Source: an uncultured Bdellovibrionales bacterium | GTDB lineage: Bacteria; Patescibacteriota; Minisyncoccia; Moranbacterales; DUUL01 | Reading direction: 5' to 3' | Assembly (NCBI GenBank): GCA_964421125.1 | Contig: CAYQVD010000004.1 | Location: 930 to 64,929, forward strand | Length of the DNA: 64,000 nt | Shown here: positions 1-64,000 of the stretch, piece by piece | Layout of the letters: every line of letters begins with the position of its first letter | Position numbering within the stretch: the first letter of the stretch is position 1 | Translations under genes and position numbers: made by a program | The notes under the pieces: model-generated | Told to the model about the DNA's origin: nothing | Seen by the model: the letters and a program-made list of their open reading frames with translations, nothing else | Databases searched by the model: none

Positions 1-371
1 TACGGCAACAGTGCATCTTGTTGTGCCTTGTTCCAACGATGAATCTCATCAATAAAAAGAATTGTTTTTTTGCCTTCTTTTTGATCTTTAATAGCTTGAT
101 CAACAATTTCTAAAAGCATCTTTTTTCCACTAGTAACCGCACTGAGATGAACAAATTCAGAATTTGTTTTTTTAGCAATAATATTTGCCAATGTAGTCTT
201 TCCACTTCCTGGAGGTCCCCAAAAAATCATCGAGGGAACGTTGTCATTTTCAATCGCTTGTTTCAAAAAAGAACTCTTCCCCATTAATTCATCTTGACCA
301 ACAAAATCACTCAGCTTTTGAGGCCTGATCTTATCTGCAAGTGGTGAATTTTGTTGAATTTCTTGTTTCAT
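1..371 (-). CDS. rarA: Replication-associated recombination protein A (RarA/MgsA) AAA+ ATPase, N-terminal part; the 3' end of the gene runs off the window start
   Basis: The reverse-strand translation from ATG at 369-371 reads MKQEIQQNSPLADKIRPQKLSDFVGQDELMG...MIFWGPPGSGKTTLANIIAKK...HLSAVTSGKKMLLEIVDQA...ILFIDEIHRWNKAQQDALLP. It has the Walker A motif and the RarA-type N-terminus. Confidence 0.8.
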   Translation of the reverse strand, partial: MKQEIQQNSPLADKIRPQKLSDFVGQDELMGKSSFLKQAIENDNVPSMIFWGPPGSGKTTLANIIAKKTNSEFVHLSAVTSGKKMLLEIVDQAIKDQKEGKKTILFIDEIHRWNKAQQDALLP

Positions 372-477
372 ATGTATTATACTAACATTTCTAAACAATT
401 AATGCATTTTTAGACTTTTTTGTAAATAAAAAACCAAAATAATATATTCCGGTTTTCATAAAAATCTAATATAAATA

Positions 478-1692
478 CTATCTCAACGAAAGGCTCAGTT
501 TATTATGCGCGATACTTAAGAAAATTGAAAATACTGCCCCGAAAAGGAAAAGCCAATTAAGAGACAGGTAAAAAGACATTACCAGAACAATAGTTATCAT
601 AAAGATTCTCCCAAGAGAAAGTGAAATATTTCGAAAAATATTAAACTCATCAATAAGATGTTTTTGATCTTTTGCTTTTTCATAAATAAAAGTATCTAGT
701 GGAACTCGATAAAAAACCTGACTAATCCTATGAAAGGCATCTACTATAAAAACATGAAAAGCTGTTAAGACAAAAATCTTCAAAATCCAACAAATCGCAT
801 AAAAAATACCTCCAAATTTAAATAAACTATCTTGAAGTTTTCCTTTTTGATCAGCATACTTGCCTGCAATAAGTTGCATAATAATTGTCACCGCAACAAC
901 TAAAGTCGAAATAATACCAATTTTCAAATAATCTCCATTTAATAATTGAAAAATAAAAATTGGCCAAAGGATTCCCCCAATAATACCTTCTGCTCCATCT
1001 GCGAAGAAAATAGCTGCAGCAGTCCGGTTCTCTTTATTAAAAACTTTTTTAATTGTCTTTAGTCTTCCCCAACTAAATTTTTCCTTAGTTCTTGGCACAA
1101 AGATTAAAGGAATTATAGAAAGTGCAAAAACTAAAACTCCAACTAAGAACAAAAGATTAAAGCCATATTCAACAATAACAAGTCCTGCAACAATTGGAGT
1201 AATAATACTAATAATACTCAAAACTGAATCCATAAAACTCAATTCTTTTGCCCGATCCTTCTTACTTGTGAATTTTGCCATATCGACATTATAAGGAGTC
1301 CAGTATAAAAATCTCCAAAGACTAATTGAGACAATAATTAATGGAAGTAAATAAAAAAGATTATTCTCATTAAGAAAAAATAAACCTACATAAAAAAGAA
1401 CTGCAGCTAAAGCACTAAACCTCAACGCTCTTCTAAATCCAATCTTATTTAAAAGAGGAGATGCTACTAAAAGAAAAATTAAATAAACAAGGTAAGTTGC
1501 TAAATAGTAACCGGCAACCATTGCAACGTTTTCCTTAAAAATTGTATACAAAAAAATTGGCAAAAAGACTGCGAAAAGACCTGTGGCCACGCTTGAAATA
1601 ACTTGATTATAAAAAAGTGCCATAAATCCACGTGAAAGTTTTCCTTCAAAATATTTCACATGATGATGCGCAGAAGGAGTATGATAGTGCAT
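478..1692 (-). CDS. MFS-type polytopic membrane transporter
   Basis: 404 aa with about 12 hydrophobic segments and an MFS-like layout. Confidence 0.55.
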   Translation of the reverse strand: MHYHTPSAHHHVKYFEGKLSRGFMALFYNQVISSVATGLFAVFLPIFLYTIFKENVAMVAGYYLATYLVYLIFLLVASPLLNKIGFRRALRFSALAAVLFYVGLFFLNENNLFYLLPLIIVSISLWRFLYWTPYNVDMAKFTSKKDRAKELSFMDSVLSIISIITPIVAGLVIVEYGFNLLFLVGVLVFALSIIPLIFVPRTKEKFSWGRLKTIKKVFNKENRTAAAIFFADGAEGIIGGILWPIFIFQLLNGDYLKIGIISTLVVAVTIIMQLIAGKYADQKGKLQDSLFKFGGIFYAICWILKIFVLTAFHVFIVDAFHRISQVFYRVPLDTFIYEKAKDQKHLIDEFNIFRNISLSLGRIFMITIVLVMSFYLSLNWLFLFGAVFSIFLSIAHNKLSLSLR

Positions 1693-1723
1693 TTATTTTT
1701 TATTTTTACGAATTTAAAAAATG

Positions 1724-1796
1724 TGGGCCCGGCAGGGTTCGAACCTGCGACCAAGAGATTATGAGTCCCCTGCTCTACCACTGAGCTACGGGCCCG
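1724..1796 (-). tRNA. tRNA-Met (anticodon CAT; elongator Met, or lysidine-modified Ile2, cannot be distinguished)
   Basis: The reverse complement folds as a cloverleaf: GGGCCCG acceptor, GCTCAGTGGTAGAGC D-arm, CUCAUAA anticodon loop, GTTCGAA T-loop. Confidence 0.85.
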
Positions 1797-1880
1797 CTTG
1801 CCCAAATAACTAATATAATTATTGGAGCGGATTTCTGAAGAACTATAATTAAATATAATCAATTAAAAGACTTCAGTCAA

Positions 1881-2666
1881 TTACTCTTCCTCTAAAGACA
1901 AAGGATTTTTCGGTAAACTTTCCCAAAGTAAATCAAAAGTCAGTCTTTGAAGATCCACCAACTCTTTTGACTCAACAACAACTGCCATTTTTTCTTCCCA
2001 AGATGCAATCAGCATCTTGTTATTATAAATATTAATCTCTGGAGAAAAACTCATTTTATCTTCCGGTAAAAACCTTGTATCTCTCATTTCTTCTTGATTA
2101 CGTTTTGCTGTTTCAACAGAAAGCTTATTCTGTGGAATAATTGCTTTAATAAAAATCTTCTTTCCAGCTCTCCTTTTAAAATATTCCGGGAAAAATCCAG
2201 GTAATCCCTTATTCATCGTTTCTACATTAGCATAAGCCAAAATAATGTCTTTTGAAATTAATGTGTCTTCATATGCCTCTCTCATCCCCTTTTCTCCTTC
2301 AAAGAACTGAACTTTAGGCTTATTGGCTGAATAGATATTTTGTAAAGAAATCAACTGTGGCATCAATTCTGTCACTTTTTCTTTTTGTTTTTCTATTTTT
2401 TTAACACTTTCTTCTTTTTCCCTATCTAAATAGGTTACTAAATGTTTTGGATCAAGCGCATTAAAAAAAGTTGATGCGCCTTTTTTATACTTACTAATCA
2501 ACCCTCTCTGCAAAAGAGCATCACAAATATCATAGATAGTAGTCCTATTTAAGCCCGTTTTCCTTGATAAATCCTTAGCTTTCGCCGATCCTAACTCAAC
2601 TAAGCCCAAATAAACTTGGGTTTCTTTTTCTGAAAAATTAAGTTGTTTTAATAGTTTTTCTAGCAT
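1881..2666 (-). CDS. TrmB-like winged-HTH transcriptional regulator (paralog 1 of 6 in the window)
   Basis: The N-terminus ETQVYLGLVELGSAKAKDLSRKTGLNRTTIYDICDALLQRGLI matches the TrmB wHTH. The C-terminal domain is shared with the ORFs at 42634, 48558, 55687 and 63395. Confidence 0.7.
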   Translation of the reverse strand: MLEKLLKQLNFSEKETQVYLGLVELGSAKAKDLSRKTGLNRTTIYDICDALLQRGLISKYKKGASTFFNALDPKHLVTYLDREKEESVKKIEKQKEKVTELMPQLISLQNIYSANKPKVQFFEGEKGMREAYEDTLISKDIILAYANVETMNKGLPGFFPEYFKRRAGKKIFIKAIIPQNKLSVETAKRNQEEMRDTRFLPEDKMSFSPEINIYNNKMLIASWEEKMAVVVESKELVDLQRLTFDLLWESLPKNPLSLEEE

Positions 2667-2678
2667 ATTCTATTAATT

Positions 2679-2933
2679 TTACCCAATTAAATAAGCTTTG
2701 AGTCTCTTTTTGATAAACATCGTCCCGTGATAAGTTTTTAAATACTTTTCACGACGTGTAGCATCTTGTTGATTTAAACAGGCTTCATAATAAATCAATT
2801 TTAAAGGTCTTCTGTTTTTTGTAGAGTTAACTTCTCCTTTCACGTGCAACTCAAATCTTAATTTTAAATTTCTAGTATATCCAATATATCTTTTTCCATC
2901 TTTCTTACTTAAAAGTACATATACATAATACAT
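2679..2933 (-). CDS. GIY-YIG nuclease-family small protein
   Basis: 84 aa starting MYYVYVLLSKKDGKRYIGYTRNLKLRFELH, which matches GIY..YIG.T.NL..R...H. Confidence 0.75.
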   Translation of the reverse strand: MYYVYVLLSKKDGKRYIGYTRNLKLRFELHVKGEVNSTKNRRPLKLIYYEACLNQQDATRREKYLKTYHGTMFIKKRLKAYLIG

Positions 2934-3070
2934 ACCAGGGGGAATTTAAAATTATTTAATCGGGTGTTGTGGATATTACTTCGACAAAATAAGTATATTA
3001 AATAAAGGCTTAATTGTCAATTTTATTCACTTAATCAATGCACCCTCCGACATAATTTTACAATTTAGTA

Positions 3071-3107
3071 TATACTAATTTATTACGATGAAATAGTTTC
3101 ATTGTAA
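3071..3107 (+). promoter_or_regulatory. Putative -10 element (TATACT, 3071-3076) followed by the 25-bp near-perfect palindrome TTACGATGAAATAGTTTCATTGTAA (3083-3107). Candidate operator or leader hairpin for the 3145 cassette
   Basis: The palindrome is seen directly. Nearly the same 40 nt recur at 43571-43610. A related GTTAC-N17-GTAAC motif occurs at 56603-56629 and 8702-8728. Confidence 0.45.
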
Positions 3108-3144
3108 TGATAAACAAACAAGTTCTTTAAAAAAGGAGAAAACA

Positions 3145-3837
3145 ATGAATATTCTCATTATCGAAGATAACGAAAATCATATTGAAGATGCAAAAGCAAT
3201 TTTTGGCGAAAACATTGAAATTGCAAAAAACTTGGATGAAGCATGGGAAAAGTTAAGAAAAAATGAATACGATGGAGTAATTTCCGATATATTCTTCTCA
3301 AAGGGAGAATGTAAATCAATTTTTTCTGATGAACACCCAGATTTTGACATCATCACAAGCATGCAATGCCAATATATCCTTGCTGGATATGGAGCAGAAA
3401 ATGATTATGCATTGGGCGCAGATGCTGACGCAAGAGAGTGGTGGATAAAAGTTCTCAGGGAAGTTGAAAAGTGGAATGGATTCAGTGGATATGAACTTCC
3501 TCCAGCAGGGGTCTTGGTTCTCAATCACTGTATCAAACACAACATCCCGATCGTGATGAACACAGACATCAAACATCATGGCTTATCAATTGCTCCAGTT
3601 GAAAGATTATGCATAAACCTCCAAATCCCCGTTATTTGCGAATACGAAGGGAAAAAGCAGTGGAAAGAAGCTCTTGAATATCTCAAAGAAGAACTTCATC
3701 CAGATACAGAAACCATTGCTCACCGCCAAAAACGCCGATCAGAGAAATATGAAACCAAAAATTCTTACAATGGAGGAATTAGAATGAACATATTAAGACA
3801 CCTAATAGAAAGAGAGAAAGAAATTGATTTCTCCTAA
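3145..3837 (+). CDS. Receiver (CheY-like) domain protein with a C-terminal extension; orphan, no kinase nearby
   Basis: MNILIIEDNENH..., ...YDGVISDIFF (Asp-pocket position), ...IPIVMNTD. There is an RBS AAGGAGAA upstream. Confidence 0.6.
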   Translation: MNILIIEDNENHIEDAKAIFGENIEIAKNLDEAWEKLRKNEYDGVISDIFFSKGECKSIFSDEHPDFDIITSMQCQYILAGYGAENDYALGADADAREWWIKVLREVEKWNGFSGYELPPAGVLVLNHCIKHNIPIVMNTDIKHHGLSIAPVERLCINLQIPVICEYEGKKQWKEALEYLKEELHPDTETIAHRQKRRSEKYETKNSYNGGIRMNILRHLIEREKEIDFS

Positions 3838-3838
3838 A

Positions 3839-3961
3839 CATCCGGGAAGTTGCAAAACATTGCGACTTCCCAATTCTCTCGGCTTTATTTGAATTGTTCA
3901 AGCGAGCCCGAGTAGAATTAAAGAATGTACTTTAAAAACTGAATATATAAAGGAGATAGAA
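3839..3961 (+). repeat. Intercistronic structured repeat copy R1 (~110 nt): hairpin GGGAAGTTGC..GCGACTTCCC, then a CTCGG..CCGAG stem, then A-rich spacer and RBS
   Basis: About 108 nt are nearly identical to 4313-4420. A diverged copy with compensatory stem changes lies at 57058-57181. Confidence 0.7.
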
Positions 3962-4303
3962 ATGACTAATGGAACTTTATTATTAGTAAGTGACAAAGAA
4001 AAAGAAATTGCAATTAACGAATTATTAGACTGCGTCGGTAAAATTACAACTGCTAAAAACAAGTTCCGTGCGCAGGAACTTCTTGAAAAAAATAATTTCA
4101 GTTTAGTAATAACTGGAAATGAAGAGTGGATGATTCGTATCGCCGGAAAAGCACTAGATCGAGAAACTCCTAAAATCATTGTATTTGAAAAATCGAAGAC
4201 TTGGCTGGGAGGATCCATTTTAGGTAAAACAGCAGGGATAGGAAAAATTCTTTGTAAAGAAAAAATGAGTTACAAAGAAGCATTGGAATTATTTCCTAAA
4301 TAA
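3962..4303 (+). CDS. Small pseudo-receiver-like protein (113 aa), hypothetical
   Basis: TLLLVSDKEKE...FSLVITGNEEW...PKIIVFEKSK resembles the receiver fold but lacks the phospho-acceptor Asp. The ORF is flanked by R1 and R2. Confidence 0.5.
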   Translation: MTNGTLLLVSDKEKEIAINELLDCVGKITTAKNKFRAQELLEKNNFSLVITGNEEWMIRIAGKALDRETPKIIVFEKSKTWLGGSILGKTAGIGKILCKEKMSYKEALELFPK

Positions 4304-4312
4304 TCACAAAAC

Positions 4313-4431
4313 CCGGGAAGTTGCAAAACATTGCGACTTCCCAATTCTCTCGGCTTTATTTGAATTGTTCAAGCGAGCCCGAGTAGAATTAAAGAATGTA
4401 CTTTAAAAACTGAATATATAAGGAGTGGGAA
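4313..4431 (+). repeat. Intercistronic structured repeat copy R2; followed only by an 8-codon ORF remnant (MKYIRLSL*)
   Basis: Direct repeat of R1, including the RBS and start-codon context. Confidence 0.7.
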
Positions 4432-4560
4432 ATGAAATATATACGTTTAAGCTTATAGGGAGAGATAAATGAAAAGCATGCTCACCATACCTTCTTATTT
4501 ATAAGGATACATGGAGATAACGAAATATTAGTACCATATGAAATATCTTTAGAGAAAAAA

Positions 4561-4743
4561 ATGGTTTCTGCGGCTCATTATTTACATTATAATTTGTCCT
4601 TAGAGAAAAATGAAAGCGTTGAGATTAACTGTGACATATATTTCCTTCTTGATAATGGCAAAGCAATAAAAGAATATCTCGAAAAAATGGGAATAAAGGT
4701 GACAATGAAGTTACCAAAACAAACTACTTTCTATTCTCGTTAA
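4561..4743 (+). CDS. Hypothetical small protein (60 aa)
   Basis: ORF closed by a terminator-like hairpin; no recognisable domain. Confidence 0.3.
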   Translation: MVSAAHYLHYNLSLEKNESVEINCDIYFLLDNGKAIKEYLEKMGIKVTMKLPKQTTFYSR

Positions 4744-4750
4744 ATCAAAA

Positions 4751-4784
4751 GGCAACGATCAAACCTGATCACTGCCTTTTTTCT
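4751..4784 (+). terminator. Rho-independent terminator-like hairpin with T-tract
   Basis: GGCAACGATCA..TGATCACTGCC stem (two internal mismatches) followed by TTTTTTC. Confidence 0.45.
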
Positions 4785-5049
4785 TTGGTTTTTTTGTTTT
4801 TATAATCCTCAAACTTTATAAAGTTTGTCAATTTAACAAAACCTTACAAAGTTTCATTATTTTCTTAATAATTTCAACTCTATATAAATTACAAAAGATA
4901 AACCGTCAATATGTGACCTGCCTTAGAAATCTATCCTCAATAAAACAAGAAATTATTTGATTAACAAGCCAATGTCAATACTTCTTTCACATAATATTTC
5001 CCTTTGATCTTTTCTTCTTCCTTTCTTTTTTTTATTTTTCTTTAATTTT

Positions 5050-5331
5050 CTATATCTTCAAATCCGAATATTCTCGCAGAGTTTTTAGTGTCGCTTGCAC
5101 TGTCTCGTTTTCCGCGTTTAAAAGTTTTACGTTTTTGAATTTTTCGGCAATTTTTGTGATCACTTCATCTGCCCAAGATGGAGCAATGACTTTTACACCA
5201 GAAAAATCAATTTCAATTTCTTCGTCTTCTTTGAGATCTTTTAAATTATAAGCAGAGATTGCCAAAAATGCCTCTCTTCCAGCCGGACGAGAGACTAAGA
5301 CGTCACCAATTTTTTTAAGTTCAATTCTCAT
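5050..5331 (-). CDS. STAS-like (DUF4325-type) small protein; putative anti-sigma-antagonist-like partner
   Basis: 93 aa; ...VLVSRPAGREAFLAISAY...IEIDFSGVKVIAPSWADEVI... resembles STAS/DUF4325. It sits 4 bp downstream of the GHKL ATPase gene. Confidence 0.5.
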   Translation of the reverse strand: MRIELKKIGDVLVSRPAGREAFLAISAYNLKDLKEDEEIEIDFSGVKVIAPSWADEVITKIAEKFKNVKLLNAENETVQATLKTLREYSDLKI

Positions 5332-5335
5332 AAAA

Positions 5336-5938
5336 TTATAAAGTTATTATTGCTAAGCATCCTTCAATATTTTCCGCATTTTTTTCTATTTTCATTTGAT
5401 CATTAAGCTCCGCTCTAGCAGTTCCACTAAAAAAGTTTAAATGCATTTTTTTGTTTTTTATATTTTCCCTTACAAATTTTAAGCCATTGCCACGTTTTTC
5501 TGGTGCTCGTCCGGAAATTCTTTCTGTAAAAGCAACTTTCAATGCCTCTTGGTCATTTTCTATTTCCGATTTTACTTTTTTAAGCGTGCTAAAAATTCCC
5601 TGACCTCTATCAGCTAAAATTATTTCCACTTTATCCTCAGAAAAAAAATAACTAAAAAATATTCCAGGAATATCTTTCCAGTTTCCGATATTATGATCAA
5701 AAGAATTATTGGCAATTTCACCAACCACAGCAGAAACAATTGAAGCATCCTCTTCTCTTTTTTCAAAAAGATTCTTAATCATTTGATTGAACCTTACCTC
5801 AAAAACATCTCTTGTAGAACAGTAAAATTCACCAACAACATTAATCTTACCAGCCTCAGCCATTATCCATTCATAAGCTACTTTTTCTTGTGAATTTTCC
5901 ATACTTTGATTATAAACTATCCGAAAACTAAAAGTCAA
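5336..5938 (-). CDS. GHKL-family ATPase (HATPase_c), anti-sigma regulatory factor / Ser-protein-kinase-like
   Basis: N-box-like GEIANNSFDHN and G1-box ADRGQGI; 200 aa. Confidence 0.6.
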   Translation of the reverse strand: MTFSFRIVYNQSMENSQEKVAYEWIMAEAGKINVVGEFYCSTRDVFEVRFNQMIKNLFEKREEDASIVSAVVGEIANNSFDHNIGNWKDIPGIFFSYFFSEDKVEIILADRGQGIFSTLKKVKSEIENDQEALKVAFTERISGRAPEKRGNGLKFVRENIKNKKMHLNFFSGTARAELNDQMKIEKNAENIEGCLAIITL

Positions 5939-5945
5939 AAATTTT

Positions 5946-7445
5946 TTATTTCACGTAATACTTCCCTTTTGTCTCTTCTTCTTCCTTTTTCTGTTCTTCT
6001 TTGATTTTCTTTTTTGCTAGGAACCGAAGAGATTGCAAATCTTCTTTTCGAAGTTCTTCCACTCGCTTCATTAATCCTTCCTTTTCATTCAGCTCTGGCT
6101 TCTCAATCACTTCTGCCAAAAGCACATCCAGGATTGCACCAATTTCTCGACTCGGTTTAAAATTCATTTCAGTAATCATAATATCTCCATTAAGCTTTAG
6201 TTGCTTAACAGAAATCGGATCCTTAGAAACTTTCTCTACCATATATTTAAAATGTCGAAGTCGGTACGGCACCGCCTTTGGCACACCACTTCCTAATCGA
6301 TCTGCAATTCTAACATCAATCAAGTCATTAATATTTTCTAATCCCACTTTTCGAATCACTTTTCGCACTCCCGCTTCACCAACTTCATCCACATTATAAT
6401 AAAACATATGATTTTTCACTAATAAAACGGTTTTTTCAATAATTTTCCGTGGATATTTCATTCTATTCATAATTCGATCCACAATTTTTGCTCCTCCATA
6501 TTCATGTCCATAAAAAGTTGCCATTTCCCCTTCTCCTCTTTTTGAATTTGGTTTTCCAATATCATGAAAAAAAGATGCTAACCGCACTTCCAATTTTTCT
6601 GATGGACATTTCTTAAGACTTGCCAACATATGTGCATAAACCGTGTTGTATGGACCATAATAATGATGACGATTTTGTTTCACACCAATTGTTTCAATCA
6701 CTTCTGGAATAAATTGATCCATTAATTTACTTTTAATCAACAACTCAACTCCCTTGCTTGGATTTTGAGAAATAATAATTTTATCAAATTCATCCCGAAT
6801 CCGCTCTTGTGAAATATGTTGCAAGTTTTTTGAATTTTTTTCAATTGACACAAATGTCTTCTTTTCAATCTCAAATCCGATTTGAACTGAAAATCGAATC
6901 GCTCGCATCATTCGAAGCGCATCTTCATTGAATCGCTCATCTGGCTCACCAACCGCTCGAATAACTTTGCTCTCTAAGTCTTTTTGTCCATTAAACAGAT
7001 CAACAATCTCTTTTTGATTCCCTTTCTCATCCAATTCAATTGCCATTGCATTTACTGTGAAATCCCTTCGACTCAAATCTTCTTCTAAAGTTTCTGCAAA
7101 CTGCACTTCATCTGGATGACGCTTATCTGAATAAGTCGATTCAATTCGATAAGTAGTTATTTCAATATTTGGCCCATCAACAGTTTCTTCTTGCTCTGTT
7201 TTAATATATTTTAAAGGAACCATTACTGTTCCAAAACTATTTTCGTATTTCCCATCTGGAATTATTTTCAATAGCTCTTCTGGTTTAGCATTCGTTGTAA
7301 CATCCCAGTCTTTTGGCTCCCCTCCCAACAACAAATCACGCACACAACCACCAACTAGATATGATTCAAATCCAGCTTTTTTAATTTTATTCATAATAAT
7401 CAACACCGATTCCGATATTTTTTGACTTTTCATCAGGTTATCCAC
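5946..7445 (-). CDS. cca: CCA-adding tRNA nucleotidyltransferase / poly(A) polymerase family with C-terminal HD domain
   Basis: GFESYLVGGCVRDLLLGGEPKDWDVTT nucleotidyltransferase head; HD-like HDIGK further downstream. Confidence 0.8.
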   Translation of the reverse strand: MDNLMKSQKISESVLIIMNKIKKAGFESYLVGGCVRDLLLGGEPKDWDVTTNAKPEELLKIIPDGKYENSFGTVMVPLKYIKTEQEETVDGPNIEITTYRIESTYSDKRHPDEVQFAETLEEDLSRRDFTVNAMAIELDEKGNQKEIVDLFNGQKDLESKVIRAVGEPDERFNEDALRMMRAIRFSVQIGFEIEKKTFVSIEKNSKNLQHISQERIRDEFDKIIISQNPSKGVELLIKSKLMDQFIPEVIETIGVKQNRHHYYGPYNTVYAHMLASLKKCPSEKLEVRLASFFHDIGKPNSKRGEGEMATFYGHEYGGAKIVDRIMNRMKYPRKIIEKTVLLVKNHMFYYNVDEVGEAGVRKVIRKVGLENINDLIDVRIADRLGSGVPKAVPYRLRHFKYMVEKVSKDPISVKQLKLNGDIMITEMNFKPSREIGAILDVLLAEVIEKPELNEKEGLMKRVEELRKEDLQSLRFLAKKKIKEEQKKEEEETKGKYYVK

Positions 7446-7516
7446 AACTAGTTAATCCTTTAAATAAAGGTTTACATAATAATAGTACACTATCCACAGA
7501 TTATCAACTTATTTGT
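7441..7516 (+). promoter_or_regulatory. DnaA-box module copy 1: TTATCCACA ... CTATCCACAGATTATCAAC
   Basis: Two consensus-like DnaA boxes about 50 bp apart. The whole ~75-bp module recurs at 9221-9300. Confidence 0.55.
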
Positions 7517-8548
7517 TTATAACTCTTCCTCCTTATTATCAACATCCTCCTTTTTAACAGACAAAAGATCTGGATATTCAATCGCCATTTGAGTAAACTT
7601 ATCTATTTGATAAACCTCGTTCACTTCAACTTGAAAAATAATATCATTAAAATCATGTTTCATCTGATTTATCAACCCTCTTAACGCTTTTCGATCCTTA
7701 ATTTCAATATCCAACATAAGTTGCCAATTCCCCATCACTTTCACATAATTAACAATATTTGGATGTTTCACACAAAATTGATACAAAGACTCCACTTTTT
7801 CTTTGTTAAATTGTTTTATCTTAAATAAAACTCGAAACATTCTTAATCCAATAGATTGATAGTTTAAAGTAAATGTTGTTTTTGTAATAATTCCCTTTTT
7901 AATCATTTTTGTATAACTCCTATGAACAACCCCTGTTGTCACGCCCAAAACCTTTGCCATTTCTGAAAACTCCATTCTCCCATCAATTTGAAGAAGTGAA
8001 ATAATTTTTTGATCTAATTCTGACAGTTTCACTACCTTTTTAAATCCCCCTGAAACACTAACGCTTTCTTCTTCGTTTTCTTTATTAAGAAAATACGATC
8101 GAGGAAATTTCAAAAATCCCAATCCAACCACAATCTCACTCATTGTGATGTATTTACCAAATTCACCAAAAACCTCTTGAAGAATTTTATTGTGACTAAA
8201 AACATCTTGGGCAATGATTGCAATAAAAGCATCTGCATAGCCATCACATCGAAAAATAATTGGGATATACTTATTTTCTTTTAATTTCAAAAACATCGCA
8301 TCTTGTTGATCTTTAGTGAGACCACTAAATTTCAACCAATATCCCCAAAAAAATGAATATCCCACTCGATCATAATCAATAAAAGCCCAAAAATGCTTAA
8401 TAACCTCTTCATCCCTAAATCTTGCCATATGATACTTTACTACTTGTGGAGAAGTTTTAATATTTCTAGCTATTTTTGAATAACTAGCTCTTCCATCTTT
8501 TTCAAGCTCAAATAGTATTTTTTTGTCTAAATCTGTTAATTTAACCAT
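7517..8548 (-). CDS. Tandem-duplicated Lrp/AsnC-type wHTH regulator (two HTH_AsnC-like modules in one 343-aa protein)
   Basis: The first module LDKKILFELEKDGRASYSKIARNIKTSPQVVKYHMARF is repeated as LDQKIISLLQIDGRMEFSEMAKVLGVTTGVVHRSYTKM. Confidence 0.55.
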   Translation of the reverse strand: MVKLTDLDKKILFELEKDGRASYSKIARNIKTSPQVVKYHMARFRDEEVIKHFWAFIDYDRVGYSFFWGYWLKFSGLTKDQQDAMFLKLKENKYIPIIFRCDGYADAFIAIIAQDVFSHNKILQEVFGEFGKYITMSEIVVGLGFLKFPRSYFLNKENEEESVSVSGGFKKVVKLSELDQKIISLLQIDGRMEFSEMAKVLGVTTGVVHRSYTKMIKKGIITKTTFTLNYQSIGLRMFRVLFKIKQFNKEKVESLYQFCVKHPNIVNYVKVMGNWQLMLDIEIKDRKALRGLINQMKHDFNDIIFQVEVNEVYQIDKFTQMAIEYPDLLSVKKEDVDNKEEEL

Positions 8549-8701
8549 TTTTCGATATTAATTTCACTAAATTTACAAAAATAACTGTTTTTAAAAACTT
8601 ATTATTTTTAAATAATTCTATTTTAATAACATCTTACACTACTTTTTAAAACTAATCAACAAAACTATTGAAATATTATCTATTCTATGCTATTATATCT
8701 C

Positions 8702-8728
8702 GTTACGATAAAATAGGTTCAAAGTAAC
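8702..8728 (+). promoter_or_regulatory. GTTACGATAAAATAGGTTCAAAGTAAC leader palindrome (family of 3083, 43586, 56603) upstream of the ORF at 8773
   Basis: GTTAC-N17-GTAAC preceded by TATTATAT; the downstream GAAAATTGAATAAAAGGAGAGGGAAATG is also conserved with the 43658 leader. Confidence 0.45.
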
Positions 8729-8772
8729 AACTTAAAGGAAGTTCATTGAAAATTGAATAAAAGGAGAGGGAA

Positions 8773-9153
8773 ATGAAAAAAAGAAATGAGTTATTAAAAT
8801 CCTTGGATAAAATTAATGGTGGAAGCGACTGGAAAGACATGCAATTTGAATTCTACTGCTTTTGGTCTAATAACCATACGTCCTCGGTCCCTCCTGGACA
8901 CATAGACACAAAAGAAGAAAATTTATTGAGAAATTTTGGTTTTGACCTAAATGCTCGTTTTATCTTCCATGTCAATTATGTAAGTTATGGTAGCATGGGA
9001 CATGAAAATTACACAGTTGCTCATATTGTCAGAAACGCGATTCTTGATCCAGAATATGACATGGAACAATTCCGAGAAGAATACACCAAAGGGAGTGATG
9101 GTTATACTTATTGTTCTACCTTCTCCATAACCATAAATCCTAAAACTTCTTAA
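8773..9153 (+). CDS. Hypothetical protein (126 aa)
   Basis: Strong RBS GGAGAGGG and the conserved leader; no recognisable domain. Confidence 0.5.
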   Translation: MKKRNELLKSLDKINGGSDWKDMQFEFYCFWSNNHTSSVPPGHIDTKEENLLRNFGFDLNARFIFHVNYVSYGSMGHENYTVAHIVRNAILDPEYDMEQFREEYTKGSDGYTYCSTFSITINPKTS

Positions 9154-9220
9154 TTTCTTATTACCAAAATCTTATCAAAAACCTACTAAAAACCTCTTTT
9201 ATTATCATGATTTCATTTTT

Positions 9221-9300
9221 TCTTAAGTTATCCACAAGGATTTAACCCTTTAAGTAAAGCTTTTTATGATAAACTTTTTCTATCCACAGATTGCTAACAG
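9221..9300 (+). promoter_or_regulatory. DnaA-box module copy 2: TTATCCACA ... CTATCCACAGATTGCTAAC
   Basis: Near-duplicate of 7441-7516 with the same box spacing and the shared CCTTTAA.TAAAG core. Confidence 0.55.
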
Positions 9301-9410
9301 AAACTATACAACTAAATACCTTTTTGTGCCCCCAGCAGAAATCCCTTATTCCCTGTCTGCCATTATTCAAATCTTAAACACAACTAAAATAAAGAAACTC
9401 CTCTAAAATG

Positions 9411-9482
9411 TGTCCTTGCCAGGAGTCGAACCTGAATCTAAAGTTTAGGAAACTCTTATTCTATCCATTGAACTACAAGGAC
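9411..9482 (-). tRNA. tRNA-Arg (anticodon CCT)
   Basis: The reverse complement GTCCTTGTAGTTCAATGGATAGAAT...UUCCUAA loop...GGTTCGACTCCTGGCAAGGACA folds as a cloverleaf. Confidence 0.75.
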
Positions 9483-9488
9483 TTGTTG

Positions 9489-9561
9489 TGGAGATAAGGA
9501 GATTTGAACTCCTGCCCTTTTCCGTGCCACGGAAACGCTCTACCAACTGAGCTATATCCCC
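9489..9561 (-). tRNA. tRNA-Ala (anticodon GGC) with the G3:U70 identity pair
   Basis: The reverse complement GGGGATATAGCTCAGTTGGTAGAGC...GUGGCAC loop...AGGAGTTCAAATCTCCTTATCTCCA folds as a cloverleaf. Acceptor position 3:70 is G:U. Confidence 0.75.
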
Positions 9562-9650
9562 AAATATTTATATAAAACAACAAACAAATTTCTAATTAAT
9601 CAAATCTCATTCTCCTTTGACGAAAATCAAATTACTAAAGTGTTAAAGGT

Positions 9651-10340
9651 TTAATTGAAACTAAAATTAATTAATATTTTATTTACAATATTAATATCCC
9701 AAAAAACATCAGAGGAAAAATAATCAATTCTACAAACCCCTTTGTAATCTTTCTTTTTTGATGGTTTTCCAATTGTGCGGGGATCAATTTGAACCTTGTA
9801 AAATTGTTCAAAAGAAATCTGGGTTATCTCTTGCCAAAATTTTTCTAACCCTAAGACATCTTGATTAAATCTACATTGTAATGTACACCTAAATTTTGAT
9901 TCGTCAATCTTATAACAATATCTTAAAAGTTTCAAGAATAATTTAATAATGTCTGGATTTGAATTTCCAAAAACCAATGCCCCATTCTCTCTTTTTCCTC
10001 CCTCACCTAAATATAAAACCGCTAAAGCAATTTTAGCAACATCAAAGTCTTTTATTTTAATATCTACTTGCTTATTTTTAAAGAAAAGTGAGTTTAAATA
10101 ATCCTGTTTCTTTTTTCTTTTTGAAATAATTGATTTTTTTCTAGCCTTCTTTAAATTCTTATTTACAATTAATCTTACTTTTTCCTTATAAAAAACAGGT
10201 AACACTAAGCCTTTGCACCAAGTTGACATCGTGCTTTTTGGTATCTCAATCCCAATACTTTTTTTTATTTCTGAATAAGTTAATCCTTTTTTTCTGAAAC
10301 TTATTATCTTTTCTTTAATTTCTTTTGTGTATTTTTTCAT
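9651..10340 (-). CDS. HTH-containing protein with a LAGLIDADG-like motif (LAVLYLGEGG); possible free-standing homing-endonuclease-like or DNA-binding protein
   Basis: N-terminal KIISFRKKGLTYSEIKKSIGI is HTH-like; LAVLYLGEGGKRENG resembles a single LAGLIDADG motif with an acidic Glu. The gene lies directly beside the palindrome array. Confidence 0.4.
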   Translation of the reverse strand: MKKYTKEIKEKIISFRKKGLTYSEIKKSIGIEIPKSTMSTWCKGLVLPVFYKEKVRLIVNKNLKKARKKSIISKRKKKQDYLNSLFFKNKQVDIKIKDFDVAKIALAVLYLGEGGKRENGALVFGNSNPDIIKLFLKLLRYCYKIDESKFRCTLQCRFNQDVLGLEKFWQEITQISFEQFYKVQIDPRTIGKPSKKKDYKGVCRIDYFSSDVFWDINIVNKILINFSFN

Positions 10341-10496
10341 ATATTTATTTGTATTTATATTAATAATCGTACCATACAGTTATTACATGTGTCAACTTTT
10401 GTTCGAACTATTTTTATCACAAGCACCTTCATTGGTCAATTTATTATGCAATGTATATTGTATTATGTCAAGACCACTAATTTCCTCTCTTTAAAT

Positions 10497-11045
10497 TGTT
10501 TCACGTGAAACATTCTGAAATATAAAAATCCTCTTATTAAGGCCTTCAAAAATTAACAAATTTTTAAATTTTCCCTTTTTGTTTCACGTGAAACAATCTG
10601 AAATGTAAAAGCCTTAATAATAGGGGTTTTATAAATTAACAAACTTTTGAAACGCATGAAAATGTTTCACGTGAAACATTCTGAAATGGAAAAGCCTTAA
10701 TAATAGGGTATTGTAAATTAATAAACTTTTAAAGTATCCCTTTTTGTTTCACGTGAAACATTTCTTAGTTTTTAATTGCTGTTTTTTAATCTAAATTGTT
10801 TCACGTGAAACATTTTATAACGTTAAACATAAATAAAGATCCTTTCTTAAATGATCCTTTTTGTTTCACGTGAAACATTCTGAAAAAACCAAATAAAACC
10901 AACTAGCTATAAAGACCATGAGATAAGCATATCCAAAAGTTATCAAATTTTAAAAGGATTATAATTGTTTCACGTGAAACATTTTAATAATAACCTACTT
11001 GACAATTTCACCTCCCTTAAATGCTATAATGTTTCACGTGAAACA
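10497..11045. repeat. Array of 8 copies of the perfect 16-bp palindrome TGTTTCACGTGAAACA (at 10497, 10580, 10663, 10745, 10797, 10862, 10966, 11030); the first four sit in ~83-bp tandem units
   Basis: Every copy is identical. Flanking sequence is partly conserved between units: CCTTTTTGTTTCACGTGAAACATTCTGAAAT.GAAAAGCCTTAATAATAGGG..TAAATTAACAAAC. Confidence 0.9.
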
Positions 11046-11214
11046 TTTTGACTATATTAATATCTCTACCCCTTGACATAATTATATATTCGTGTTTTAA
11101 ATAATTTATTAGTCCTTTTCTACGTAATTTTACAAAGTCCCCCAATATTAACAAATGTATGCATTTGCTTAAAAAATAACTCTGTAGTTTCAGCCTATGG
11201 TTGATCACCCGAAA

Positions 11215-11260
11215 ACAAAAGTTATCCACACCCTCCACAGGATATCCACAAGTTCTGAAC
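11215..11260 (+). promoter_or_regulatory. DnaA boxes upstream of dnaA (GTTATCCACAC, GATATCCACAAG), probably within the dnaA promoter region
   Basis: Matches to TTATCCACA about 100 bp before the dnaA start. Confidence 0.6.
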
Positions 11261-11351
11261 ACTTACCTTGTTGCTTAGTTGTAGATAATAATATAAGATA
11301 TATAAATCAATTACTTAGGGGGTAATTTTTTTATTGTAAATACAAAAAGTT

Positions 11352-12761
11352 ATGACCCATGACGAATTTTGGCAGGCAGTTCTTGGAGAAATAGAGCTTT
11401 CCTTGTCAAAAGCAAGTTTCACAACTTGGTTTAAAAATACTTCAGTTAATCAAATCGGCGACTCCGAGTTTGTTTTGAATGTTCCAAATATTTTTGCTAA
11501 AGAATGGTTAGAAAAAAAATATCGAAAAAATATTCTGGATTCTGTTCAAAAATTTTACCCCAAAGTAACAAAGTTTTCTTGTTTAATCTCTGATAGTCAG
11601 GATTCTTCTCGAAGCATTGACTCTATTGTAAACTTAAAAACAAATCAGTCTCAACAACAAACAAATGCTTCTTCACAGCCACAACGAAATAAACTTAACA
11701 AACCTTCTTCAAAGCCTTTTGGAGGATTTTCTGTTAATAGTAACCTTAACAATCGATATGGCTTTAATTCTTTTGTAATTGGTTCCAATAATGAACTCGC
11801 TTATGCCGCTTGTCGATCAGTCGCGGAAAATCCAGGAAAAAATTATAATCCACTTTTTGTTTATGGGGGAGTAGGACTAGGAAAAACGCATCTTCTTCAA
11901 TCAACAGGGAGTGAGATTCTTCAAAATTTTCCTAATAAAAAAGTGAAGTATATTAGCATGGAAAGATTTGCTAATGAGCTTGTTACTGCAATTCAAACAT
12001 CAAAAGCTAAGAATTTTAAAAATGAATACATTCAACTCGACGTATTAATTATTGATGATGTTCAATTTCTTTCTAATAAAGAAAAGACTCAGGAAGAGTT
12101 TTTTCATGTATTCGAATCATTATATCAACTAGAAAAACAGATAATTATCAGTTCTGATCGACCACCAAAATCAATTCCAACCCTTGAAGATAGACTTCGT
12201 TCAAGATTTGAGGGAGGGATGATGGCTGATATTAGTAAGCCTGATTTAGAAACAAGAATGGCAATTATTAAAAAGAAATTGGCAGAAAAGAATTTCAAGC
12301 TAGACGAGGATATTATTATTTATTTAGCTGAAAATATCTATCATAACGTTCGAGAACTCGAAGGAGCTCTAAATAAAATAATTGTAACCTATCAACTAAA
12401 AAATTATCCTCCATCTCTTGAAAAAATAATGGGTCAAACAGAAGATGTTATATCAACTAATCGACAAAAAGATTTAAGCCCAGATAAAATTATCTGTTCT
12501 GTTGCAGAATTTTTTGATGTTAAAAAAGAAGAAATAATAGGTCGTTGCAGAAAAAAGAAAATTATTAAACCAAGACAACTTGCAATATACCTATTAAGGA
12601 CTGAATTAAACCTTTCTTTTCCTGAAATAGGGAAGGCAGTTGGTGGTCGAGATCACTCAACTGCTATTTATGCTTGTGGAAAAATTGAAAAAGAATTGGA
12701 GGGTAATAAAATTATGGAAGATCATTTAAAATTTATTAAGGAAAAATTTGTAGATTTTTAA
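11352..12761 (+). CDS. dnaA: Chromosomal replication initiator protein DnaA
   Basis: N-terminus WQAVLGEIELSLSKASFTTWFKNT, Walker A GGVGLGKTHLLQ, and the C-terminal DNA-binding region KPRQLAIYLLRTELNLSFPEIGKAVGGRDHSTAIYA. Confidence 0.95.
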   Translation: MTHDEFWQAVLGEIELSLSKASFTTWFKNTSVNQIGDSEFVLNVPNIFAKEWLEKKYRKNILDSVQKFYPKVTKFSCLISDSQDSSRSIDSIVNLKTNQSQQQTNASSQPQRNKLNKPSSKPFGGFSVNSNLNNRYGFNSFVIGSNNELAYAACRSVAENPGKNYNPLFVYGGVGLGKTHLLQSTGSEILQNFPNKKVKYISMERFANELVTAIQTSKAKNFKNEYIQLDVLIIDDVQFLSNKEKTQEEFFHVFESLYQLEKQIIISSDRPPKSIPTLEDRLRSRFEGGMMADISKPDLETRMAIIKKKLAEKNFKLDEDIIIYLAENIYHNVRELEGALNKIIVTYQLKNYPPSLEKIMGQTEDVISTNRQKDLSPDKIICSVAEFFDVKKEEIIGRCRKKKIIKPRQLAIYLLRTELNLSFPEIGKAVGGRDHSTAIYACGKIEKELEGNKIMEDHLKFIKEKFVDF

Positions 12762-12936
12762 TTTTTACGAAATACGAATTATTATTGCGATTTTAGAGAA
12801 TTATCAACAAGAGGACGTCTTAGTGGTTATACTAGAAGTTTTACTTAAATAGATGCCAGGAGGAATGGGGTTTATTTTAAATAAAATATAACTTAATTAA
12901 TAAATAACTTTAACAAATTAATTAATATAAAAATTT

Positions 12937-13521
12937 ATGAACAAAGAAACACCACAACAAGAAACTATTAAAGGTCAAAAAGAAGTCTCAATAGAAAACC
13001 AGGAAAAGATAGATTTAAAATGGAATATAGTAAATAACCCTAACTCTACTGAGGAATATCTTGAAGACATCACTGATTCTAATAAACAACTTGAACGGTA
13101 CCAAGAAAGAGGGAACGGATTTAGACATCTCAGTATTTTTAAAGAAAATATTAATCAGGGAGAAATGATAAAGGAAGTGCTTAATGAAAATGGTGATAAG
13201 GATAAGTTTAATGAGGTTGATGAAAATTTACAAAATTATAAAGAAAAACTAAAAGAGACAGTTGATATAATTGCAAAAAAATGGGAAGACGATTTAAATA
13301 TGGGGCGATTAATGATTTTAGAAGAATTATATACAACTTTAGAGGATAATAAAGAAGCACAAAAATTTAAAGAAATGTTTGAAGAAAAAAGGAGACCAAA
13401 GGATTTAGTTAAAAATGAGGATGTGGTAGATAAAAAACCAAAACTGATTGATTATTCAGCCCAAGAACAAGAGGATAAACAGCAGACAGAAGAAATAAAA
13501 AAGAAGATAGATGAATTATAA
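12937..13521 (+). CDS. Acidic, Lys/Glu-rich hypothetical protein inserted between dnaA and dnaN
   Basis: 194 aa, low complexity, predicted coiled coil. Confidence 0.5.
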   Translation: MNKETPQQETIKGQKEVSIENQEKIDLKWNIVNNPNSTEEYLEDITDSNKQLERYQERGNGFRHLSIFKENINQGEMIKEVLNENGDKDKFNEVDENLQNYKEKLKETVDIIAKKWEDDLNMGRLMILEELYTTLEDNKEAQKFKEMFEEKRRPKDLVKNEDVVDKKPKLIDYSAQEQEDKQQTEEIKKKIDEL

Positions 13522-13589
13522 CTTATTAAATTTATAATTTAATATCCTGTTAACAACCTGTGAATTAGATGTTAAGGATGTTAATTAAA

Positions 13590-13796
13590 ATGTTAATAAG
13601 TTATCCAAAAACTACTCTACTTTACTATTAATAAGTTATCAACATTAATATTTAATACTTTTAAACTTTTTTATCCCCAAGTTTTAATGCTAATTATATT
13701 TATAAATAAAGGATTTTTATAACTTATTAACATAAAAGTTTATAGTAGTAATAATAGTATTTAATAATATATATAATTTATATAACTATACACACC
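13590..13796 (+). promoter_or_regulatory. Putative oriC core: DnaA-box-like sites (TTATCCAAA, TTATCAACA, TTATCCCCA) followed by an extremely AT-rich unwinding element just upstream of dnaN
   Basis: The boxes lie at about 13597, 13627 and 13671. Positions 13680-13795 are more than 85% A+T, and the region sits in the canonical dnaA-dnaN position. Confidence 0.55.
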
Positions 13797-14945
13797 ATGA
13801 AATTTACTTGTAAAACAAATAATTTAAAAGAAGCAGTTAGTAAAGTTGAAAGAATTGTTTCTAAACAAACAACCTTACCAATTTTAGCTAATATTTTAAT
13901 TAAAACAGAAAAAGGAAGGTTGTTAATTGGAGCAACTAATCTTGAAATAGCAATTCGTTCTTATGTGGGAGCTAAAATTGAAAAAGAAGGAGAAATAACT
14001 ATTCCAGCTAGAATATTAAGTGGTTTTTTAACTAGCATTAGAGATGATACTGTAAAATGTGAGTTAAGTGGAACAGAATTAAAGGTTAATTCTGAAAATC
14101 ATAAAATTAAAATAAAGGGGATGGAAGCAAAGGATTTTCCAATTATTCCTCAAGTGCCAAGTGAGTATTTTATTAAAATAAATTCTAATAATTTTAATAA
14201 AGCAATTCCAGGATTATTAGTTTCAGTTGCTCATAATGATACTAGACAGGAATTAAATGGGATATTAATTAAGTTTTCGTTGAAGGAAATTGTTTTTGCT
14301 TCAACAGATAGTTTTCGATTAACTGAAACTAAAATTGAATTACCAGAAGAGGCAATAGGTGAGGATTATGAGGTTTTTATAAATAATACACCGTCAATTA
14401 TTATTCCTTATTTAACTCTTTCTGAATTACAGAGAATTATTGAAGATGGTGAGTTTGAATTAATAATTAGTCAAAATCAATTATTTATTAAAAATGATTC
14501 AGTTAATTTAATTTCAAGGCTAATTAATGGAAGTTATCCAGAATATAATCAGGTTTTACCAGAAAAATATGAAATAGAAGCTAGGATTAATAAAAGCGAA
14601 TTTTTAAATGCTCTTAAAATTGCTTCGTTAGTAGCATCGGTTAATAATGGTGAAGTTAAAATTAGTAATTCTAAGAATAATAAATTTTTAAAAATATCCG
14701 CTGAGTCAGTTGATTCAGGAGAAAATATTTCTAAAATTGAGGCTGAGATAAGTGGTCCAGAATTTGAAGTTATATTTAATTGTCGTTATTTATTAGAAGG
14801 ATTGAATATAGTTGAATCAGATGTTGATAATATTTTATTGAAGTTAAATCCTAGTAAATCACCAGTTATGATTAGAGGATTGAAATCTGAAAAAGAGGAA
14901 GATGAAAAATTTTCTTATGTGATTATGCCTATAATTAAAGGATAA
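13797..14945 (+). CDS. dnaN: DNA polymerase III beta sliding clamp
   Basis: 382 aa; the opening MKFTCKTNNLKEAVSKVERIVSKQTTLPILANILIKTEKGRLLIGATNLEIAIRSYV is typical of DnaN. Confidence 0.9.
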   Translation: MKFTCKTNNLKEAVSKVERIVSKQTTLPILANILIKTEKGRLLIGATNLEIAIRSYVGAKIEKEGEITIPARILSGFLTSIRDDTVKCELSGTELKVNSENHKIKIKGMEAKDFPIIPQVPSEYFIKINSNNFNKAIPGLLVSVAHNDTRQELNGILIKFSLKEIVFASTDSFRLTETKIELPEEAIGEDYEVFINNTPSIIIPYLTLSELQRIIEDGEFELIISQNQLFIKNDSVNLISRLINGSYPEYNQVLPEKYEIEARINKSEFLNALKIASLVASVNNGEVKISNSKNNKFLKISAESVDSGENISKIEAEISGPEFEVIFNCRYLLEGLNIVESDVDNILLKLNPSKSPVMIRGLKSEKEEDEKFSYVIMPIIKG

Positions 14946-14951
14946 TTTATA

Positions 14952-15257
14952 ATGTGGCAAACATTTCAAGGGGCATTAGAGCGAAAAGTTAAATTAACAG
15001 GGAGGGGTATTGGGAAAAAGAAACAGAGAATTGATAAATATGTTATTGAAAAGGCTTTTCGAGAAGTTTTATTAGAGCAATTTGGTGAAATTGGTTTAAG
15101 TTCTGTTAATTTAGAGATTAAAGATCAAAATAATGTGAGAGCGAAGTGCAGAAGTTCTGTTTGGAAAAGCGAATTGAGAATGAAAAAAATGAGTTTAATG
15201 AAAATGATTAATGATAAAATAGGAGATAAAATTATTAAGAATATTATTATTGCCTAA
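14952..15257 (+). CDS. DUF721 / DciA-like small protein
   Basis: W near the N-terminus and ...SSVNLEIKDQNNVRAKCRSSVWKSELRMKKMSLMKMINDKIGDKIIKNII match the DUF721 pattern. It lies immediately after dnaN. Confidence 0.55.
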   Translation: MWQTFQGALERKVKLTGRGIGKKKQRIDKYVIEKAFREVLLEQFGEIGLSSVNLEIKDQNNVRAKCRSSVWKSELRMKKMSLMKMINDKIGDKIIKNIIIA

Positions 15258-15261
15258 AGTA

Positions 15262-16887
15262 ATGTTAGATAAAGTTAAGAAAACGATAAGTTTTTTAGAG
15301 AATAGTCTTAAGGGGGGATTAACACTTTGGATAGTCTCCTTTTTTAGTGTTATTATTGCAAGACTTATTATTGAAGGATTCCTTTTTGGATTTAAAAATC
15401 AAACTTTTGAAGAGTTTGTAATTTGTTTTTTGCATACTTTTTTGTTTTTTCTTTTAACTTATTTAGTTTTTTTAATTTATATTCATTTTACAATAGGGAA
15501 TGATTTTAAAAAAACTGCTAGTATTTTATTGTGGGGTTTTTGGATAATAATATTTCCTCCTATAATTGATAAAATATATTTTAAAGATAGAATGTTTTTC
15601 GATTTTTATCTTTTTGATGGAGTTAGGGGTCTTTTTGAAAAATTTATTTCATTTTTTGGTGATAATATATCAATAGGGATAACTCTTGGACCTCGAATCC
15701 AAGTAGTTTTAGTGCTTATTCTTCTAGGTTTTTATTTTTTTTACTATAAAAGAAGTTGGTTTAAAACGGTATTTTTTGTTTTTGGAGCTTATTGTCTATT
15801 TTTCATTTTAGCTTCTATTCCGAGTATTATTGTTTTAATTGGAACGATTTTTGGAGAAAAAAACGTTTTAGAAATCACTTATAATGAGGTTTCCGCAATG
15901 TTTTTATCTCCATTGAGATATTTTTCTCATGAAGGGGTTTCTTTTATTTCCTTCATGGGATATAAACTTTCATTTTTTTATATAATATTATTGTTTATTA
16001 TTATTAGTTTAATGCAGTATTTTATTAATAAGGAAAAATTTTTAGCAATTTTAAAAAATATTCGGTATCCTCAAATGATTTTTAACTTCGGATTATTTTT
16101 TATTGGAATGAGCTTGGGCGCTTTTTATTTTCCAGAGTATTTTAAATTGGGATTTTTCCCAATTTTAGCTGTTTTAAATTTATTAATAGCAATTTTATTT
16201 ATTTGGCTTTTCTCAGTAGTAGTAAATGATATTTTTGATTTAAATATTGATAAGATGACAAATCAGAAACGTCCCTTAGTTAAAGGAGTTTTTAGTGAAA
16301 AAGAATATTGGGAATTGGGATTTATTTTTCTTTTAATTGCATTTATTTCTTCGTTATTAATTGGATCTAAATTTTTTATTATCATAATTGTGTATACTAT
16401 TTTAACTTGGGTTTATTCATCTCCACCTTTTCGGTTAAAGAAATTTTTTCCAATTTCTCTTATTATTGCTTCTTTCTCTTCGTTACTTTTTTTAATAATG
16501 GGATATATTTTAATTTCTAAAGAACAATCACTAGTTGAATTTCCTTGGAGAATATTTTGGTTTTTATTTATCGCTTATTGTTTAATTATTCCAATTAAAG
16601 ATCTTAAGGATATTGAAAGTGATCGAAGATTTGGGATTAAAACATTACCAGTCTTATTTGGTGAAAAAAATACAAGATTTATTTTGGCAGTATTGGTATT
16701 TTTTTGTTATACATTTTCTATTTATGTGATTAGTGAAAAAGAGTTATTAATACCAGCAGTATTATTTGGAGGAATTAGTTTTTGGAAAATAGTTAATAAA
16801 AAAATACCTACCTCTTGTTTAAATTGGTGGCTTTTAGGCTTGGTTTCTGTGTATGGATTATTCATTATAAGTTTCATGTTTTTATAA
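15262..16887 (+). CDS. Polytopic membrane protein with a C-terminal UbiA-family prenyltransferase domain fused to an N-terminal ~300-aa membrane domain
   Basis: NDIFDLNIDKMTNQKRPLVKG matches the UbiA NDxxDxxxD motif. The ATG at 15262 is preferred over the upstream TTG at 15250. Confidence 0.6.
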   Translation: MLDKVKKTISFLENSLKGGLTLWIVSFFSVIIARLIIEGFLFGFKNQTFEEFVICFLHTFLFFLLTYLVFLIYIHFTIGNDFKKTASILLWGFWIIIFPPIIDKIYFKDRMFFDFYLFDGVRGLFEKFISFFGDNISIGITLGPRIQVVLVLILLGFYFFYYKRSWFKTVFFVFGAYCLFFILASIPSIIVLIGTIFGEKNVLEITYNEVSAMFLSPLRYFSHEGVSFISFMGYKLSFFYIILLFIIISLMQYFINKEKFLAILKNIRYPQMIFNFGLFFIGMSLGAFYFPEYFKLGFFPILAVLNLLIAILFIWLFSVVVNDIFDLNIDKMTNQKRPLVKGVFSEKEYWELGFIFLLIAFISSLLIGSKFFIIIIVYTILTWVYSSPPFRLKKFFPISLIIASFSSLLFLIMGYILISKEQSLVEFPWRIFWFLFIAYCLIIPIKDLKDIESDRRFGIKTLPVLFGEKNTRFILAVLVFFCYTFSIYVISEKELLIPAVLFGGISFWKIVNKKIPTSCLNWWLLGLVSVYGLFIISFMFL

Positions 16888-16902
16888 ATAATTTTAAAAT
16901 AA

Positions 16903-17742
16903 ATGAATATAAAAAAAATTATTGAATATTATAATCAATGTGAAATTGATTATTCTTTATTCTGGGGACTTAAAAAAAATCTTTCAATGCACATGGGGTA
17001 TTGGGATGATACTACTAAAAATTTATCTCAAGCATTGTTACGTGAAAATCAAATATTAGCAGAGATAGCAGAAATTAAAAAAAGTGATCTTGTTTTAGAT
17101 GCTGGTTGTGGGGTTGGTGGTGGAGTGATTTATCTTGCTGAAAAAGTTGGTTGTAATGTTGTAGGTATTTCAATAGTTGATAAACAAATAGAAAAAGCTC
17201 GATTAAATGCAATAAAAATTGGTGTTTTCGATAAAACAAATTTCAAAACTGTAGATTTTGTAAAGACTGGTCTTCCGGATAATTCATTTGATGTAGTTTG
17301 GGCAATTGAAAGTGTTTGTTACGCAAATGATAAAAAGGACTTTATTCAAGAGGCGTATAGAGTTTTAAAAAAGGGAGGAAGACTTGTAGTTGCCGATGCA
17401 TTTGCCCTTGACAATTTAACTGAAAAACAAAAAAAATATCTTTCGGAAACAGCAAGGGGATGGATGCTTGATGATTTTTGTAATAAAAATTATTTTCAAA
17501 AATCCTTACAGAAAATTGGATTTAGTAATATTTTATTTAAGGATATAACGAAAAATATCATGCCTTCTTCAAGAAGATTGTATATACTCTCTTTTCCTGG
17601 TATTATTTTTGGTAAAATATTAAATAAAATAAAATTTAGGAGTAAGATACAGATGGGGAACATTTGGGCTGCTCACTATCAATACAAGGCTCTTAAGGAA
17701 GGAAGTGGACAATATGGTATTTTTTATGCAATTAAAAAATAA
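16903..17742 (+). CDS. Class I SAM-dependent methyltransferase
   Basis: VLDAGCGVGGGVIYLA (motif I) and ...LKKGGRLVVAD. Confidence 0.75.
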   Translation: MNIKKIIEYYNQCEIDYSLFWGLKKNLSMHMGYWDDTTKNLSQALLRENQILAEIAEIKKSDLVLDAGCGVGGGVIYLAEKVGCNVVGISIVDKQIEKARLNAIKIGVFDKTNFKTVDFVKTGLPDNSFDVVWAIESVCYANDKKDFIQEAYRVLKKGGRLVVADAFALDNLTEKQKKYLSETARGWMLDDFCNKNYFQKSLQKIGFSNILFKDITKNIMPSSRRLYILSFPGIIFGKILNKIKFRSKIQMGNIWAAHYQYKALKEGSGQYGIFYAIKK

Positions 17743-17865
17743 TAAAAAAAGAATATAAGATTAGAATGTTGGAAGATGTTTATTTATAAAAAAAGAATAT
17801 TTTTTGTTTGCTAATATTACAAAAGTAATTTATAATATGAAAAGACTTGTATTATAGAAATATAA

Positions 17866-18906
17866 ATGGAAAAGAAAAATAAAAAACAAGAACGACAATT
17901 ATTATTTAATAAGATTGCAATCTTTTTTGCGATTATGTTTTTGGCTTGGTTTAATTTGTCAAGGGCGGATATTAATGGTCTTAATGTTTTTCAAGATAAG
18001 GATCAAGATGGTATTTCTGATAAAGAAGAATATTCTTATGGAACAGATCCAGAGAAAAAAGATACTGATGGAGATGGTTATTCTGATAAGGTTGAAATTG
18101 AAAGTGGATATGATCCACTAAAACCTGCTCCAGGAGATAAGTTAATTGCGGATAAAGAGACCCAGGTCTTAGGAGATAACGATGTTAATCTTACAGAAGA
18201 GTTTTTTGAAGAAATTAAAAACGAAGAATTTGGTGAGGCGGCGATTTTAAATGAATTAATAACCACAGGAGATGTTACTGAAGAAGAATTAAGTGAATTA
18301 TATTCTGAAAGTGGAGGAGAAGGTGATTTAAGTGAGATTATTAATGGATTAGCTGATGAAAATTTAACCAAAGAAATAGAAGTTGAAATTTCCGAGGATG
18401 ATATAAAGATTCTGTCTAAGCCAGAAGGAGAAGAAGATGAGGTGAGACAAGTCGAAAAAGAGCAAATAGAAGGATACATGAGTTCAATTTTATATATTTT
18501 AGCAGTAAATCGTCCTTTTGAATTAGATGATATTAGTGATTTACCTAGTAAGATATCAGATTATATTTTTCAAATTGAAGGTGATATTGAAGGAGGAAAT
18601 TTAAAGGAGATACAAGAATATAAAAACACAATAAAAGAAACATTTGAACAAATCAAAAAACTTGAAGCCCCATATGTTTTAGTGGAACAGCATTTATCCA
18701 TTTTAAATATTTATCAAATTTTTTACAATGAAATTGATGAAATGAAACTATTAAGTGATGATGACCCTCTTACGCTTTTAGTTTATGCTGGAAAAATAGA
18801 AGGACTTTTTTTTGAACTTGAGCTTGTTCAACAAGAAATACAAGAAGTTTTAGATGAATATGAAATAGACTCCTTTGATTTATCATCAGTGGCTGATAAT
18901 TTTTAA
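17866..18906 (+). CDS. Secreted acidic protein with thrombospondin-type-3-like Ca-binding repeats (DKDQDGISDKEE / DTDGDGYSDKVE)
   Basis: N-terminal signal/TM segment, DxDxDG repeats, and Glu/Asp-rich remainder. Confidence 0.55.
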   Translation: MEKKNKKQERQLLFNKIAIFFAIMFLAWFNLSRADINGLNVFQDKDQDGISDKEEYSYGTDPEKKDTDGDGYSDKVEIESGYDPLKPAPGDKLIADKETQVLGDNDVNLTEEFFEEIKNEEFGEAAILNELITTGDVTEEELSELYSESGGEGDLSEIINGLADENLTKEIEVEISEDDIKILSKPEGEEDEVRQVEKEQIEGYMSSILYILAVNRPFELDDISDLPSKISDYIFQIEGDIEGGNLKEIQEYKNTIKETFEQIKKLEAPYVLVEQHLSILNIYQIFYNEIDEMKLLSDDDPLTLLVYAGKIEGLFFELELVQQEIQEVLDEYEIDSFDLSSVADNF

Positions 18907-18949
18907 GGATTTTTGGTAAATAAATTTATTAAAAGATTTATCTTAAGGA

Positions 18950-19882
18950 ATGTTAAATAAAAGTAAAAAAACTTTAATTATATTTTTAATAGCAATATTT
19001 TTTGTTTTTAATTTTAATATTAAAAAAGTCAATGCGGGAGGATTGTGGTTTGAGTCGATTGCAGCCGAAATAATGCATGAAACTTGGGCGGAACTGTCAG
19101 AACAAATTAAAGGGATATTTATTGCAAAACTTAAGCAAGAAGGACTGAAGGCCTTTGCTAATACAGTTAGGGGTGAAGCAGATGATCAGTTAATTACTAA
19201 TTTTAATTCCTATTTAAGTGGTGAAGTTAAAAATGAAACAGAAGATTATGTAACTAATCTTTATGCAACAGTAGCAGATAGAGATAGTGGGGGTGATTAT
19301 ACTGATATGGCAAGAGGAATAACGCAAAAGGCTATTCAAAACGATTTATCTTCTGAAGTAGGGGGATCAGAAATAGAAAATATACTTAATCCGGGTGCTA
19401 ACGTGAAAGAAGATCTTTTTAAAGCATCTTCTGGGGGAGGAGTTGAAGTTATCCCTCGGATATTAGGTGATAGAGAAAATTTATATGGAAGATTTATGGG
19501 TGAAGCTACAAATATAAGTAATACCAGAGAAGTTATTAAAGAAGCGAAGATAACGGAGGCAACTGGACATGGCTACAGGGGAAATGGAGAGGTTTCTGGA
19601 GAAGTACTTGCTAGTAAGGTTGCTAAAGCAGAGACACTACAACAAGACTTGATTGCTAATGCGACAACTGCTGGAGAGATAGCAGCAATAATGGGAACGG
19701 AATTTGATCCATCGGAGATATTAGCAGCATCTTTAAGATCAGGGAAAGAGGCTTTAAGGAGCCTGGCAAAAGGAGCTTTAGGACCTCTTTATAAAGGTGT
19801 TGCAGGAGTAACAGGTTTGCAGGCTGTAGATGCAATAGCAGGAGGAAATTATTCAGGAATGGGATCTGTTTCATTTCAATAA
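18950..19882 (+). CDS. Secreted Gly/Ala-rich hypothetical protein
   Basis: Signal peptide ...KKVNA|GG; no recognisable domain. Confidence 0.5.
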   Translation: MLNKSKKTLIIFLIAIFFVFNFNIKKVNAGGLWFESIAAEIMHETWAELSEQIKGIFIAKLKQEGLKAFANTVRGEADDQLITNFNSYLSGEVKNETEDYVTNLYATVADRDSGGDYTDMARGITQKAIQNDLSSEVGGSEIENILNPGANVKEDLFKASSGGGVEVIPRILGDRENLYGRFMGEATNISNTREVIKEAKITEATGHGYRGNGEVSGEVLASKVAKAETLQQDLIANATTAGEIAAIMGTEFDPSEILAASLRSGKEALRSLAKGALGPLYKGVAGVTGLQAVDAIAGGNYSGMGSVSFQ

Positions 19883-20047
19883 TAAGGTTTAATGCAAAAA
19901 TTTAAAATAAAAAATCATTATTTTAAAAACAAGCAATTTTTAAGCAGTTGTTATTTTTTAATGAGTAATTATATTTTTAAAATTAAAAAAACAATAGAAG
20001 ACAGATTGTTTCTGTTTTATTTTAAGTTAGAAAATTTTACTGGAAAG

Positions 20048-22057
20048 ATGAGAAATAAAAAAACAATTAGTTTTGTGGCTTCATTTTTTTTATTACTTAT
20101 ACCATTTTTTTCTTTTGCAACAGAAGAGGGAGTCAAGGCTCCTGACTTATTGGAAGAACCTACCGGTGGCTTTTGGGGAAATATGTTTTTTAAAGGAACG
20201 CTTACTATTTTTTATTTAATATTCAAACTTATTGCATATATTTATTTTTTCTTTTTAAAAATTTTAGATTTTACGATATCTGGTAGATTATTTGATGATG
20301 TTTTTTTCTCCCCAACATCTTTAGTTGTTTTAAATACTTCATGGGCAGTTATTCGTGATTTTTTTAATTTATTTTTTATTCTTATTATAGTTTTTATTGC
20401 AATTTCAATCATTTTGGGAATTGATAAATATAATGATAAAAAATTAATTTTTAGAGTGATAATGGCAGCAGTTTTGGTAAATTTTTCAAAAGCAATTTCT
20501 TTAGTGATTATTGATATTTCACAATTAACTATGGGATTTTTTAGTCAAGCAATTACTTTGGTTGGGAATAATTTCATTAATGTTTTTGCTGATAAGCTTA
20601 GTATGGGAAAGGTATTAGGAGGCTTTCCATTTGACAATTCCGCTACTTTTTTTGTTGCATTATTGATATCAATTATTTTTTTGTTTTGTTTGACAGTTTT
20701 AATAGGAATTTTAGCGATAGCTATGGTAATTCGTTTAGTGGCTTTTTGGGTTTTAGTGATTCTTTCTCCAATGGCTATGTTTGGACTTTCTCTTCCGGGA
20801 ACTGCAATTGGAAAGTTAACAAAAAAATGGTTTGAAAAAATGGTTTCATGGGCATTTTTTGGTCCGTTAATGATGTTTTTTTTATGGTTAGCTTTGATAG
20901 TGGTTAGTACGGCTTCAGCGGCTATAACTAGTGGCGATGCTGGTATGTTTGGATCGGTATCCGTTGGTGTTAATCAAAAGGCCTTAGAACAAATGATTTC
21001 TGAAGTTTTAAAAATGCTAATTCCTTTTATCGCAGGAGCTTATTTGCTTTGGTATGGATTTGATCAATCCAGAACATTGTCTCAAGGAGCGGCAAGTGCA
21101 GTTATAGGGTGGGGAGGGGAAAATATGAGTAAATGGGGAAAAACAGCTGCTAAGGGAGTTGGTTATACCGCAGCAGCTCCTCTTGTTGCAGCAGGGGCAG
21201 TAGGAGCTTATGGAGCGAATATGGCGGCAGGAGGAAGTAAAAATCCTCTTAGATTAAAAGAGGATTTAAAAGCTAGATATGAAGGAACAAAAAATCGTGT
21301 AAAAAATTCAAAAATAGTTAAGCCTTTTACAAAAGAAGAAAGAGAAAAAGACTATAAAAATAAAGTTGCTAGGTATTCTGGTGAAACAGAAGAACTTGAA
21401 CGAAGTGTAAATAATGAGGAAGTGAAAAAACTTGAAGAGGATAAGTCTCTTACTAAGGATGATGCTATGTCAAAAATGAATAACACAAGGGCCAGTAAAG
21501 AATCAAGAGTTGCAGCAGCAATGTATTTATCAAAAAAAGGATTTTTAAATAAAGGAAAAGAGCATTCAGCGGCTGAGGAGGCGATGAAATTAACAGGAAA
21601 TAATTCACTCAAGGATACTTTTGATAAAAATTCAAAAGATAAAAATTCTCTTGGTAGATACGAAAGTAATATTAATAAACAAAAAGCTATTGTTAAAAAG
21701 GAAGGGGTAATTACAAATGAAAAGCAGATTGGAATAGAAGCGGAAAACCGTGCAAAGTCTGAAGTTAAAAAAGATATAGACAAAAAATCTCTTGATGACA
21801 TATTAAAAATGGATAAAGAGCTTCTTGAGGATAAAGAAATTTTTGATCATATTAAAAAGATGGGATTTGATCTTAATAATGCTGTTAAAAAAGGCAATAA
21901 GAACTTAACAGGAAAAAAGGCAAGAGCAATTAGAGGGAATCTTAATCTACAAGAAGATAAAAAAACAGTTAAGAATATAAGAACTCATTCTGATGTACAA
22001 AGAGACTTAAGACTTAGAAATGACAAAGAGATAAAAAAACATTTTCCTGAAAAATAA
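20048..22057 (+). CDS. VirB6/TrbL/PrgH-like polytopic membrane protein with a charged C-terminal tail (T4SS channel-component candidate)
   Basis: Signal peptide plus about 8 TM segments, then a ~280-aa Lys/Glu-rich tail. It lies upstream of the PrgI-like and VirB4 genes. The likely start is ATG at 20048 (MRNKKTISFVASFF...) rather than the track's 19892. Confidence 0.5.
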   Translation: MRNKKTISFVASFFLLLIPFFSFATEEGVKAPDLLEEPTGGFWGNMFFKGTLTIFYLIFKLIAYIYFFFLKILDFTISGRLFDDVFFSPTSLVVLNTSWAVIRDFFNLFFILIIVFIAISIILGIDKYNDKKLIFRVIMAAVLVNFSKAISLVIIDISQLTMGFFSQAITLVGNNFINVFADKLSMGKVLGGFPFDNSATFFVALLISIIFLFCLTVLIGILAIAMVIRLVAFWVLVILSPMAMFGLSLPGTAIGKLTKKWFEKMVSWAFFGPLMMFFLWLALIVVSTASAAITSGDAGMFGSVSVGVNQKALEQMISEVLKMLIPFIAGAYLLWYGFDQSRTLSQGAASAVIGWGGENMSKWGKTAAKGVGYTAAAPLVAAGAVGAYGANMAAGGSKNPLRLKEDLKARYEGTKNRVKNSKIVKPFTKEEREKDYKNKVARYSGETEELERSVNNEEVKKLEEDKSLTKDDAMSKMNNTRASKESRVAAAMYLSKKGFLNKGKEHSAAEEAMKLTGNNSLKDTFDKNSKDKNSLGRYESNINKQKAIVKKEGVITNEKQIGIEAENRAKSEVKKDIDKKSLDDILKMDKELLEDKEIFDHIKKMGFDLNNAVKKGNKNLTGKKARAIRGNLNLQEDKKTVKNIRTHSDVQRDLRLRNDKEIKKHFPEK

Positions 22058-22063
22058 AAATAT

Positions 22064-23107
22064 ATGAAAATAAATAAATTACAACTTAATCCTGTTTTTG
22101 CGAGAATTAATAGTGATGACAAAGTTGATGGAGATGAGTTTGAGATATGGTATGAAGAAAAATTTCAAAAAGCTTCGCTTGAAGTGAGACTTGGAATTGG
22201 TGGTGACACGGTAGAAGAAGAAATTCAAAAAATTTGTGAGAAATTTGGGATTTCTGATTGGCAGAAAATTGGATATACAGCCAGGATAATTAGAGATATT
22301 TTTTGTGATGATCTCAAAGAAGACGGAATAAAAAAGATAGCAATTGAGAATATTAATATTGAAAAAGCTGATTTAGCAGTTTTTCTTCAGTTAATTAAAG
22401 AAATAGTAAAAAAAATTAAACAAGCTGGAGAAAAAGAATATACTGAAATAATTGATAAATTAACACTAAAGGAAGCAGTGAGGCTATATCCAGAAATTCA
22501 AAAACAACAAATTTCAGAGAAAGCATTGAGACCTGAAGGTAGCGAATATTTAGTGGCGGGTAATGTAAAAAATTGGTTAACAAATTATTTTCAAGAAGTA
22601 GGGGGGAATAAGCATAGTTCTCTTGAAAGAAGTGATTATTTGTTTAAATCAAAGAGCGTTAAGGGTTTAGATCAAGATGAAATAGAGAATCTAGGAGTGA
22701 TTTTAAAAGCCTTTGATGATGATTCTCTTGTGGCAGTTGACAAGGAATTTAAGGAGATTGATTTTAACGAAAGTAGAGCGTTGGATAATGGGAAAAGAAA
22801 ATTAAATGGTATTATGAAAAGTTATGATAATAACTTGGAAAATGATTTAGTTGAAAATAAAGGAATAGAAAGAATTTCAAAACAACCTGAATATAATTTA
22901 AAACAAAAAGATAAATTTGAAAAAATTGAGAGTACTCCTAGGTTTGAAGTGGACGGAAATTCCAAAAAAAATAATTCAGAAATTCCAAGTAATAATGTCA
23001 TTAGTCTTAAACAAACAGATCCGAATCTTCAGGTAGAAAAAAAAGAAAAGAAAAAAAGTAGAAGTGAAAACGATCAAAATGTTTTAGATTTGAGTGATTT
23101 TGTATAA
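22064..23107 (+). CDS. Hypothetical soluble protein within the T4SS-like cluster
   Basis: 347-aa ORF lying between the VirB6-like and PrgI-like genes; no recognisable domain. Confidence 0.5.
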   Translation: MKINKLQLNPVFARINSDDKVDGDEFEIWYEEKFQKASLEVRLGIGGDTVEEEIQKICEKFGISDWQKIGYTARIIRDIFCDDLKEDGIKKIAIENINIEKADLAVFLQLIKEIVKKIKQAGEKEYTEIIDKLTLKEAVRLYPEIQKQQISEKALRPEGSEYLVAGNVKNWLTNYFQEVGGNKHSSLERSDYLFKSKSVKGLDQDEIENLGVILKAFDDDSLVAVDKEFKEIDFNESRALDNGKRKLNGIMKSYDNNLENDLVENKGIERISKQPEYNLKQKDKFEKIESTPRFEVDGNSKKNNSEIPSNNVISLKQTDPNLQVEKKEKKKSRSENDQNVLDLSDFV

Positions 23108-23119
23108 GCAAATAATAAA

Positions 23120-23521
23120 ATGCGTTATCAAGTCCCACAATTTATTGATATAGAAGACAAAATTGCTTTTCAGTTAACCGCTAAGCAATTGGGTTGGTTT
23201 GCTATTGGTGGAGTAATGCTATTTGTTCTTTGGACTTTTGTTTCGTTTGTCCTGTTTGTTGTTTTTGGCATTATGATCATTGGTGCCTCAGCTGGATTAG
23301 CCTTTGTTAAGATTAATGGAGCGTCGTTATTAGAATATCTTGGTAATAGTTCAACATTTTTTTTCAAACCAAGAATTTTTATTTGGAGAAAAACAGTTAG
23401 TTCTGCAGAAGGTTTATATCAAAAAGCTAGCCCTAATTTACAGAAAAATAATAAAACAAGAGTAAAAAAGAAAAAAATTGAAGATTTAGACAAAATAGTA
23501 AACATTCTTAATTCACAGTAA
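23120..23521 (+). CDS. PrgI-family / VirB3-like small membrane protein
   Basis: MRYQVPQFIDIEDKIAFQLTAKQLGWFAIGG followed by two TM segments is the typical PrgI opening and architecture. Confidence 0.5.
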   Translation: MRYQVPQFIDIEDKIAFQLTAKQLGWFAIGGVMLFVLWTFVSFVLFVVFGIMIIGASAGLAFVKINGASLLEYLGNSSTFFFKPRIFIWRKTVSSAEGLYQKASPNLQKNNKTRVKKKKIEDLDKIVNILNSQ

Positions 23522-23538
23522 CTTTAAAGTTAACGGTT

Positions 23539-24216
23539 ATGCAAGAAAATAAAAACAAAGATAAATATCCATCCTTTCAGGATCAAATGGATATTGCTGA
23601 AATAAAAGAAAATGCAGTTGTCTTAAAAGATGGTTCTTTGAGAGCAGTTCTAGCTGTTTCTGCGATTAATTTTGATTTAAAATCTGACCAAGAACAAGAA
23701 GGACTAATTTTTGCTTATCAAGGATTTTTAAATGCTTTTGATTTCCCTTTTCAAATAGTTGTTTCTTCAAAGAAATTTGATGTTGATCCATATTTATCAA
23801 TGTTGAAAAGAAAAGGTCGAACAGAAACAAATGAATTACTTCGAAGACAAATAGAGGATTATACAACTTTTGTTGGTGAATTAGTTGGAATGGCTAATAT
23901 TATGACTAAACTTTTTTATATTATTATTCCTTTTTACTCAATAGAAAATAAACAAAAAGGATTTTTAAGTAAGATTTCTTCTACTATTAATCCAAGAAAA
24001 ACTATCTATCAAAAAAACGAAGATTTTGAAACATATAAAAATCAACTTTTTCAAAGAGTTGATCAAATAAGTGAAACATTATCTGGCACAGGTGTTAAAA
24101 TGGTTCCACTTAGCACAGAAGAATTAATTGAACTTTTTTATAATTCATATAATCCATCTGAATTTGAGTATGTAAAAATGGAGGATTTAAATAAAATGGA
24201 ATTGGAGAAGAAGTAA
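23539..24216 (+). CDS. Hypothetical T4SS-associated protein
   Basis: 225-aa ORF lying between the PrgI-like and VirB4 genes; any resemblance to a VirB4 N-terminal domain is speculative. Confidence 0.45.
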   Translation: MQENKNKDKYPSFQDQMDIAEIKENAVVLKDGSLRAVLAVSAINFDLKSDQEQEGLIFAYQGFLNAFDFPFQIVVSSKKFDVDPYLSMLKRKGRTETNELLRRQIEDYTTFVGELVGMANIMTKLFYIIIPFYSIENKQKGFLSKISSTINPRKTIYQKNEDFETYKNQLFQRVDQISETLSGTGVKMVPLSTEELIELFYNSYNPSEFEYVKMEDLNKMELEKK

Positions 24217-24234
24217 AAATAAGAAATAATTAAG

Positions 24235-26085
24235 ATGTTCAAGTTATCTAAAAAGAAAAAAGAAAATAAAGAAAAGCAACAAATTGCTCAAGTTCCGAAT
24301 ATTAATAAGAATGATATTCAAGAGCAAAATAGAATTTACAGAGAAGGTCTAGTCAGGGTTTTAGATTTTATTGCTCCTTCAGCTTTAGCTATTTCTTCTT
24401 CTAATATTCAAATTGGAGAAGTTTATTGTCGAACGTTGTTTATAACAGCTTATCCAAAAATTTTACCAATTGGATGGATGGGGGGGATTATTTCCTTGGA
24501 TTTGCCAATGGATATATCTATTTTTGTTCACCCAATTGAAACTGTTAAGATAATGAAGTCTTTGCGAAAAAAAACCACTCAAATTCAATCAGAGCTTGAC
24601 ATCGAATCAAAAAAGGGATTAACCCGTAATCCAATGCTTGAAATGGCGTATAGAAATGTAGAAGAATTAAGAGATAAATTGCAAGAAGGAGTTGAAAAGT
24701 TTTTTAAGATGGGCGTTTATGTAAATGTTTTTGGAAAAAGTTCTGAAAAGCTTGATAAAAATGCTTCATATCTAATCACAACTCTTGAGTCACAATCAAT
24801 TTATGCGAAAAAATCAATTTTTCGGATGAAAGAAGGTTTTGACTCATGTTTACCATTATGTACGGATAAGCTTATGACTGGAATTGATTTTAATACAGCA
24901 CCTTTATCAACTTCATTTCCTTTTATTTCTGCTGATGTGACTTCTAATGAAGGAATTTTGTATGGAGTAAATAAGCACAATAATTCTTTGATTCTTTTTG
25001 ATCGTTTTACAATGGAAAATGCCAATATGGTAGTTTTTGCAAAATCTGGAGCTGGTAAAAGTTATGCGATTAAATTAGAATTATTACGTTCATTAATGCT
25101 TGGAACGAGTGTTATTGTCATTGATCCAGAAGACGAGTATCGATATTTAGCAGAGGCAGTAGATGGAAGTTTTATAAAAATTTCTCTTAACTCTCCTCAT
25201 CATGTTAATCCTTTTCAGTTAGCTATTGAAAAAGGTGTTGATATAAGCGAATTATTGAGATCTAATATCGCTAATTTACTTGGTCTTTTTAAGTTAATGC
25301 TTGGAAGTATAACCCCAGAAGAAAGCGCTGTTCTTGAGAGAGCGATTAGGGAAGTTTATGCATCAAGAGATATCTCAGAAAAAACTTCGCCAGAAAGATT
25401 AGCGGGGATTACCATGCCAATTTTATCTGATTTATATGAAGTTTTGAGAAATATGCAAGGCTCAGAGGATTTAGCAATTAGACTAGAAAAATATACAAAA
25501 GGAGTCTTTTCGGGGTTCTTAAATCATCCATCAAATATATCACTTAATAATCAGTTAGTAGTTTTTAACATTAGAGACCTTGAGGAAGAATTGAGACCAA
25601 TTGCTATGTATCTAATTTTACATCATATTTGGAATGAAATTCGAGTAGATATTAAAAAACGAATAATTGTGGTTGATGAAGCTTGGGTAATGATGGAACA
25701 TGAAGCTGCTGCAAAATTCTTATATTCAATTGCAAAAAGAGTTAGAAAATATTATGGAGGATTAACTACTATAACTCAAGATATTTCCGATTTTATGTCT
25801 TCAAAATATGGAAAACCAATTGTTTCAAATTCTTCTATGCAACTTCTTATGAAACAATCACAATCTTCGATTGATGTAGTGGCTAATACATTTTATTTAA
25901 CAGATAGAGAAAAATATCTTTTAATGAATAGTGGAGTAGGGGAAGGGATCTTTTTCGCTGGTTCTAAGCGAGCTGCAATTCAGGTGGTGGCTTCGTATAA
26001 TGAGGATAAACTTGTGACAACTGATCCAGCACAGCGCTTAGAAATGAAAAAAGAAGAAGTTTCTGATGAGATTGAATTACTTTAA
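24235..26085 (+). CDS. virB4: VirB4/TrsE/PrgJ-family type IV secretion ATPase
   Basis: ...DFIAPSALAISSSNIQIGEVYCRTLFITAYPKILPIGWMGG..., Walker A FAKSGAGKSY, Walker B IVVDEAWVMM, and ...TTITQDISDF. Confidence 0.85.
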   Translation: MFKLSKKKKENKEKQQIAQVPNINKNDIQEQNRIYREGLVRVLDFIAPSALAISSSNIQIGEVYCRTLFITAYPKILPIGWMGGIISLDLPMDISIFVHPIETVKIMKSLRKKTTQIQSELDIESKKGLTRNPMLEMAYRNVEELRDKLQEGVEKFFKMGVYVNVFGKSSEKLDKNASYLITTLESQSIYAKKSIFRMKEGFDSCLPLCTDKLMTGIDFNTAPLSTSFPFISADVTSNEGILYGVNKHNNSLILFDRFTMENANMVVFAKSGAGKSYAIKLELLRSLMLGTSVIVIDPEDEYRYLAEAVDGSFIKISLNSPHHVNPFQLAIEKGVDISELLRSNIANLLGLFKLMLGSITPEESAVLERAIREVYASRDISEKTSPERLAGITMPILSDLYEVLRNMQGSEDLAIRLEKYTKGVFSGFLNHPSNISLNNQLVVFNIRDLEEELRPIAMYLILHHIWNEIRVDIKKRIIVVDEAWVMMEHEAAAKFLYSIAKRVRKYYGGLTTITQDISDFMSSKYGKPIVSNSSMQLLMKQSQSSIDVVANTFYLTDREKYLLMNSGVGEGIFFAGSKRAAIQVVASYNEDKLVTTDPAQRLEMKKEEVSDEIELL

Positions 26086-26134
26086 GTTACGATAAGAATC
26101 TTTATAAAAAAAGAATGTTATAAGGGAAATTTAA

Positions 26135-26812
26135 ATGAAAGCAAAAATATTAAATAAAAAAAATCAATTTTATGTAACATTATTAATTAGTGTTATTATT
26201 ATTGGTTTGCAATGGTTATTAATGAGAGATGTTAAAACTAATGGCGTTTGGGAATGGCTTCTTTCTTCTCTTTTTTTGTTTTTTATTTTACCAATAATCG
26301 TTATTAAATTTTATTTTAAAGAAAATCTTTCTAGTTTTCATTTATCTTTTAATTTTGGATTACGAGAAATTTTAACTACATTAATTTCTGGAGGAATTTT
26401 TATTGGAATATTTTTGTTATTAATGGTAAAATTTAGTTGGTATGAAAATTTCCCTTTTTCAGATTTTTACTTAGGAGATAAAAACGTTTTTCTTTTTATT
26501 TGTTTTTTAATTTCTCCATTAGTTATTTTTTTTAGACAATTTTTCTTTTTGGGATTTTTGTTAAAATCAGCTGAAAAAGTAGTTGGAGCATGGAGGGGTG
26601 TGATAATTTTTTTTATTTTTCTTTTTCTTGCATTTTTTATATCGGGAAAAGATTTTTCAGTTGTGGTTTTTTCTTTAACTTTATTTGTGAATATTTTTCT
26701 TGCATGGTTAGTTTTAAGAACGAGAACAGTCATTTTAACATCTTTGGTTGCTTGGATTATTAGTATGGTAATTGATTTTACTATTTTTTATCAGATAAGT
26801 CTTATTAGATAA
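26135..26812 (+). CDS. Polytopic membrane protein, possibly a degenerate CPBP/Abi-like protein
   Basis: About 6 TM segments; no clear catalytic motifs. Confidence 0.4.
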   Translation: MKAKILNKKNQFYVTLLISVIIIGLQWLLMRDVKTNGVWEWLLSSLFLFFILPIIVIKFYFKENLSSFHLSFNFGLREILTTLISGGIFIGIFLLLMVKFSWYENFPFSDFYLGDKNVFLFICFLISPLVIFFRQFFFLGFLLKSAEKVVGAWRGVIIFFIFLFLAFFISGKDFSVVVFSLTLFVNIFLAWLVLRTRTVILTSLVAWIISMVIDFTIFYQISLIR

Positions 26813-26824
26813 TATGATATATAA

Positions 26825-29800
26825 ATGAAAACAAAAATTAAAAAAATATTAAGCATTTTTCTTGTTATTTTTCTTTTTATTCCATATATTTCTTTGGCTG
26901 AAAGTTTTGGTATTAGCGGAGGCAATCTTGATTCTCTTGGCACTCTAGGTAGTGTTGGTAGTCTAGGTAGTCTTTTGGGTATTAGTAGTGTTAGCGAATT
27001 TGTAACGCAAGGATCAGCTACAGTAGAAGATCGCTATGGGTTTGATAAAAATATGATGCGTCGGGCTCAGCAAAAAGAAGATGTTCCAACGGCTGAAATA
27101 AATTTTAGCAACACTTCTCCTGAAGAAGGGGATTTTGTTTCTGCCACAGCTTATTCACAAAGATTCAAAAATGTTGCTGAAGATCTTTATTATACTTGGT
27201 ATATTGTTCATGTTGATCAAAAGGGAGATTATGTTGATTCTTCTGGTAATAAAATTATCAAGGACTGTGATGAAGAAGAAGACAAAGAAGAGTGTAAGGA
27301 GTGGAATGAGTCTGCGGTGATTGAAAAAGGAAAAGTGGAAGCGATGGGAAGAATTGCAAGAGGGGATTTTGATCCTGCCCTTTTTGGGGTGGATTATGAT
27401 GCAATTGTTAATCAAGGGGTCAATAACGATGGCACTGTGTATATTGATGATGATGATGGTTTTTATACCCCCTTTGGCGGAAGAGAAGGGGTTGGAGGAA
27501 GAGATGGTGACCGTGATGAAATTGGAGGGATTGGTTCATATGAGACAGAAGACGAAAACATGAAAGACAAAAAAAGAGGAATTGTTCGAGGTGATCGAAT
27601 TACCCGTTGTTATCGACACAATTTTGGAAATGTTTCAGGTGGAGTAGAAGATGTGGATTCAGGAAAGGATTTAATTGTTGAATGTAAGCATAAGTTTGCA
27701 GATCCTGATTATTTAGAAGATTATAGTGGGTATAAAGAAATGGGTGACACGATTAAGAAATACACTATTTCATGTGTTAATCCAGGAAAAATAGGAGACA
27801 ATAAGTTTGATGAAGAAGATGAGGCTTGTTGGAGATTGAATCCAAATAGCGCAGATACTGACGGGGATGGTTTCGTGGATGAAGCAGATCTAGCAGGGGT
27901 AGGTCAGTCAACTTTTTCTTGGAGATACAAAGAAGGGGATCGGGTTGGAGTGATTATTGAAGGAACATCAATGACGGCTATAAATGATGATGGCTCTATT
28001 CCAGATGAAGAAAGTGATTATAAAGATGAAATAGCAGAAACAGCTGGTATTCAAGAAGAAGAAAATACTTTATATATAGGAGGAGGATTTATTGAAAAAG
28101 CTTCTCTTGTTGTGGCTATAAGAGAGATTTTTAATAGAGAATTTGATTCTGCTTCTTGGAATTCTGCAAATGACGAGACGAATATTGAAGATCTTATTGA
28201 AGCAATTGATTCAGCTGGAGTTACAAAAACCGGAGGAATTATTAATGCAGAGGAATTAGAAGAAGCGCTTCATGACGGAAAAACTATTAGTAGTCTTCAA
28301 AGAGAATTTTCTAATAATCATATGGAAGTGGATGATTATATGAATGATGATTATATTGAAATAACAGGTCAGTTTAGTGCAAAAGATCTTTTCTTAACTT
28401 TAGCAGGGTATTTTCGTATAAATCAATATGAACTGAGAGATATTATTATGGATCAATCTTTAGGAGTCCAATTAGAAATTGCTGAAAAAATAATTCCCAG
28501 ACTTTATAATATGTATGATTGGACATTGATGACAGAAGCAGAGGCATTGCAAACATTAGAGGACGATGTTTGGTATTGTAATTCTTGTGGAGGACCATAT
28601 GAAATCACCTCCTTTCTTTTTGAATATTGGTCAGGAACAGACAAAAACGATCCAGAGGAATACTATGAACTTACTCAAGAAGATATAAATGGCTGGTATT
28701 TTAATGAATTAGTTTTAGGAGATGCAGGATATAATCCTCTTATAACAACTCCTCAGTATCCATATGCCGTGTCAATTCCTGTTGATAGTGTTTATCATTT
28801 TTTTGAAGATGGAATTAATATGTTTAGTACTAGTTTAGTGCAGACTTCATCTGAAGTAGAAACGACTCTTGAAGATGGTCTTCATGCAGCTTTTATTTCG
28901 AGTTCAAGCGGTTCTTCTCAGGATGATTTAGAAGACGACTTAGCAGAATTTGATTCAAAAAGTGCGTCGAGTGCTTATTATAAGATAATGTGGGCAGGAT
29001 TGGGTATTTGTTCAAAGGAGAATGATGAAGATGATGAGGGTGGTTTAGATGGAAATGAATGTGCAAAAAATCCTGAGGATTATTATGAGAACAAGAATTA
29101 TGAAGATTATGACATGGATGAGAATCCAGAGGATGGAAGTAAATATGACCCAACAGAATATGGCTTTAATTATTTAGAAACTAGACCTGTTCTTCTAAAA
29201 GAAGCTGAAACTCTTAAAACAGCACTAATTTATTCCCCAAGAAATCCTTTGTATGATGATCTAAATCCATTTCTTTCTGATACGATAACTATTTATTCAC
29301 AACTTGAGGACGCAACAGTGGATAGTAATTTTGTTCATTATGATTGGGAGATATATAAATGTAGTAGCTTAAATGATGATACTTGTACGGAAAGTGATGC
29401 TAATTGGCTTACGAAGAAATGTGCAGGTTCAACAGGAAAGGTTCTAGGTCTTTCTTTAGAAGAGTGTACAGAAAAAAGTACGGGGACAATAGAGAATGTA
29501 ACAATGTTTACGTCTGATTCACTTGCTTCGGGAATGGGTGTTTCTAGTATTAGTTTTACTCCTAATGGATATTATTCTAATGAATATGAAACAGGTAATT
29601 TATTGACAGATGACAGTGAGGGAAAACTTTTCTTTAAAATTGCCTTAAAAACAAAAGAGTTGAATTCTTCTGATACAATGGCACTTTCAACTACTATGAT
29701 TCAAGTGGACAAAAAAGATCTTAAGATAGAATTTTACAAAACACGTAAAAATAGTGACGGAGAATTTACTTATCTAGATGAAAAAGAAGCTGAAATGGAG

Positions 29801-30721
29801 ATTTGTAATGATGGATTCTATAGTCTTCTTTGCCCGGTTTATCCTTTTCAGTTATTAGCAGCTAAAGTGGCTCATGATGACGATGAAAAAATTCATGGTT
29901 ATTTTTGGGAGATAGACGGAGAAAGAATCGATGCTCCTCAGAATTGTGAAGGAGATGGCTGTAATCAGGACAAGGAGGATGCTTTAATTTATTTTCCAAT
30001 AACAAGAGCTTTTGAAGATATACAGGAAATAACATTAAATGTTCAAGTAGAAAAGACGTTTAATTCAGGAAAGGAGAGTGTAATTAAAAACTTAACTACA
30101 ACGAGATATATTTCAGTTAAGAATCCAATGGCTTTTATTAAATCAGAACCTCCTTATTCAGCTTGGAGTAGGGTTGAAAGAGATCCTGATTATAGTGGAG
30201 ATTATGTAAATATCTTTTATACTAATCCGGGCAAAAGAGTTGAATTTCGAGCTGATTTAGTCCCTTCTTATCTTGATCTAAATAATGATGAAGTTAGTTT
30301 AATATGGTCTCTGAATGGAAAAAAGGTTGATGAATATTTTATTGAGAATAATCCAGAGTTAGATGTTTTTGTTAATGAAGATAAAATTTCTTTTATTATA
30401 CCTAGTGTTGATTTTAAAGGAATGACGTTAGGAGTTAATGTAATTAAGCAACTTTCTAATAATGAAGATATAACTACTGCGTGGGGGGTCAATATTGGAA
30501 AAGATAAGTTAGAGGATTTTTCTTCTATTTCAATTAGGCCAGATTTATCAGCTTTAAATATAACTGGAGATATTGGTTCAGTGAAAATGTTTTTTGCTTC
30601 TACTGTTAAAAATGCACCGGAATATATTTTGTTTTCTTTGAAATTATCAGTGATTATTATGTTGATATGGGGTGCGTTATTTGGGTCAACAATTTTCTTG
30701 AATACTTATAAAAAAGATTAA
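26825..30721 (+). CDS. Giant (1298 aa) secreted acidic surface protein with a C-terminal TM anchor and TSP3-like Ca-binding motifs
   Basis: Signal peptide, NPNSADTDGDGFVDEADLAGV, many Cys residues, Asp/Glu-rich, C-terminal hydrophobic segment ...LKLSVIIMLIWGALFG. Confidence 0.7.
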   Translation: MKTKIKKILSIFLVIFLFIPYISLAESFGISGGNLDSLGTLGSVGSLGSLLGISSVSEFVTQGSATVEDRYGFDKNMMRRAQQKEDVPTAEINFSNTSPEEGDFVSATAYSQRFKNVAEDLYYTWYIVHVDQKGDYVDSSGNKIIKDCDEEEDKEECKEWNESAVIEKGKVEAMGRIARGDFDPALFGVDYDAIVNQGVNNDGTVYIDDDDGFYTPFGGREGVGGRDGDRDEIGGIGSYETEDENMKDKKRGIVRGDRITRCYRHNFGNVSGGVEDVDSGKDLIVECKHKFADPDYLEDYSGYKEMGDTIKKYTISCVNPGKIGDNKFDEEDEACWRLNPNSADTDGDGFVDEADLAGVGQSTFSWRYKEGDRVGVIIEGTSMTAINDDGSIPDEESDYKDEIAETAGIQEEENTLYIGGGFIEKASLVVAIREIFNREFDSASWNSANDETNIEDLIEAIDSAGVTKTGGIINAEELEEALHDGKTISSLQREFSNNHMEVDDYMNDDYIEITGQFSAKDLFLTLAGYFRINQYELRDIIMDQSLGVQLEIAEKIIPRLYNMYDWTLMTEAEALQTLEDDVWYCNSCGGPYEITSFLFEYWSGTDKNDPEEYYELTQEDINGWYFNELVLGDAGYNPLITTPQYPYAVSIPVDSVYHFFEDGINMFSTSLVQTSSEVETTLEDGLHAAFISSSSGSSQDDLEDDLAEFDSKSASSAYYKIMWAGLGICSKENDEDDEGGLDGNECAKNPEDYYENKNYEDYDMDENPEDGSKYDPTEYGFNYLETRPVLLKEAETLKTALIYSPRNPLYDDLNPFLSDTITIYSQLEDATVDSNFVHYDWEIYKCSSLNDDTCTESDANWLTKKCAGSTGKVLGLSLEECTEKSTGTIENVTMFTSDSLASGMGVSSISFTPNGYYSNEYETGNLLTDDSEGKLFFKIALKTKELNSSDTMALSTTMIQVDKKDLKIEFYKTRKNSDGEFTYLDEKEAEMEICNDGFYSLLCPVYPFQLLAAKVAHDDDEKIHGYFWEIDGERIDAPQNCEGDGCNQDKEDALIYFPITRAFEDIQEITLNVQVEKTFNSGKESVIKNLTTTRYISVKNPMAFIKSEPPYSAWSRVERDPDYSGDYVNIFYTNPGKRVEFRADLVPSYLDLNNDEVSLIWSLNGKKVDEYFIENNPELDVFVNEDKISFIIPSVDFKGMTLGVNVIKQLSNNEDITTAWGVNIGKDKLEDFSSISIRPDLSALNITGDIGSVKMFFASTVKNAPEYILFSLKLSVIIMLIWGALFGSTIFLNTYKKD

Positions 30722-30757
30722 TAAAAAATGAGAAATATTTTATACTAGTTTTAATTT

Positions 30758-31876
30758 ATGACAAAAAAAATTTTTATTATTTCTTCTATTCTTTTTTTAA
30801 TTGCTGGGATTTATTTATTTGTTCAGTTTTTTTTGTTTCAAGAGAAGCCTATTATTCATGAGAATAAAACAAAGGATGATTTAAGCGTATTAAGCAATAA
30901 AGAAAATAGTCTTGATAAAAAGATAGAGAGAGTTATTAAAGAGGAGGTAGTAACTCCCTTAATGGATGTTTCTGGTAATAAAATTTTATACTTTAATCAA
31001 GGTAATTTTCTTTTATCAAACTTGAAAGGTACTGTAAAGTCATCAATAGGTGCCTATCCATTTAATGTGTTGGAAGAAATAAAATGGTCTTCAGATAATA
31101 ATCAGGCAATTATCAAAGATGCTGATAAATATTACATTTTTGATATTAGCAGTTTAGACGCAAAACCTTTTAAGTCAGATGCAGATAATCTTATTTGGGG
31201 AAGTAAAAAAGACCAGGTTATTTATAAGTTTTATGACTCAAATTCTCAGAAGCGATCATTAAATATTGCTGATTCAAGTGGGGCAAGTTGGGAAGAGATT
31301 ACAGAAATTCCTTTTCGTTATGCTGAAATAGAAGTAAATTCAAAAGATAAAAAAGTGGCTCTTTTTTCTTTGCCGAAAGCTTCTCAGGAAACACAGCTTT
31401 TTATTGTGGATTTATTAAAAAAGGAGAAAAGAGAAATTGAAAAGAAGTATAAGGGAGCAGATTATCGATGGTCACCAAATGGAGAAAAACTTCTTTTTTC
31501 TTATACAAAAGATAGCGGAAAAACTAGCTTAGCTATTTTAAATATTAATGATGAAAGTGTTTCAGAATTGAATTTTCCAGGATTAGTAGATAAGTGCGTT
31601 TGGCTAAGTGATTCAATCGGTATTTATTGTGCTAATCTTACTTATAGTGATACAGAAGTTGTTCTTCCTGACGACTGGGAGTCTGGAAAAATATCTTCAT
31701 CAGATACTTTTTGGAAAATAGATACTGTTAAGGGAGAACAAAAAAGAATTCTTGAGTTAAATGAAATAAATGAAAATGTTGATGCAACTTCTTTGTTTAT
31801 GGATAAAGATGAAAAGATTCTGTTTTTTGTAGATAAAAAAACTAATAATTTATTTAGAATTAAACTAGAAAACTAG
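30758..31876 (+). CDS. N-terminally anchored TolB-like/PD40 beta-propeller-like protein
   Basis: N-terminal TM segment; ...YRWSPNGEKLLFSYTKDSGKTSLAILNIND... is PD40-like. Confidence 0.5.
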   Translation: MTKKIFIISSILFLIAGIYLFVQFFLFQEKPIIHENKTKDDLSVLSNKENSLDKKIERVIKEEVVTPLMDVSGNKILYFNQGNFLLSNLKGTVKSSIGAYPFNVLEEIKWSSDNNQAIIKDADKYYIFDISSLDAKPFKSDADNLIWGSKKDQVIYKFYDSNSQKRSLNIADSSGASWEEITEIPFRYAEIEVNSKDKKVALFSLPKASQETQLFIVDLLKKEKREIEKKYKGADYRWSPNGEKLLFSYTKDSGKTSLAILNINDESVSELNFPGLVDKCVWLSDSIGIYCANLTYSDTEVVLPDDWESGKISSSDTFWKIDTVKGEQKRILELNEINENVDATSLFMDKDEKILFFVDKKTNNLFRIKLEN

Positions 31877-31888
31877 AAAACTAGAAAA

Positions 31889-33124
31889 CTAGAAAAGTAG
31901 AAGTATAAACCAAAACAAAAGAGTAGTATCGTTGTGCCAAATTGTTGTGTCGAAAATTCCGTGGATAAGGAAATAAATTAATATAGTAAAAGCCAAGAGT
32001 ATTTCTGGCTTTTTTTGTTGTTTATTTGAAAATAGTTTTATAATAACTAAGATAAAAAAAGAGATAAAAGCGATAACTCCAAGCTCAAGATAAATATGAA
32101 GAAAATTATTATGGGCGTGAGGGACTGCCCATTGTGGATAGGGATCGAAATATTTTTGATTATTTAAGTAAAAAAATTGGAAATTTCCAGGACCGATTCC
32201 CCATGGGGAATTATTTTTAGCGATTTTTTCACTAGATTGGTAGATTGCAATTCTGGAATCAAAAGAGGATGTTTGAAGAGAGGGAATGTAGGCTAATTTA
32301 TTGGTAAAAAAAGAAGTGTTTAATATTATTAGTGTGGAAGTAAAGATTAATAATAAAATAAAAATTTTTAATGCTTTGGTTAAAATAAAGCTTTTTTTTC
32401 TTAATAGGTATAAAAAAATTATTGATATTAATATTGCAATGATTGCTCCAAATGATTTTGTAAAAATAAAACTTATTATTAAAAAAATAAGGATTAGTAT
32501 TATCAAACAGAAAGATTCTTTTTCCGATAGAAATTTTTTATTCAAGGATTTTTTGTAAAATAACATCCAAATTCCAATTATTATTGCTGGTGATAGAACC
32601 ATTGCAAGGTGATTTGGTGAATCATAAAAGAGAGATAGTCTTTTGTCAAAAGTGAGGTTATTTGTAATAATAGTTATCATTCCAAGAATTGAAATAATGC
32701 CCGTGGAGATAAGAAAACTTTTCCAAAGGTCGAAACTTTTAATGAATGCTTTGCTGATAAAAAAAGAGGTAAATATTGAAAAAATGATTGGTAGTATTAT
32801 AAAGCTTTTTATGAGTCCAAGACTATTTGTCCAGTCGGAGGCTGATAAATTAATAATCCATGCAATAATTGCACTAAATATAAATAATACTAAAAATATG
32901 AGAATTAATAAATGTTTTTTTGTCCAATAATTCCAAAAATCAGTGGTCCATTTTTTTATTATTAAAACATAAAGACTAGCAATAATAGTTCCTATCAGAA
33001 GGATATCAAGAAAGTTAATGCTGGCATTTTTAAAAATTGAAATACGCCATAAAAAAGCGAAAGAAAGTAAAAAGGGGAGGTAAAAAAAGATTTTTAAATT
33101 AAGATTTTTCATTAGGAATGGCAA
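31889..33124 (-). CDS. O-antigen-ligase-like (Wzy_C) polytopic membrane protein
   Basis: About 10 TM segments with a periplasmic loop containing ...HAHNNFLHIYLELG (the Wzy_C-like H...N.. motif). Confidence 0.5.
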   Translation of the reverse strand: MPFLMKNLNLKIFFYLPFLLSFAFLWRISIFKNASINFLDILLIGTIIASLYVLIIKKWTTDFWNYWTKKHLLILIFLVLFIFSAIIAWIINLSASDWTNSLGLIKSFIILPIIFSIFTSFFISKAFIKSFDLWKSFLISTGIISILGMITIITNNLTFDKRLSLFYDSPNHLAMVLSPAIIIGIWMLFYKKSLNKKFLSEKESFCLIILILIFLIISFIFTKSFGAIIAILISIIFLYLLRKKSFILTKALKIFILLLIFTSTLIILNTSFFTNKLAYIPSLQTSSFDSRIAIYQSSEKIAKNNSPWGIGPGNFQFFYLNNQKYFDPYPQWAVPHAHNNFLHIYLELGVIAFISFFILVIIKLFSNKQQKKPEILLAFTILIYFLIHGIFDTTIWHNDTTLLFWFILLLF

Positions 33125-34361
33125 GAAAAATTAAAATTAAGGGGAAAATTCTTATAGAATAAAAAGGTGTTTCAAAAAGGGAAAAAATAAAGAGTATAAT
33201 AAAAAAAGAGATGATTATATTATTTAAATTAGAAGCATTATTTTTTTTGTGAAGAGAGGAATGTGAAAAAACTGCAACAAAAATTAATAATAATAGAATT
33301 ATTGATAAAATGCCAATTTCTGAGCCGAAATCAAGAAAGAGATTATGAGCATAAATTGGTTCACGAAAGGATGATGATGGTTTGATGTGATAGGAAAAAT
33401 TTCCAATACCAACTCCATTCCAAGGATGTTTTTTAATTAGATCTATTGATTTTCCCCACATCTCAAGTCTTCCTTGATTTGACCCTTCGTTTAAATTGAA
33501 AGAAGAGTTAAATCTTTTGGAAACAGGATTGGGTGTTATGATTATAGCTAATATTAAAAATAATCCAAACAAATAAATCCAAATATTTTTCTTTTGCTTA
33601 ATTGCTTGGCTTAATTCTGTTATCCCGAGGATTATTAAAAATATAAGTACTGCTAGGTAACTAGATCTACTAAAGCTTAACATAATAGCGATTAACTGAA
33701 AAAGAGCAATTATTAGGTAGATTTTGTTTTTTGTTTTTTTAAAGAAGTACCAAGAGACTGGTATGGAAAGTGCGATAAAAAGACTGAAAAGATGAGGATC
33801 AGGAAATGTTCCAAAAGCTCTTAGTATTGTTTCCCCATTTATATTTACTAGCCAGCTAGAATATTGATGAACGGTTTCTGCAAAATTTTTCCCCAGAAAG
33901 AATCGACTGTTTACTTGCCATAGATTTAGTGAGGTACTTATTCCAACGATAAATTGTAATAAAAATTGAAATATTCCTAGAATTGCCTGAACAAGACTTG
34001 TTGCTAGAATTATTTTTAAAAAAGCGTTTTTTGAGAGATTTTTTTTAAATAAATCAAAAGCTACAAGATAAACTGGAAAGATGGAAAAAATAAAAAGAAT
34101 TTTTCTCCAAGCCCTTTGTTGTTCTGTAGCCCAGAAAATAGAAAGGAAAATAAGTGTTAAAAAAAGAATAAGGAATAAAAATCGAGGTCTAGTATCAATA
34201 AATATTTTTTTATAAAAGAAGGATTCTCCTATCCAAATTAAAAAAAGAATAGGAATAATAACTCTAATTAGACTTAGATCAATCCCGGAAACAGGATTAA
34301 TGGCAAAGCTAAAGGGAAGAACGACTATAGTAACTAGAAAGATTATTTTAGATATTCTCAT
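33099..34361 (-). CDS. O-antigen-ligase-like polytopic membrane protein (second copy)
   Basis: ...YAHNLFLDFGSEIG loop motif; about 10 TM segments. Confidence 0.5.
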   Translation of the reverse strand: MRISKIIFLVTIVVLPFSFAINPVSGIDLSLIRVIIPILFLIWIGESFFYKKIFIDTRPRFLFLILFLTLIFLSIFWATEQQRAWRKILFIFSIFPVYLVAFDLFKKNLSKNAFLKIILATSLVQAILGIFQFLLQFIVGISTSLNLWQVNSRFFLGKNFAETVHQYSSWLVNINGETILRAFGTFPDPHLFSLFIALSIPVSWYFFKKTKNKIYLIIALFQLIAIMLSFSRSSYLAVLIFLIILGITELSQAIKQKKNIWIYLFGLFLILAIIITPNPVSKRFNSSFNLNEGSNQGRLEMWGKSIDLIKKHPWNGVGIGNFSYHIKPSSSFREPIYAHNLFLDFGSEIGILSIILLLLIFVAVFSHSSLHKKNNASNLNNIIISFFIILFIFSLFETPFYSIRIFPLILIFLAIPNEKS

Positions 34362-34365
34362 TTTA

Positions 34366-35130
34366 TTAATGGCCTTTAGTGATTTTTCTGATTATTCTTA
34401 ATAAATATTGTTGAAATAAATTATGATGTTTTTGAAAAAAAAGATCTTGTGACTTATAATAGTGATTTTTCTGACCTTTTTTATTATTCCAGCTTTTTCC
34501 GTCGTGATGAAGAACTTTGAAATCAGGATAAAAAAGAATTTTTTTATTCTGTTCTTTAATTCTTAAACAAAGATCTTGATCTTCAAAATACATAAAAAAG
34601 GTTTCATCAAATCCTCCTACTTTAATAAATTGTTTTCTTGAAATTAAAAGTGTTGTTCCAGAAACCCAGTCGACGCTGACGGGGTTTTTTTTATTCCAAG
34701 ATTTTTTAATTGTGTTGCGAAAAAGAATTTGTGAAAGAGAGGTTTTTTTGCCACTAGTCCAGGGTTGAGCTCTTTTTGTAGAATTTTGAATTATTTGTGG
34801 TCCTATTGTAGCAATTTTTTTATTTTTTTGAAGAAATTTAATTGCTTTTTCTAGTGAATTATCAATAAATTCAAGATCAGGATTAACAAATAGAAGCCAT
34901 TCTTTTTTGGCATTATGAGCGCCGACATTACTAGCTGCCCCGAATCCAATATTTTCCCCTTTATGGATAATATTAGTTCGAACCAAATGATTATCTATTT
35001 TAAGTCTCTTTTTATCGTTATTTACAATGATTAATTCGATTTTATTTGTATCGAGATGTTTTTTAATAGAAGTGATAAGTTTTTCCAAATAGTTTTTGCT
35101 ATTGTAGTTGACTGTAATAATAGATATCAT
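34366..35130 (-). CDS. Family 2 glycosyltransferase
   Basis: MISIITVNYNSKNYLEKLI..., the DxD-like ...NPDLEFID, and ...FYPDFKVLHH. Confidence 0.75.
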   Translation of the reverse strand: MISIITVNYNSKNYLEKLITSIKKHLDTNKIELIIVNNDKKRLKIDNHLVRTNIIHKGENIGFGAASNVGAHNAKKEWLLFVNPDLEFIDNSLEKAIKFLQKNKKIATIGPQIIQNSTKRAQPWTSGKKTSLSQILFRNTIKKSWNKKNPVSVDWVSGTTLLISRKQFIKVGGFDETFFMYFEDQDLCLRIKEQNKKILFYPDFKVLHHDGKSWNNKKGQKNHYYKSQDLFFQKHHNLFQQYLLRIIRKITKGH

Positions 35131-35258
35131 GAAAATTGTATTATTTATTCCTATATATTAGTTTACTAGTAAACTAGCTTATTTTCAAATAATATATATT
35201 TATATTGAGAAAAAAAAGAATACATGTTAAAATAAAAAAAATAATTTAATTAAAAATT

Positions 35259-35981
35259 ATGCCAAAAAAGAAGATAAAGATAAAAATAAATCACGACACT
35301 CTTTTTTCTGATGTAACAAAAAAACAAAAAGATGATGCGGTTGAGACTATTATTGAAGCCTCTTGTCCGCGAAAGAGTTTTTTCGTTATGACAACAATTT
35401 CTGCGATTATTTGTACTTTAGGGATTATGACAAATAATGCAGCAATAATAATTGGAGCAATGTTGGTGGCTCCAATGCTTTCTTCAATATTAGCTATTTC
35501 CCTGGGAGTGGGGATGGGAGATTTTAAATTGATATATCGATCATTAAATGTGATTTTAAAGGCAGTTGTTCTCGCGATAGGATTTTCTTTTTTAATCTCT
35601 CTAATGTTGGATAAACCAGCGGAATTTAATCATGAAATGTTGCTTCGAATTAAGGTGTCTACAGAAACACTAATAATTGCTCTTGTAGCAGGTATAGCAG
35701 CTTCTCTTTCTATGATTAGACATGAACTTCGACAATATCTTGCAGGAACAGTTATTGCTGTAGCGTTGATTCCACCTCTTTCAATGAGTGCAATTGCCTT
35801 ACGAATGTTTGAATTTCAAGTGTTTTATAATTCCCTAATGGTTTTCGTTTTTAATCTCATTGGGATTGTTCTTTCTTCATTGCTTGTCTTTTCGTTGACT
35901 AAGTTCTACACTTCTCAGGATAAGGTTGTGGAGGAATTGAAAGAAGAGGGAGATTTACTAGGAAAAGAAGAGAACGTGTAA
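35259..35981 (+). CDS. DUF389-family membrane protein
   Basis: ...IIGAMLVAPMLSSILAISLG... hydrophobic core typical of DUF389. Confidence 0.5.
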   Translation: MPKKKIKIKINHDTLFSDVTKKQKDDAVETIIEASCPRKSFFVMTTISAIICTLGIMTNNAAIIIGAMLVAPMLSSILAISLGVGMGDFKLIYRSLNVILKAVVLAIGFSFLISLMLDKPAEFNHEMLLRIKVSTETLIIALVAGIAASLSMIRHELRQYLAGTVIAVALIPPLSMSAIALRMFEFQVFYNSLMVFVFNLIGIVLSSLLVFSLTKFYTSQDKVVEELKEEGDLLGKEENV

Positions 35982-35998
35982 AAAGGGAAAATAATTTT

Positions 35999-37444
35999 AT
36001 GAAGAAAAGAAGATATTTTACTACCACATTGCCATATGTAAATGCTCATCCTCACATTGGGCATGCAAGAGAATTCGTCCAAACGGATGTTTTTTGTCGT
36101 TTTTATCAAGAAAGGGGATTTGAGACTTTTTTAAATACAGGAACAGATGAGCATGGCCTAAAGATTTATCGAAAGGCTCAAGAAGAGGGCTTAGATGTTA
36201 AGGACTATGGAAGAATTCAATCACAGTACTTTATTAATCTAGCTGAAAGTCTCAATATGAAATGTGATGCATTTATTAGAACGTCTGATGAAAAACACAC
36301 TAAAGCAGTTCAGGAATTTTGGGAAAGATGTGATGATAATGGGTATATTTACAAAAAGGAATATAAAGTTAAATATTGTGTTGGTTGTGAGTTGGAGAAA
36401 ACTGATTCTGAGTTAGTTGATGGATTTTGTCCGGATCATCCAGGTCAGGAGATAGAAATTATTGAAGAAGAAAACTACTTCTTTAAATTTTCAGCATTTG
36501 AAAAAAAATTATTGGATTTTTATAAAGAAAATCCTGATTTTGTTAAACCAGAAAAGAGATTTAGAGAGATTATTTCTTTTGTTGAAGGAGGACTTAAGGA
36601 TTTTAGTATTTCTCGTGTGAAAGAAAAGATGCCTTGGGGAATTGAGGTTCCAGGAGATTCAGGTCAGGTTATGTATGTTTGGTTTGATGCATTGGTAAAT
36701 TATATTTCAACAATTGATTGGCCTCAGGATCAAGAAAATTTTGAGAAATGGTGGCCAGCAACTCAATTCTGTGGAAAAGATAATCTTCGTCAACAAACTG
36801 CAATGTGGCAGGCAATGTTGATGGCGGCCGATTTACCTGAGTCTAAAAAGATTTATGTAAATGGCTTTGTGAATGTAGATGGTAAAAAGATGAGTAAATC
36901 AATTGGAAATGTAATAGATCCTACTGATATGATTGAGAAATTTGGAACGGATGCTACGAGATATTTACTAGTTTCAATTGGGAGTTTTGGAGAGGATTCT
37001 GATACGAGCTGGGAAAAGTTAACTGAAAAATATAATGCAGATCTTGCAAATGGTATTGGAAATCTAGTTTCTAGAATTGTAACTTTGTATCAAAAAACTG
37101 AGAACAATCTTCTTAATGAAGAAGATGTTTTATTGAGAATAAAAGATCAATCTAAAGATGAGATCATCAAATTATTAGAAGAAGGGAAATTAGAAAATAT
37201 TCTTACTTCAATTAGAATTAGAATTGCTTATTTAGACGGAAAAATTGAAAAAACAAAGCCTTGGGAGTTGATAAAGACTGATATCGAGCTTTTTGAAAAA
37301 GAAATGACAGAATTAATAAATGTTTTATATGAAATTGCTCTAATGATAAAACCTTTTATGCCAGAAACTTCAGAAAAAATTCAAAAAAGCTTAAAGGATA
37401 AAGAAAAAGTAAATTTATTTCCTCGATTTGTAGTGAAAAATTAA
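35999..37444 (+). CDS. metG: Methionyl-tRNA synthetase (short form)
   Basis: HIGH motif NAHPHIGHA, KMSKS motif KMSKSIGN, and Cys knuckles CVGCELE / CPDHPG. Confidence 0.9.
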   Translation: MKKRRYFTTTLPYVNAHPHIGHAREFVQTDVFCRFYQERGFETFLNTGTDEHGLKIYRKAQEEGLDVKDYGRIQSQYFINLAESLNMKCDAFIRTSDEKHTKAVQEFWERCDDNGYIYKKEYKVKYCVGCELEKTDSELVDGFCPDHPGQEIEIIEEENYFFKFSAFEKKLLDFYKENPDFVKPEKRFREIISFVEGGLKDFSISRVKEKMPWGIEVPGDSGQVMYVWFDALVNYISTIDWPQDQENFEKWWPATQFCGKDNLRQQTAMWQAMLMAADLPESKKIYVNGFVNVDGKKMSKSIGNVIDPTDMIEKFGTDATRYLLVSIGSFGEDSDTSWEKLTEKYNADLANGIGNLVSRIVTLYQKTENNLLNEEDVLLRIKDQSKDEIIKLLEEGKLENILTSIRIRIAYLDGKIEKTKPWELIKTDIELFEKEMTELINVLYEIALMIKPFMPETSEKIQKSLKDKEKVNLFPRFVVKN

Positions 37445-37534
37445 TAAACATTCATTTTACTTGAAACAGTTCCTGTAACTAGTAGTCGTAAGGACGGACG
37501 TAAGTACGTACGTCATTACGAAATAAAATTTAAA

Positions 37535-38689
37535 ATGAAAAAACAAAATAGAAAAAGACAAAACTTGTTTTTACTAAGACTACGACAGACAAAACAATTC
37601 AAAACAATTCTCATTCTAATAATATTTTTTAGTTTTTTTGGGTTGGTGAAAAGTTCTAATGCGGTTTGTCCTGATCCGTATCCAGACGGAATGATATTTT
37701 GTGACGACTACGAAGACTGGGTCTGGGAAGAAATGCTTAATCCTGACACCGGAGAAGAAACAGGAGAATATACATGGGTTCACAATAAATATTATTCAAC
37801 ATCGTATGCAGAGTGGTACGGCAGTTTTCAGGCACACAATTTTAGATCAACAGATGCTTATAGCGGAGAATATTCTTTTAATAAAGATTTTCATAGACCG
37901 TATTATCATGCAACAACTATAGGTTTAACTGGACTGGGATATGGAAACACTGAAAACTTCAATCTAGCAGACGCGATGGATGGAGAAACCCAAGCATATT
38001 TCAAATGGCAACAAAAATTCGAAGAAGATATTGATTGGAGTGCAGGTTCTCAGCATAAATTATTATATATCAATTATCAGAATCAGGGTGATTTTGTATA
38101 TGTAATAAACATCGGTGGACCTAATAGTTTCCATGTAACTGTTAGTCCTCAAACACCTTATGAGGCAACTCTCTCTCATTACGCACATTATGATTATTCA
38201 GACTCACTTGATGATGACCAATGGCACACATATGAAGTGTATTTGGATTGGACAAGTACAGAAGTCCCTGTTATGTATTTTAGTAATGGCAATGTAGAAC
38301 CTGAGGTATCAGATGGATTCCATGGCAATTATATTCAAGGAATGACCTCAGGTGCTAGAGGATATATTCAAAACATAGATGTCACATCAGGAAGCTTTGC
38401 GGGAGGTGATGCTATGGGAACATTTCAGCTTCTTTCGGTTACAGGTGAATTTGAAGATGGTGAATCCATGCTAAATAATGGGCTAGGTGTCGATAATTTT
38501 GCGACAGTCGTTCATTCCCCAATAAATAGCGGAACCTGTTGGGCAAAAATTGATGGGAATATATTATCAAGTAGCATCGGCAGTTGCTATATAAGAGATT
38601 CAGATGAACCTGGAGATGACTTGGTTAAATTTTCTTTTCCTGCTAATTGCCCTCCTGCTGGAGAAAAACCAGGAATCGCAAATGAATAG
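37535..38689 (+). CDS. Secreted hypothetical protein
   Basis: Signal peptide; no recognisable domain. Confidence 0.5.
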   Translation: MKKQNRKRQNLFLLRLRQTKQFKTILILIIFFSFFGLVKSSNAVCPDPYPDGMIFCDDYEDWVWEEMLNPDTGEETGEYTWVHNKYYSTSYAEWYGSFQAHNFRSTDAYSGEYSFNKDFHRPYYHATTIGLTGLGYGNTENFNLADAMDGETQAYFKWQQKFEEDIDWSAGSQHKLLYINYQNQGDFVYVINIGGPNSFHVTVSPQTPYEATLSHYAHYDYSDSLDDDQWHTYEVYLDWTSTEVPVMYFSNGNVEPEVSDGFHGNYIQGMTSGARGYIQNIDVTSGSFAGGDAMGTFQLLSVTGEFEDGESMLNNGLGVDNFATVVHSPINSGTCWAKIDGNILSSSIGSCYIRDSDEPGDDLVKFSFPANCPPAGEKPGIANE

Positions 38690-38810
38690 GTGGATGACTT
38701 GGAAGTCTGGAACGAGCTTCCTGATTCTGACACCACTCCATCATCATATCCAACAAATTTGATTGTTAATTAATTTAGATTTATAAATTAAGATTTTTAA
38801 TAAAAAATAA

Positions 38811-39602
38811 ATGATAGATACACATACACATTTGGATTTTGAGAATTTTAATGAAGATCGAGATGATGTTATTGAAAATTTCTTTAAAGATAACGGGAGG
38901 GCAATTGTAAGTATTGGTGTTAATGAAGAGCGAATTCAAAAAACAATTGAAATTTCTAAAGAATATAAAAACGTGTTTGTTTCAGTTGGTTTTCATCCAG
39001 AAGAAATTGAAAATCTTGAGAATTTTGATGATATCGAAAAGTATCTTAAAAAAGTTATCAAGGAAAATGATAAAGTTGTTGCAATTGGTGAAATTGGTTT
39101 GGATTATTTTCATTCGAAAAAAGAATCAGAACATCAAAAACAAAAAGAGCTTTTTGAGATTCAATTAAAATTAGCTAAAGAGTTAAGTCTACCGGTAGTG
39201 GTGCATTGTCGGGACGCTTATGCTGATATGTTTGAGATTCTATCCAAAGAAGAATATCTAGAAATTTCAAAAGTTTTACATTGTTATTGCGGGGAGCCAG
39301 AGCATACTAAAAGGTTTTCTGAGCTTAAAAATTTAATGTTTTCTTTTACAGGGAATATTACATTTGTTAAAGATGACAATTTTTTATTAGAGTCTTTAAA
39401 AATGATTCCAATAGAAAAAATTATGACAGAAACCGATTGTCCTTTTCTTGCGCCTGTTCCACAAAGAGGAAAAAGAAATGAGCCAAAATTTGTTCGATAT
39501 GTTATTGAAAAAATAGCAGAAGTAAAAAAAATAAGCGCAGAGAAGGTTGAACAACAAGCTGATCAAAATGCAATTGATTTTTTTAAATTAGATATTTCTT
39601 AG
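38811..39602 (+). CDS. tatD: TatD-family metal-dependent hydrolase
   Basis: MIDTHTHLDF..., ...GEIGLDYF..., ...VVVHCRDA.... Confidence 0.8.
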   Translation: MIDTHTHLDFENFNEDRDDVIENFFKDNGRAIVSIGVNEERIQKTIEISKEYKNVFVSVGFHPEEIENLENFDDIEKYLKKVIKENDKVVAIGEIGLDYFHSKKESEHQKQKELFEIQLKLAKELSLPVVVHCRDAYADMFEILSKEEYLEISKVLHCYCGEPEHTKRFSELKNLMFSFTGNITFVKDDNFLLESLKMIPIEKIMTETDCPFLAPVPQRGKRNEPKFVRYVIEKIAEVKKISAEKVEQQADQNAIDFFKLDIS

Positions 39603-39670
39603 AGAGTGGACAAGATAAAATGTTTATTTTCTTTTGATTATGGACTACTAAGTGAGTGAGAGGAGTTGAG

Positions 39671-39768
39671 AATGTAGAATCTTTATTTTTTTCACTGAAT
39701 TTATTTTTGCTAATTCAAAGTCTTTCTTTTTAATATCATTACGTTCAAAAAATAAAGATTCTACATTT
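39671..39768. repeat. Palindromic intergenic element A: conserved core (TTTTCACTGAATTTAT ... TCTTTCTTTTTAATATCATTACGTTCAAAAAATAA) flanked by 17-bp inverted repeats (AATGTAGAATCTTTATT / AATAAAGATTCTACATT)
   Basis: Copies with the same core but different, self-complementary outer arms lie at 41781-41909 and 42517-42621. Confidence 0.75.
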
Positions 39769-39865
39769 CATAATATTAGAGATAAATTTAAGGGAGTTGT
39801 TATAAAAAAACAAAAAGCTTATTCATATGAATAAGCTTTTTTGTATATTAAAGTGCTGTGTATTG

Positions 39866-41659
39866 TTAAATTTTTCTTTTAATTTCTTCTTCTTTGTAGC
39901 AAAGAAGGGAGTCTCCGACTTCTATTTTTTCTTTTCCATTAAAAGTAATTCCGCATTCTAGTCCAGATTTTACTTCTGCGACCTCTTCTTTGTTTTGTTG
40001 AAGTTGAACAAGTTCTCCTACTCCAATATGAATTTTTTCGCGAAGGATTTCCATTTTTTCTCCTTTTATAATTTTCCCATCATTAACTTTTCCTCCAATA
40101 ATCATTTGACCTTTTCCACTCTTGAAAATTGCTAAAACTTTCATTCTTCCAAGGTCAGTTCTTTTTATTTCAGGCTCAAGTAATTCTGACATTTCATTTT
40201 TAATATCTTCAACAAGTTCATAGATAACATTATATGATTTTACTTTTACATTGCTATCTTGGGCTATTCTTGTTGCAATAGATGTTGGGAAAACATTAAA
40301 TCCATAAACAAGAGCTGTTCCTGATTGAGCAGCCTTGATATCTGATTCAGTGATGAACCCAACTCCATTTTTAACAATGTCAATTTGAATTTCGTCTGAA
40401 GGTAGGGATTGTAGTATTTGGACAACTGCTTCAAGTGATCCTTGGACATCTGTTTTGAGGACTATTGATAGCTTTGTCTTTTTGGTTTCATCAATATTTC
40501 TAATAAGTTGCTTTGAACTTAAATTCATCAATCCAACAAGTGAATCATTATCAATTCCTTGAAATTGCTTTATTTTTCTTTTTAATTCTGCTTTGTTGGT
40601 TTCCACTCTAAAGACATCATTGCTTTCAGGGGACTTTGGAAGTCCTATTATTGTTACTGGAGTAGACGGACCAGCTTCTTTAATTGTTTTGCCAGTATAA
40701 TCTTCCATGCTTCTTGCTCGTCCAATAATTTTTCCAATAATGATATCATCTCCAACCTTTAGCGTTCCGGTTTTTATTAAAATTGTTGCAACTGGACCGC
40801 GCTGAGGATCTTTGTGAGACTCTAATACGATTCCAATAGCTCCTTTTTTTGCATCAGATTTAAAATCGTGAATATCTGAAACTAGGAGAAGTGTATCTAA
40901 AAGTTCATCAAGTCCCGTGTCATTTTTAGCAGAGATTTCATTAAAAGGTGTATCTCCTCCGTATCCTTCAACAAGTAATCCTATTTCAGCTAATTCTTGT
41001 TTAACTCGGTTAGCATTAGCCTCTGGTTTGTCGATTTTATTTATTGCTACAACTGTAGGAATTTTATTTTCAGTTAAAAACTTAACAACTTCTTTTGTTT
41101 GTGGTTTTACTCCATCATCTGCTGCAACAACAAGAATGGTAATATCAGCAATAGCTGCTCCTCTTTGTCTCATTGCCTGAAAGGCTTCATGCCCAGGAGT
41201 GTCAATGAATGTTATTAAGCGATCTTTTTTCTTTACTTGATAAGCATTGATGTGCTGAGTGATTCCTCCCGATTCTCCTTCGGCAATGTGGGCCTTTCTG
41301 AGCGTATCTAGCAGAGTTGTTTTCCCATGATCAACATGACCAAGAATGGTCACAATTGGTGGTCGGAAGGTAAGATCTTCTTCTTTTGCTTCTTCCTGTA
41401 ATTCTTTTTTAAGGTTTTCTATTGTAAAGATCTCACTGTTTTCTTGTATAACTTCTTGTTCTGCAATAAATCCAAGTTCTTCGCTGATAATATAAGCAGT
41501 TTCAAAATCAATCGTATCATTAAGATTTGCGATTATCCCGTTTTCCATTAATTTTTTCAATACTTCGGCAATTCCCAAGTCTAATCTATCTGAAAGTTCC
41601 TTAACTGTTAGTTGAGATGGAAGAGAAACTGGCTTTTTTTCTACTTGTTCTTCTGTCAT
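39866..41659 (-). CDS. infB: Translation initiation factor IF-2 (short N-terminus)
   Basis: GHVDHGKTTLLD, DTPGHEAF, NKIDK, and a C-terminal beta-barrel domain. Confidence 0.9.
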   Translation of the reverse strand: MTEEQVEKKPVSLPSQLTVKELSDRLDLGIAEVLKKLMENGIIANLNDTIDFETAYIISEELGFIAEQEVIQENSEIFTIENLKKELQEEAKEEDLTFRPPIVTILGHVDHGKTTLLDTLRKAHIAEGESGGITQHINAYQVKKKDRLITFIDTPGHEAFQAMRQRGAAIADITILVVAADDGVKPQTKEVVKFLTENKIPTVVAINKIDKPEANANRVKQELAEIGLLVEGYGGDTPFNEISAKNDTGLDELLDTLLLVSDIHDFKSDAKKGAIGIVLESHKDPQRGPVATILIKTGTLKVGDDIIIGKIIGRARSMEDYTGKTIKEAGPSTPVTIIGLPKSPESNDVFRVETNKAELKRKIKQFQGIDNDSLVGLMNLSSKQLIRNIDETKKTKLSIVLKTDVQGSLEAVVQILQSLPSDEIQIDIVKNGVGFITESDIKAAQSGTALVYGFNVFPTSIATRIAQDSNVKVKSYNVIYELVEDIKNEMSELLEPEIKRTDLGRMKVLAIFKSGKGQMIIGGKVNDGKIIKGEKMEILREKIHIGVGELVQLQQNKEEVAEVKSGLECGITFNGKEKIEVGDSLLCYKEEEIKRKI

Positions 41660-41780
41660 ATAAAGTTTATTTAATTACTCTTCTTTATATCAGGTTATCA
41701 GTCTAAAGTCAAAAAAAGTCCCTAATTACGGGAAATTTTAATGTACTTGAACGGAAGTAGTGAAATTTGATAGAATTAAA

Positions 41781-41909
41781 ATTAAGTATATTTATTTTTT
41801 CACTGAATTTATCTTTCTTTTATAATAAATTAGTGGTTTTCTAGGGGGTTTTATGACTCTTGAGTCTTTCTTTTTAATATCATTACGTTCAAAAATAAAC
41901 ATACTTAAT
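41781..41909. repeat. Palindromic intergenic element B (same core as A; outer arms ATTAAGTATATTTATTTTTT / AAAAATAAACATACTTAAT)
   Basis: Seen directly; lies between the infB start and the stop of the upstream gene. Confidence 0.75.
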
Positions 41910-41966
41910 TTCAATTCTACTTTTAAAGGGGTAGTAAACAGAGAGGTAAGAGATATTTTGTGACTA

Positions 41967-42470
41967 TTAAAGATTCTTTTTAATCTTCTGGTTATTTTTA
42001 TCTATAGAAGCTGTTTTTATCGCTTGTTTTTCCTCTTCAGTTAAAGGATATTTAGCAGATGCTCCTTTTTGGATTGATTTTGAATAAATTCTAACCCCAT
42101 CTCTTGAATAAAGGGATGAAATAACGACTCCGTTGTCGTCTCCGTCTAAGAGTGCTAATGAAAAACTTTGATCTCCTCCGATGTCTCGAAAGGGATTAAA
42201 TCGAATAAAGCCGGTTTTATGAATTCCCTTAAGGGCAAGGGATTGAATTTTAGAAGTAATTTCATAGAGATCATGAACCTCCTCGTCTAGTTTTTCAGTT
42301 TTTTGGTTATTTGATAAGACGATTTTTTCAAGATCTTTTCCGTTTTTTCCCTTGAAAAGAATTGTTTGTTTCTTTTGAAGTTGAGATATTTTGATTTGCA
42401 GAAAAATTACCCAAAATAAAAGAATTACAATTCCTCCTGCTAGAATATATATAATATTTGAATTTTCCAT
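41967..42470 (-). CDS. DUF4446-like protein with an N-terminal TM helix
   Basis: ...GFIRFNPFRDIGGDQSFSLALLDGDDNGVVISSLYSRDGVRIYSKSI... matches the DUF4446 signature as recalled. Confidence 0.5.
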   Translation of the reverse strand: MENSNIIYILAGGIVILLFWVIFLQIKISQLQKKQTILFKGKNGKDLEKIVLSNNQKTEKLDEEVHDLYEITSKIQSLALKGIHKTGFIRFNPFRDIGGDQSFSLALLDGDDNGVVISSLYSRDGVRIYSKSIQKGASAKYPLTEEEKQAIKTASIDKNNQKIKKNL

Positions 42471-42516
42471 TGTTTTTGCTTAATATTCTAATAGTTACTC
42501 ATGAGTACTAAATGTG

Positions 42517-42621
42517 TACAAAGATAAAATATTTATTTATTTTCACTGAATTTAATCCTGGTAACTTTAGGCCTCATTTCTTGATATCATTATGTTCAAA
42601 AAATAACTATTTTATCTTTGT
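42517..42621. repeat. Palindromic intergenic element C (same core as A and B; outer arms ACAAAGATAAAATATTTATTTATTTT / AAAAAATAACTATTTTATCTTTGT)
   Basis: Seen directly. Confidence 0.7.
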
Positions 42622-42633
42622 GTTTATCTTAGT

Positions 42634-43422
42634 TTATTCTATCTTATCGGTCGTATTTTGCAAATCTTTTTCTTGGAAATTCTTGGTTTCTGGTAGAAGA
42701 TTCCACATCACTTCAAAGATAGACTTAATTCCTTCAAAAATTTTTGAACTTTCAATGATAATCCCCAAGTCTTCTTTGTATGAAATTATTCCTAGTTTTG
42801 TCTTCCCGTAAATTTTTATTTCTAAATCAAGTCCAGAAAAGGCATTATCTGCGGAAAATTTTGTTTTAGTGATTCCTTTTTCTTTTATATCTTGAGCAAA
42901 GACTCTGTTTTCGGGGGAGTCAGGGACAATAGCTCTGGCCCAAATTTTTTTATTAATTCTTTCGGGCAAGTAATGTTTCCAGAAGTATTCTTCACCAAGA
43001 TTAATGTATGGATAAGGATACCAAGTCAGGATTTCCTGGTTACTATAGCGTAATGTGTCCTCAAAAACTTCTTTAACTCCAGTTAATCCCTCGAAATACC
43101 TTATTTTTGGCTTTTTATCAAGTAAGTTCATTATTGAGAGCAGTTCAGGCATGGTTTCTTCAAGCGTCTTTTTTTTAGTCTCCAGTGACTCAATGAGTTT
43201 TTGGGGGTTTTCTGCTAGGAAAATCGGCTTTTTCCCGCGGTTTGTTTGGCTTATTATTCCTTTTTTCTTAAGGTTTTCAAGGACATCATAGACAGTAGAA
43301 CGCTTGATTCCTGATTTTTGGACAATTTTAGCAATACTGGCTTCACCAAGTTCCATGATCGCTAAATAGACTTTAGCTTCTTTTTCTTCTAGCCCTGCAT
43401 CAATAAGTTTTTGAATAAGCAT
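42634..43422 (-). CDS. TrmB-like wHTH regulator (paralog 2)
   Basis: KEAKVYLAIMELGEASIAKIVQKSGIKRSTVYDVLENLKKKGII; C-terminal domain conserved with the other paralogs. Confidence 0.7.
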   Translation of the reverse strand: MLIQKLIDAGLEEKEAKVYLAIMELGEASIAKIVQKSGIKRSTVYDVLENLKKKGIISQTNRGKKPIFLAENPQKLIESLETKKKTLEETMPELLSIMNLLDKKPKIRYFEGLTGVKEVFEDTLRYSNQEILTWYPYPYINLGEEYFWKHYLPERINKKIWARAIVPDSPENRVFAQDIKEKGITKTKFSADNAFSGLDLEIKIYGKTKLGIISYKEDLGIIIESSKIFEGIKSIFEVMWNLLPETKNFQEKDLQNTTDKIE

Positions 43423-43573
43423 GGTTTTTGTTAAAAATAACGCTTTTTGCGTCGTTATTACTAGTATAGCATATATTGCTAAATTTGTCTATAGATAAAG
43501 CGTTTCCAATATCTTCCTAAACTTTTAAATAGGCTTGTTTGACATAACTATTGCCAAATGGGTCATTTTGTTG

Positions 43574-43610
43574 TATACTAATTTATTACGATGAAATAGC
43601 TTTATTGTAA
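43574..43610 (+). promoter_or_regulatory. TATACT -10-like element followed by the palindrome TTACGATGAAATAGCTTTATTGTAA (second copy of the 3071-3107 element)
   Basis: GTATACTAATTTATTACGATGAAATAG is identical to the 3069-3095 region. Confidence 0.45.
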
Positions 43611-43657
43611 GAAGAGGAAGATAGTTCGTTGAAAATTGAAGATAAGGGAGAGGGGAA

Positions 43658-44218
43658 ATGTTTGGAAAAATAAATAAAGTAGAAAGATTTGTTGCTATCA
43701 AAGATGCAAAACATAACATGCTTTATCACAGAATTAGCCCAAGATTTTATATGAACATTAGAAAAGCAATGTTAGGTGATAAGGAGTGGAATCAAGTCTT
43801 TGATGAAGCTTCTTTTGATGAGTGTATCAGGTTTTTGAAAATGGATCTTTATGAGAATGGGAATGTTAATTCCTATGCTATTGAAAAAATGATCGAGATT
43901 ATTTCTGAAGAAAAAGGAGAAAAGAAGTTTTGGTTGTTAGTGAAGGCAACTCCTTTTCTTCAAAGACGAAGTGACTATGGAGGGTGGCAATATATCACTC
44001 AAGAAGCCAGGGAAGTGTTAATGGCTATTTATTGGGAAATTGAAAGTGCTCCTAATTATTCAATTTTTCTTTGGGCTTCTGATGAAAATAATCATCGAGC
44101 TTGTGGAAACATTCCTTTTATGAAGGCAATTAACCAGAAAGTACGAAAGCTTTCAGGAAACAAGGCTTTTAAAATTAAATATTTAAAGGAGGGAAAGAAA
44201 AAATTTCGGATGAAATAA
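43658..44218 (+). CDS. Hypothetical protein (186 aa), divergent from TrmB-like paralog 2
   Basis: RBS GGGAGAGGGG; no recognisable domain. Confidence 0.5.
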   Translation: MFGKINKVERFVAIKDAKHNMLYHRISPRFYMNIRKAMLGDKEWNQVFDEASFDECIRFLKMDLYENGNVNSYAIEKMIEIISEEKGEKKFWLLVKATPFLQRRSDYGGWQYITQEAREVLMAIYWEIESAPNYSIFLWASDENNHRACGNIPFMKAINQKVRKLSGNKAFKIKYLKEGKKKFRMK

Positions 44219-44257
44219 AAGGTGAAAGCAAGTCTGTCTAGAAAATTTGCTAACTAA

Positions 44258-44304
44258 AAAACCGAGCCAAGTTTGTTATCATACAAACTTGGCTCTTTTA
44301 TTTT
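44258..44304 (+). terminator. Rho-independent terminator
   Basis: ACCGAGCCAAGTTTGT..ACAAACTTGGCTC stem followed by TTTTATTTTT. Confidence 0.7.
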
Positions 44305-44423
44305 TCGTGGAAAGTCTTGAAAAAAAGAATTATTTAATATAGTATTAGTTTTAGTTTAGTTAATGTTTTTGTATTGAAAGAATCTTTTCTAAAAACTAAT
44401 AACTATAAGCTAAAAACTAAAAA

Positions 44424-44497
44424 GGGTGATTAGCTCAGTTGGTTAGAGCGCTTGCTCGACACGCAAGAGGTCAGTGGTTCAAATCCTCTATCACCCA
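44424..44497 (+). tRNA. tRNA-Val (anticodon GAC); the anticodon loop reads UCGACAC, so position 33 is C rather than U
   Basis: GGGTGAT acceptor, GCTCAGTTGGTTAGAGC D-arm, CTTGC/GCAAG anticodon stem, TTCAAAT T-loop. Confidence 0.7.
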
Positions 44498-44503
44498 CAA
44501 ATG

Positions 44504-44535
44504 AAAAAACGCCTTTTTTGAAGGCGTTTTTGTAT
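44504..44535. terminator. Bidirectional rho-independent terminator between tRNA-Val and xerC
   Basis: AAAACGCCTT TTTTG AAGGCGTTTT with A-tract and T-tract flanks. Confidence 0.7.
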
Positions 44536-44544
44536 ATTTCAAGT

Positions 44545-45489
44545 TTATTTTCTCTTAGAATATTTTTCATAAACTTCTTTTAGTTTTTCATTGGTGACAT
44601 GGGTGTAGATTTGGGTAGTGCTGATGGAGCTGTGGCCAAGCAGGGATTGAACGCTTCGAATGTCAGCGCCATTTTGAAGAAGATTTGTGGCGAAGCTGTG
44701 ACGAAGAACGTGAGGGGTAACCTTTTTGAGAATACCGGCTTTGGCGGTGTATTTTTTTATCATTCTTTGTATTGATCGAGGAGTGAGACGCAAGTTTGAG
44801 TGCTCGCCGGGATTTTTAACGATTCTAACAAAAAGAGCGGGGTCAACATCGGTTCTTTTTTCGAGATATTTCTGAATGATGTCTCGAGCCTCTTCTGAAA
44901 TAAAAACAATTCTAATTTTTGAGCCTTTTCCTATCACGGAAAATTCTCTCTTTTTTAAATTAATTTGATCACGGTTTAACCTTGTTAATTCAGAAATTCG
45001 AAGTCCAGAAGAAAACAAGAGAATTAGAATGGCTTTATCTCTTTTTTGAGCCAGGGCTTCTCCGTCGGCAGATTTGATTATTTCTCGAACTTCTTCAATA
45101 GTGAGAAAATCAATTACACGGTCTTTCGTTTTTGCTAGTTCAATTTTTTCTGGAGCAAGTGATTTAATATTTTTTTTAGTAAGATACCCCAAAAAACCTC
45201 TTAGTGCGATAATGTAATAATTTTGAGTTCTGTGAGTGATTAATTTTTTATGAGGTCCCTTTTGACGGCTTAAAGAAACTCTGAATTTATGAACAATTTC
45301 TTCTGTGATTTCTTCTGGATTTTTTAGTTTTGACCATTTTAAAAATTTTAAAAGATAGCGATCATAGTTTTCAATTGTTTTTGGAGAACGATTTTTATCT
45401 ACTTCTAAATATTCTAGGAAATCAGTCTTTAATTTTTGTAAATTATTCATTGAAAAATGATATTTTTTATGATACACTCTTTTTACCAT
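44545..45489 (-). CDS. xerC: Tyrosine site-specific recombinase, XerC/XerD-like
   Basis: C-terminal HVLRHSFATNLLQNGADIRSVQSLLGHSSISTTQIYTHV (R..H..Y triad) and a Xer-type N-terminus. Confidence 0.8.
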   Translation of the reverse strand: MVKRVYHKKYHFSMNNLQKLKTDFLEYLEVDKNRSPKTIENYDRYLLKFLKWSKLKNPEEITEEIVHKFRVSLSRQKGPHKKLITHRTQNYYIIALRGFLGYLTKKNIKSLAPEKIELAKTKDRVIDFLTIEEVREIIKSADGEALAQKRDKAILILLFSSGLRISELTRLNRDQINLKKREFSVIGKGSKIRIVFISEEARDIIQKYLEKRTDVDPALFVRIVKNPGEHSNLRLTPRSIQRMIKKYTAKAGILKKVTPHVLRHSFATNLLQNGADIRSVQSLLGHSSISTTQIYTHVTNEKLKEVYEKYSKRK

Positions 45490-45590
45490 AAATTCAGGCT
45501 TTTCGCAAAGAGCTGATAAAATATTGACAAAAATTGACTAGATTGCTATGATTATCTCTGTTTTATGATTCGATTTATTATTCAATATGA

Positions 45591-46880
45591 TTGTCGATTG
45601 ATGAGAGTTTTCTTCTAGGGAGTTCTCTCTATAGATTGGTAATTAAAGAAGGAAATAAAGCCATTAAACGCTTTAATTTTAAAAAATTCGAAAAAACTGA
45701 AGAAAAAAAAAGGGGAAGGATAATAAAAGAAAAAGCTACTGATTTTTATCAGATAGTTATTGGATTTCTTTTAAGAGTAGAGAAAAAAATAATAGCGATT
45801 ATTAAGCGCAACAAGACCAAAGTTTTGTTGGATTTTTTTAGAAAAAATTCAGCAGTTTTAGTTGTTGTGGTTGTTTCTATTTTAGTTATTGCTGGAAATA
45901 TAAATATAGAAAAAGATCATAATAGTTTTTTATTTGATTACTTCAGTGATTCAACAAATAATATGAGTAAGATTCAACATCGAGTGGAAAGTCAAACTCA
46001 TCAAATTAATTTAACAATGGCGTCGCTTGTTCTAGCTGATTCAAGTGATCAAGAAGATATTTCCGATTTAATAATTAAGGATGGAAATTTAAATCAAAAT
46101 CAAATGCAACATCAGGTTTTAACAGCTTCTGCTGCGCCGGATGCTAAGAAATTATTGAGCGAGGGAGCTGATGTAGCTGTTTATGAAGTTCAAAAAGGGG
46201 ATACAGTGAGTACGATTGCTGATGACTTTGAAGTTACAACTAATACTCTTTTGTGGGCGAATGATATTGATGATCCTGACATGATTAAGCCGGGAGATAA
46301 GATTTTTGTTCTGCCTATTACTGGATTGAAGCATATTGTTAAAAGTGGTGATAATATTAAAGCAATCGCCAAGGAATACGAAGCAGATGAAAAAAGAATT
46401 ATTGCCTTTAACGAACTTCCAGCAGATGGAGCACTTAAGGTTGGTGAGGAGATAATAATTCCTGGTGGAGAAAAAGATGAACCGGTTCCAGTAATTCAAC
46501 AAAGAGATTATTATAGTTCTGATGTTACAAGTGATTCCAGTAGAGGACCTTCTGTTATTGATAAGAATCCAAAAGGTGGACACTCTTTTCCTTATGGATA
46601 TTGTACTTGGTATGTAGCTTCTAAAAAATATGTTCCATGGGGTGGGAATGCAGGTACTTGGCTTTATAACGCTAGAGCATATGGAGCGAAAACTGGCAAG
46701 AAACCAAAGAAGGGAGCAATTCTTGTGACCAATGAGAGTTGGTATGGTCATGTTGCTATTGTAGAAAAAATTAAAGGAAGTTCGATTACAATTTCTGAGA
46801 TGAATTATAAAGGATTTGGAAAAATTAGTTCACGAACACTTTCAACAAAGAGTTCTGTGATTAAAGGCTATATATATTAA
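45591..46880 (+). CDS. Two LysM repeats plus a C-terminal CHAP-domain peptidoglycan hydrolase (start uncertain)
   Basis: LysM motifs YEVQKGDTVSTIADDF and IVKSGDNIKAIAKEY; CHAP signature GYCTWYVASK...GHVAIVEKI. Confidence 0.75.
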   Translation: MSIDESFLLGSSLYRLVIKEGNKAIKRFNFKKFEKTEEKKRGRIIKEKATDFYQIVIGFLLRVEKKIIAIIKRNKTKVLLDFFRKNSAVLVVVVVSILVIAGNINIEKDHNSFLFDYFSDSTNNMSKIQHRVESQTHQINLTMASLVLADSSDQEDISDLIIKDGNLNQNQMQHQVLTASAAPDAKKLLSEGADVAVYEVQKGDTVSTIADDFEVTTNTLLWANDIDDPDMIKPGDKIFVLPITGLKHIVKSGDNIKAIAKEYEADEKRIIAFNELPADGALKVGEEIIIPGGEKDEPVPVIQQRDYYSSDVTSDSSRGPSVIDKNPKGGHSFPYGYCTWYVASKKYVPWGGNAGTWLYNARAYGAKTGKKPKKGAILVTNESWYGHVAIVEKIKGSSITISEMNYKGFGKISSRTLSTKSSVIKGYIY

Positions 46881-46924
46881 AAAAATCAAAACTTAAAAAT
46901 CAAATATCAAAATTAATGATAAAT

Positions 46925-46953
46925 AAAATCGCCTTAAGGCGATTTTATTTTTA
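46925..46953. terminator. Bidirectional terminator hairpin AAAATCGCCTT/AAGGCGATTTT
   Basis: Perfect 11-bp inverted repeat with flanking T-tracts. Confidence 0.65.
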
Positions 46954-47009
46954 TTTAGTAACCCGTTTTATTTTTTAGTATTTTATTAGAGATAAATTAT
47001 TTAGTTTTT

Positions 47010-48539
47010 TTAATTTTCTTCCCGGAAGCGATATTGGATGGCTTCGGCGAGGTGGGGGACTTGAATGTTTTCTGATTTTTCTAAATCAGCAATTGTTCTG
47101 GCGACTTTTAGAAGACGATGATAGGCACGAGGGGAAAGATTCATTTTGTCTATTGCATTACGCAGTAGATTTTTTTCTTCAATTCCAATTTTGCAAAACT
47201 CTCGAATATGCTTATTTTCCATTTCTGAGTTTAATAAAACAGAAGAATTATTAAATCTTTGGAGTTGAATTTCTCTTGTTTCAAGAATTCTTTGGCGAGC
47301 ATTTTCACTTTTTTCTGATAATTCATCTTGAGAAAGTTTTTCAAATTTTATTAATGGAACTTCGATGTGAAGATCAATTCGGTCCATAATTGGTCCGGAT
47401 ATTTTTCTTTTATAACGAGATATTTGGACTGGAGTGCAAGTGCATTGTTTTTGAGGGCTGGAAGCATTTCCACATGGGCATGGATTCATAGCGGCAATTA
47501 GAATGAAATTAGCAGGAAAAGTGAGGCTTCCTTGGGCTCGTGCAATTGAAACTTTTCCGTCTTCAAGTGGTTGACGAAGATTTTCAATTACTTCTCGAGA
47601 AAATTCTGGAAATTCATCTAAAAATAAAACACCTCTGTTGGCTAGTGAGATCTCTCCTGGTTTCGGGAATGATCCACCCCCGACTAGTGAAACTGCTGAG
47701 GCACTGTGATGCGGACTTCTGAAAGGGCGATTGAAGATTAATGGTTTTTCTGCATTGGTGAGTCCAGCGATTGAATAGAGTTTAGTGACTTCGAATGATT
47801 CTTCTTTTGTCATTGGTGACATAATTGAACAAACAGATTTTGCTAACATTGTTTTTCCTGACCCTGGAGGTCCGGAAAGAATAATATTATGGCCACCGGC
47901 CACAGCGATCTCCAAGGCTCTTTTTGCATGTTCTTGACCTTTTATAAAACAAAAATCAAAAGGATTATCAATAGGTTTTAGATTTTCTTGAGAAAAACTT
48001 TTTTTCTTAAGAGGTTTGATAGGAATTTTTCCATCCAGTATTTCAAAGATATGCTTTAGACTTTTTATTGGGATTATATTAATTTCTTCTACAAAATTTG
48101 CTTCTTCTGCAACTTCAGCAGGGAGGAATATGTTTTTTATTCCTTTATCTTTCAATGAAAGCGTAATTGGGAGAACACCTTTAATTCTTCGAAGGTCTCC
48201 GTTAAGAGCAAGTTCTCCTAAAAAGACAGAATCTTTTGGAATTTTTGAAAGTTGTTCTGATGCTAACAAAAAACCAATAGCGATTGGCAGATCAAAAGCT
48301 GGTCCTTCTTTTTTAAGGTCAGCTGGAGCAAGATTAACGGTGATTCTTCCGAAAAAATGAGGTGGACGAAGATCGGAATTTTTAATAGCGCTGGAAACTC
48401 GATCTTTTGCTTCTTTGACAGCGGTGTCAGGAAGTCCAACAATATTAAAAACCGGTTGTCCCGGTGATGTGTCCACTTCCACTTCAATTATTTTTCCTTC
48501 CATTCCAAATGTAGTTGCTGAAAAAACTTTTGATGCCAT
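47010..48539 (-). CDS. comM: YifB/ComM-family Mg-chelatase-like AAA+ ATPase
   Basis: GPPGSGKTMLAK Walker A and ...VLFLDEFPEF... Walker B. Confidence 0.85.
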   Translation of the reverse strand: MASKVFSATTFGMEGKIIEVEVDTSPGQPVFNIVGLPDTAVKEAKDRVSSAIKNSDLRPPHFFGRITVNLAPADLKKEGPAFDLPIAIGFLLASEQLSKIPKDSVFLGELALNGDLRRIKGVLPITLSLKDKGIKNIFLPAEVAEEANFVEEINIIPIKSLKHIFEILDGKIPIKPLKKKSFSQENLKPIDNPFDFCFIKGQEHAKRALEIAVAGGHNIILSGPPGSGKTMLAKSVCSIMSPMTKEESFEVTKLYSIAGLTNAEKPLIFNRPFRSPHHSASAVSLVGGGSFPKPGEISLANRGVLFLDEFPEFSREVIENLRQPLEDGKVSIARAQGSLTFPANFILIAAMNPCPCGNASSPQKQCTCTPVQISRYKRKISGPIMDRIDLHIEVPLIKFEKLSQDELSEKSENARQRILETREIQLQRFNNSSVLLNSEMENKHIREFCKIGIEEKNLLRNAIDKMNLSPRAYHRLLKVARTIADLEKSENIQVPHLAEAIQYRFREEN

Positions 48540-48557
48540 TTTTATTTTAATAAAATA

Positions 48558-49310
48558 TTAATAACTTTTTATTTTTACTTTGGGCAAATTATCCCACAAA
48601 AGTTCAAAAATTGTTCTTAGTGTTTTATGGATTTCTGCTCCTTCAATAATAATTCCTATCTCTTCTCTCGAAGACATTAAGGCAACTTTTTGATGACCAT
48701 AAATATTAATTTCAACAGAAAAGGGATATTTTTTAGCATCAATTAATTTTGATGTACGTAACTGTTTTTGGTCTTTGTCGAAAAAGTTTTTCTCAATTAT
48801 TCCAGTTTTAGTCATAATTGCACGTACTCGTAAACCTTTTTCTATTCTTTTTTTAAGATAATCATTTGTCCAATCGATTCCCAAAACATTTACTACGTCT
48901 TCTGAGGCGAATGCTAACATTTCTCCGGAGTAACTTAGTGTATCCGTATAAACTTCCCTAAGACCGTTTTTTCCTTCATAAAATCTAATTTTTGGTCTTA
49001 TTCCTTTAATATTATACATGGATTTTAATATAGGCAACATTTCATCGAGTATTCTCTCTTTTTCAATTACTTCTTTCTTTATTTTTTCTGGATTTTCTGC
49101 TACAAAAAAACGCCTTTTTTCTTTAAAAGTCTCATAAATGAAATTTTCTTTTTTTAGATTAACTAAAATGTCATAACAAGTCGTTCTCTTCACTTCTGAT
49201 TTTTTGGCGATTTCAATAACTGTTCCGCTACCTAATTCTAAAACAGCTAAATAAATATTTGCTTTTTTTCCTTCAAGATCAAATTTTTTCAGAAAATCTT
49301 TTATTTGCAT
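48558..49310 (-). CDS. TrmB-like wHTH regulator (paralog 3)
   Basis: KKANIYLAVLELGSGTVIEIAKKSEVKRTTCYDILVNLKKENFI. Confidence 0.7.
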   Translation of the reverse strand: MQIKDFLKKFDLEGKKANIYLAVLELGSGTVIEIAKKSEVKRTTCYDILVNLKKENFIYETFKEKRRFFVAENPEKIKKEVIEKERILDEMLPILKSMYNIKGIRPKIRFYEGKNGLREVYTDTLSYSGEMLAFASEDVVNVLGIDWTNDYLKKRIEKGLRVRAIMTKTGIIEKNFFDKDQKQLRTSKLIDAKKYPFSVEINIYGHQKVALMSSREEIGIIIEGAEIHKTLRTIFELLWDNLPKVKIKSY

Positions 49311-49454
49311 AGTGGAGTCTTTTATGAATAGATGACGACATAATTCGTCAACATTTATATTATATTATAAAAACATATTTTGTCAATAAAATGCGTAAAT
49401 AAAGGGTAATTTAAAAAAATTACAAAAACTTTTTTAATTGTATAACGTTAATTA

Positions 49455-49483
49455 TTGACATAAATTAGGAATTATTATAGAAT
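49455..49483 (+). promoter_or_regulatory. Sigma70-like promoter: TTGACA, 17-bp spacer, TAGAAT
   Basis: Spacing counted directly in the sequence. Confidence 0.5.
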
Positions 49484-49543
49484 TAGTAACTGAAATTGAA
49501 AAGCACATTGATAATTTAATAAGATAAGAAAAGGAGGTAACAT

Positions 49544-49984
49544 ATGATTGATGTTAAAGAGGTAAGAAAAAAAACGGCAAAAGCTTTATCTAAAAAAAAA
49601 CAAAAAGATAAAATTGAAAAAGAAGAAAAGAAAAAACAACAGAAACAGCTAAATAGTACTTATCGAAAATTAGGAAAAAAGATGGCTGATGAATTACTTC
49701 CATCTTTAGAAGCTAAAATAATAGAAGAAGCTGAAAACGGATATTCTAATACTGACTTAGAAGTTCTTTCTTGTGAAGGAGCGCATGAATACCTTTCAAA
49801 AAATAGCGAAAAATATCGTGTTGCTAAATTTGCGGCAGAAATCCTGGTTAAATATGAAAAAAGTAAGGGGATGTCTTCAAATGTAAACTTTTATAACTAT
49901 CCTAACAAAGAATTTGATGGATGGAGTATGGTTAAGTATACTAGTGGTTATGTGACAAAAATAGAAGTTTCTGTGAGTTGGTAA
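49544..49984 (+). CDS. Hypothetical protein with a Lys-rich N-terminus
   Basis: RBS AAGGAGGT; no recognisable domain. Confidence 0.5.
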   Translation: MIDVKEVRKKTAKALSKKKQKDKIEKEEKKKQQKQLNSTYRKLGKKMADELLPSLEAKIIEEAENGYSNTDLEVLSCEGAHEYLSKNSEKYRVAKFAAEILVKYEKSKGMSSNVNFYNYPNKEFDGWSMVKYTSGYVTKIEVSVSW

Positions 49985-50141
49985 TCAAATATGCAAAATT
50001 AACTTGCCATTTTTGGAAAGAGTCTCTGTTAGTATAATCGTTTTTAAAAGTATCTTAAGTTGTTGGTTATTTATTTGCTCACTATGGAATAAGAAAATTT
50101 TTATATAATGATTAACTAAAGCAAAAGGAGGAGAGAAAGTC

Positions 50142-50591
50142 ATGGCTAAAATATTAGGCAAAAGTAAATTAGATGATTTGCACAGAGCAATTTCTTCTAG
50201 CGGCAAATTAACAGTAATAACAAAAAAACAGGGGAATGGTCAGGAAATAATTGTTGAGGAAAAAAAGTTAAGGATGGTTTTTATTAAAAAACTTGTAAAA
50301 AATAATCCTGAATTAATTAACATGCCTCAAGGAAAAGAGAATCTAACTGCTCTACACAAAGCAGTACAAAGAAAAGATATTAAGTTGCTCGATTTTTTTA
50401 TTAACAATGGGGGAAATCTTATGAAAGTCGATAAATATGATCGTACTGCTTTGGATATTGCTAATAATAATCACGGAGGCAAAAAAATTGATAAAGATAT
50501 TATGAAACTTTTTGTTTCGACCATAAAAAATAAAAAAGAATCATCAGAAGATGGGTGTTCTCTTTGGCCTCTTTTATTGTTTTTTTTATAG
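50142..50591 (+). CDS. Ankyrin-repeat protein
   Basis: ...NLTALHKAVQRKDIKLLDFFINNGGNLMKVDKYDRTALDIANNNHGG shows two ankyrin-repeat consensus units. Confidence 0.6.
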   Translation: MAKILGKSKLDDLHRAISSSGKLTVITKKQGNGQEIIVEEKKLRMVFIKKLVKNNPELINMPQGKENLTALHKAVQRKDIKLLDFFINNGGNLMKVDKYDRTALDIANNNHGGKKIDKDIMKLFVSTIKNKKESSEDGCSLWPLLLFFL

Positions 50592-50640
50592 CAGATTAAA
50601 CAGGTTGTAAAAGTATAGAAAAAAATTAATGATAAATAAC

Positions 50641-50674
50641 TATGTAAATTAAGAAGCGCTTGAAAAATTTGGCG
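50641..50674 (+). terminator. Rho-independent terminator
   Basis: AAGAAGCGC..GCGCTTCTT stem followed by TT. Confidence 0.6.
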
Positions 50675-50782
50675 CTTCTTTTAATTTGGACAAGTGTTGA
50701 TTTTTTATAATTATATGCTAGACTTTGAGAAGTTTTCAATCAACTAGTTAACTGCAAAAGGTTATTTGTTAATTGTTGACAC

Positions 50783-51092
50783 GCCGGGGTAGCTCAGTGG
50801 TAGAGCAAAGGACTGGTTTTCGGTCCACTTCAGAGTAATCTGTTGTTAAAAATTGGGTGAATTCGGGGAAACCTAAGTTTGTTTAAACAAATAAGGCAAT
50901 CCCGAGCCAAGCTTCAAAGGGCTTTGTTTTTGAAGAAGGTGTAGAGACTAGCAGGTGAGTCCCAACAATAATCTTGCATAAGCGCCCAACTCCTATTAGT
51001 TAAATAGGATGATGAGATAGTCCAATCTTTTAGGAAACTTTAAGGCAAACAGGAAAATCCTTGTGTCGAGAGTTCAATTCTCTCCCCCGGCA
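50783..51092 (+). tRNA. tRNA-Phe (anticodon GAA) interrupted in the anticodon loop by a group I intron. Exon 1 is 50783-50814 and exon 2 is 51053-51092
   Basis: Joined exons give GCCGGGGTAGCTCAGTGGTAGAGCAAAGGACU|GAAAAUCCUUGUGUCGAGAGUUCAAUUCUCUCCCCCGGCA. This matches bacterial tRNA-Phe in its anticodon loop (ours CUGAAAA, 32C; E. coli UUGAAAA) and in the variable loop GUGUC. Confidence 0.75.
50815..51052 (+). ncRNA. Group I self-splicing intron (~238 nt, no ORF)
   Basis: P1 forms between the exon end GGACU and the internal guide GGUCC, with a U.G pair at the 5' splice site. A P7-like pairing is present (GACUAG at 50946 with UAGUC at 51018). The element CGGGGAAACC is present, the terminal G precedes exon 2, and the exons rejoin into a canonical tRNA. 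Confidence 0.65.
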
Positions 51093-51253
51093 CTAAATTA
51101 TTGTGGAGCAGAAATAGCTGTTTAAAGAGTTTCAGTAGCAGTTGATTCGCGCCGTATGGGTGGGCAATTTTCTTTTTCAGCACCATTAAAAAATCAAAGT
51201 TCATTTAAATAGGCTAATGTTAAGCGGGCCTGTCCGCCGAAGCGTAGCGAAAG

Positions 51254-51325
51254 GCGGGTGTAGTATAATGGTTATTACATCAGGTTGCCAATCTGAATAC
51301 GGCGGTTCGATTCCGCTCACCCGCT
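51254..51325 (+). tRNA. tRNA-Gly (anticodon GCC)
   Basis: GCGGGTG acceptor, UUGCCAA anticodon loop, GGCGG TTCGATT CCGCT T-arm. Confidence 0.75.
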
Positions 51326-51335
51326 CACTTTTACA

Positions 51336-51364
51336 AAAAACACTCAGATGAGTGTTTTTTGTTT
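51336..51364 (+). terminator. Rho-independent terminator after tRNA-Gly
   Basis: ACACTCAGATGAGTGT hairpin followed by TTTTTTGTTTT. Confidence 0.75.
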
Positions 51365-51412
51365 TATAGTATAGTATTATTTTGTTTTACTGAAACCATA
51401 ATTACTGCGTAT

Positions 51413-52546
51413 TTACTTTTTAAAATAATTTTTTCCGTAATTTTCATAGTATTTGAAAATTTCCGGAATTGCCAGCCATTTATCTGACTGGAAACGAAGA
51501 TCTTCTGAAACTTTTAAGCGCTCATTTACTGGCAATTGCATGTGGTAGCAAGTTGTCAGTATTCCATCGGCGTCCATTCTTACTCGGTTAATAAAGTCTC
51601 CGGGAAAAGGATATGCTCCCAGAAAAAGATTGGGAGCGAGTTGGCGAATTAAAAATCCTTCATCTAAATCAGTAATCAAATCTGAAAACTCCAGGTTGGA
51701 AAAATATTTTTTCCATATTACGTGCAGAAGATTTGGAGAAAGAAAATCAACTTTAATCAAAACCTTGGTTTGCAGAGTTTTAGTTTGTAAATCTTCAATT
51801 AATTTTATCAGCAAAGAATCACTATCGCTTTTTCCTTCAAGGGTACATCTTGTAAAAAAGACCATTGGCAAGTTGAGATTTGAAATGTCATTGATTGTTT
51901 GAAAAGGATCGACACCATTTTTAACGAGAATGCAAGAAGCAGTGGCCTTAACATTATTCTCATTTAACATTTTAGCAGCTTTCAGTGATGCTGGGTAATT
52001 CTTTTTTTCGCCGATACTAAAATCTGTAAGAATATTGTTTTTTGCTAAATAAACAGCAATATCCTTGGTTAAATTTATGCCATTAGTAATAATGGCTTTG
52101 CGGGGAGCTTGCACCATTTCTAGAACGTTACGGGTGCGGTTCCATGTTTCAAGCGGTTCCATGCCAACGATGGCAAAATCAACCGCCTGAAGTTTATTGC
52201 TGACAGAAGAGAGTTCTTTTTCAGTGGGAAGGCTTTTGATCTGCATATTGCGTTTTCGTAAGTAGCAATGTCGGCATCCCAAAGAACATTGATTATTTGA
52301 AAAGGCTGAAACGCTCATGTTCAACGGAATGTTTTGTATGGTGGAGAAAAAATCAGTCCAAGACATTTTTTTGTTTGCTGTCATGAGAGTTGCTTTCTGA
52401 AAATTTTCATTTGGCTTCGTGAGTGAAGCTTTCTCTGTCAGCAGTTCTTTGCTTCCTTCTATTCCTAATGCCATAATATCATCTCCTTTCCTTTCTTGAT
52501 TATATGAATAAAGTATTCCTTTGCTTCCTTCAAATCCTACTGCCAT
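51413..52546 (-). CDS. Radical SAM protein of unknown function (CxxxCxxC motif CSLGCRHC); start ambiguous
   Basis: The C-x3-C-x2-C motif is followed by about 300 aa, with no SPASM-type Cys cluster. Two alternative RBS-supported starts (52546, 52474) result from a ~35-bp direct duplication of the start region. The track's start at 52618 would overlap the divergent promoter. Confidence 0.55.
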   Translation of the reverse strand: MAVGFEGSKGILYSYNQERKGDDIMALGIEGSKELLTEKASLTKPNENFQKATLMTANKKMSWTDFFSTIQNIPLNMSVSAFSNNQCSLGCRHCYLRKRNMQIKSLPTEKELSSVSNKLQAVDFAIVGMEPLETWNRTRNVLEMVQAPRKAIITNGINLTKDIAVYLAKNNILTDFSIGEKKNYPASLKAAKMLNENNVKATASCILVKNGVDPFQTINDISNLNLPMVFFTRCTLEGKSDSDSLLIKLIEDLQTKTLQTKVLIKVDFLSPNLLHVIWKKYFSNLEFSDLITDLDEGFLIRQLAPNLFLGAYPFPGDFINRVRMDADGILTTCYHMQLPVNERLKVSEDLRFQSDKWLAIPEIFKYYENYGKNYFKK

Positions 52547-52611
52547 AGTATCTTCTCCTATTATTAAATGTTTTTTCAAGGAACTAACTGTATGCAATAT
52601 AGTATGTAGAA

Positions 52612-52649
52612 TTGACAAGAATGTAAAAAAATGTACAATTTATGTACAT
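52612..52649 (+). promoter_or_regulatory. Promoter (TTGACA, 16-bp spacer, TACAAT) overlapped by the inverted repeat ATGTACA-N5-TGTACAT (candidate autoregulatory operator); it implies a near-leaderless mRNA for the 52650 ORF
   Basis: Spacing counted directly; the palindrome spans 52631-52649. Confidence 0.5.
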
Positions 52650-53336
52650 ATGAAAAAGAATCAATTAAAATCTAGTGAATATCTTGTCTTAACTTCAACT
52701 GAAGAAAAAATCGTTTTTCTTTTGGAATCACAACATAAAAAAATGTCAATTTCAGAAATTTCAAAAGAAGTTCAGCTTGCTCGATCTAGCATTTATCGAT
52801 CAATAAGGTCATTGATTAATAAAGAAGTTGTAATAAAAGAACAATTTAAATATTTTTTGACTTTGGATGGTTTAGTGCAAAGTAAGAAATATGTCTTTAA
52901 AGAAAAGATAGAGGATCTTTTGAAAGAAATGCTTAGTTTAAAAAAAGGAGAAATTATTTATTCAATAGAATCTGATGAGGAAATAGAATATCTTTTTAAA
53001 AAAGAGAAGGGTCTTTTAAATTGGCAAAAAAATATTGCCGATAAAGGTATAGTTCTCAAGGGAATAGGAAGTATTAGGGCGTTGTCTTTTTTTAGAAGTA
53101 TTCAGAGTAAAAATTTAAATGCTCAAATAAAAAGAAGAAGCGGTTCTGCGAGATTTATAGTTGAAACTCTCTCTGGCCCTTGTATATTAGTTTCTTTTCG
53201 AAGTTCAATTATATTTTTTTCAAGAAAAAATAAATATTTTTATCGTATAGATGATATTAATGTTTCACGATTTATACAAATTGTTATTGAGACGCTTTAT
53301 TTAAATCTTCAGTATGAACCATTAGTTATTAATTAG
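52650..53336 (+). CDS. TrmB-like wHTH regulator (paralog 6, plus strand), divergent from the radical SAM gene
   Basis: SSEYLVLTSTEEKIVFLLESQHKKMSISEISKEVQLARSSIYRSIRSLINKEVV. Confidence 0.55.
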   Translation: MKKNQLKSSEYLVLTSTEEKIVFLLESQHKKMSISEISKEVQLARSSIYRSIRSLINKEVVIKEQFKYFLTLDGLVQSKKYVFKEKIEDLLKEMLSLKKGEIIYSIESDEEIEYLFKKEKGLLNWQKNIADKGIVLKGIGSIRALSFFRSIQSKNLNAQIKRRSGSARFIVETLSGPCILVSFRSSIIFFSRKNKYFYRIDDINVSRFIQIVIETLYLNLQYEPLVIN

Positions 53337-53518
53337 TTTTGACTATAAATAAAATTGAACTATACTTAAAACTAACAGATTAAGTAACACAAAAAGAAGA
53401 TTCTTATTTAATTATATTTATGGTATAATAAGTTTGATCAGAAAATTTTAAATAAAAACTATTAAAAATTAAAAATCTTGTGAAACAATTTGCTTCTTAA
53501 ATTAAAAATTGAAGATTT

Positions 53519-54520
53519 TTGCTTCACTGGTCAAGTAAAAAAATGATTGCACTGAACGAAAAAGTTAAAAAAGCTTTTAAAATAGTGGGGGTAATAGTAG
53601 TGTTGTTAATTCTGTGGGGAATTTATAGTCTTTTTACGGGAGGTGAAAATAGGTTAGGCTCCTCATCTTATGAAACAGGACTTTCTTCTTCTGATCGAAG
53701 TGTGAATATTAGTGCTCCTCTTGTTGCTATCCCTGAAATGGTACAAAAAAGTCATCAAACAGATTCAATGGAGTTAGTGGAAGGTAATTTTATTGAAGAT
53801 AGAGTTGGTAGTGCAATTCCAGTTGATAAAAAGGTTATTAAAAATGGAAATCTTAGTTTGAAAATTGAAAAAACAGAAGAAGCGGCGGAAGAAATTTCTC
53901 AGATTATAAAAGGTCAAGGAGGTGAAATATTTTCTACTAATTTTTATGAAAGAGTGAAGGGACAGAAAAGTGGAAATATGACAGTAAAGGTTCCAGTTCA
54001 AAAATTTGAAGAAACTATTGGAAAAGTAAAAGAGATAGCTACGCAGGTTATTTCAGAATCAACTACTGGTCAAGATGTGACGGAGCAATATGTTGATCTT
54101 CAAATTCAAGCTAAGAATAAGAGGGCAGAGGAAGAAAGTTTTGTAAAAATTCTTGATCGAGCAGGAGAAATTGATGATGTATTAGCGGTCACTAAACAAA
54201 TCTCGAGAGTGAGAGGTGAAATCGAAAGATTAGAAGGCAGAATTAAGGTTATGGATTCTCAGACGGATATGTCCACAATCACAATTAGTTTGAGTGAGGA
54301 TATTGAGATAGCACCAATTAGTAATGATTGGCGACCATGGCAAGTAGTTAAGAAATCTTTTAGTGAATTAGTTGATAGCATGCAAGGATTTATTAATGGA
54401 GTAATTCATTTTGTTATTGTGACACTTCCATCGTTGATCATTTTTTTGTTGATTGTTTGGATTGTGTGGAGTGTTGGAAAGAGAATTTTCAAGAAAATAT
54501 TTGGCAAGAAAGCTGAATAG
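53519..54520 (+). CDS. Membrane-anchored hypothetical protein (N- and C-terminal TM helices, coiled-coil middle), DUF4349-like layout
   Basis: Hydrophobic segments at residues ~20-40 and ~300-320; no recognisable domain. Confidence 0.45.
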   Translation: MLHWSSKKMIALNEKVKKAFKIVGVIVVLLILWGIYSLFTGGENRLGSSSYETGLSSSDRSVNISAPLVAIPEMVQKSHQTDSMELVEGNFIEDRVGSAIPVDKKVIKNGNLSLKIEKTEEAAEEISQIIKGQGGEIFSTNFYERVKGQKSGNMTVKVPVQKFEETIGKVKEIATQVISESTTGQDVTEQYVDLQIQAKNKRAEEESFVKILDRAGEIDDVLAVTKQISRVRGEIERLEGRIKVMDSQTDMSTITISLSEDIEIAPISNDWRPWQVVKKSFSELVDSMQGFINGVIHFVIVTLPSLIIFLLIVWIVWSVGKRIFKKIFGKKAE

Positions 54521-54541
54521 AATTAAAGATTATCTTATTTT

Positions 54542-54572
54542 AAAACAAGGCCAATAGGGCCTTGTTTTTTTA
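54542..54572. terminator. Bidirectional terminator AAACAAGGCC AATAG GGCCTTGTTT
   Basis: Perfect 10-bp stem followed by a T-tract. Confidence 0.7.
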
Positions 54573-54591
54573 GCAACTAAGTATGAAGTCA

Positions 54592-55629
54592 TTATCTTAA
54601 GATGTCGACTATATTTTTTATACCCATTTTCTTCCAAGGTGTGTAAATAAGGTATGAGACTAAAGAATATTTTTTTGAAAGTGTTCTTGGGGTACAAATT
54701 GTGTTATAGGCATTAATGTCATCTTGAGTGAGTTGGGGGTTGTTTATATCTTGCTCATTCATGAGATAATGCATGATTGATTTTGGATTTTCGACATGTT
54801 CTTCAATTCCAAGGGAATGACCAAATTCGTGCATTAAAACGAGCAAAAGATCATCTTTCGCTTTGAATTGGAAAATTGTAATATTATCGAGAGGGGAAGT
54901 ATAAAGACCTTGAACAAAAGGTTGAGGTTCTCCATATTTTTCCTTGAAAGTTTCTAATTTTTCGTTGATATTATTAGATTGAAGGTTTAGTTGACTGGCA
55001 AGAGAATTGATTTTGTTAACTAAATCATTTATTTCATTGTTAAGATTTTCAAGTTTTTTTTGATCTTTTTCTAAGTCTTTTCTGTCATCCTTAAGGTCGT
55101 CATAAACATCTGGCGGAGCTCCTCCTTTTTTATTCCATTTTTCTATCGTCTTTTCATATTCCGAAACATTTTTTTCGAATTCTTTCAGGAGTTCATTGTA
55201 TTGGTTGGTTAATTTTTCATATTGAGATTGAAGGGAGTCATATTGTTGTTGAAGAGGTGCCTTGGTCTCTTCGTATTCTTCAATTCTTTCATCCAATGCC
55301 TGTCCTTCATAAGTCATTTCTTGTCGTTCGTCATAAAGTGTTTGTAGTTCAAAATCTGAATTTTGATCATAAATAAAAAGCTTCTTCCCAAGTGCTTTTT
55401 CCCAAAGAAGATGAGCTTTGAAGGTGGTTGCGAGGAAATCTGATTGAGAAACAGGAAAGCGTTCATCAATTTTTTCTAGTTTCCAGTGAATCGGCTCATC
55501 ACAACCTGGTTGTCCGGGAGGTAAAACGAAATATTTTGGTGCAGACTGAAGAGTAGTTGTGATTAACAGTACTCCAAAAATTAGAAGCATTCCCAATCGC
55601 CAATATTTTTTTAGAAAGTTTTTTATCAT
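54592..55629 (-). CDS. Secreted metzincin-like zinc metalloprotease with a coiled-coil middle region
   Basis: HEFGHSLGIEEH matches the HExxHxxGxxH metzincin motif; N-terminal signal/TM segment. Confidence 0.65.
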   Translation of the reverse strand: MIKNFLKKYWRLGMLLIFGVLLITTTLQSAPKYFVLPPGQPGCDEPIHWKLEKIDERFPVSQSDFLATTFKAHLLWEKALGKKLFIYDQNSDFELQTLYDERQEMTYEGQALDERIEEYEETKAPLQQQYDSLQSQYEKLTNQYNELLKEFEKNVSEYEKTIEKWNKKGGAPPDVYDDLKDDRKDLEKDQKKLENLNNEINDLVNKINSLASQLNLQSNNINEKLETFKEKYGEPQPFVQGLYTSPLDNITIFQFKAKDDLLLVLMHEFGHSLGIEEHVENPKSIMHYLMNEQDINNPQLTQDDINAYNTICTPRTLSKKYSLVSYLIYTPWKKMGIKNIVDILR

Positions 55630-55686
55630 GAGGTTATTATAGCATAGATTTCCTCCCTTAATATAAGGGAGGATTAAGGAGGGTTA

Positions 55687-56430
55687 TTAAAAAGAATTTT
55701 CATCTTCTTTTGCACCTTTCCATGCAAGCTTGAAAAGAAAGGTCATGTTTTTTGAAATTTCGGTGCTTTCGATGATTAGTCCGAGTTGTTCTGAAAAACT
55801 CATGAAAGCCACTTTGTTTTCATAAATATTCATTTCAATTGTGAAAGGAAAATCTTCTTTTGAGACAAGTCGAGTTTCTTTAATGTCTCTTAAGTCACCC
55901 TTCTTGTATTCAATTAGCTCTTCTGTGTCTGGCCCAATAGCCCGAACTGCAATTTGGGCTTTTTTTCTCTTGTCTCGATATTCATCAGCAAATTCTTGTC
56001 CAAGTTTTTTAATAATATTTTCTGTGACAAAAGCATAGAGATCTCCTCGGTATTTCAATGTATCTCGATAAACATCCTTGATTCCATTAATTCCTTCATA
56101 GTATCGAATAACAGGTTTTTCTCCGGATGTGTTCACTAAAGATTTTAAGGCTGGCATAAGAATCTCCAGTTTTTTTTGTTTTTCCTCAATAATTTTTTCA
56201 AGATTTTCTGGTTCTTCGGCGATAAACAAGCGTTTTTTGCCTTTTTTGGTTTGAGCAATCAAGCGTTTTTTTTCAAGTTCCGCCAAAACTTCATAAACAG
56301 TGGTTCTTTTGATGCCAGTTTTTCTTGATATTTCAATAACAGTCGATTGTCCCAGCTCCAAAAGGGCAATATAGGTTTCTGCTTGGTTATAATTCAGTCC
56401 AAATTGAGATAATTGTTCTGATATTTGCAT
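55687..56430 (-). CDS. TrmB-like wHTH regulator (paralog 4)
   Basis: NQAETYIALLELGQSTVIEISRKTGIKRTTVYEVLAELEKKRLI. Confidence 0.7.
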   Translation of the reverse strand: MQISEQLSQFGLNYNQAETYIALLELGQSTVIEISRKTGIKRTTVYEVLAELEKKRLIAQTKKGKKRLFIAEEPENLEKIIEEKQKKLEILMPALKSLVNTSGEKPVIRYYEGINGIKDVYRDTLKYRGDLYAFVTENIIKKLGQEFADEYRDKRKKAQIAVRAIGPDTEELIEYKKGDLRDIKETRLVSKEDFPFTIEMNIYENKVAFMSFSEQLGLIIESTEISKNMTFLFKLAWKGAKEDENSF

Positions 56431-56602
56431 GTTTTTGTTGTTAAAACATTAAAATGTCGTAAAAATATGACAACATTTATATTATATCATAATCACCATA
56501 AAAGTCAATTAAATAGGGCATTATTCAAAAGTTTAGAAACTTTTAAAACAGTCATAAGTCGTAAACGATTGACAAATACTTAAAATTGTGATATATTATA
56601 TT

Positions 56603-56629
56603 GTTACGATGAAGTTGTTTCAAAGTAAC
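56603..56629 (+). promoter_or_regulatory. GTTACGATGAAGTTGTTTCAAAGTAAC leader palindrome preceded by TATATTATAT
   Basis: Same GTTAC-N17-GTAAC architecture as 8702-8728 and related to 3083-3107. Confidence 0.45.
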
Positions 56630-56652
56630 AAGTAAAAAAAGTTCTTTAAATT

Positions 56653-57057
56653 ATGAAAAGGAGAGGGAAAATGTCAGAAGAAAAAAGAATGAAATTAACG
56701 GTGCCTGGTTGTCATAAGACTGAAATGATTACACACAGTCCAGTTTCCGAGAGTGTCTATAATTGGGGAGGTGGGTTTATTATTAAAACTTATGCAAAAA
56801 CTTCCTTTGGATCGGAAACTCTTAACGAGCAATTTTCGATTCTCTCTGACATGGTTATAGAAAATTCAAAAACTGGTGATTGTGAGGGCTGTGTCTGCAA
56901 TAATGATCAATGCAAAAGGTTACCGGGGCTTATTGATGCCGTTGTTAAAAATTTCTCTGGGACAGCTTGGTTTATAGACGTAACTAAGAAAAAAATTGTA
57001 AAAGTTGAAAATCGTGAGGAGGCGATCAATATTATGAGAAAAGTTGAGAAAAGTTAA
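56653..57057 (+). CDS. Hypothetical Cys-containing small protein (134 aa)
   Basis: RBS GGAGAGGG; no recognisable domain. Confidence 0.5.
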   Translation: MKRRGKMSEEKRMKLTVPGCHKTEMITHSPVSESVYNWGGGFIIKTYAKTSFGSETLNEQFSILSDMVIENSKTGDCEGCVCNNDQCKRLPGLIDAVVKNFSGTAWFIDVTKKKIVKVENREEAINIMRKVEKS

Positions 57058-57181
57058 AAAATCGGGAAGCTCTGCTTAATAAGCACCTTCCCAATTCTCT
57101 CGGGGTTATTTGAGTGGTTTAAATAGCTCCGAGTAGAGTTAAAGTTATTTGAAATTGAATATAAAAAAAAGGAGAAAGAAA
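57058..57181 (+). repeat. Intercistronic structured repeat copy R3 (diverged; GGGAAGCTCTGC..GCACCTTCCC hairpin, CTCGG..CCGAG stem, TTAAAG, RBS)
   Basis: About 70% identical to R1 and R2, with compensatory substitutions in both stems. Confidence 0.65.
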
Positions 57182-57593
57182 ATGAAACATAGATTAATGA
57201 TAGTGGAAGATCAATTAATTAATATGATTTGTGCATTAACTGCTTTTACTGAGATGATTGATATTGAGGTGGGCGATGTGCAAGGGACTGTTTTGGGTGC
57301 ATTGAAGATGATTGACGAGTTTTGTCCAATGATGGTCCTTAAATTCTATTCCAAATCTTAATGGCGGAGGGAGTGGAACTGAAATCGGAGAAGTTTTGAA
57401 AGCAAAAAATATCCCGTTTCTTTATGTGACAGGGGTTGGACCAAATCCGAGTCATGACTGTATTAACGCAGTCGAAATTCAAGATTCTGACTTCAAAACT
57501 CTTGAGAGATTTGAATGTGTTGATAAGAATCCTGAAATTTGGCAAAAGGGTTTTGAAATTTTAAAGGAAAGAATCAGAAGGGAGATTGAATAA
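57182..57593 (+). pseudogene. Receiver-like domain gene apparently disrupted by a +1 frameshift between 57333 and 57358 (alternatively two small ORFs)
   Basis: Frame A gives MKHRLMIVEDQLIN...DEFCPMMVL then stops; frame B continues ...NGGGSGTEIGEVLKAKNIPFLYVTGVG...KGFEILKERIRREIE, which is receiver-like (IPFLYVTG is close to the usual IPVIMLTA). Confidence 0.4.
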
Positions 57594-57595
57594 TC

Positions 57596-57637
57596 ATAAG
57601 CAGGAAGATATAAAATATTTTCCTGCTTATTTTTTAT
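57596..57637 (+). terminator. Rho-independent terminator
   Basis: AAGCAGGAA..TTCCTGCTT stem followed by ATTTTTTATTTT. Confidence 0.65.
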
Positions 57638-57697
57638 TTTCAATAAATAAGCTATACTTAGTATAGGTTTTTAAATGATAAATTATATATAGTATTT

Positions 57698-58825
57698 ATG
57701 GATAAATTTTTTAATAAAATTTTCAATAAGCCATCAAGTAAGATTGAGAAAGAAAAAGAAGAGGAGTTAAAGCTCAATCTTCTTATCTTTGATGATTCAG
57801 ATGATCAGGAGTATGCTTTTCATTTAGATTTTCAATTCAATGATAATGATGATTTTAAGACAAAGGCTGAAGTGGCAAGTAATGTTGATGAAATAATAAA
57901 AAAAGCGGAACAGGAGGAGTTAGATATTATTTTTATTTCAAATCCGGATTCGATAAATGAAAACTTGTTTAAGGGAATTGTAAAAATGAGAAATGATGTG
58001 AACGTGAAAAAGCAACCAATCGTTTTTATTATGACTAGTGATAAAAATAGAAGTGAAGTGGAGAGAATACAAAAGTATGCTACAGATATAATTGAATTGC
58101 CTCCATATATAAATCTTGAAAAACTTCCTAGTCAAATTAATTCTGTTCCAGGACTACTTGGATGGGTTGATGATGAATATGGTGAAAAGATGACAAGGAA
58201 TAAGATTTCTTTTTATAAGGAATATAAGGACAAGTTGATGGAGCGATCTGATTTTACAGCGGATACAGAAAAAGAGTTGGAAATTTTAGAAGAAATTTTT
58301 GAAAAAAATAATGTTAAAAAAGTTTTAGATGCTGGTGGTGGGGAAGGGAGAATTGCCGTTCCTCTAAGTGAGAATGATTATGAAGTAGTGAACATTGATT
58401 CTTCACAAAAACTTATTGAAAAGATGAATGAATCTCAAAGTGAAGTGATTGGAACGGTTGGTGATTTGAAAAAAATACCAATAGAAGCCGAAAGCCAAGA
58501 CGCGGTTACTTATAACTGGCATGTTTTTTGTGATATTCTGGGAAACAAAGGGAAGGAGGAAACGTTAGATGAAGCTCATCGTGTGCTTAAGAGTGGAGGT
58601 GTTATTGTTCTTGATATTCCAAATAGAGAAGGAGGGTCTTATGAGAAAGATGGGGTTTATGTTCAAAATCCTGGTGGAGAAAATATTTTCATTGGATATA
58701 CTCCAGGGGAAGATGAGATGAAAAAATATTTAGAAAATTCAAAATTTCAAGATATAGAAATTAAAAAATGGGAAACCAAAACTGGTTTCAAAAAAATTAC
58801 CTTTATCGCGAAAAAGATAGATTAA
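57698..58825 (+). CDS. Receiver-like N-terminal domain fused to a class I SAM-dependent methyltransferase
   Basis: LLIFDDSDD...LDIIFIS...PIVFIMTSDKN (receiver-like); VLDAGGGEGRIAV and VLKSGGVIVLD (methyltransferase motifs I and post-II). Confidence 0.65.
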   Translation: MDKFFNKIFNKPSSKIEKEKEEELKLNLLIFDDSDDQEYAFHLDFQFNDNDDFKTKAEVASNVDEIIKKAEQEELDIIFISNPDSINENLFKGIVKMRNDVNVKKQPIVFIMTSDKNRSEVERIQKYATDIIELPPYINLEKLPSQINSVPGLLGWVDDEYGEKMTRNKISFYKEYKDKLMERSDFTADTEKELEILEEIFEKNNVKKVLDAGGGEGRIAVPLSENDYEVVNIDSSQKLIEKMNESQSEVIGTVGDLKKIPIEAESQDAVTYNWHVFCDILGNKGKEETLDEAHRVLKSGGVIVLDIPNREGGSYEKDGVYVQNPGGENIFIGYTPGEDEMKKYLENSKFQDIEIKKWETKTGFKKITFIAKKID

Positions 58826-58963
58826 AATTAAAATTTTATTTGCACAAAAAGTTTTTGTTTAGATCTATGAGAGATTGACAAAACGATTTAGATGGTATAT
58901 AATAGATGTATTAAGTTTTGGGTGATTCGAATTTTTTCGGGTCGCCTTTTCGTTTGAAAAAAC

Positions 58964-59992
58964 ATGAAAATAAATAAAAATAAAAATTTAATAGCCTGTT
59001 TACTGGTAGTTTCTGGATTTCTATTCGGAAGTGTTTTTATTGCATCTGCGGCTTCTACTGATCTAATTGAAGATGGAATAATTAAGTTAGTAAATGAAGA
59101 GCGTGAAAACGAGGGACTTTCTGCTCTTGTAGAAAATGAACTTTTAAATGAGGCTGCAAAAATGAAAGCTCAGGATATTTTAGGAAATGATTACTTTGCT
59201 CACACTTCTCCTTCTGGAGTAGATCCATGGTATTGGTTTGAAGAAGTTGATTATGGGTATAAATATGCTGGAGAAAATCTTGCAATGGATTTTACAAGTG
59301 CTTCTTCTGTTCATAAAGCTTGGATGAAAAGCGAAACTCACAAAGAAAATATTATGTCTCCTAAATATCAAGAAATTGGAGTTATCGTGATGGATGGAAT
59401 TATTGATAAACATGAAACAAGAATTGCTGTTCAAATGTTTGGAGCGAAAATGGATGAGTCCGTTGGAATGAAAGAAATTTTTTCTGAAGAGGAATCTTCT
59501 ATTGAAATAATCGAAGTATCTGTTTCTCCTTGGCAAGCAAACGGGAAGGATGAAATGTTAGCTTTTGCTGAAATAGAAGGGGAGCCTGATAAAGTTGAGG
59601 CAATTATTGGAGATGATTATTACGAATTGGAAAAATTGCGAGAAGGAGTTTATATGAATTTAATTTATTTCGAAGAAGAAGATATAAAGGGACGAAAGAT
59701 TGCTATTAAAGCAACAGATAGTGATCAAAAGAGTGTTTCCAGGGAGGTTCCGAATTTTTTCCTTGATGATTATTTAGCTACGAAAAAAGAAAAAGGAGAT
59801 AATCAGGAAATGGTTGCATTAGCTGGAATTAATAGTAATGATGATGGGATTTTTGGAGGAATGTTTTCTAGTCAAAATAATATAATGTTGTTAGTGATGG
59901 GAATATTTATTCTTACAATTTTCAATGTCTGGTTCCTGGAAAAAGAAGAAGAGCGATTGCTGAGTTTCAAAGTGATGGAAGCGGTAAATTAA
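58964..59992 (+). CDS. CAP/SCP/PR-1-domain secreted protein with a C-terminal TM anchor
   Basis: YFAHTSPSGVDPWYWF...YAGENLAMDF...HKAWMKSETHKENIM CAP motifs, plus signal peptide. Confidence 0.7.
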   Translation: MKINKNKNLIACLLVVSGFLFGSVFIASAASTDLIEDGIIKLVNEERENEGLSALVENELLNEAAKMKAQDILGNDYFAHTSPSGVDPWYWFEEVDYGYKYAGENLAMDFTSASSVHKAWMKSETHKENIMSPKYQEIGVIVMDGIIDKHETRIAVQMFGAKMDESVGMKEIFSEEESSIEIIEVSVSPWQANGKDEMLAFAEIEGEPDKVEAIIGDDYYELEKLREGVYMNLIYFEEEDIKGRKIAIKATDSDQKSVSREVPNFFLDDYLATKKEKGDNQEMVALAGINSNDDGIFGGMFSSQNNIMLLVMGIFILTIFNVWFLEKEEERLLSFKVMEAVN

Positions 59993-60031
59993 ATTTAGTT
60001 TGTATAATTAATTAAATAATAAAACAAAAAA

Positions 60032-60673
60032 ATGAGTGAATCATTGGAGATTAAAAATGGGGTAGAGGATTACGAGGAAAGCAAAAAAGATTTACTAAAG
60101 AAGGATAGTGATCCAGATTTGGATTATTTAGCAAGTTCTTTTTCTGGCTTAGTTGAGAAAAAAGAGCTTGAAGAAATGTTGAATTCTACTGGTGACTTAG
60201 AGATAAGAAAAGACTTAAAAGATGATTTAGAAAAATTTAAAGAGATTATCAGAAGTTTAAAGGAAGATAATAAGGGAGAGAAAGCTGTTCTTGAATTTAT
60301 TAATAGTCCAGAAAAAATGAAAAATTTTCATGAGGGCTATTGTTCTATGGAAATTAATGGTACCTGGTTTAATCTTTATGTAAGTGGTGAGAAAACATTA
60401 AAACTTGGGATTAGAACGGATGCTTTTGTGGGAAATAGAGATGATAATCCTGAGCTAGGAACGGGTCATAATAATGCAGGATTTGGATTTTTAGAAATAA
60501 AAATTAAGGATGATGAGGTAGATAAAATTATTGAGGCAATTGAAGAAAGTGCTCATTTTAAATATGATGATCATAGCACTCACACAAAGGAATACGATGT
60601 GGTCTATGAGCAACAATCAAGAGCATGCGATGCTATAGATATGATTAAGGGGATTACCTATGAAACAGAATAA
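60032..60673 (+). CDS. Acidic hypothetical protein
   Basis: 213-aa ORF; no recognisable domain. Confidence 0.5.
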   Translation: MSESLEIKNGVEDYEESKKDLLKKDSDPDLDYLASSFSGLVEKKELEEMLNSTGDLEIRKDLKDDLEKFKEIIRSLKEDNKGEKAVLEFINSPEKMKNFHEGYCSMEINGTWFNLYVSGEKTLKLGIRTDAFVGNRDDNPELGTGHNNAGFGFLEIKIKDDEVDKIIEAIEESAHFKYDDHSTHTKEYDVVYEQQSRACDAIDMIKGITYETE

Positions 60674-61100
60674 TTATAATTCAATGGAAGCGGGATTAAC
60701 CTAGTTATTAAGATTAATTAATATAAAAACAAAAATAGTACCTTAAAACAAAAATACAACCAAACAAACCTGACCTTTATAGGTCTTGAAATTAAAACAA
60801 GATATCAATTTTGTTTAACATTAAGAGCAGAAATCTCTGTTCTTGTTCCGAAGATTTATTCTTTAGAACAAAAACCATTTACTATAAACTTCCCATTCAG
60901 GGGAGTTTTTAGTTATTTTAAAAGCTTGACATGGGATTCAATATATGCTATTCTTTTCTATTATCTCAATTCGTGAGATAATTTTTATTTCTCATTTATT
61001 GAGAAATAAATCTGTCTAGGAAGCTACTTTATTATTTTCTAAAAGTCAGAAGTAGTGTGTAGACAGGTCTCCTTGGAGACATAATACCTTAACATTTTTA

Positions 61101-61655
61101 ATGAAATTAGTTAGTACCCTGATAATCGCAAGATTATTGATAATAATTGCTTTCCCGGCATTTGCCATGGAAAGCGATTCAATGAAGACACTAACTGAAA
61201 CAAAAATTAAAAATCAAGAGATTATTGAAGTTTTTGAAAAAGATAGATTAGTTACTTTTTCTGATAGCATTTTGAAAAATCAACCGAATCCATCTCAAGA
61301 AAACCTTTCTGTTTTTAACACTAAGGTTAAGGGATATTCTTCTACTAAAACTGTCAGTGAGGCGGTTTATGGAAAGAAAATGGACATATTGGTTACTGGG
61401 TATTCATCTACGCCAGATCAATGTTGGGGAAACCCATTCATTACAGCCAGTGGTGCACGTGTTCACGTGGGAACCATGGCTTGCCCTCGAGAGTATGCTT
61501 TTGGGACAAAAATCGAAATTGACGGAATGGGAACTTATAGTTGTGAAGATCGTGGGGGAGCGATCAAGGGAAATCATTTCGACATGTGGTTTGAGTCTCG
61601 AGGAGAAGCTCTTCAATGGGGAAAGAGAACGGTTGAAGCTAGAATTATTCAATAA
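61101..61655 (+). CDS. Secreted 3D-domain (MltA/Rpf-like) protein
   Basis: ...GYSSTPDQCWGNPFITASGARVHVGTMACPREYAFGTKIEIDGMGTYSCEDRGGAIKGNHFDMWF matches the 3D-domain signature. Confidence 0.7.
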   Translation: MKLVSTLIIARLLIIIAFPAFAMESDSMKTLTETKIKNQEIIEVFEKDRLVTFSDSILKNQPNPSQENLSVFNTKVKGYSSTKTVSEAVYGKKMDILVTGYSSTPDQCWGNPFITASGARVHVGTMACPREYAFGTKIEIDGMGTYSCEDRGGAIKGNHFDMWFESRGEALQWGKRTVEARIIQ

Positions 61656-61660
61656 ATTAG

Positions 61661-61828
61661 TTAAGAGCCTGTTAAGAAAATCTTTTTTCTTATGCAATTT
61701 CCAAATTTAAGCTACAAGAAATTCATCACTCGTCAATATATCACCGATATATTTCCTCGTGCTTCATTCCTTTCACTTTAAATTTGAAAATTTCGTAACG
61801 AAAAAGATTTTCTTAACAGGCTCTGGGA
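61661..61828. repeat. Imperfect ~27-bp inverted repeat (TTAAGAGCCTGTTAAGAAAATCTTTT ... AAAAGATTTTCTTAACAGGCTCT) enclosing ~115 bp, followed by a terminator-like hairpin
   Basis: Seen directly downstream of the 3D-domain gene. Confidence 0.6.
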
Positions 61829-61952
61829 AAACCAGGCATTTCGCCCGGTTTTCTTTTTGAACTAGATTGACTTCGAACAATCTTGTTGTTATTATTCAAA
61901 AGTAGTTTTGGGTTAGCTTAATAGAGATGTTGTTTGTGTTAGCTGAATTATT

Positions 61953-62023
61953 GGTCGCGTGGCCGAGCGGTTAGGCAAGGGTTTGCAAAACCCTGTACTC
62001 CGGTTCAAATCCGGACGCGACCT
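61953..62023 (+). tRNA. tRNA-Cys (anticodon GCA)
   Basis: GGTCGCG acceptor, UUGCAAA anticodon loop, TCCGG TTCAAAT CCGGA T-arm. Confidence 0.75.
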
Positions 62024-62067
62024 CAAGTCAAGTTAATTGTAAAATGTGGAATGTAAGTTGTTATCAC

Positions 62068-62151
62068 GCCCGGGTGCTGGAATTGGTAGACAGTCTGGAC
62101 TTAAAATCCAGTGATCGTAAGGTCGTGCGGGTTCAAGTCCCGCCCCGGGCA
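62068..62151 (+). tRNA. tRNA-Leu (anticodon TAA) with long variable arm
   Basis: GCCCGGG acceptor, CUUAAAA anticodon loop, long variable arm TGATCGTAAGGTCGTG, GCGGG TTCAAGT CCCGC T-arm. Confidence 0.8.
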
Positions 62152-62157
62152 CATAAT

Positions 62158-62187
62158 TAAAACAGGCGATTTGCGCCTGTTTTTTGT
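62158..62187 (+). terminator. Rho-independent terminator after tRNA-Leu
   Basis: AACAGGCG ATTTG CGCCTGTT followed by TTTTG. Confidence 0.75.
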
Positions 62188-62228
62188 TATTTTCTTAGAT
62201 TCTATTCCAAATCTTAATTAAATAAAAA

Positions 62229-62822
62229 TTAATTTAAGATTTTTTCTTTCTCAATCAATTTCAGAACTCTAGGAATTTTTTTGAAATCCTTTAGTAGAGT
62301 TTCACGGAGATTACCGTTGTAAAGGGCGGCAGCGGGGTGATAGCAAGGGAAGAAGACAATTTTTTTGAGTGGAGGAAAAGGTTTTCGGAAAGCTCGGCCG
62401 TGAGCTTCGGAAATTCTTGCATTAGGTAGAAATATTTCAAGACTGTGGCGTCCAAGTGGAATGATTATTTTTGGTTGGATTATTTCTAGTTGTTTTTCAA
62501 GCCAAGGCCAACAAGCTTCTTTTTCTTTTGGGAGTGGATCACGATTATTAGGGGGACGACATTTTACGGTGTTAGCGATATAAATGTCTTCACGTTTAAG
62601 ATTAATTGAGGCGATTAATTCATCAAGAAATTTTCCAGCTGCACCAACAAAAGGGTGTCCAGTTTCATCTTCTTTTTTGCCAGGTCCTTCACCAATAAAC
62701 ATAATTTCAGCTGAAGCAGACCCTTCTCCTGGGACAACTTGATTGCAAGTTTTTCTTAAATCACATTGATTGCAAGTGGCCATTTGTTTGTTTAATTTTT
62801 CGAGTTGTTCTTTTTTGGTCAT
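62229..62822 (-). CDS. Family 4 uracil-DNA glycosylase (Fe-S type)
   Basis: ...CNQCDLRKTCNQVVPGEGSASAEIMFIGEGPGKKED...HPFVG. Confidence 0.8.
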   Translation of the reverse strand: MTKKEQLEKLNKQMATCNQCDLRKTCNQVVPGEGSASAEIMFIGEGPGKKEDETGHPFVGAAGKFLDELIASINLKREDIYIANTVKCRPPNNRDPLPKEKEACWPWLEKQLEIIQPKIIIPLGRHSLEIFLPNARISEAHGRAFRKPFPPLKKIVFFPCYHPAAALYNGNLRETLLKDFKKIPRVLKLIEKEKILN

Positions 62823-62884
62823 AATTATTACAATTTTATAATTTTTAATTTTATAAATAAATCTAAAATCTAAATTTTTAAATA

Positions 62885-63388
62885 TTAACTAAGATCGTCT
62901 ACTCTAATTAAACTAAATTTATTATTACTTGTTTCCCACACCGCAAAAGTTGGTAAGTAAATTTCTCCAGCAAGAGTTCCGGGGTTGAGCATTTTGCATT
63001 TTCCAAAATGTTGTTCCCACGGTTGATGAGTATGCCCATAGAAAACAAAAGAATATTTTCCGCTTTTAGCGAGTTTTCTGGCAATTTCAGGGAAGTGAAC
63101 GAATGCAATCTTTTTACCATCAATTTCAGTTTCACCAAACTTTTTATAAATAAAAGTATTTTTATATTTTTTTTGTGATTCAAGATTTCGCAAGTCGTCA
63201 TAGTCGGCATTACCAAAAGTGTAGTGAATGTCACCGGAAAAATTGTCATTCATAACATCCATCATTTCGAGTGATGCCATGTCTCCACAATGAATGATTG
63301 TTTCAATTTTTTCTTCCTTGCAGTAATTTAAAAATTTTCTAAGATTTTTTTCATTGCCGTGAGAATCAGATATAATTGCTATTTTCAT
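62885..63388 (-). CDS. YfcE-like metallophosphoesterase
   Basis: MKIAIISDSHGN..., ...IHCGDM..., ...GHTHQP. Confidence 0.75.
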   Translation of the reverse strand: MKIAIISDSHGNEKNLRKFLNYCKEEKIETIIHCGDMASLEMMDVMNDNFSGDIHYTFGNADYDDLRNLESQKKYKNTFIYKKFGETEIDGKKIAFVHFPEIARKLAKSGKYSFVFYGHTHQPWEQHFGKCKMLNPGTLAGEIYLPTFAVWETSNNKFSLIRVDDLS

Positions 63389-63394
63389 TGAGGT

Positions 63395-64000
63395 TTATGA
63401 TTTCTTACTTTGTTTCCATAGAATTTTAAAAATATTTTTCATCATTTCACTGTGTTCCGGGCTTTCAATTAAAAGTCCGAAATTTTCTTTTTCTGATGAT
63501 ATGTAGAATGTATTGTTATCATATATTATAAATGATTGGGAAAAATTAGCATCATTTTTGTTAGTATAGCGTAATTTTCGGAGTTGTTTATTATGTTTTG
63601 AAAAAACTTTATCTTCTTGGCTTGTTTGCGAACTTAGTCGGATGGTTTTAGTTTCAATTTTTTGATTAATTCTTTTAGAAACATAATCTTTAACAAAATC
63701 TATTCCCAGAATATTATAGAACTTCTTACTTGCCACAACTGCTAAAATTTCTTTTTTTTGGCATTTTAAAGAATCTAGTAATATATTTCTAATCCCTTCT
63801 TTATCGTCAATAAATTTTATATTTGGGACACTTTCACTTTTATTATTAAGTGCGTTTATTTCAGGAATGGCCATTTTTAAATATTTCTTTTTTTTGTCAA
63901 TATTTCTTTTTTGTCGTTCAAGAAACTTTTCAAGATTTTCCGGTTCTTCCATGACAAAGCGTTGATTGTATTTGCTTCCTGCGGTATGAACTAGCCCCTT
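63395..64000 (-). CDS. TrmB-like regulator (paralog 5); the N-terminal wHTH runs off the window end
   Basis: The reading frame stays open upstream of the Met at 63952 (...KGLVHTAGSKYNQRFVMEEPENLEKF...); the C-terminal domain aligns with the other paralogs. Confidence 0.6.
   Translation of the reverse strand, partial: KGLVHTAGSKYNQRFVMEEPENLEKFLERQKRNIDKKKKYLKMAIPEINALNNKSESVPNIKFIDDKEGIRNILLDSLKCQKKEILAVVASKKFYNILGIDFVKDYVSKRINQKIETKTIRLSSQTSQEDKVFSKHNKQLRKLRYTNKNDANFSQSFIIYDNNTFYISSEKENFGLLIESPEHSEMMKNIFKILWKQSKKS

Follow-up and report, generated by a model that had tools for sequence, protein, structure and literature searches.

TrmBL2 is a largely non-specific chromatin protein and, as the closest structural relative of the proteins described below, it counts against reading them as site-specific regulators. 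A published description presents it as a chromosomal protein that also acts as a global repressor and is conserved in some bacteria (PMC3031468). Here we consider five regulators, R1–R5, encoded in a 64-kb stretch (64,000 nt; hereafter the window) of the chromosome of an ultra-small Patescibacteria (CPR) bacterium, which spans the replication origin and whose closest named relatives are Moranbacteria. The reading we favour, with somewhat better than even confidence, is that R1–R5 are ancient paralogs built like TrmBL2 that act as sequence-specific, autoregulated local transcription factors, and that three of them, together with an Lrp/AsnC gene, are coupled to a common promoter and leader module, leader-1. 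The features are collected in Table 1.

Table 1. Features of the window discussed in the text (positions are those of the window).
Feature	Position	Strand	Remarks
R1, TrmB-family regulator	1881..2666	-	261 aa; Pfam TrmB E 2.9e-15
R2, TrmB-family regulator	42634..43422	-	262 aa; Pfam TrmB E 3.6e-15; protein chosen for modelling
R3, TrmB-family regulator	48558..49310	-	250 aa; Pfam TrmB; BLASTP to paralogs
R4, TrmB-family regulator	55687..56430	-	247 aa; Pfam TrmB E 2.6e-15
R5, TrmB-family paralog	63395..64000	-	N-terminus past window end; hhalign
R6, TrmB-type wHTH protein	52650..53336	+	Pfam TrmB 28.7 bits, cut-off 25.6 (weak pass)
GIY-YIG domain gene	2679..2933	-	Pfam GIY-YIG E 2.2e-15
Double Lrp/AsnC-type wHTH regulator, divergent from copy B	7517..8548	-	343 aa; HTH_24 E 8e-22, HTH_AsnC-type E 2e-20, two stretches each (Pfam)
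Leader-1 copy A	3046..3138	+	core 3083-3107; nhmmer E 2.8e-13; RNA fold z -4.0
Leader-1 copy B	8665..8757	+	core 8703-8727; nhmmer E 7.9e-16
Leader-1 copy C	43548..43640	+	promoter TTGCCA-17-TATACT 43551-43579; core 43586-43610; nhmmer E 8.4e-17
Leader-1 copy D	56566..56656	+	promoter TTGACA-17-TATATT 56569-56597; core 56604-56628; nhmmer E 1.3e-15
Cargo ORF, copy A	3145..3837	+	230 aa; orphan; first ~50 residues marginally receiver-like
Cargo ORF, copy B	8773..9153	+	126 aa; without known domain
Cargo ORF, copy C	43658..44218	+	186 aa; without known domain; 65% ortholog only in closest relative
Cargo ORF, copy D	56653..57057	+	without known domain
IE copy 1	3842..3950	+	GGGAAG..CTTCCC hairpin, then AATTCTCTCGG..CCGAGTAGA, then ribosome-binding site
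IE copy 2	4313..4421	+	only degenerate mini-ORFs behind
IE copy 3	57066..57180	+	diverged sequence, hairpin kept
Small ORF behind IE copy 1	3962..4303	+	113 aa; AF2 model pLDDT 39.5, unusable
Single-domain receiver gene	57182..57593	+	frameshift near 57340
Divergent receiver domain (residues ~25-152) fused to class I SAM methyltransferase	57698..58825	+	Pfam methyltransferase matches
R2 own promoter and palindrome	43436..43491	-	TAGACA-17-TATACT (43491 to 43463); AATAACG-N10-CGTTATT (43436-43459); promoter scan
R3 leader palindrome	49333..49350	-	TGACGA-N6-TCGTCA, perfect; directly past TTGACA/TATAAT promoter
R4 own promoter and palindrome	56452..56508	-	TTGACT-16-TATAAT (56508 to 56481); AAATGTTGT-N9-ACGACATTT (~56452-56478)

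A bacterial branch of the TrmB family

The initial annotation counted six TrmB-like paralogs in the window; five of these stand, whereas the sixth gene (R6) has only the winged helix in common with them. R1–R5 align with one another along their whole length (BLASTP E 1e-15 to 1e-65, identity 25–42%, with R3 and R4 at 42% and R1 against R2–R5 at E 1e-15 to 1e-40), the C-terminal domain included, and the shared C-terminal motifs were recovered as KIRYFEGLTGVKEVFEDTL in R2 and EINIY...IGIIIEGAEI in R3. R1–R4 match Pfam TrmB (PF01978) at E 1e-11 to 1e-15. R5 matches the family profile with an hhalign probability of 99.2% (E 2e-19) and lacks the wHTH solely because the window end truncates its N-terminus. 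R6 was not detected as a full-length paralog of R1–R5 by BLASTP (E at least 0.37), and aligns with the family profile over residues 18–117 only (hhalign probability 45%). No further copy of the family was found in the 64-kb window by tblastn. The matches listed for R2 include 401 homologues, the family comprises 16,871 clusters at 50% identity, and within the TrmB family R1–R5 belong, as paralogs, to a large bacterial branch.

Age, density and gene neighbourhoods

The paralogs had been interpreted as a lineage-specific expansion of a one-component system. Such an expansion, recent, with an accessory cassette for each copy and orphan receivers replacing kinases, is quite improbable in view of the age of the genes. 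Orthologs of R1–R3 in other Patescibacteria are 64–84% identical (R1, 80% in L036; R3, 64% in L032), vs 25–42% among the paralogs themselves; those of R2 are 45–84% identical and come from contigs that bear the labels Moranbacteria, Wolfebacteria and Falkowbacteria. A neighbour-joining tree intermingles the window copies with those of other genomes and, judged by these comparisons, R1–R5 are older than the divergence of several CPR lineages. Five copies per 64 kb is also an ordinary density for the clade. Relatives carry two to four family copies per 20 kb, and 20 loci centred on R2 homologs in other genomes hold 14 extra paralogs in 333 kb, or one per 24 kb, against one per 16 kb in the window (Poisson P of at least four extras ~0.27, our own calculation).

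The neighbourhoods speak against a recent expansion as well, with synteny confined to close relatives. Rather than one dedicated cassette per paralog, the co-directional downstream genes of R1–R5 are mutually unrelated and of housekeeping type: tRNA-Met/MFS, DUF4446/IF-2, a ComM/YifB-like gene (behind R3; 47010–48539, 18-nt gap), a matrixin-like protease, and a YfcE-like phosphoesterase (behind R5; 62885–63388, 6-nt gap) followed by UDG (62229–62822), the last order of paralog, phosphoesterase and UDG being present in L024 too. What holds of the proposed arrangement is that several family members stand head-to-head with small unrelated genes and are physically coupled to them. This applies to R2, R3 and R4, and to R1 only by way of the GIY-YIG gene, which lies 12 nt upstream of R1, between it and the divergent intergenic region, and is probably co-transcribed with it; the upstream side of R5 is beyond the window.

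A leader module shared by unrelated genes

Leader-1 is a promoter and 5' leader of ~95 nt, made up of a TTACGATGAARTWG hairpin, AGTTCNTTGAA and a strong ribosome-binding site, in which a TTACGA-containing hairpin stands at the predicted transcript start. It precedes four mutually unrelated small plus-strand ORFs (3145, 8773, 43658 and 56653). The shared leader palindromes suspected earlier do exist, since a pattern search of the window gave four matches vs 0.00 expected, and they recur beside TrmB paralogs in independent metagenomic contigs. All four copies are divergent from wHTH regulator genes, namely R1, R2, R4 and the double Lrp/AsnC gene, which has orthologs in Wolfebacteria loci (54–57%). 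With ~7 of 62 genes encoding a wHTH, we calculate the chance of this at ~1.6e-4. A pattern-only scan of metagenomes returned six promoter-like copies, and each of the five with upstream sequence has a TrmB paralog on the opposite strand, 124–140 nt away; copy C is kept at the orthologous locus L007, and in seven more genomes weaker copies stand at a constant -124 nt relative to R2 orthologs (4/7 at E < 0.01). It is therefore very unlikely that there is no functional link, that is, that TrmB-family genes are merely numerous and their neighbours and the repeated intergenic sequences unrelated, even though relatives carry the family in abundance and the genome holds several other repeated intergenic elements. 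Leader-1 is a strongly conserved, previously unreported module predicted to drive unrelated orphan genes.

The cargo ORFs show no similarity to one another, and no Pfam domain reaches threshold in them. A search of 5.8e9 proteins with 3145 returned only the self-match, and the true start of the 56653 ORF is probably the ATG at 56671, past a conserved GGAGAGGG. At loci A (R1) and D (R4) the order of modules is alike: leader-1, ORF, an intercistronic element (IE) and a receiver-like ORF. IE copies 1 and 2 are 100% identical over 109 nt, and an IE 17-mer occurs three times vs 0.13 expected.

Four genes had been called receiver-like. The assignment stands for 57182, whose translation after repair of the frameshift matches SdrG (5ieb, E 2e-6) and also PhyR receivers, and for the N-terminus of 57698, where a profile of 10 homologs matches the REC domain 3n53 (E 3.7e-4), then Spo0A and CheY; full-length homologs of this protein are 42–65% identical. 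It is marginal for 3145 (Pfam Response_reg E 0.007 over residues 3–49; PDB E 0.23), and 3962 has no sequence matches in Pfam or NCBIfam. As previously noted, no histidine kinase was found at Pfam thresholds in the ~60 ORFs scanned; a weak GHKL-like protein (5336–5938; HATPase_c_2 E 0.095) does lie beside a STAS-like DUF4325 gene. Receiver domains within two divergent operons, a window without a detected kinase and the similar layout of loci A and D would suit a recent expansion, against which it must be set that leader-1 is common to several regulators.

DNA operator or RNA element

Private pairs of regulator and operator are not borne out either, as leader-1 adjoins three paralog clades and a regulator outside the TrmB family. 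Near-identical copies beside different regulators therefore fit one shared trans factor or RNA element better than private pairs. It is conceivable, if rather doubtful, that leader-1 and IE act at the RNA level, as a 5'-terminal stem-loop and a downstream element (mRNA stability or translation) or as sequences that a common RNA-binding factor recognizes; the TrmB paralogs would then not read these elements, and their adjacency would reflect a bidirectional promoter co-inherited at regulator duplication. Besides the single leader beside several regulator types, this is consistent with a hairpin at the predicted +1 whose 3' arm varies while pairing, including G-U pairs, is kept, with a conserved block that extends to the ribosome-binding site, and with the IE hairpin, retained despite changed sequence. 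The stem is laid out differently in one lineage, and arm spacing varies by lineage (N13 vs N21) with pairing retained, a pattern that an RNA hairpin would show more readily than a dimer site. However, covariation in leader-1 is weak (RNAalifold -2.06 kcal/mol, with a single compensatory pair), and for two of the window copies the predicted fold does not surpass that of shuffled sequence (z -0.5 and -0.7). The 5' arm keeps its sequence beyond what pairing alone would demand, no Rfam family matches, and the constant wHTH partner is left unexplained.

The promoters of the regulators themselves point to autoregulation. Each regulator gene has a near-consensus sigma-70-type promoter, and in regulator leaders a GACG/CGTC-type palindrome follows ~5–30 nt past the -10 box. 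Among 43 family genes, 40% have two or more such words within the 70 nt upstream, vs 3% of 30 controls (Fisher P 2.4e-4, the family set consisting of non-independent orthologs and the controls coming from one genome). R2-clade leaders (n=18; alignments A7 and A8) carry ATATTGACA-17-TATACT and then the palindrome, with 81% of cells paired vs 22–47% in most slid registers; register -3, however, reaches 71%, close to the proposed one, which counts against an operator. One pair changes from G-C to A-T in 7 of the 18 sequences, a covariation that may be a single event. A T-rich run follows the own-leader palindrome, which was also rated terminator-like; this palindrome could be an attenuator hairpin instead of an operator. 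The putative operators were assigned post hoc, from inspected sequences.

From these leaders we infer that R1–R5 are putative autoregulated local repressors; equally putative are repression, DNA binding at the sites named here and any effector. A regulator dimer on the palindrome of its own leader would block its own transcription, and the neighbouring regulator would control the bidirectional promoter region. The common leader-1 would add a shared layer of control and serve the expression of unrelated, fast-evolving small genes, followed at two loci by IE and a receiver-domain gene.

Comparison with archaeal TrmB and TrmBL2

R1–R5 consist of a TrmB-type winged helix, a long helix and a common alpha/beta C-terminal domain, and their profile matches TrmBL2 and TrmB among PDB entries. 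The AlphaFold (AF2) model of R2 (pLDDT 89.4) has its best full-length structural match in TrmBL2 (5bpd, Foldseek E 3.9e-14, 270 columns), followed by TrmB (3qph, E 8e-11), and aligns over 149 columns with the sugar-binding domain of TrmB (2f5t, rmsd 4.6). Given this match, the missing sugar-binding subdomain, the double role of TrmBL2 as chromosomal protein and global repressor (PMC3031468) and the orphan nature of the adjacent cargo genes, R1–R5 might be abundant, low-specificity nucleoid-associated proteins or silencers, maybe silencing AT-rich orphan genes. We consider this unlikely: many divergent paralogs per genome with conserved orthologs fit specific regulators and not a single bulk chromatin protein, conserved palindromes lie at the regulators' own promoters, and the family scores 15–30 bits against the NCBIfam TrmBL2 equivalog, whose cut-off is 530.

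The C-terminal domain, whose modelling had been proposed earlier as a search for a ligand pocket, corresponds to the first half of the TrmB effector domain and lacks the sugar-binding second half. In overall build R1–R5 resemble archaeal TrmBL2, with a single alpha/beta domain joined to the winged helix and the long helix.

TrmB-Family Paralogs and the Window That Holds Them

The initial annotation had listed six TrmB-like paralogs, and although all six coordinate pairs (6/6) are open reading frames, only five of them are paralogs in the full sense. The minus-strand genes R1-R5 (see Table) align with one another full-length (BLASTP E 1e-15 to 1e-65, identity 25-42%), and tblastn of the window found no family copies beyond these five. 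R1-R4 match the Pfam TrmB model (PF01978) with E 1e-11 to 1e-15 (43-56 bits against a cut-off of 25.6), and R5, which lacks the winged helix because the window ends there, matches the family profile with 99.2% probability. The sixth gene, R6 (52650-53336, plus strand), was rejected as a full-length paralog, its BLASTP comparisons with R1-R5 giving E values of at least 0.37; it clears the TrmB cut-off by a small margin (28.7 bits, cut-off 25.6), and the family profile covers only its winged helix and linker (45% probability), so that it shares the DNA-binding fold only. A radical-SAM-like gene (51413-52618) lies head-to-head with R6. The sequence motifs quoted in the initial annotation were found, and the shared C-terminal domain it described is present in R1-R5, by homology to R2, and not in R6.

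Coordinates of the TrmB-family paralogs, replication genes and intercistronic elements (IE) in the window
Feature	Position	Strand	Description	Downstream genes, same strand
R1	1881-2666	-	TrmB-family paralog	tRNA-Met, MFS transporter
R2	42634-43422	-	TrmB-family paralog	DUF4446, IF-2
R3	48558-49310	-	TrmB-family paralog	ComM/YifB-like ATPase (18-nt gap)
R4	55687-56430	-	TrmB-family paralog	matrixin-like protease
R5	63395 to window end	-	TrmB-family paralog, N-terminus beyond window	YfcE-like phosphoesterase (6-nt gap), uracil-DNA glycosylase
dnaA	11352-12761			
dnaN	13797-14945			
IE	3842-3950 and 4313-4421		perfect 109-nt direct repeat around ORF 3962-4303	
IE	57066-57180			

In an AlphaFold model of R2, built from 48 homologs (mean pLDDT 89.4), residues 1-70 form a winged helix, 74-101 a long helix and 106-242 an alpha/beta domain; invariant residues of this C-terminal domain are R155/R163, E224-S225 and W240 (R2 numbering). 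When the model was compared with the PDB by Foldseek, the best full-length match was TrmBL2 (5bpd, E 3.9e-14, 270 columns), followed by TrmB (3qph, E 8e-11), and the C-terminal domain alone superimposes on the TrmB sugar-binding domain (2f5t, 149 columns, rmsd 4.6). The sequence profile of the paralogs likewise places TrmBL2 (E 3.3e-7) and TrmB first in the PDB. By homology to the modelled R2, the long helix and the alpha/beta domain, which make up the first half of the TrmB effector domain, are present in R1-R5. R1-R4 are 247-262 aa long and the R2 model stops after the first effector subdomain; the C-terminal sugar-binding subdomain of the ~340-aa protein is absent from the family proteins and from the model. 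R1-R5 are new members of the known TrmB family with a TrmBL2-like build.

The family is large, with 16,871 clusters at 50% identity for E <= 1e-3 and 2,592 for E <= 1e-30, nearly all of them ~245 residues long, and at least one member lies outside the CPR, in a Paraburkholderia genome (30% identity). Two longer proteins among the family matches, P0178 (549 aa) and P0192 (1061 aa), contain 3-7 family-matching stretches each and represent either a fusion of tandem copies or tandem arrays that gene calling has read through as one.

The G+C content of the window is ~31%. The presence of dnaA, dnaN and a DciA-like gene, together with the change of sign of the GC skew near 12 kb, indicates that the window spans a chromosomal replication origin. 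In this region (10341-14945) an intergenic stretch of 1 kb precedes dnaA, after which come dnaN and the DciA-like gene; the lagging-strand side of the right replichore is where R2-R5 are all located. The exact R2 protein is also present on public metagenomic contigs, the longest of 96.7 kb, and its named relatives all belong to Patescibacteria (CPR): Moranbacteria/Moraniibacteriota, Wolfebacteria, Falkowbacteria and Parcubacteria. The remaining gene content, including a type IV secretion-like cluster, two Wzy-type ligases, LysM-CHAP and 3D-domain wall enzymes, IF-2, MetRS and a CCA-adding enzyme, fits such an origin. The secretion-like cluster (17866-31876, plus strand) has bacterial TSP3 repeats and holds a PrgI-family protein (23120-23521), a VirB4/TraG-like ATPase (24235-26085) and a 1298-aa ORF with no known domain. 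A tRNA gene at 50783-51099 (plus strand), absent from the ARAGORN output, has its anticodon loop interrupted by a group I intron (50805-51044; Rfam RF00028, 87.9 bits), its exon sequence suggesting tRNA-Phe(GAA).

Age, Density and Neighbourhoods of the Paralogs

The accumulation of regulators had been interpreted as a lineage-specific expansion, a reading that the relatives of these genes do not bear out. For R2, many CPR genomes contain orthologs of 45-84% identity; R1 has one of 80% in L036 and R3 one of 64% in L032, as against the 25-42% found between R1-R5. The window copies are dispersed among foreign ones in a neighbour-joining tree (44 family members), where R2 falls inside a clade of 13 orthologs and R5 forms a deep branch. 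Their density is equally unexceptional. On contigs labelled Wolfebacteria and Falkowbacteria a second copy lies within 6 kb of the R2 homolog in each case, 2-4 copies occur in 9 of the 20 R2-homolog loci (14 extra copies in 333 kb altogether), and L036, a locus of 12.9 kb, holds three full-length copies and another wHTH gene. By our calculation the four extra copies in 63 kb of the window correspond to a Poisson P of ~0.27 against this flank rate, which is conditional on one copy being present, the relatives' loci being centred on the R2 clade. The cluster is the normal state of CPR genomes and not a recent local expansion.

Each regulator had also been proposed to have an accessory cassette, and on the downstream side this does not hold. 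The genes following R1-R5 on the same strand are unrelated among themselves; the R2 arrangement is conserved in the closest relative, L007, and not in more distant orthologs, those on the contigs labelled Wolfebacteria and Falkowbacteria having entirely different neighbours. The order paralog, phosphoesterase and UDG recurs in L024; the R5-type link is only partly recurrent. Fixed downstream cassettes were rejected, synteny being limited to the closest relative. On the other side, the head-to-head arrangement with small ORFs does hold for R2, R3 and R4, and for R1 only by way of a GIY-YIG gene 12 nt upstream of it.

Promoters of the Regulator Genes

Alignment of the upstream regions of 16 R2-clade genes yields a conserved ATATTGACA-17-TATACT promoter and, a few bases past it, a palindrome whose sequence depends on the lineage. 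The window and its relatives have AACGACG..CGTT, Wolfebacteria GTGACGG..CGTCAC and a further group ATGACAT..ATATCAT. In an ungapped alignment of 18 R2-clade sequences 81% of the cells pair, and at one pair seven sequences have A-T in place of G-C; a single slid register also reaches 71%, hence the exact register is uncertain. The R3 leader contains a perfect TGACGA-N6-TCGTCA and the R4 leader ATGTTGT-N9-ACGACAT, and paralogs of other clades carry similar GACG/CGTC words or direct TTGACGA repeats. In the window the candidate sites lie at 43436-43459 (R2), 49333-49350 (R3) and 56452-56478 (R4). A palindrome that overlaps the regulator's own promoter or lies just past it, conserved in orthologs, is documented for the R2 clade (alignments A7 and A8), with R3 contributing its perfect palindrome. 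Two or more GACG/CGTC-type words occur within 70 nt upstream in 40% of 43 family genes versus 3% of 30 window controls (Fisher P 2.4e-4), in a post hoc test whose family set includes non-independent orthologs. Strict GACG..CGTC palindromes were also tried as a window-wide regulon signal and discarded as too few for significance by themselves (3 vs 0.9 expected).

To judge from these sequences, we lean towards the R proteins being site-specific, autoregulated local regulators as the most likely reading: an R dimer bound to the palindrome of its own promoter would block transcription. A live alternative is that the palindrome acts as an attenuator hairpin, and the element has also been called terminator-like because of the T-rich run that follows it. 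A chromatin role like that of TrmBL2 is possible as well, but it fits poorly with so many divergent, individually conserved paralogs.

The AT-rich leaders of TrmB-family genes in related genomes also contain GC-rich hairpin insertions of the GTCATTCCCGC...GCGGGAATGAC type (L007, 2560-2795; L018, about 9965-10100; upstream of 4162 in L012), which may be small mobile palindromic elements.

A Promoter and Leader Common to Orphan Genes

The regions upstream of the plus-strand ORFs 3145, 8773, 43658 and 56653 have ~95 nt in common (alignments A4 and A5), a promoter and 5' leader block that we call leader-1. It begins with a near-consensus promoter (TTGACA-like, 17 nt, TATACT-like); some 6 nt past the -10 box a hairpin opens with TTACGATGAARTWG, the motif AGTTCNTTGAA follows after another 22-24 nt, and a strong ribosome-binding site, AAGGAGAGGG, then leads up to the start codon. 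Beside R1, R2 and R4 the leader-1 cores lie at 3083-3107, 43586-43610 and 56604-56628. A search of the window with a 25-nt degenerate pattern returns exactly these four sites, with 0.00 expected. The four cargo proteins show no similarity among themselves and no Pfam domains, and for the product of 3145 no relatives were found among 5.8 billion proteins. All four copies are divergent from a wHTH regulator gene, namely the R1 operon, R2, R4 and a double Lrp/AsnC-type gene (7517-8548); with wHTH genes making up about 7 of 62 in the window, we calculate a chance of ~1.6e-4 for such adjacency in 4/4.

The block recurs in other genomes. A scan of metagenome contigs by the nucleotide pattern alone, with no protein information, gave 13 matches, six of which have the full promoter layout. 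For five of the six the contig extends upstream, and each of the five has a TrmB paralog at a distance of 124-140 nt on the opposite strand; the paralogs come from different clades, and once more the cargo ORFs are unrelated. An nhmmer profile detected weaker copies in seven further genomes, always 124 nt ahead of the R2 ortholog (E below 0.01 in four of them), and other copies beside an R3 ortholog and beside the L024 paralog. The leader palindromes that the initial annotation had supposed to be shared, and with them a cis-regulatory architecture, have thus been confirmed.

What reads leader-1 can be argued in two ways. A TTACGA half-site-like sequence within it and its constant adjacency speak for the neighbouring regulator; each regulator gene has apparently been inherited together with a bidirectional promoter block, of which leader-1 would be the far side. 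Alternatively, leader-1 could be an RNA-level element or the target of a single shared factor: it is nearly identical beside the R1, R2 and R4 clades and the Lrp-type gene, and its hairpin uses G-U pairs and retains pairing while the spacing of its arms shifts between lineages. The own-leader palindromes differ between clades. RNAalifold recovered only a weak consensus for leader-1, with covariation too thin to favour either reading. Rfam 15 run against the whole window gave no match at gathering score for leader-1 or for the intercistronic element described below, and sensitive Rfam scans of both gave chance-level matches only.

The conserved 5' arm of leader-1 often spells a mini-ORF of two codons, ATG-AAA-TAG/TAA (Met-Lys-stop), within a few bases of where transcription is predicted to begin. 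The window has it at 3090-3098 and 43593-43601, and so do L007 and L016; in other copies it is longer or absent. In one lineage (L027, 2565-3896; L038, 879-1368, motif-oriented) the leader-1 cargo ORF encodes ~175 aa with a Cys-rich CLIC end and is followed by a B12-binding radical SAM enzyme, which hints at a peptide-modification cassette.

A second conserved block, the intercistronic element IE, follows the first cargo ORF in the loci of R1 and R4 and is itself followed by a small ORF. It consists of a GGGAAG..CTTCCC hairpin, then AATTCTCTCGG..CCGAGTAGA, then a ribosome-binding site. Only degenerate mini-ORFs lie beyond the second repeat copy (4313-4421), as if the segment had recently been duplicated in tandem or a cargo gene had been lost. 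Another repeated element, 95-145 nt long and on the minus strand, occurs in three copies flanking R2, DUF4446 and IF-2 (cores 42577-42602, 41870-41895 and 39726-39751). Its interior is conserved (UGAACGUAAUGAUAU ... AAAUUCAGUGAAAA), the closing terminal stems of 20-27 bp vary in sequence by copy with pairing retained, and the fold z-scores are -5.7, -7.9 and -1.4; nothing in Rfam matched it at gathering score, and it looks like a structured RNA of C/D-box or k-turn flavour.

Receiver-Like Neighbours

Receiver-like domains had been assigned to four neighbouring genes, and for two of these sequence and profile matches uphold the assignment. The ORFs 57182-57361 and 57396-57593 form a single gene once a frameshift near 57340 is repaired, and among the matches of its product are SdrG, a single-domain response regulator (E 2e-6), and PhyR receivers. 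The acceptor position is Asn (VLNSIPNL), and the split gene could be a pseudogene, an assembly error or a case of recoding. The second is the methyltransferase at 57698, whose N-terminal 165 residues are conserved in homologs of 42-65% identity; almost all matches to a profile of this part are receiver domains (3n53 at E 3.7e-4, followed by Spo0A and CheY), and it keeps the Asp but has no Lys. The product of 3145 is only marginally receiver-like at its start, and ORF 3962, modelled by AlphaFold from its sequence alone, reached a pLDDT of only 39.5, too low for the model to be used.

The absence of a histidine kinase from the 64 kb, also stated in the initial annotation, was corroborated in so far as no scanned window ORF has a Pfam match to HisKA plus HATPase_c. 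One weak GHKL-like match (HATPase_c_2, E 0.095) is given by a 200-aa protein (5336-5938) that is paired with a STAS-like DUF4325 protein (E 4.8e-11) at 5050-5938 on the minus strand; this pair near the R1 locus may be a partner-switching-type module.

Significance

To our knowledge, almost nothing is known about gene regulation in CPR/Patescibacteria. No paper linking TrmB or its COG to CPR, Patescibacteria or Parcubacteria was found among the 7.7 million open-access papers and 0.34 million preprints searched, and transcription factors go unmentioned in a recent review of the biology of Patescibacteria. The divergent layout of regulator and target is of a familiar kind; what is apparently new, in that we found no description of it, is the prominence of the family in CPR and the conserved platform of leader and intercistronic element before orphan genes. 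What the field gains is fourfold: the transcription-factor family that apparently dominates in these genomes, now with a structural model of high confidence; candidate operators whose coordinates are defined; a conserved module of promoter and leader by which a set of orphan genes can be recognised across genomes; and orphan receiver domains without kinases. The reading as a lineage-specific expansion of six regulators was wrong, and the cis-regulatory architecture is real, conserved across genomes and directly testable.

A broader reading, which taken as a whole we regard as improbable, is that of a clade-wide, hitherto undescribed Patescibacteria module, in which each member of a large superfamily of TrmBL2 architecture would have been inherited along with a bidirectional promoter block; the far side of the block would be an expression platform of leader-1, with or without IE, and unrelated orphan cargo would stand behind it. 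Such cargo may turn over fast and possibly include host-interaction factors and pseudo-receivers. If this were true, the non-coding elements would be more constrained than the genes they drive, and could provide a common point of control and at the same time places where cargo is exchanged.

Comparison With Known Systems

The closest known protein is TrmBL2 of Thermococcales (TK0471/PF0496; 5box, 5bpd, 5bpi, 5bqt), which is of the same length class as the R proteins (~250-265 aa) and, like them, joins a TrmB-type wHTH to a long helix and a single alpha/beta domain without the sugar-binding C-terminal subdomain. Identity is only 16-18%, however, and the scores of the R proteins against the NCBIfam equivalog NF041141 (15-30 bits) are so far under its cut-off of 530 that they lend no support to orthology with TrmBL2. 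TrmBL2 is archaeal, one abundant chromatin protein and global repressor, whereas the R family is bacterial, its paralogs being numerous and divergent within a genome and each having a conserved palindrome at its promoter. In the TrmBL2 literature bacterial homologs are mentioned only as existing in some bacteria (PMC3031468).

The archaeal sugar sensors TrmB and TrmBL1 (3qph, 2f5t) have a wHTH in the same Pfam family, PF01978, and the C-terminal domain of the R proteins matches the N-terminal subdomain of the TrmB effector domain. The R proteins are ~80-90 residues shorter (247-262 vs 335-342 aa), score 27-47 bits against NCBIfam TrmB and TrmBL1 cut-offs of 600-650, and have no adjacent sugar-metabolism genes. 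The subdomain missing from them supplies most of the sugar contacts in TrmB, and sugar sensing is therefore unlikely. Known operators of the TrmB family are short palindromes with spacers of 3-8 nt, and the GACG..CGTC elements at the R promoters have a similar form, with short half-sites and a spacer of 5-10 nt.

Among the neighbours, the repaired product of 57182-57593 resembles SdrG but differs from SdrG, PhyR and CheY-like receivers in its Asn at the acceptor position and its frameshift. Of the features of CheY-like receivers, the N-terminal domain of the 57698 protein retains the acidic pocket and the positions of the phospho-acceptor Asp and of the Thr/Ser (alignment A9); what sets its family apart is the lack of the conserved Lys and the fusion to a methyltransferase. 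The PADLOC defence-system models match neither the regulators, of which only the wHTH resembles that of Csa3/CasR, nor, in any meaningful way, the cargo ORFs.

In layout, the loci resemble divergent autoregulated wHTH repressors of the MarR/IclR type, the regulator standing head-to-head with a putative target and palindromes overlapping or lying just downstream of the -10 box at both promoters. They differ from that type in the family and C-terminal domain of the regulator, and in a target side where leader-1 is one module common to several loci and regulator clades and stands before unrelated orphan genes.

Follow-up and report, generated by a model that had tools for sequence, protein, structure and literature searches.

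Results

Regulator-cargo modules around dnaA/dnaN

The stretch of DNA analysed here (64,000 nucleotides in full, hereafter the window) represents the part of a bacterial chromosome around dnaA/dnaN, with a G+C content of 31%, comes from a Moraniibacteriota-like metagenome contig (96.7 kb) of the candidate phyla radiation (CPR), and holds six regulator-cargo modules. A TrmB-like gene is present in five of these modules, the TrmB-like regulators of the window sharing 32-37% mutual identity. Four modules carry a palindrome ahead of the cargo gene (copies 1 to 4), and the original prediction described each palindrome as divergent from a regulator gene. This holds for three of them. Copy 2 is divergent from a TrmB-like regulator (42634..43422, - strand) and precedes cargo ORF 2 (43658..44218, + strand), after which a terminator-like hairpin is found at 44264-44295. 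Copy 3 is divergent from a further TrmB-like regulator (55687..56430, - strand) and precedes cargo ORF 3 (56671..57057, + strand), with an ATG at 56671 that follows AGGAGAGGG, the mechanical start of this ORF being 56653. Copy 4 is divergent from the gene of a tandem AsnC/Lrp-type HTH protein (7517..8548, - strand) and precedes cargo ORF 4 (8773..9153, + strand), for which no family was found. At copy 1, it is a GIY-YIG ORF (2679-2933) that faces the palindrome as its immediate divergent neighbour, with the TrmB-like regulator of this module (1881..2666, - strand) located behind it. Cargo ORF 1 (3145..3837, + strand) has a weak receiver-domain-like N-terminus, and identical 91-nt promoter-leader repeats occur within the copy-1 operon at 3860-3950 and 4331-4421. 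As had been proposed, the downstream ORFs are unrelated, since the four match neither each other nor any significant Pfam family.

The two remaining modules are organized around TrmB-like regulators encoded at 48558-49310 (- strand; cargo at 49544-49984, + strand) and at 52650-53336 (+ strand; cargo at 51413-52546, - strand), the latter being a weak match to TrmB (28.4 bits). Searches with the copy-3 regulator returned 113 homologues, of which the named ones belong to Candidatus Moraniibacteriota, Falkowbacteria or Patescibacteria. The TrmB genes have leaders of their own, which open with a GTTGACGA...TCGACA palindrome similar to the GTTAC palindrome and located directly after their own -10 boxes (56454-56474, 43436-43459 and 49333-49350).

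Four palindromes downstream of predicted promoters

All four palindromes were confirmed at the positions first reported for them, on the + strand, with cores at 3083-3107 (copy 1), 8703-8727 (copy 4), 43586-43610 (copy 2) and 56604-56628 (copy 3). The predicted 5' stem-loop of copy 1 (3082..3108) reads ATTACGATGAAA-TAG-TTTCATTGTAAT, with 12 pairs including one G.U, and folds at -9.2 kcal/mol (z -5.6); from the -10 on, the sequence is tatact-aattta-TTACGATGAAATAGTTTCATTGTAA. Copy 2 (43585..43611) is the palindrome of copy 1 with two changes and has two G.U pairs on the + strand; the near-identity claimed for these copies over 40 nt amounts to 36 of 40 identical positions from the TATACT -10 onward. 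In copies 3 and 4 the stem is kept while the interior varies, as was originally noted, copy 3 (56603..56629; GTTACGATGAAGTTGTTTCAAAGTAAC) having the form GTTAC..TGAA-N5-TTCA..GTAAC and copy 4 (8702..8728; GTTACGATAAAATAGGTTCAAAGTAAC) the form GTTAC-N17-GTAAC with a weak inner stem. Predicted folds favour the + strand for copies 1 and 2 and the - strand for copy 4, for which the + strand reaches only -1.8 kcal/mol.

A promoter scan predicted a promoter-like site on the + strand ahead of each palindrome, namely CCGACA-18-TATACT for copy 1 (3047..3076), TTGAAA-17-TATTAT for copy 4 (8668..8696, TG-extended), TTGCCA-17-TATACT for copy 2 (43551..43579) and TTGACA-17-TATATT for copy 3 (56569..56597, TG-extended). 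The palindrome starts 5-6 nt after the -10-like hexamer in all four copies, in agreement with its earlier placement just after a -10 box. Across the window, (G/A)TTACGAT-N-GTAA(C) describes four copies, all on the + strand and each followed by an ORF in the same orientation, and TTAC-N17-GTAA is found nowhere in the window beyond these four sites. Allowing at most one mismatch, the pattern TTACGAT-N9-T-N4-GTAA yields six matches in the window compared to 0.46 expected, these being the four loci with two of them matching on the reverse strand too, and this number was reached by none of 100 dinucleotide shuffles.

A covariance model of the kind originally suggested, comprising the hairpin and the box downstream of it, was built from the four copies and run with filters off. 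Within the window it recovered the four + strand copies, its own training data, at 72-75 bits and identified no fifth copy, the next-best matches being the reverse strands of the same four sites (14-23 bits). No Rfam 15 family matched the four sites or their surroundings, whether gathering thresholds or E values up to 5 were applied. The reading of the hairpin as an attenuator or terminator was rejected because no U-tract follows it.

A second, BoxA-like box in the leaders

Each palindrome is followed, after 10-12 nt, by a second conserved box, AGTTCnTTrAAA, which the original prediction had overlooked. The box lies on the + strand at 3121..3132 for copy 1 (AGTTCTTTAAAA), at 8740..8751 for copy 4 (AGTTCATTGAAA, then ATTGAAT), at 43623..43634 for copy 2 (AGTTCGTTGAAA, then ATTGAAG) and at 56640..56651 for copy 3 (AGTTCTTTAAAT). 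The published gamma-proteobacterial BoxA consensus is GYTCTTTAANA (PMC5725501). Against this consensus, which may not be that of the host, the last 11 nt of the copy 1 box match at 11/11 positions, with copy 3 matching at 10/11 and copies 2 and 4 at 9/11. Neither the window nor any fetched locus contains rRNA genes that would supply the lineage's own BoxA. The exact sequence GYTCTTTAANA occurs once in the window compared to 1.5 expected, which alone is chance level; the lineage-adapted pattern AGTWCNTTRAAA, chosen after the data had been seen, occurs six times compared to 0.84 expected, and all six occurrences are intergenic. A weight matrix of the box, derived from the sequences that it scores, likewise gave matches in the window of at least 13.3 bits that were all intergenic.

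One of the weight-matrix matches at this threshold lies 72 nt upstream of infB, and two others fall inside the identical 91-nt repeats of the copy-1 operon. A box-like sequence, AGTTCATTTAAA, is also present between two tRNA genes at 51198.

All six modules of the window possess the box and four possess the hairpin, so that a stem-loop is located immediately upstream of the box in four of the six leaders. The leader of the fifth module (49455..49518, + strand) consists of TTGACA-17-TAGAAT and the box AAGCACATTGATAATTTA (49501-49518) with no GTTAC hairpin, and that of the sixth (52569..52586, - strand) of GTTA and then the box TAGTTCCTTGAAAAAACA, again with no hairpin. Since these two modules lack it, the hairpin appears to be dispensable. 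In the leaders of the window the box is separated from the start codon by 23-34 nt, and AAUU follows it in four of the six. We also considered a resemblance of the second box to the CodY box, but abandoned it because the two halves are not complementary to each other, so that the box forms no palindrome.

Related leaders in other genomes and metagenomes

A scan of species-representative genomes with a strict 25-nt pattern resulted in eight single matches in unrelated taxa, which corresponds to chance level; two of the eight were examined and showed no promoter context, one of them lying within an unbroken reading frame. At orthologous loci, which were located by way of the regulator protein, TTGACA-N17-TATAnT-N5-GTTACGAT is kept in the divergent intergenic region, and the GTAAC arm at N17 is absent. 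Searching metagenomes with TTGACA-N17-TATANT-N5-GTTACGAT, a pattern that fixes the promoter and GTTACGAT, and thus in part the spacing from the -10, while leaving all downstream sequence free to vary, identified 109 stretches (90 unique), at loci that span 33% to 63% G+C.

Within these leaders, the complement of the 5' end (CGTAAC) is strongly enriched, CGTAA being found at +10..+70 in 36 of 87 sequences, compared to a median of 3.5 for permuted 5-mers. Among the approximately 90 related leaders, the partner of nucleotide 1 lies 19-66 nt downstream, the fixed N17 being a feature of the window only; this variation in the distance between the arms points to a stem with a variable loop rather than to an operator of fixed spacing. 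The 3' arm is always on the strand of the gene and directly upstream of the second, non-palindromic box, and is lacking from about one third of the GTTACGAT leaders. Nucleotide 1 itself forms a Watson-Crick or G.U pair in 43 of 56 cases, and a transcription start at the G would fit this extension of the complementarity to the first nucleotide. In minimum-free-energy folds the 5' end is paired in most of the box-containing leaders (mean z -2.0; 58% with z < -1.64), and in 29 of 55 box-containing metagenomic leaders its partner is the segment that immediately precedes the box. Inserts in the metagenomic leaders often form inner helices of their own.

The box, here aaG-Y-W-C-n-T-T-R-M-A-A-A, is present above the 99th percentile of shuffles in 56 of 92 leaders, and usually begins 0-4 nt past the 3' arm in the metagenomic leaders. 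Of 42 TrmB-linked modules, 27 have it on the strand of the cargo gene and one has it on the opposite strand. In the metagenomic leaders, the anchor of the box is the predicted +1, at a distance of 17-82 nt (median 38); the start codon, 26-359 nt away, does not serve as one. Several metagenomic variants of the box (GTTCTTTAACAA, GTTCGTTGACAATTTAACCC) are close to GCTCTTTAACAATTTATC of E. coli.

Of the 61 instances for which 1 kb or more of upstream sequence was available, 34 have a divergent TrmB-like gene and the remaining 27 have no TrmB-like neighbour. Upstream neighbours in the latter group are heterogeneous and include spurious ORFs. The cargo proteins are highly diverse, with 67 proteins resolving into 58 clusters. 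GTTACGA is common to TrmB-like regulators that share 32-39% identity (the paralogues of the window together with P0104 from L125), whereas closer orthologues of the regulator (49-59% identical) carry ATCAAGAT, ATCAAGCT or GTTAAGAT in its place. TrmB-linked leaders outside the search pattern display hairpins at +1 with changed arms (GTTATT/AATAAC, GTTAAC/GTTAAC and ATTATGATAAA/TTTATCATAAT). Literature searches pairing TrmB with CPR or Patescibacteria retrieved no paper, and those with the sequence string nothing relevant.

Discussion

A probable RNA signal rather than a DNA operator

In this study we describe a conserved leader in which a strand-specific box that resembles the box of known BoxA leaders is accompanied by complementarity across a variable loop, and which is associated with TrmB-like genes. 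The four palindromes most likely represent the first stem-loop of this mRNA leader, composed of a hairpin and a BoxA-like box, which bacteria of the candidate phyla radiation set ahead of small variable genes beside genes for TrmB-like regulators; the palindrome is the first and optional part of the longer leader, and the box its more constant part. Whether the palindrome serves as a repressor operator or as a 5'-UTR hairpin had been left undecided by the original prediction. The variable distance between the arms and the orientation with the gene strand now favour the hairpin and disfavour the operator, and the palindrome probably serves as a signal in RNA instead of being the regulators' DNA operator, mainly because of its variable loop, its strand specificity and its failure to track the regulator.

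We consider it unlikely, albeit worth weighing, that the palindrome or its GTTACGA half-site is a DNA operator bound by the divergent TrmB-like or AsnC-like winged-helix protein, or by one master regulator, such that binding overlaps the transcription start and represses the cargo promoter. Such an operator would account for the frequent divergent TrmB-like gene, both among the 61 instances and in the modules of the window, for the location of the palindrome at +1 to +27, a classic position for a repressor, for the conserved sequence of the 5' arm, and for the similar palindromes that open the TrmB genes' own leaders; a site shared between regulators is also conceivable, because the paralogues of the window resemble one another in the recognition-helix region. 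What disfavours this explanation is that fixed spacing, strand symmetry and regulator tracking all fail. Inverted half-sites would be expected at a fixed spacing, whereas the spacing of the arms (19 to 66 nt) varies threefold; the element differs between the strands and in every case runs in the direction of the gene; and the position of the 3' arm follows that of the downstream box and not that of the promoter. Moreover, one motif is shared by distantly related TrmB-like regulators and by the module of the AsnC-type protein, while the motifs of closer orthologues have diverged, and close to half of the instances are without a TrmB-like neighbour.

The divergent TrmB-like and AsnC-like regulators probably act at other intergenic sites. 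The palindromes in the TrmB genes' own leaders are better operator candidates than the GTTAC palindrome. When the TrmB-linked loci for which 220 nt or more of upstream sequence was available (43 in all) were compared, no other CGA-type (TGTCGA-type) half-site recurred at a fixed place, such half-sites being found in a minority of loci only.

Two further comparisons do not by themselves decide between RNA and DNA. RNAalifold analysis of six length-matched hairpins revealed compensatory changes in three of 11 pairs, yet such changes would preserve a DNA palindrome equally; and G.U mismatches outnumber A.C mismatches by 22 to 13 overall, which is no clear strand signal. The main difficulty for the RNA signal is the conserved sequence of the 5' arm, which persists even in leaders without a 3' arm and is not explained by pairing alone.

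A nut-like leader as a working model

We propose, with about even confidence and from the combined analyses, that these sequences constitute a nut-like RNA leader in which a 5' stem-loop is joined to a BoxA-like site for Nus factors. We infer four of its elements: the transcription start, the folding of the RNA in vivo, the binding of Nus factors and the functional outcome. A sigma-70-type promoter would start the transcript at the G/A of (G/A)TTACGAT, a start suggested by the promoter geometry and by the complementarity that reaches nucleotide 1. The first 5-12 nt would then pair with a complementary ...(AT)CGTAAC segment across a loop of variable length, to be followed by a single-stranded G-Y-W-C-n-U-U-R-A-A-A box, often with AAUU, and then by a Shine-Dalgarno sequence and the cargo gene, which is small and variable. 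As would be anticipated for BoxA, the box lies on the sense strand of the putative transcribed leader, soon after a predicted promoter. NusB/S10, together with NusA, may bind the box as it emerges in the nascent RNA and alter RNA polymerase at an early stage, which could protect the cargo genes from premature, probably Rho-dependent, termination; alternatively, the box may tune translation as at suhB. The hairpin would represent an accessory equivalent to boxB, and may in addition shield the 5' end from 5'-end-dependent RNases. The frequent pairing of the leader with a TrmB-like gene is a feature that the Nus model does not explain.

Alternative explanations

A more limited role for the leader, in which the stem-loop would only guard the 5' end of the mRNA from RNases and the box would act not as BoxA but as an unrelated A/U-rich translation enhancer or a roadblock for the regulator, strikes us as rather improbable. 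Stabilising 5' hairpins such as those of the ompA, ermC and aprE leaders need their stem at the 5' end, and here no more than one nucleotide separates the predicted +1 from the start of the stem, with the box located only 23-34 nt before the start codons of the window. Against this, the metagenomic leaders anchor the box to +1 and not to the start codon; the box displays specific conserved G, C and TT positions instead of a general A/U richness, and is not palindromic; and a stabiliser has no need of a conserved arm sequence.

The conservation of the 5' motif where no 3' arm exists might instead reflect a pause signal, with the hairpin being secondary. In the PR' promoter of lambda, the -10-like hexamer AACGAT holds sigma and generates a promoter-proximal pause. 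TACGAT (+3..+8) keeps T1, A2, A5 and T6 of TATAAT, and could similarly hold sigma, the time gained allowing Nus factors, or a TrmB-like protein acting like Q, to engage. The equivalents of A2 and T6 are constant across GTTACGAT, GTTAAGAT, ATCAAGAT and ATCAAGCT in leaders that were not selected by the pattern, and a constant 5-6 nt separates the motif from the -10 box. Nevertheless we regard a pause signal as very doubtful: the argument is purely one of sequence resemblance, the fixed spacing is in part imposed by the search pattern, and the hexamer is missing from other unselected leaders (GTTATGGG and ACTGAAAT).

A speculative extension that we hold to be a long shot combines several of these elements into a radiation-wide cassette built on the GUUACGAU-hairpin-BoxA leader. 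One dedicated TrmB-like regulator would serve each hypervariable accessory gene, with a consensus promoter and a TACGAT pause, and the regulator and/or Nus factors would convert RNA polymerase into a termination-resistant form, representing Q/N-like antitermination on the chromosome.

Finally, it is scarcely credible that the likeness of the leaders is a functionless remnant of duplication or gene conversion among paralogous modules, as the near-identity of copies 1 and 2, which includes the -10 box, and the identical 91-nt repeats might suggest, since with regulators only 32-37% identical and unrelated cargo ORFs neutral DNA would have been randomised, and since recurrence of the leader across metagenomes from 33% to 63% G+C largely refutes it.

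Significance

To our knowledge, almost nothing is known of transcription control in bacteria of the candidate phyla radiation. A leader that occurs six times in 64 kb, and in 109 metagenome stretches for the GTTACGAT pattern, would provide a concrete and testable signal. Such a leader would mark transcription starts, extend BoxA-type control from rRNA to small variable genes, and define regulator-cargo modules for genome-wide cataloguing, as well as supplying promoter-leader parts for the emerging genetics of Patescibacteria. These findings also correct a natural misreading, in that a palindrome beside a regulator gene need not be the operator of that regulator. The radiation-wide cassette, if true, would be without a described precedent in the CPR as a widespread cis-regulatory RNA/DNA code.

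Comparison with known systems

Operators of the TrmB family, exemplified by the TGM palindrome of the Thermococcales (TATCAC-N5-GTGATA), share with the leaders described here an inverted repeat that lies close to the promoter of a neighbour of a TrmB-family regulator gene; the GTTAC palindrome differs from them in its variable spacing, its strand specificity, its lack of co-variation with the regulator and its unrelated arm sequence. The stabilising stem-loops of ompA, ermC and aprE likewise have a stem from the predicted first nucleotide of the transcript, but act through structure alone, whereas the arm sequence is here conserved across lineages. With the nut site of lambda (boxA - spacer - boxB) the leader would have in common a single-stranded BoxA-type box and a stem-loop in the nascent RNA near the promoter, in reversed order, the hairpin coming first as in rrn; we know of no N-like protein for these leaders.

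BoxA elements in the 5' UTRs of mRNAs, including that of suhB, have a wide phylogenetic distribution and are able to act as repressors of translation or to favour termination by Rho (Baniulyte et al. 2017, PMC5725501). As in these suhB-type elements, the box described here occurs in the 5' UTR of non-rRNA genes, tens of nucleotides from the start codon. Whereas the gamma-proteobacterial examples were defined by an exact consensus, the patescibacterial box is a variant adapted to its lineage, follows a conserved 5' hairpin and is linked to regulator genes.

The E. coli rrn P2 leader, which reads TATTAT-gcaca-CCCGC-GCCGCTGAGAAAAAGCGAAGCGGC-ACT-GCTCTTTAACAATTTATC and is found at a median of seven per genome approximately 100 nt before 16S rRNA in a collection of E. 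coli genomes, offers an extensive parallel. Both arrangements proceed from a -10, through about 5 nt, to a hairpin (boxB) at or near +1 and then, after 0-12 nt (3 nt in E. coli), to a BoxA-type box whose flank contains AAUU, the core G-Y-W-C-n-U-U-R-A-A-A being similar to GCUCUUUAACAA of rrn. In rrn, antitermination can dispense with boxB and boxC, and NusA binds the AUU-containing spacer after BoxA (PMC2724277); the hairpin of the leaders described here is similarly dispensable, two window modules being without it. The differences are that these leaders precede small protein-coding genes in place of rRNA, that no boxC was recognised, and that the 5' arm of the hairpin is conserved in sequence (GUUACGAU). 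Leaders with BoxA are already known from mRNAs, as are leaders with boxB and BoxA from rRNA; what is new is that the 5' arm is conserved, that the leader is coupled to regulator-cargo modules of the TrmB-like kind and that it is found in Patescibacteria.

Leader elements in the window

The BoxA-like box, the second conserved element of the cargo leaders, also occurs in leaders without the GTTAC hairpin, namely those of a fifth regulator-cargo module at 48558-49984 (TrmB-like regulator at 48558-49310; box at 49501-49518, + strand) and a sixth at 51413-53336 (weak TrmB-like gene at 52650-53336; box at 52569-52586, - strand). Two further boxes lie outside the modules, one 72 nt upstream of infB, which encodes IF-2 (41736-41747, - strand), and the other between the intron-containing tRNA-Phe gene and tRNA-Gly (51198-51209, + strand). 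Palindromes were additionally found in the own leaders of TrmB-like genes, directly 3' of the -10 boxes, at 56454-56474 (ATGTCGTAAAAATATGACAAC), 43436-43459 (AATAACGCTTTTTGCGTCGTTATT) and 49333-49350 (TGACGACATAATTCGTCA), with GTTGACGAAAAATATCGACAT as their counterpart in related loci; they are candidates for autoregulatory operators or for hairpins at the 5' end.

Around copy 1 of the palindrome (3083-3107), a small GIY-YIG domain ORF resembling homing endonucleases (2679-2933, - strand) is inserted between the promoter and the TrmB-like gene at 1881-2666. A pair of identical 91-nt repeats (3860-3950 and 4331-4421, + strand) follows, each carrying a promoter-like site (TTGAAT-18-TAGAAT), ATGTACTTTAAAAACTGA as its BoxA-like box, and a Shine-Dalgarno sequence; downstream of the first lies the ORF at 3962-4303 and downstream of the second an unlisted short ORF.

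Genomic context

The area of dnaA and dnaN, located within 11352-14945 near a change in the sign of GC skew at approximately 12 kb, is the replication origin region. Beyond it, at 17866-31876, comes a series of large ORFs, among them a VirB4/TraG-like ATPase (24235-26085); this block resembles a cluster for type IV secretion or conjugation. The terminator of the copy-2 module is immediately followed by a tRNA-Val gene and then a tyrosine recombinase of the phage integrase family (together 44424-45489); the two may mark the boundary of an integrated element. A group I intron (Rfam RF00028, 50805-51044, 87.9 bits) splits the anticodon loop of a tRNA-Phe(GAA) gene at 50783-51093 (+ strand) that is not called by ARAGORN; the exons of this gene were assigned by eye as GCCGGGGTAGCTCAGTGGTAGAGCAAAGGACTG / GAAAATCCTTGTGTCGAGAGTTCAATTCTCTCCCCCGGCA, where the single junction G is shown in both.

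Further elements in related leaders

In many related metagenome leaders (L020, L022, L028, L038, L039, L048, L063 and L070), AAATAATAG comes after the BoxA-like box, and then, in turn, a small hairpin (e.g. AGCCGACGGGCT), AAAAC and the Shine-Dalgarno sequence. This arrangement, which is not present in the window copies, may represent a third conserved leader element. Three related leaders (L031, L045 and L087) contain ...TCGTAACAAGTACCTTGAAAATCACCTCC..., a segment reminiscent of the 16S rRNA 3' end (TCGTAACAAGGTA ... GATCACCTCC); it may mimic the anti-Shine-Dalgarno sequence, or the resemblance may be coincidental.

Follow-up and report, generated by a model that had tools for sequence, protein, structure and literature searches.

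We report a structured element of roughly 110 nt that fills the spacers between neighbouring genes in small-gene operons of a Moranbacteria-like CPR bacterium and two related species, and whose two abutting hairpins, P1 and P2, are maintained on the sense strand through compensatory changes, always between cistrons. On this comparative evidence, the element is an RNA structure under purifying selection, located just past the stop codon of the upstream gene. We estimate at roughly one in two (0.5) the probability that it acts in cis within the polycistronic mRNA, setting the expression ratio of neighbouring cistrons through a P1-P2 block that would serve as a barrier to decay, as a landmark for cleavage, or as both.

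An intercistronic repeat in two operons

The window, which is the whole 64-kb stretch of DNA analysed here, belongs to a cellular genome, with genes for DnaA, DnaN, IF-2 and MetRS and a G+C content of 31%, and the closest relatives of a neighbouring gene product are found in Moranbacteria/Parcubacteria metagenome-assembled genomes (MAGs). An earlier note on this DNA had pointed out three intercistronic copies of a repeat, each beginning after a stop codon and ending with a ribosome-binding site and the next start codon. Alignment, pattern counts and a covariance model confirm this arrangement. The copies lie at 3842-3961, 4313-4431 and 57062-57181, all in sense orientation, and fill 3/3 cistron junctions of the two multi-gene operons that have a common leader. 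They start 6-15 nt downstream of the TAA stop codons at 3835-3837, 4301-4303 and 57055-57057, and end with a Shine-Dalgarno sequence (SD; AAGGAG) and an ATG at 3962, 4432 and 57182. When the regions 3825-3975, 4298-4445 and 57045-57195 are aligned, copies 1 and 2 are identical over 109/109 nt (3842-3950 versus 4313-4421, from CCGGGAAG to TGAATATATAA), and copy 3 shares about 74-78% identity with them, although the flanking genes are unrelated ORFans and the adjacent regulators are only 32% identical. Both the 16-mer TTCCCAATTCTCTCGG and the P1 frame GGGAAG-N(8-24)-CTTCCC occur exactly three times in the window, against 0.68 and 0.02 occurrences, respectively, expected by chance. With a covariance model derived from the three copies, a filters-off search of the whole window recovered only those three (124, 124 and 94 bits) and no fourth copy; the next-best match, at 27 bits, was to the palindromic P1 read on its reverse strand, and further matches were to ordinary terminator hairpins. 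The two operons and their divergent regulators comprise the following features.

TrmB-family regulator, divergent from operon A: 1881..2666, - strand; strongly conserved among Moranbacteria/Parcubacteria MAGs
Operon A promoter and leader: 3047..3144, + strand; -10 box TATACT, 6 nt, palindrome TTACGATGAAATAGTTTCATTGTAA (3083-3107), AGTTCTTTAAAAAAGGAG box
Operon A gene 1: 3145..3837, + strand; 230-aa ORFan with a receiver-like N-terminus
Operon A gene 2: 3962..4303, + strand; 113-aa ORFan between the two identical copies
Operon A gene 3: 4432..4743, + strand; frame of 103 codons broken by one in-frame TAG (4456-4458), stop at 4741-4743
Operon A terminator: about 4750-4790, + strand; hairpin plus T-run
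TrmB-family regulator, divergent from operon B: 55687..56430, - strand; 32% identical to the regulator at 1881..2666
Operon B promoter and leader: 56569..56670, + strand; TTGACA-17-TATATT, palindrome at 56604-56628, same box as in the operon A leader
Operon B gene 1: 56671..57057, + strand; 128-aa ORFan, counted from the SD-proximal ATG
Operon B gene 2: 57182..57593, + strand; receiver-like, with a 1-nt frameshift near 57340-57362
Operon B terminator: 57596-57640, + strand

Operons A and B follow one common design, with a divergent TrmB-family gene and a sigma-70-like promoter. In their leaders, a 25-nt palindrome (TTACGATGAA..TTTCA..GTAA) lies exactly 6 nt past the -10 box and is followed on its 3′ side by a box, AGTTCNTT(G/A)AAA, and then by the SD. 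The palindrome occurs four times in the window, with none expected, and its two further occurrences precede single-gene units at 8773 and 43658. The four leaders align, in their 3′ part, with the A/U-rich tail of the element; because they have this tail in common with it, the P1-P2 block is the sole part unique to the intercistronic copies. No homologues of the flanking ORFan products were found among 5.8 billion proteins, the 113-aa and 230-aa proteins returned only themselves when used as queries, and no mutual similarity among the flanking gene products was detected beyond weak receiver-domain features. Copy 2 had been described as followed by an 8-codon remnant. This description does not stand: the frame opened by the ATG at 4432 runs for 103 codons to the operon terminator and is interrupted by one in-frame TAG, a pattern suggestive of a pseudogenised last gene, not of a truncated cassette. 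The last gene is disrupted in both operons, by a nonsense codon in operon A and by a frameshift in operon B, and the operons themselves may be decaying.

Within each copy, P2 adjoins P1 without a linker and is followed by an unpaired tail leading to the SD.

Copy 1 P1: 3844..3871, + strand; GGGAAGUUGCAA-AACA-UUGCGACUUCCC, 12 bp with a tetraloop, 6 nt past the TAA of the 230-aa gene
Copy 1 P2: 3872..3919, + strand; AAUUCUCUCGG...CCGAG-U-AGAAUU, 21 pair positions, of which 19 are canonical in the common register, one bulged U
Copy 1 tail: 3920..3961, + strand; unstructured and A/U-rich, AAAG..GUACUUUAAAAACUGAAUAUAUA, SD AAGGAG at 3950-3955, ATG at 3962
Copy 2 P1: 4315..4342, + strand; same as copy 1, 11 nt past the TAA of the 113-aa gene
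Copy 2 P2: 4343..4390, + strand; same as copy 1
Copy 2 tail: 4391..4431, + strand; SD AAGGAG at 4420-4425, ATG at 4432
Copy 3 P1: 57064..57092, + strand; GGGAAG(CUC)UGCUU-AAU-AAGCA(C)CUUCCC, 6-bp base invariant, upper stem rebuilt
Copy 3 P2: 57093..57140, + strand; 21/21 canonical pairs, four of them G-U, 12 differences from copy 1
Copy 3 tail: 57141..57181, + strand; AAAGUUAUUUGAAAUUGAAUAUA, SD AAGGAG at 57169-57174, ATG at 57182

Both stems named in the earlier note exist, at lengths that it had understated: P1 has 12 bp, not 10, and P2 has 21 bp with a bulged U. P2 holds no conserved internal loop, with two mismatches in copy 1 and none in copy 3. The consensus of the tail that separates P2 from the SD is UUAAAG...GU(A/U)NNUU(U/G)AAA(A)(C/U)UGAAUAUA. 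On the + strand the copies fold with z-scores of -5.7, -5.4 and -4.9 (copies 1, 2 and 3, respectively), and folding is weaker on the - strand; for copy 3, the sense fold has an energy of -37.6 kcal/mol versus -26.3 kcal/mol for the antisense.

Covariation within the genome and across species

Between copies 1 and 3, P2 differs at 12/48 positions (eight transitions and four transversions). Despite these 12 substitutions, its canonical pairs rise from 19/21 in copy 1 to 21/21 in copy 3; among the changes are a double one, from U-G to G-C, and five single ones compatible with wobble pairing. When the copy 1 P2 is mutated at random with the same numbers of changes, a mean of 14.3 pairs remains and 21 or more are reached with P = 2e-5; the reverse simulation gives P = 0.015, and MFE-based versions of the test give P = 0.0016 and 0.07. 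In P1, the six basal pairs are invariant between these copies, and the upper stem is rebuilt, with A-U turned into U-A at two pairs and with an internal loop. The proposal that the diverged copy keeps its stems by compensation holds in its core; the sequence strings quoted in its support were imprecise, and the base of P1 is invariant.

Relatives were reached through the TrmB-type neighbour, which is 70-86% conserved in hundreds of CPR MAGs, and the DNA around nine orthologues was retrieved. Searching it with the first covariance model (R1) revealed three additional copies in two other species: two on the - strand of locus L039 (9055-8958 and 8650-8558) and one in L044 (378-283), the latter being the same place as L043 6402-6307. 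They score 25-26 bits, and in about 215 kb of relatives' DNA R1 gave no other non-coding match that reached 25 bits; 25 bits alone is unspecific, because another R1 match (L028, L029, L030, L031), at 27.6 bits, sits inside a coding gene. Each of the three occupies an intercistronic gap in an operon of small genes that is divergent from a TrmB-family gene. The L039 regulator is a 78% orthologue, and the first gene of the L039 operon has the receiver-like N-terminus of the 230-aa protein. The earlier note named, as grounds against its reading, further copies devoid of the stems or of a consistent position relative to genes; the three additional copies retain both stems and the intercistronic position, an outcome in favour of that reading. 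Folded individually, they form a P1 of 13, 13 and 8 bp and an adjoining P2 of 17, 19 and 19 bp, with z-scores of -4.7, -7.2 and -5.1 and antisense folds weaker by 8.5-12 kcal/mol. Across the window and the relatives, single-sequence folds display the same P1|P2 architecture, with z-scores of -4.7 to -7.2 and antisense folds 7-12 kcal/mol weaker.

The cross-species set contains six instances, representing five distinct sequences from three species. The five-sequence alignment was generated by the covariance model and is consequently biased towards the model structure, with which RNAalifold and the single-sequence folds agree. Across species, the sequences are 31-45% identical, and 94.9% of pair cells are canonical among the five distinct sequences. 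Changes on both sides are present in 23/33 pairs, with double changes in 14/21 pairs of P2 alone. Not one of 500 shuffles matches any observed pairing measure, and sliding the partner by 1-3 columns lowers pairing to 39-56%. RNAalifold recovers the same structure from the five sequences with a covariation term of -8.65 kcal/mol. G-U pairs make up 22/150 canonical pair cells, and the complementary strand would pair at only 84%. Since the pairing is G-U-dependent and specific to the sense strand, an RNA element is favoured over a DNA element, in agreement with the earlier proposal of a functional RNA kept by covariation. In primary sequence, the species have in common a G-rich P1 base, a purine-rich P2 3′ end, an A-run and, directly 3′ of P1, a pyrimidine tract, (Y)CUCUY, that constitutes the 5′ strand of P2. 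The tail AAAGUUAUUU(G/A)AAAU is identical at 14/15 positions between copy 3 and the first L039 spacer (IGR1).

Other kinds of conserved content were considered for the element and rejected. A small ORF is not maintained: in copy 3 a TAA TAA closes the 21-codon TTG frame that copies 1 and 2 have, and the 31-codon frame of L039 IGR1 has no start in the second spacer (IGR2). A candidate internal promoter within P2 (TTGAAT-18-TAGAAT) likewise loses strength in copy 3 and has no counterpart in the relatives.

When the five sequences were used to build a second model, it detected no additional members in 221 kb comprising the window and 12 relatives' loci, nor in viral loci. The element is absent from six other loci of TrmB orthologues or relatives (L024-L032, L038, L041, L045); at loci without it, the divergent unit is missing, monocistronic or interrupted by a contig end. 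Scans of genome, metagenome and viral contigs with exact and degenerate patterns gave chance matches only, in collections evidently without contigs of this lineage. Those matches fell in unrelated G+C-rich genomes, coding regions and viral contigs; the ones rescanned were rejected by the covariance models, and two metagenome matches that were read directly proved to be chance. Against phages, a BLAST search with the element returned nothing beyond a 45-nt A/T-rich chance match.

Possible roles and origins of the element

The reading to which we assign even odds takes the following form. RNA polymerase would read through P1, a terminator-type hairpin in which a UCUCU-type tract replaces the U-run, and this pyrimidine tract is tied up as the 5′ strand of P2, an A/U- and G-U-rich hairpin of 19-21 bp. 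The P1-P2 block would then form a barrier to 3′-to-5′ exonucleases (a relative encodes PNPase, a 3′ exonuclease), mark where an endonuclease cuts, either within the A/U-rich tail or within the P2 helix of about 20 bp, or do both. The upstream cistron would retain a protected 3′ end, and the downstream cistron would initiate translation independently at its own open A/U-rich region, resulting in unequal expression of the two neighbours. The placement of the hairpins is consistent with this scheme. P2 and the SD are separated by anything from 18 to about 70 nt, whereas P1 sits 6-20 nt past the upstream stop codon in every copy; because the former spacing varies and the latter is constrained, we take the hairpins to be part of the 3′ end of the upstream cistron and not a switch that sequesters the SD.

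The main rival to this reading is partial termination at P1, which could also coexist with a stabilising or processing mechanism. A leaky intrinsic terminator or attenuator, in which P1 and its pyrimidine tract stop some polymerases, the downstream genes are less transcribed and P2 is an accessory, is a less probable explanation, and stopping might depend on how close the ribosome is to the nearby stop codon. P1 does resemble a terminator, being a G+C-rich hairpin of 8-13 bp with a G-C base. In L044 it shares a 17-nt run, ACAACCGCGTTCTGCCT, with the real terminator of the operon, continuing as TCTCTTCTT versus TTTTTTATTTT in the terminator; in L039 it shares a 12-nt run, GTTGAATCTAAC, with the operon terminator and has TCTCTC in place of TTTTTTC. 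Judged by these runs, P1 and the terminator hairpin of the same operon are paralogues in the relatives, P1 having UCUCU where the terminator has its U-run. P1 there is consistent with a read-through hairpin, and may stem from independent recruitment of local terminators, in which case the likeness between species would reflect analogy and not homology. The eight nucleotides following P1 contain 4-5 U. The U-run of at least 5/8 typical of terminators is lacking in the window copies, which read AAUUCUCU (4/8); the relatives read UCUCUCUA, UCUCUUAU and UCUCUUCU (4-5/8), and the C residues of the tract are conserved in all three species at positions where terminators have U. A terminator scan of the window called none of the three copies. 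In copies 1 and 3, P1 lies 6 nt past the stop codon and hence within reach of the terminating ribosome, but this spacing is 11-20 nt in the remaining four (copy 2 and the relatives' copies). Partial termination also leaves unexplained the strong covariation of P2. Past the P1-P2 block, the SD and start codon of the next gene are reached within 18-70 nt with no conserved promoter in between, and each operon ends in a canonical terminator. Beside a decay barrier and a processing landmark, a disabled or leaky terminator is one of the forms that a cis-acting role in setting cistron expression would most likely take.

It is rather improbable that the element is instead the site of a trans-acting factor, either protein or small RNA, operating as a translational operator or riboswitch-like switch for the downstream gene. 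The suggestion comes from the SD-adjacent tail box, GUUNNUUGAAAAU, which is common to four operon leaders and the intercistronic copies of the window, and recurs in the L045 and L043 leaders and in the L039 IGR1 tail; such sharing suggests that one regulator acts on every one of these initiation regions. The 230-aa protein has, in addition, a weak match to FlbT, an mRNA-binding regulator; however, this match (E = 0.0035) falls short of the threshold, and the protein's AlphaFold model, with a pLDDT of 43, cannot be used. Contrary to what is seen in RNAs that bind ligands or proteins, the loops and the P1/P2 junction vary in sequence and length between species: P1 loops are AACA, AAU, AAUC or 8 nt long, and P2 loops differ too. 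The conserved loop or junction nucleotides and the expression platform of a riboswitch are accordingly not found, nor is there a conserved alternative helix that would sequester the SD across its variable distance from P2.

We also regard as doubtful an extension of the terminator connection in which the element would be the junction module of an operon-building mode specific to this lineage. ORFan genes would have been appended behind a terminator whose U-run became UCUCU locked in P2, allowing polymerase to read on, and the near-identical junctions, each with a ribosome-binding box of its own, would act as portable homology. If true, gene-plus-junction units would be duplicated, exchanged between TrmB-controlled operons or lost by homology, which would account for the 113-aa gene between 109-nt perfect repeats. 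CPR bacteria would then have a 'cassette' system that needs no integrase, and its read-through might be conditional.

A repeat acting at the level of DNA, such as an attC-like recombination site or a REP/MITE-like mobile element at cassette boundaries whose hairpins form in single-stranded DNA, is very unlikely. The 113-aa gene does sit between two perfect direct repeats that cover exactly the spacer, the flanking genes are unrelated ORFans in one orientation, and a tyrosine recombinase is encoded at 44545-45489. Yet the R'' (RYYYAAC) and R' (GTTRRRY) core sites of attC are absent: the element ends in ..CCGGGAAG.. and ..TGAATATA.AAGGAG, and its GTT triplets (GTTGCAA, GTTCAAG) do not fit GTTRRRY. 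Its ends do not pair together, and two independent adjacent hairpins with an unpaired 3′ tail take the place of an end-to-end hairpin in 5/5 distinct sequences. No other tyrosine recombinase occurs among the window ORFs with 120 aa or more; this one, 12-40 kb away from the copies, is of Xer type (258 bits to NF040815; 145 bits to the integron integrase model TIGR02249, against a cut-off of 265), and no IntI was found among those ORFs. Dispersal in both orientations, as in REP, BIME or MITE families, is not observed: the window holds three copies in 64 kb, all in sense orientation and in one operon type, with none beyond operon junctions or in other intergenic regions. Neither terminal inverted repeats at the ends of the element nor target duplications were found, and no RAYT, Y1-family or other transposase was detected among the window ORFs scanned. 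The G-U-dependent, sense-strand-specific pairing likewise fits RNA better.

Least credible of all is a non-functional relic, with old terminators stranded inside operons by the addition of downstream genes and the likeness among copies due to recent duplication or gene conversion: the paralogy of P1 with terminators, the identity of copies 1 and 2 and the disrupted terminal genes of both operons agree with it, but the substitutions separating copies 1 and 3 strongly favour the maintenance of P2 (P about 2e-5), and the persistence of both helices in three species at such low identity, with 23 covarying pairs, is not expected from neutral decay.

Comparison with known systems

CPR bacteria (Patescibacteria) have tiny genomes with few recognisable regulators and, to our knowledge, almost none of their RNA biology has been studied experimentally; we know of very few covariation-supported cis-RNA candidates specific to this group, among which the present element may be counted. 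An operon-internal RNA supported by covariation in several Moranbacteria-like species offers a handle on expression tuning among fast-evolving small genes and a candidate family for RNA databases. The link between P1 and terminators suggests a simple, testable picture in which operons grow by conversion of a terminator into a read-through structure.

No match to the element was obtained in Rfam 15, which at gathering thresholds detected only tRNAs and a group I intron in the window; permissive scans (E up to 5-10) of 2900-4900, 56500-57700 and L039 8250-10000 gave only sub-threshold matches to generic hairpins (miRNA precursors). Among known kinds of element, the closest are intercistronic hairpins, whose defining feature, a selected sense-strand helix between cistrons, is present here.

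Integron attC arrays, such as the VCRs in the chromosomal cassettes of Vibrio, likewise contain structured repeats of about 110-120 nt between small ORFans of the same orientation, with near-identical neighbours. Unlike them, the element is devoid of core sites, end-to-end pairing and IntI, and is found at 1-2 junctions per operon, every operon having its own promoter, leader and terminator.

Intra-operon attenuators are known from rplKAJL-rpoBC and rpsU-dnaG-rpoD. As in intrinsic terminators and attenuators, P1 is a terminator-type hairpin and, in two species, a clear paralogue of the operon's real terminator; unlike in terminators, UCUCU(U/C) replaces the U-run and pairs into a second conserved hairpin, and a gene with its own SD lies 18-70 nt further on.

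Intercistronic processing is exemplified by RNase III sites between phage T7 early and late genes and by RNase Y acting on the Bacillus cggR-gapA transcript. With these sites the element shares an irregular helix of about 20 bp (P2) between cistrons, flanked by A/U-rich single strand, and cleavage at P2 would, by analogy, yield a hairpin-protected upstream product. It differs from them in that P2 has no conserved internal loop and P1 is without counterpart there. The plastid intercistronic expression element (IEE; PMC2230500) is a short element between cistrons that promotes the processing of polycistronic RNA into stable translatable units; it belongs to an unrelated system, has no sequence relationship to the element described here and resembles it in concept only.

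The element shares with intercistronic stabilisers the presence of stable sense-strand hairpins past a cistron, free of a U-run and followed by the ribosome-binding site of the next gene. Such stabilisers include the REP hairpins of the Escherichia coli malE-malF spacer and the stem-loops of the Rhodobacter capsulatus puf operon, and the same outcome, a protected upstream 3′ end and unequal expression of neighbours, is predicted for the element by analogy with them. It departs from both in its fixed pair of abutting hairpins and its conserved pyrimidine tract and A/U tail, and from REP in being confined to one operon type of a CPR lineage, where REP sequences are dispersed genome-wide. The principle is not new, since expression-shaping intercistronic hairpins are well known. 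We rate the element as a new RNA motif, outside all catalogued RNA families, of a kind already known from intercistronic stabiliser and processing hairpins and from intra-operon attenuators.

A palindrome downstream of the -10 box and the neighbouring regulators

A 25-nt palindrome, TTACGATGAA..TTTCA..GTAA, is present in four copies in the window, against none expected, and is also found in a relative's locus that carries no copy of the intercistronic element (L038). Its distance to the promoter is constant, 6 nt downstream of the -10 box, and the units that it precedes are divergent from genes for TrmB- or AsnC-type regulators.

Copies of the 25-nt palindrome
Window 3083-3107
Window 8703-8727
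Window 43586-43610
Window 56604-56628
L038 10-34, reverse strand, adjoining an 83% TrmB orthologue

The inner positions of the palindrome carry uncompensated changes (CATTG to CAAAG), and it therefore resembles a DNA operator located at the start of transcription more than an RNA hairpin.

The 64-kb window is unusually rich in genes for winged-helix regulators: five belong to the TrmB family, and one is a double AsnC-type gene. A number of these regulator genes have a small, divergent ORFan unit as their partner. The whole pattern recurs in a relative's locus that is likewise devoid of the element (L024).

Winged-helix regulator genes
Window 1881-2666, TrmB-type
Window 7517-8548, tandem AsnC-type
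Window 42634-43422, TrmB-type
Window 48558-49310, TrmB-type
Window 52521-53336, TrmB-type
Window 55687-56430, TrmB-type

Gene content and disruption in the element-bearing operons

In both operons that bear the element, the last gene is disrupted. The region that follows copy 2 (window 4432-4743) holds a 103-codon frame that reaches the operon terminator and is interrupted by a lone in-frame TAG at codon 9 (4456-4458), and the same TAG is carried by an independent metagenome contig (L003). This frame may be read as a nonsense pseudogene or, less likely, as containing a recoding site. In operon B, the receiver-like second gene (window 57182-57593) is split by a 1-nt frameshift near 57340-57362, which also occurs in L005, L006 and L033 and coincides exactly with the point at which a further contig, L004, terminates.

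Two independent metagenome assemblies, L001 (end 3347) and L002 (end 2980), both break 13 nt into copy 2 (window 4325). These breaks were likely caused by the repeat and the palindrome of its first hairpin (P1) acting together; population variation at this junction is possible.

The first gene of operon A (window 3145-3837) encodes a 230-aa product with two weak, sub-threshold matches, to Response_reg (residues 3-49, E = 0.007) and to FlbT (residues 130-227, E = 0.0035). FlbT is an mRNA-binding regulator. The AlphaFold single-sequence model of this product was unusable (pLDDT 43).

Elsewhere in the window, a tRNA gene is split within its anticodon loop by a group I intron (87.9 bits in Rfam), leaving exon halves GCCGGGGTAGCTCAGTGGTAGAGCAAAGGACT and AAAATCCTTGTGTCGAGAGTTCAATTCTCTCCCCCGGCA; ARAGORN made no call for this intron-split tRNA. 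Genes resembling those of type IV secretion or conjugation systems lie amid large ORFans, one of 721 aa and one of 1298 aa.

Other window features
About 50785-51092, intron-split tRNA gene (intron match 50805-51044)
23120-26085, type IV secretion/conjugation-like genes
23120-23521, PrgI family
24235-26085, TraG/VirB4-type ATPase

Terminators and initiation signals in the window and its relatives

In one relative, a long consensus, GGCAGTTCGCACAnCCGCG..CTGCCTTTTTTATTTTGCC, is common to the terminators of genes that are unrelated to one another, so that in these genomes terminator hairpins themselves constitute a family of repeated sequences. In L039, a locus from a relative carrying the element, the last gene has its stop codon within the terminator loop.

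Terminators, all on the reverse strand
L043 9245-9195
L044 95-45
L039 8325-8272

A box, (A)GTTCNTT(G/A)AAA(A)TTGAA, lies 5' of the Shine-Dalgarno sequence and is common to four window leaders and the intercistronic tails; it is kept in the leaders of orthologous units in two other species (L045 and L043).

Occurrences of the box
Window leaders 3120-3140, 8739-8765, 43622-43650 and 56639-56660
Tails of element copies 1, 2 and 3
L045 about 9820-9800, reverse strand
L043 about 9858-9845, reverse strand

The box may be a common regulatory site (a TTC-N3-GAA dyad) or a translation-initiation module. The operon leader and first intercistronic spacer of L039 have in common a hairpin module of ~50 nt directly 5' of the Shine-Dalgarno sequence, C(T/C)GATGCAGACACCCAA.G.GGACTACAGAGCATCGGA(A/T)AAGGAGATAA (9780-9725 and 8945-8896, reverse strand), which differs in sequence from the shared initiation box of the window but parallels it.
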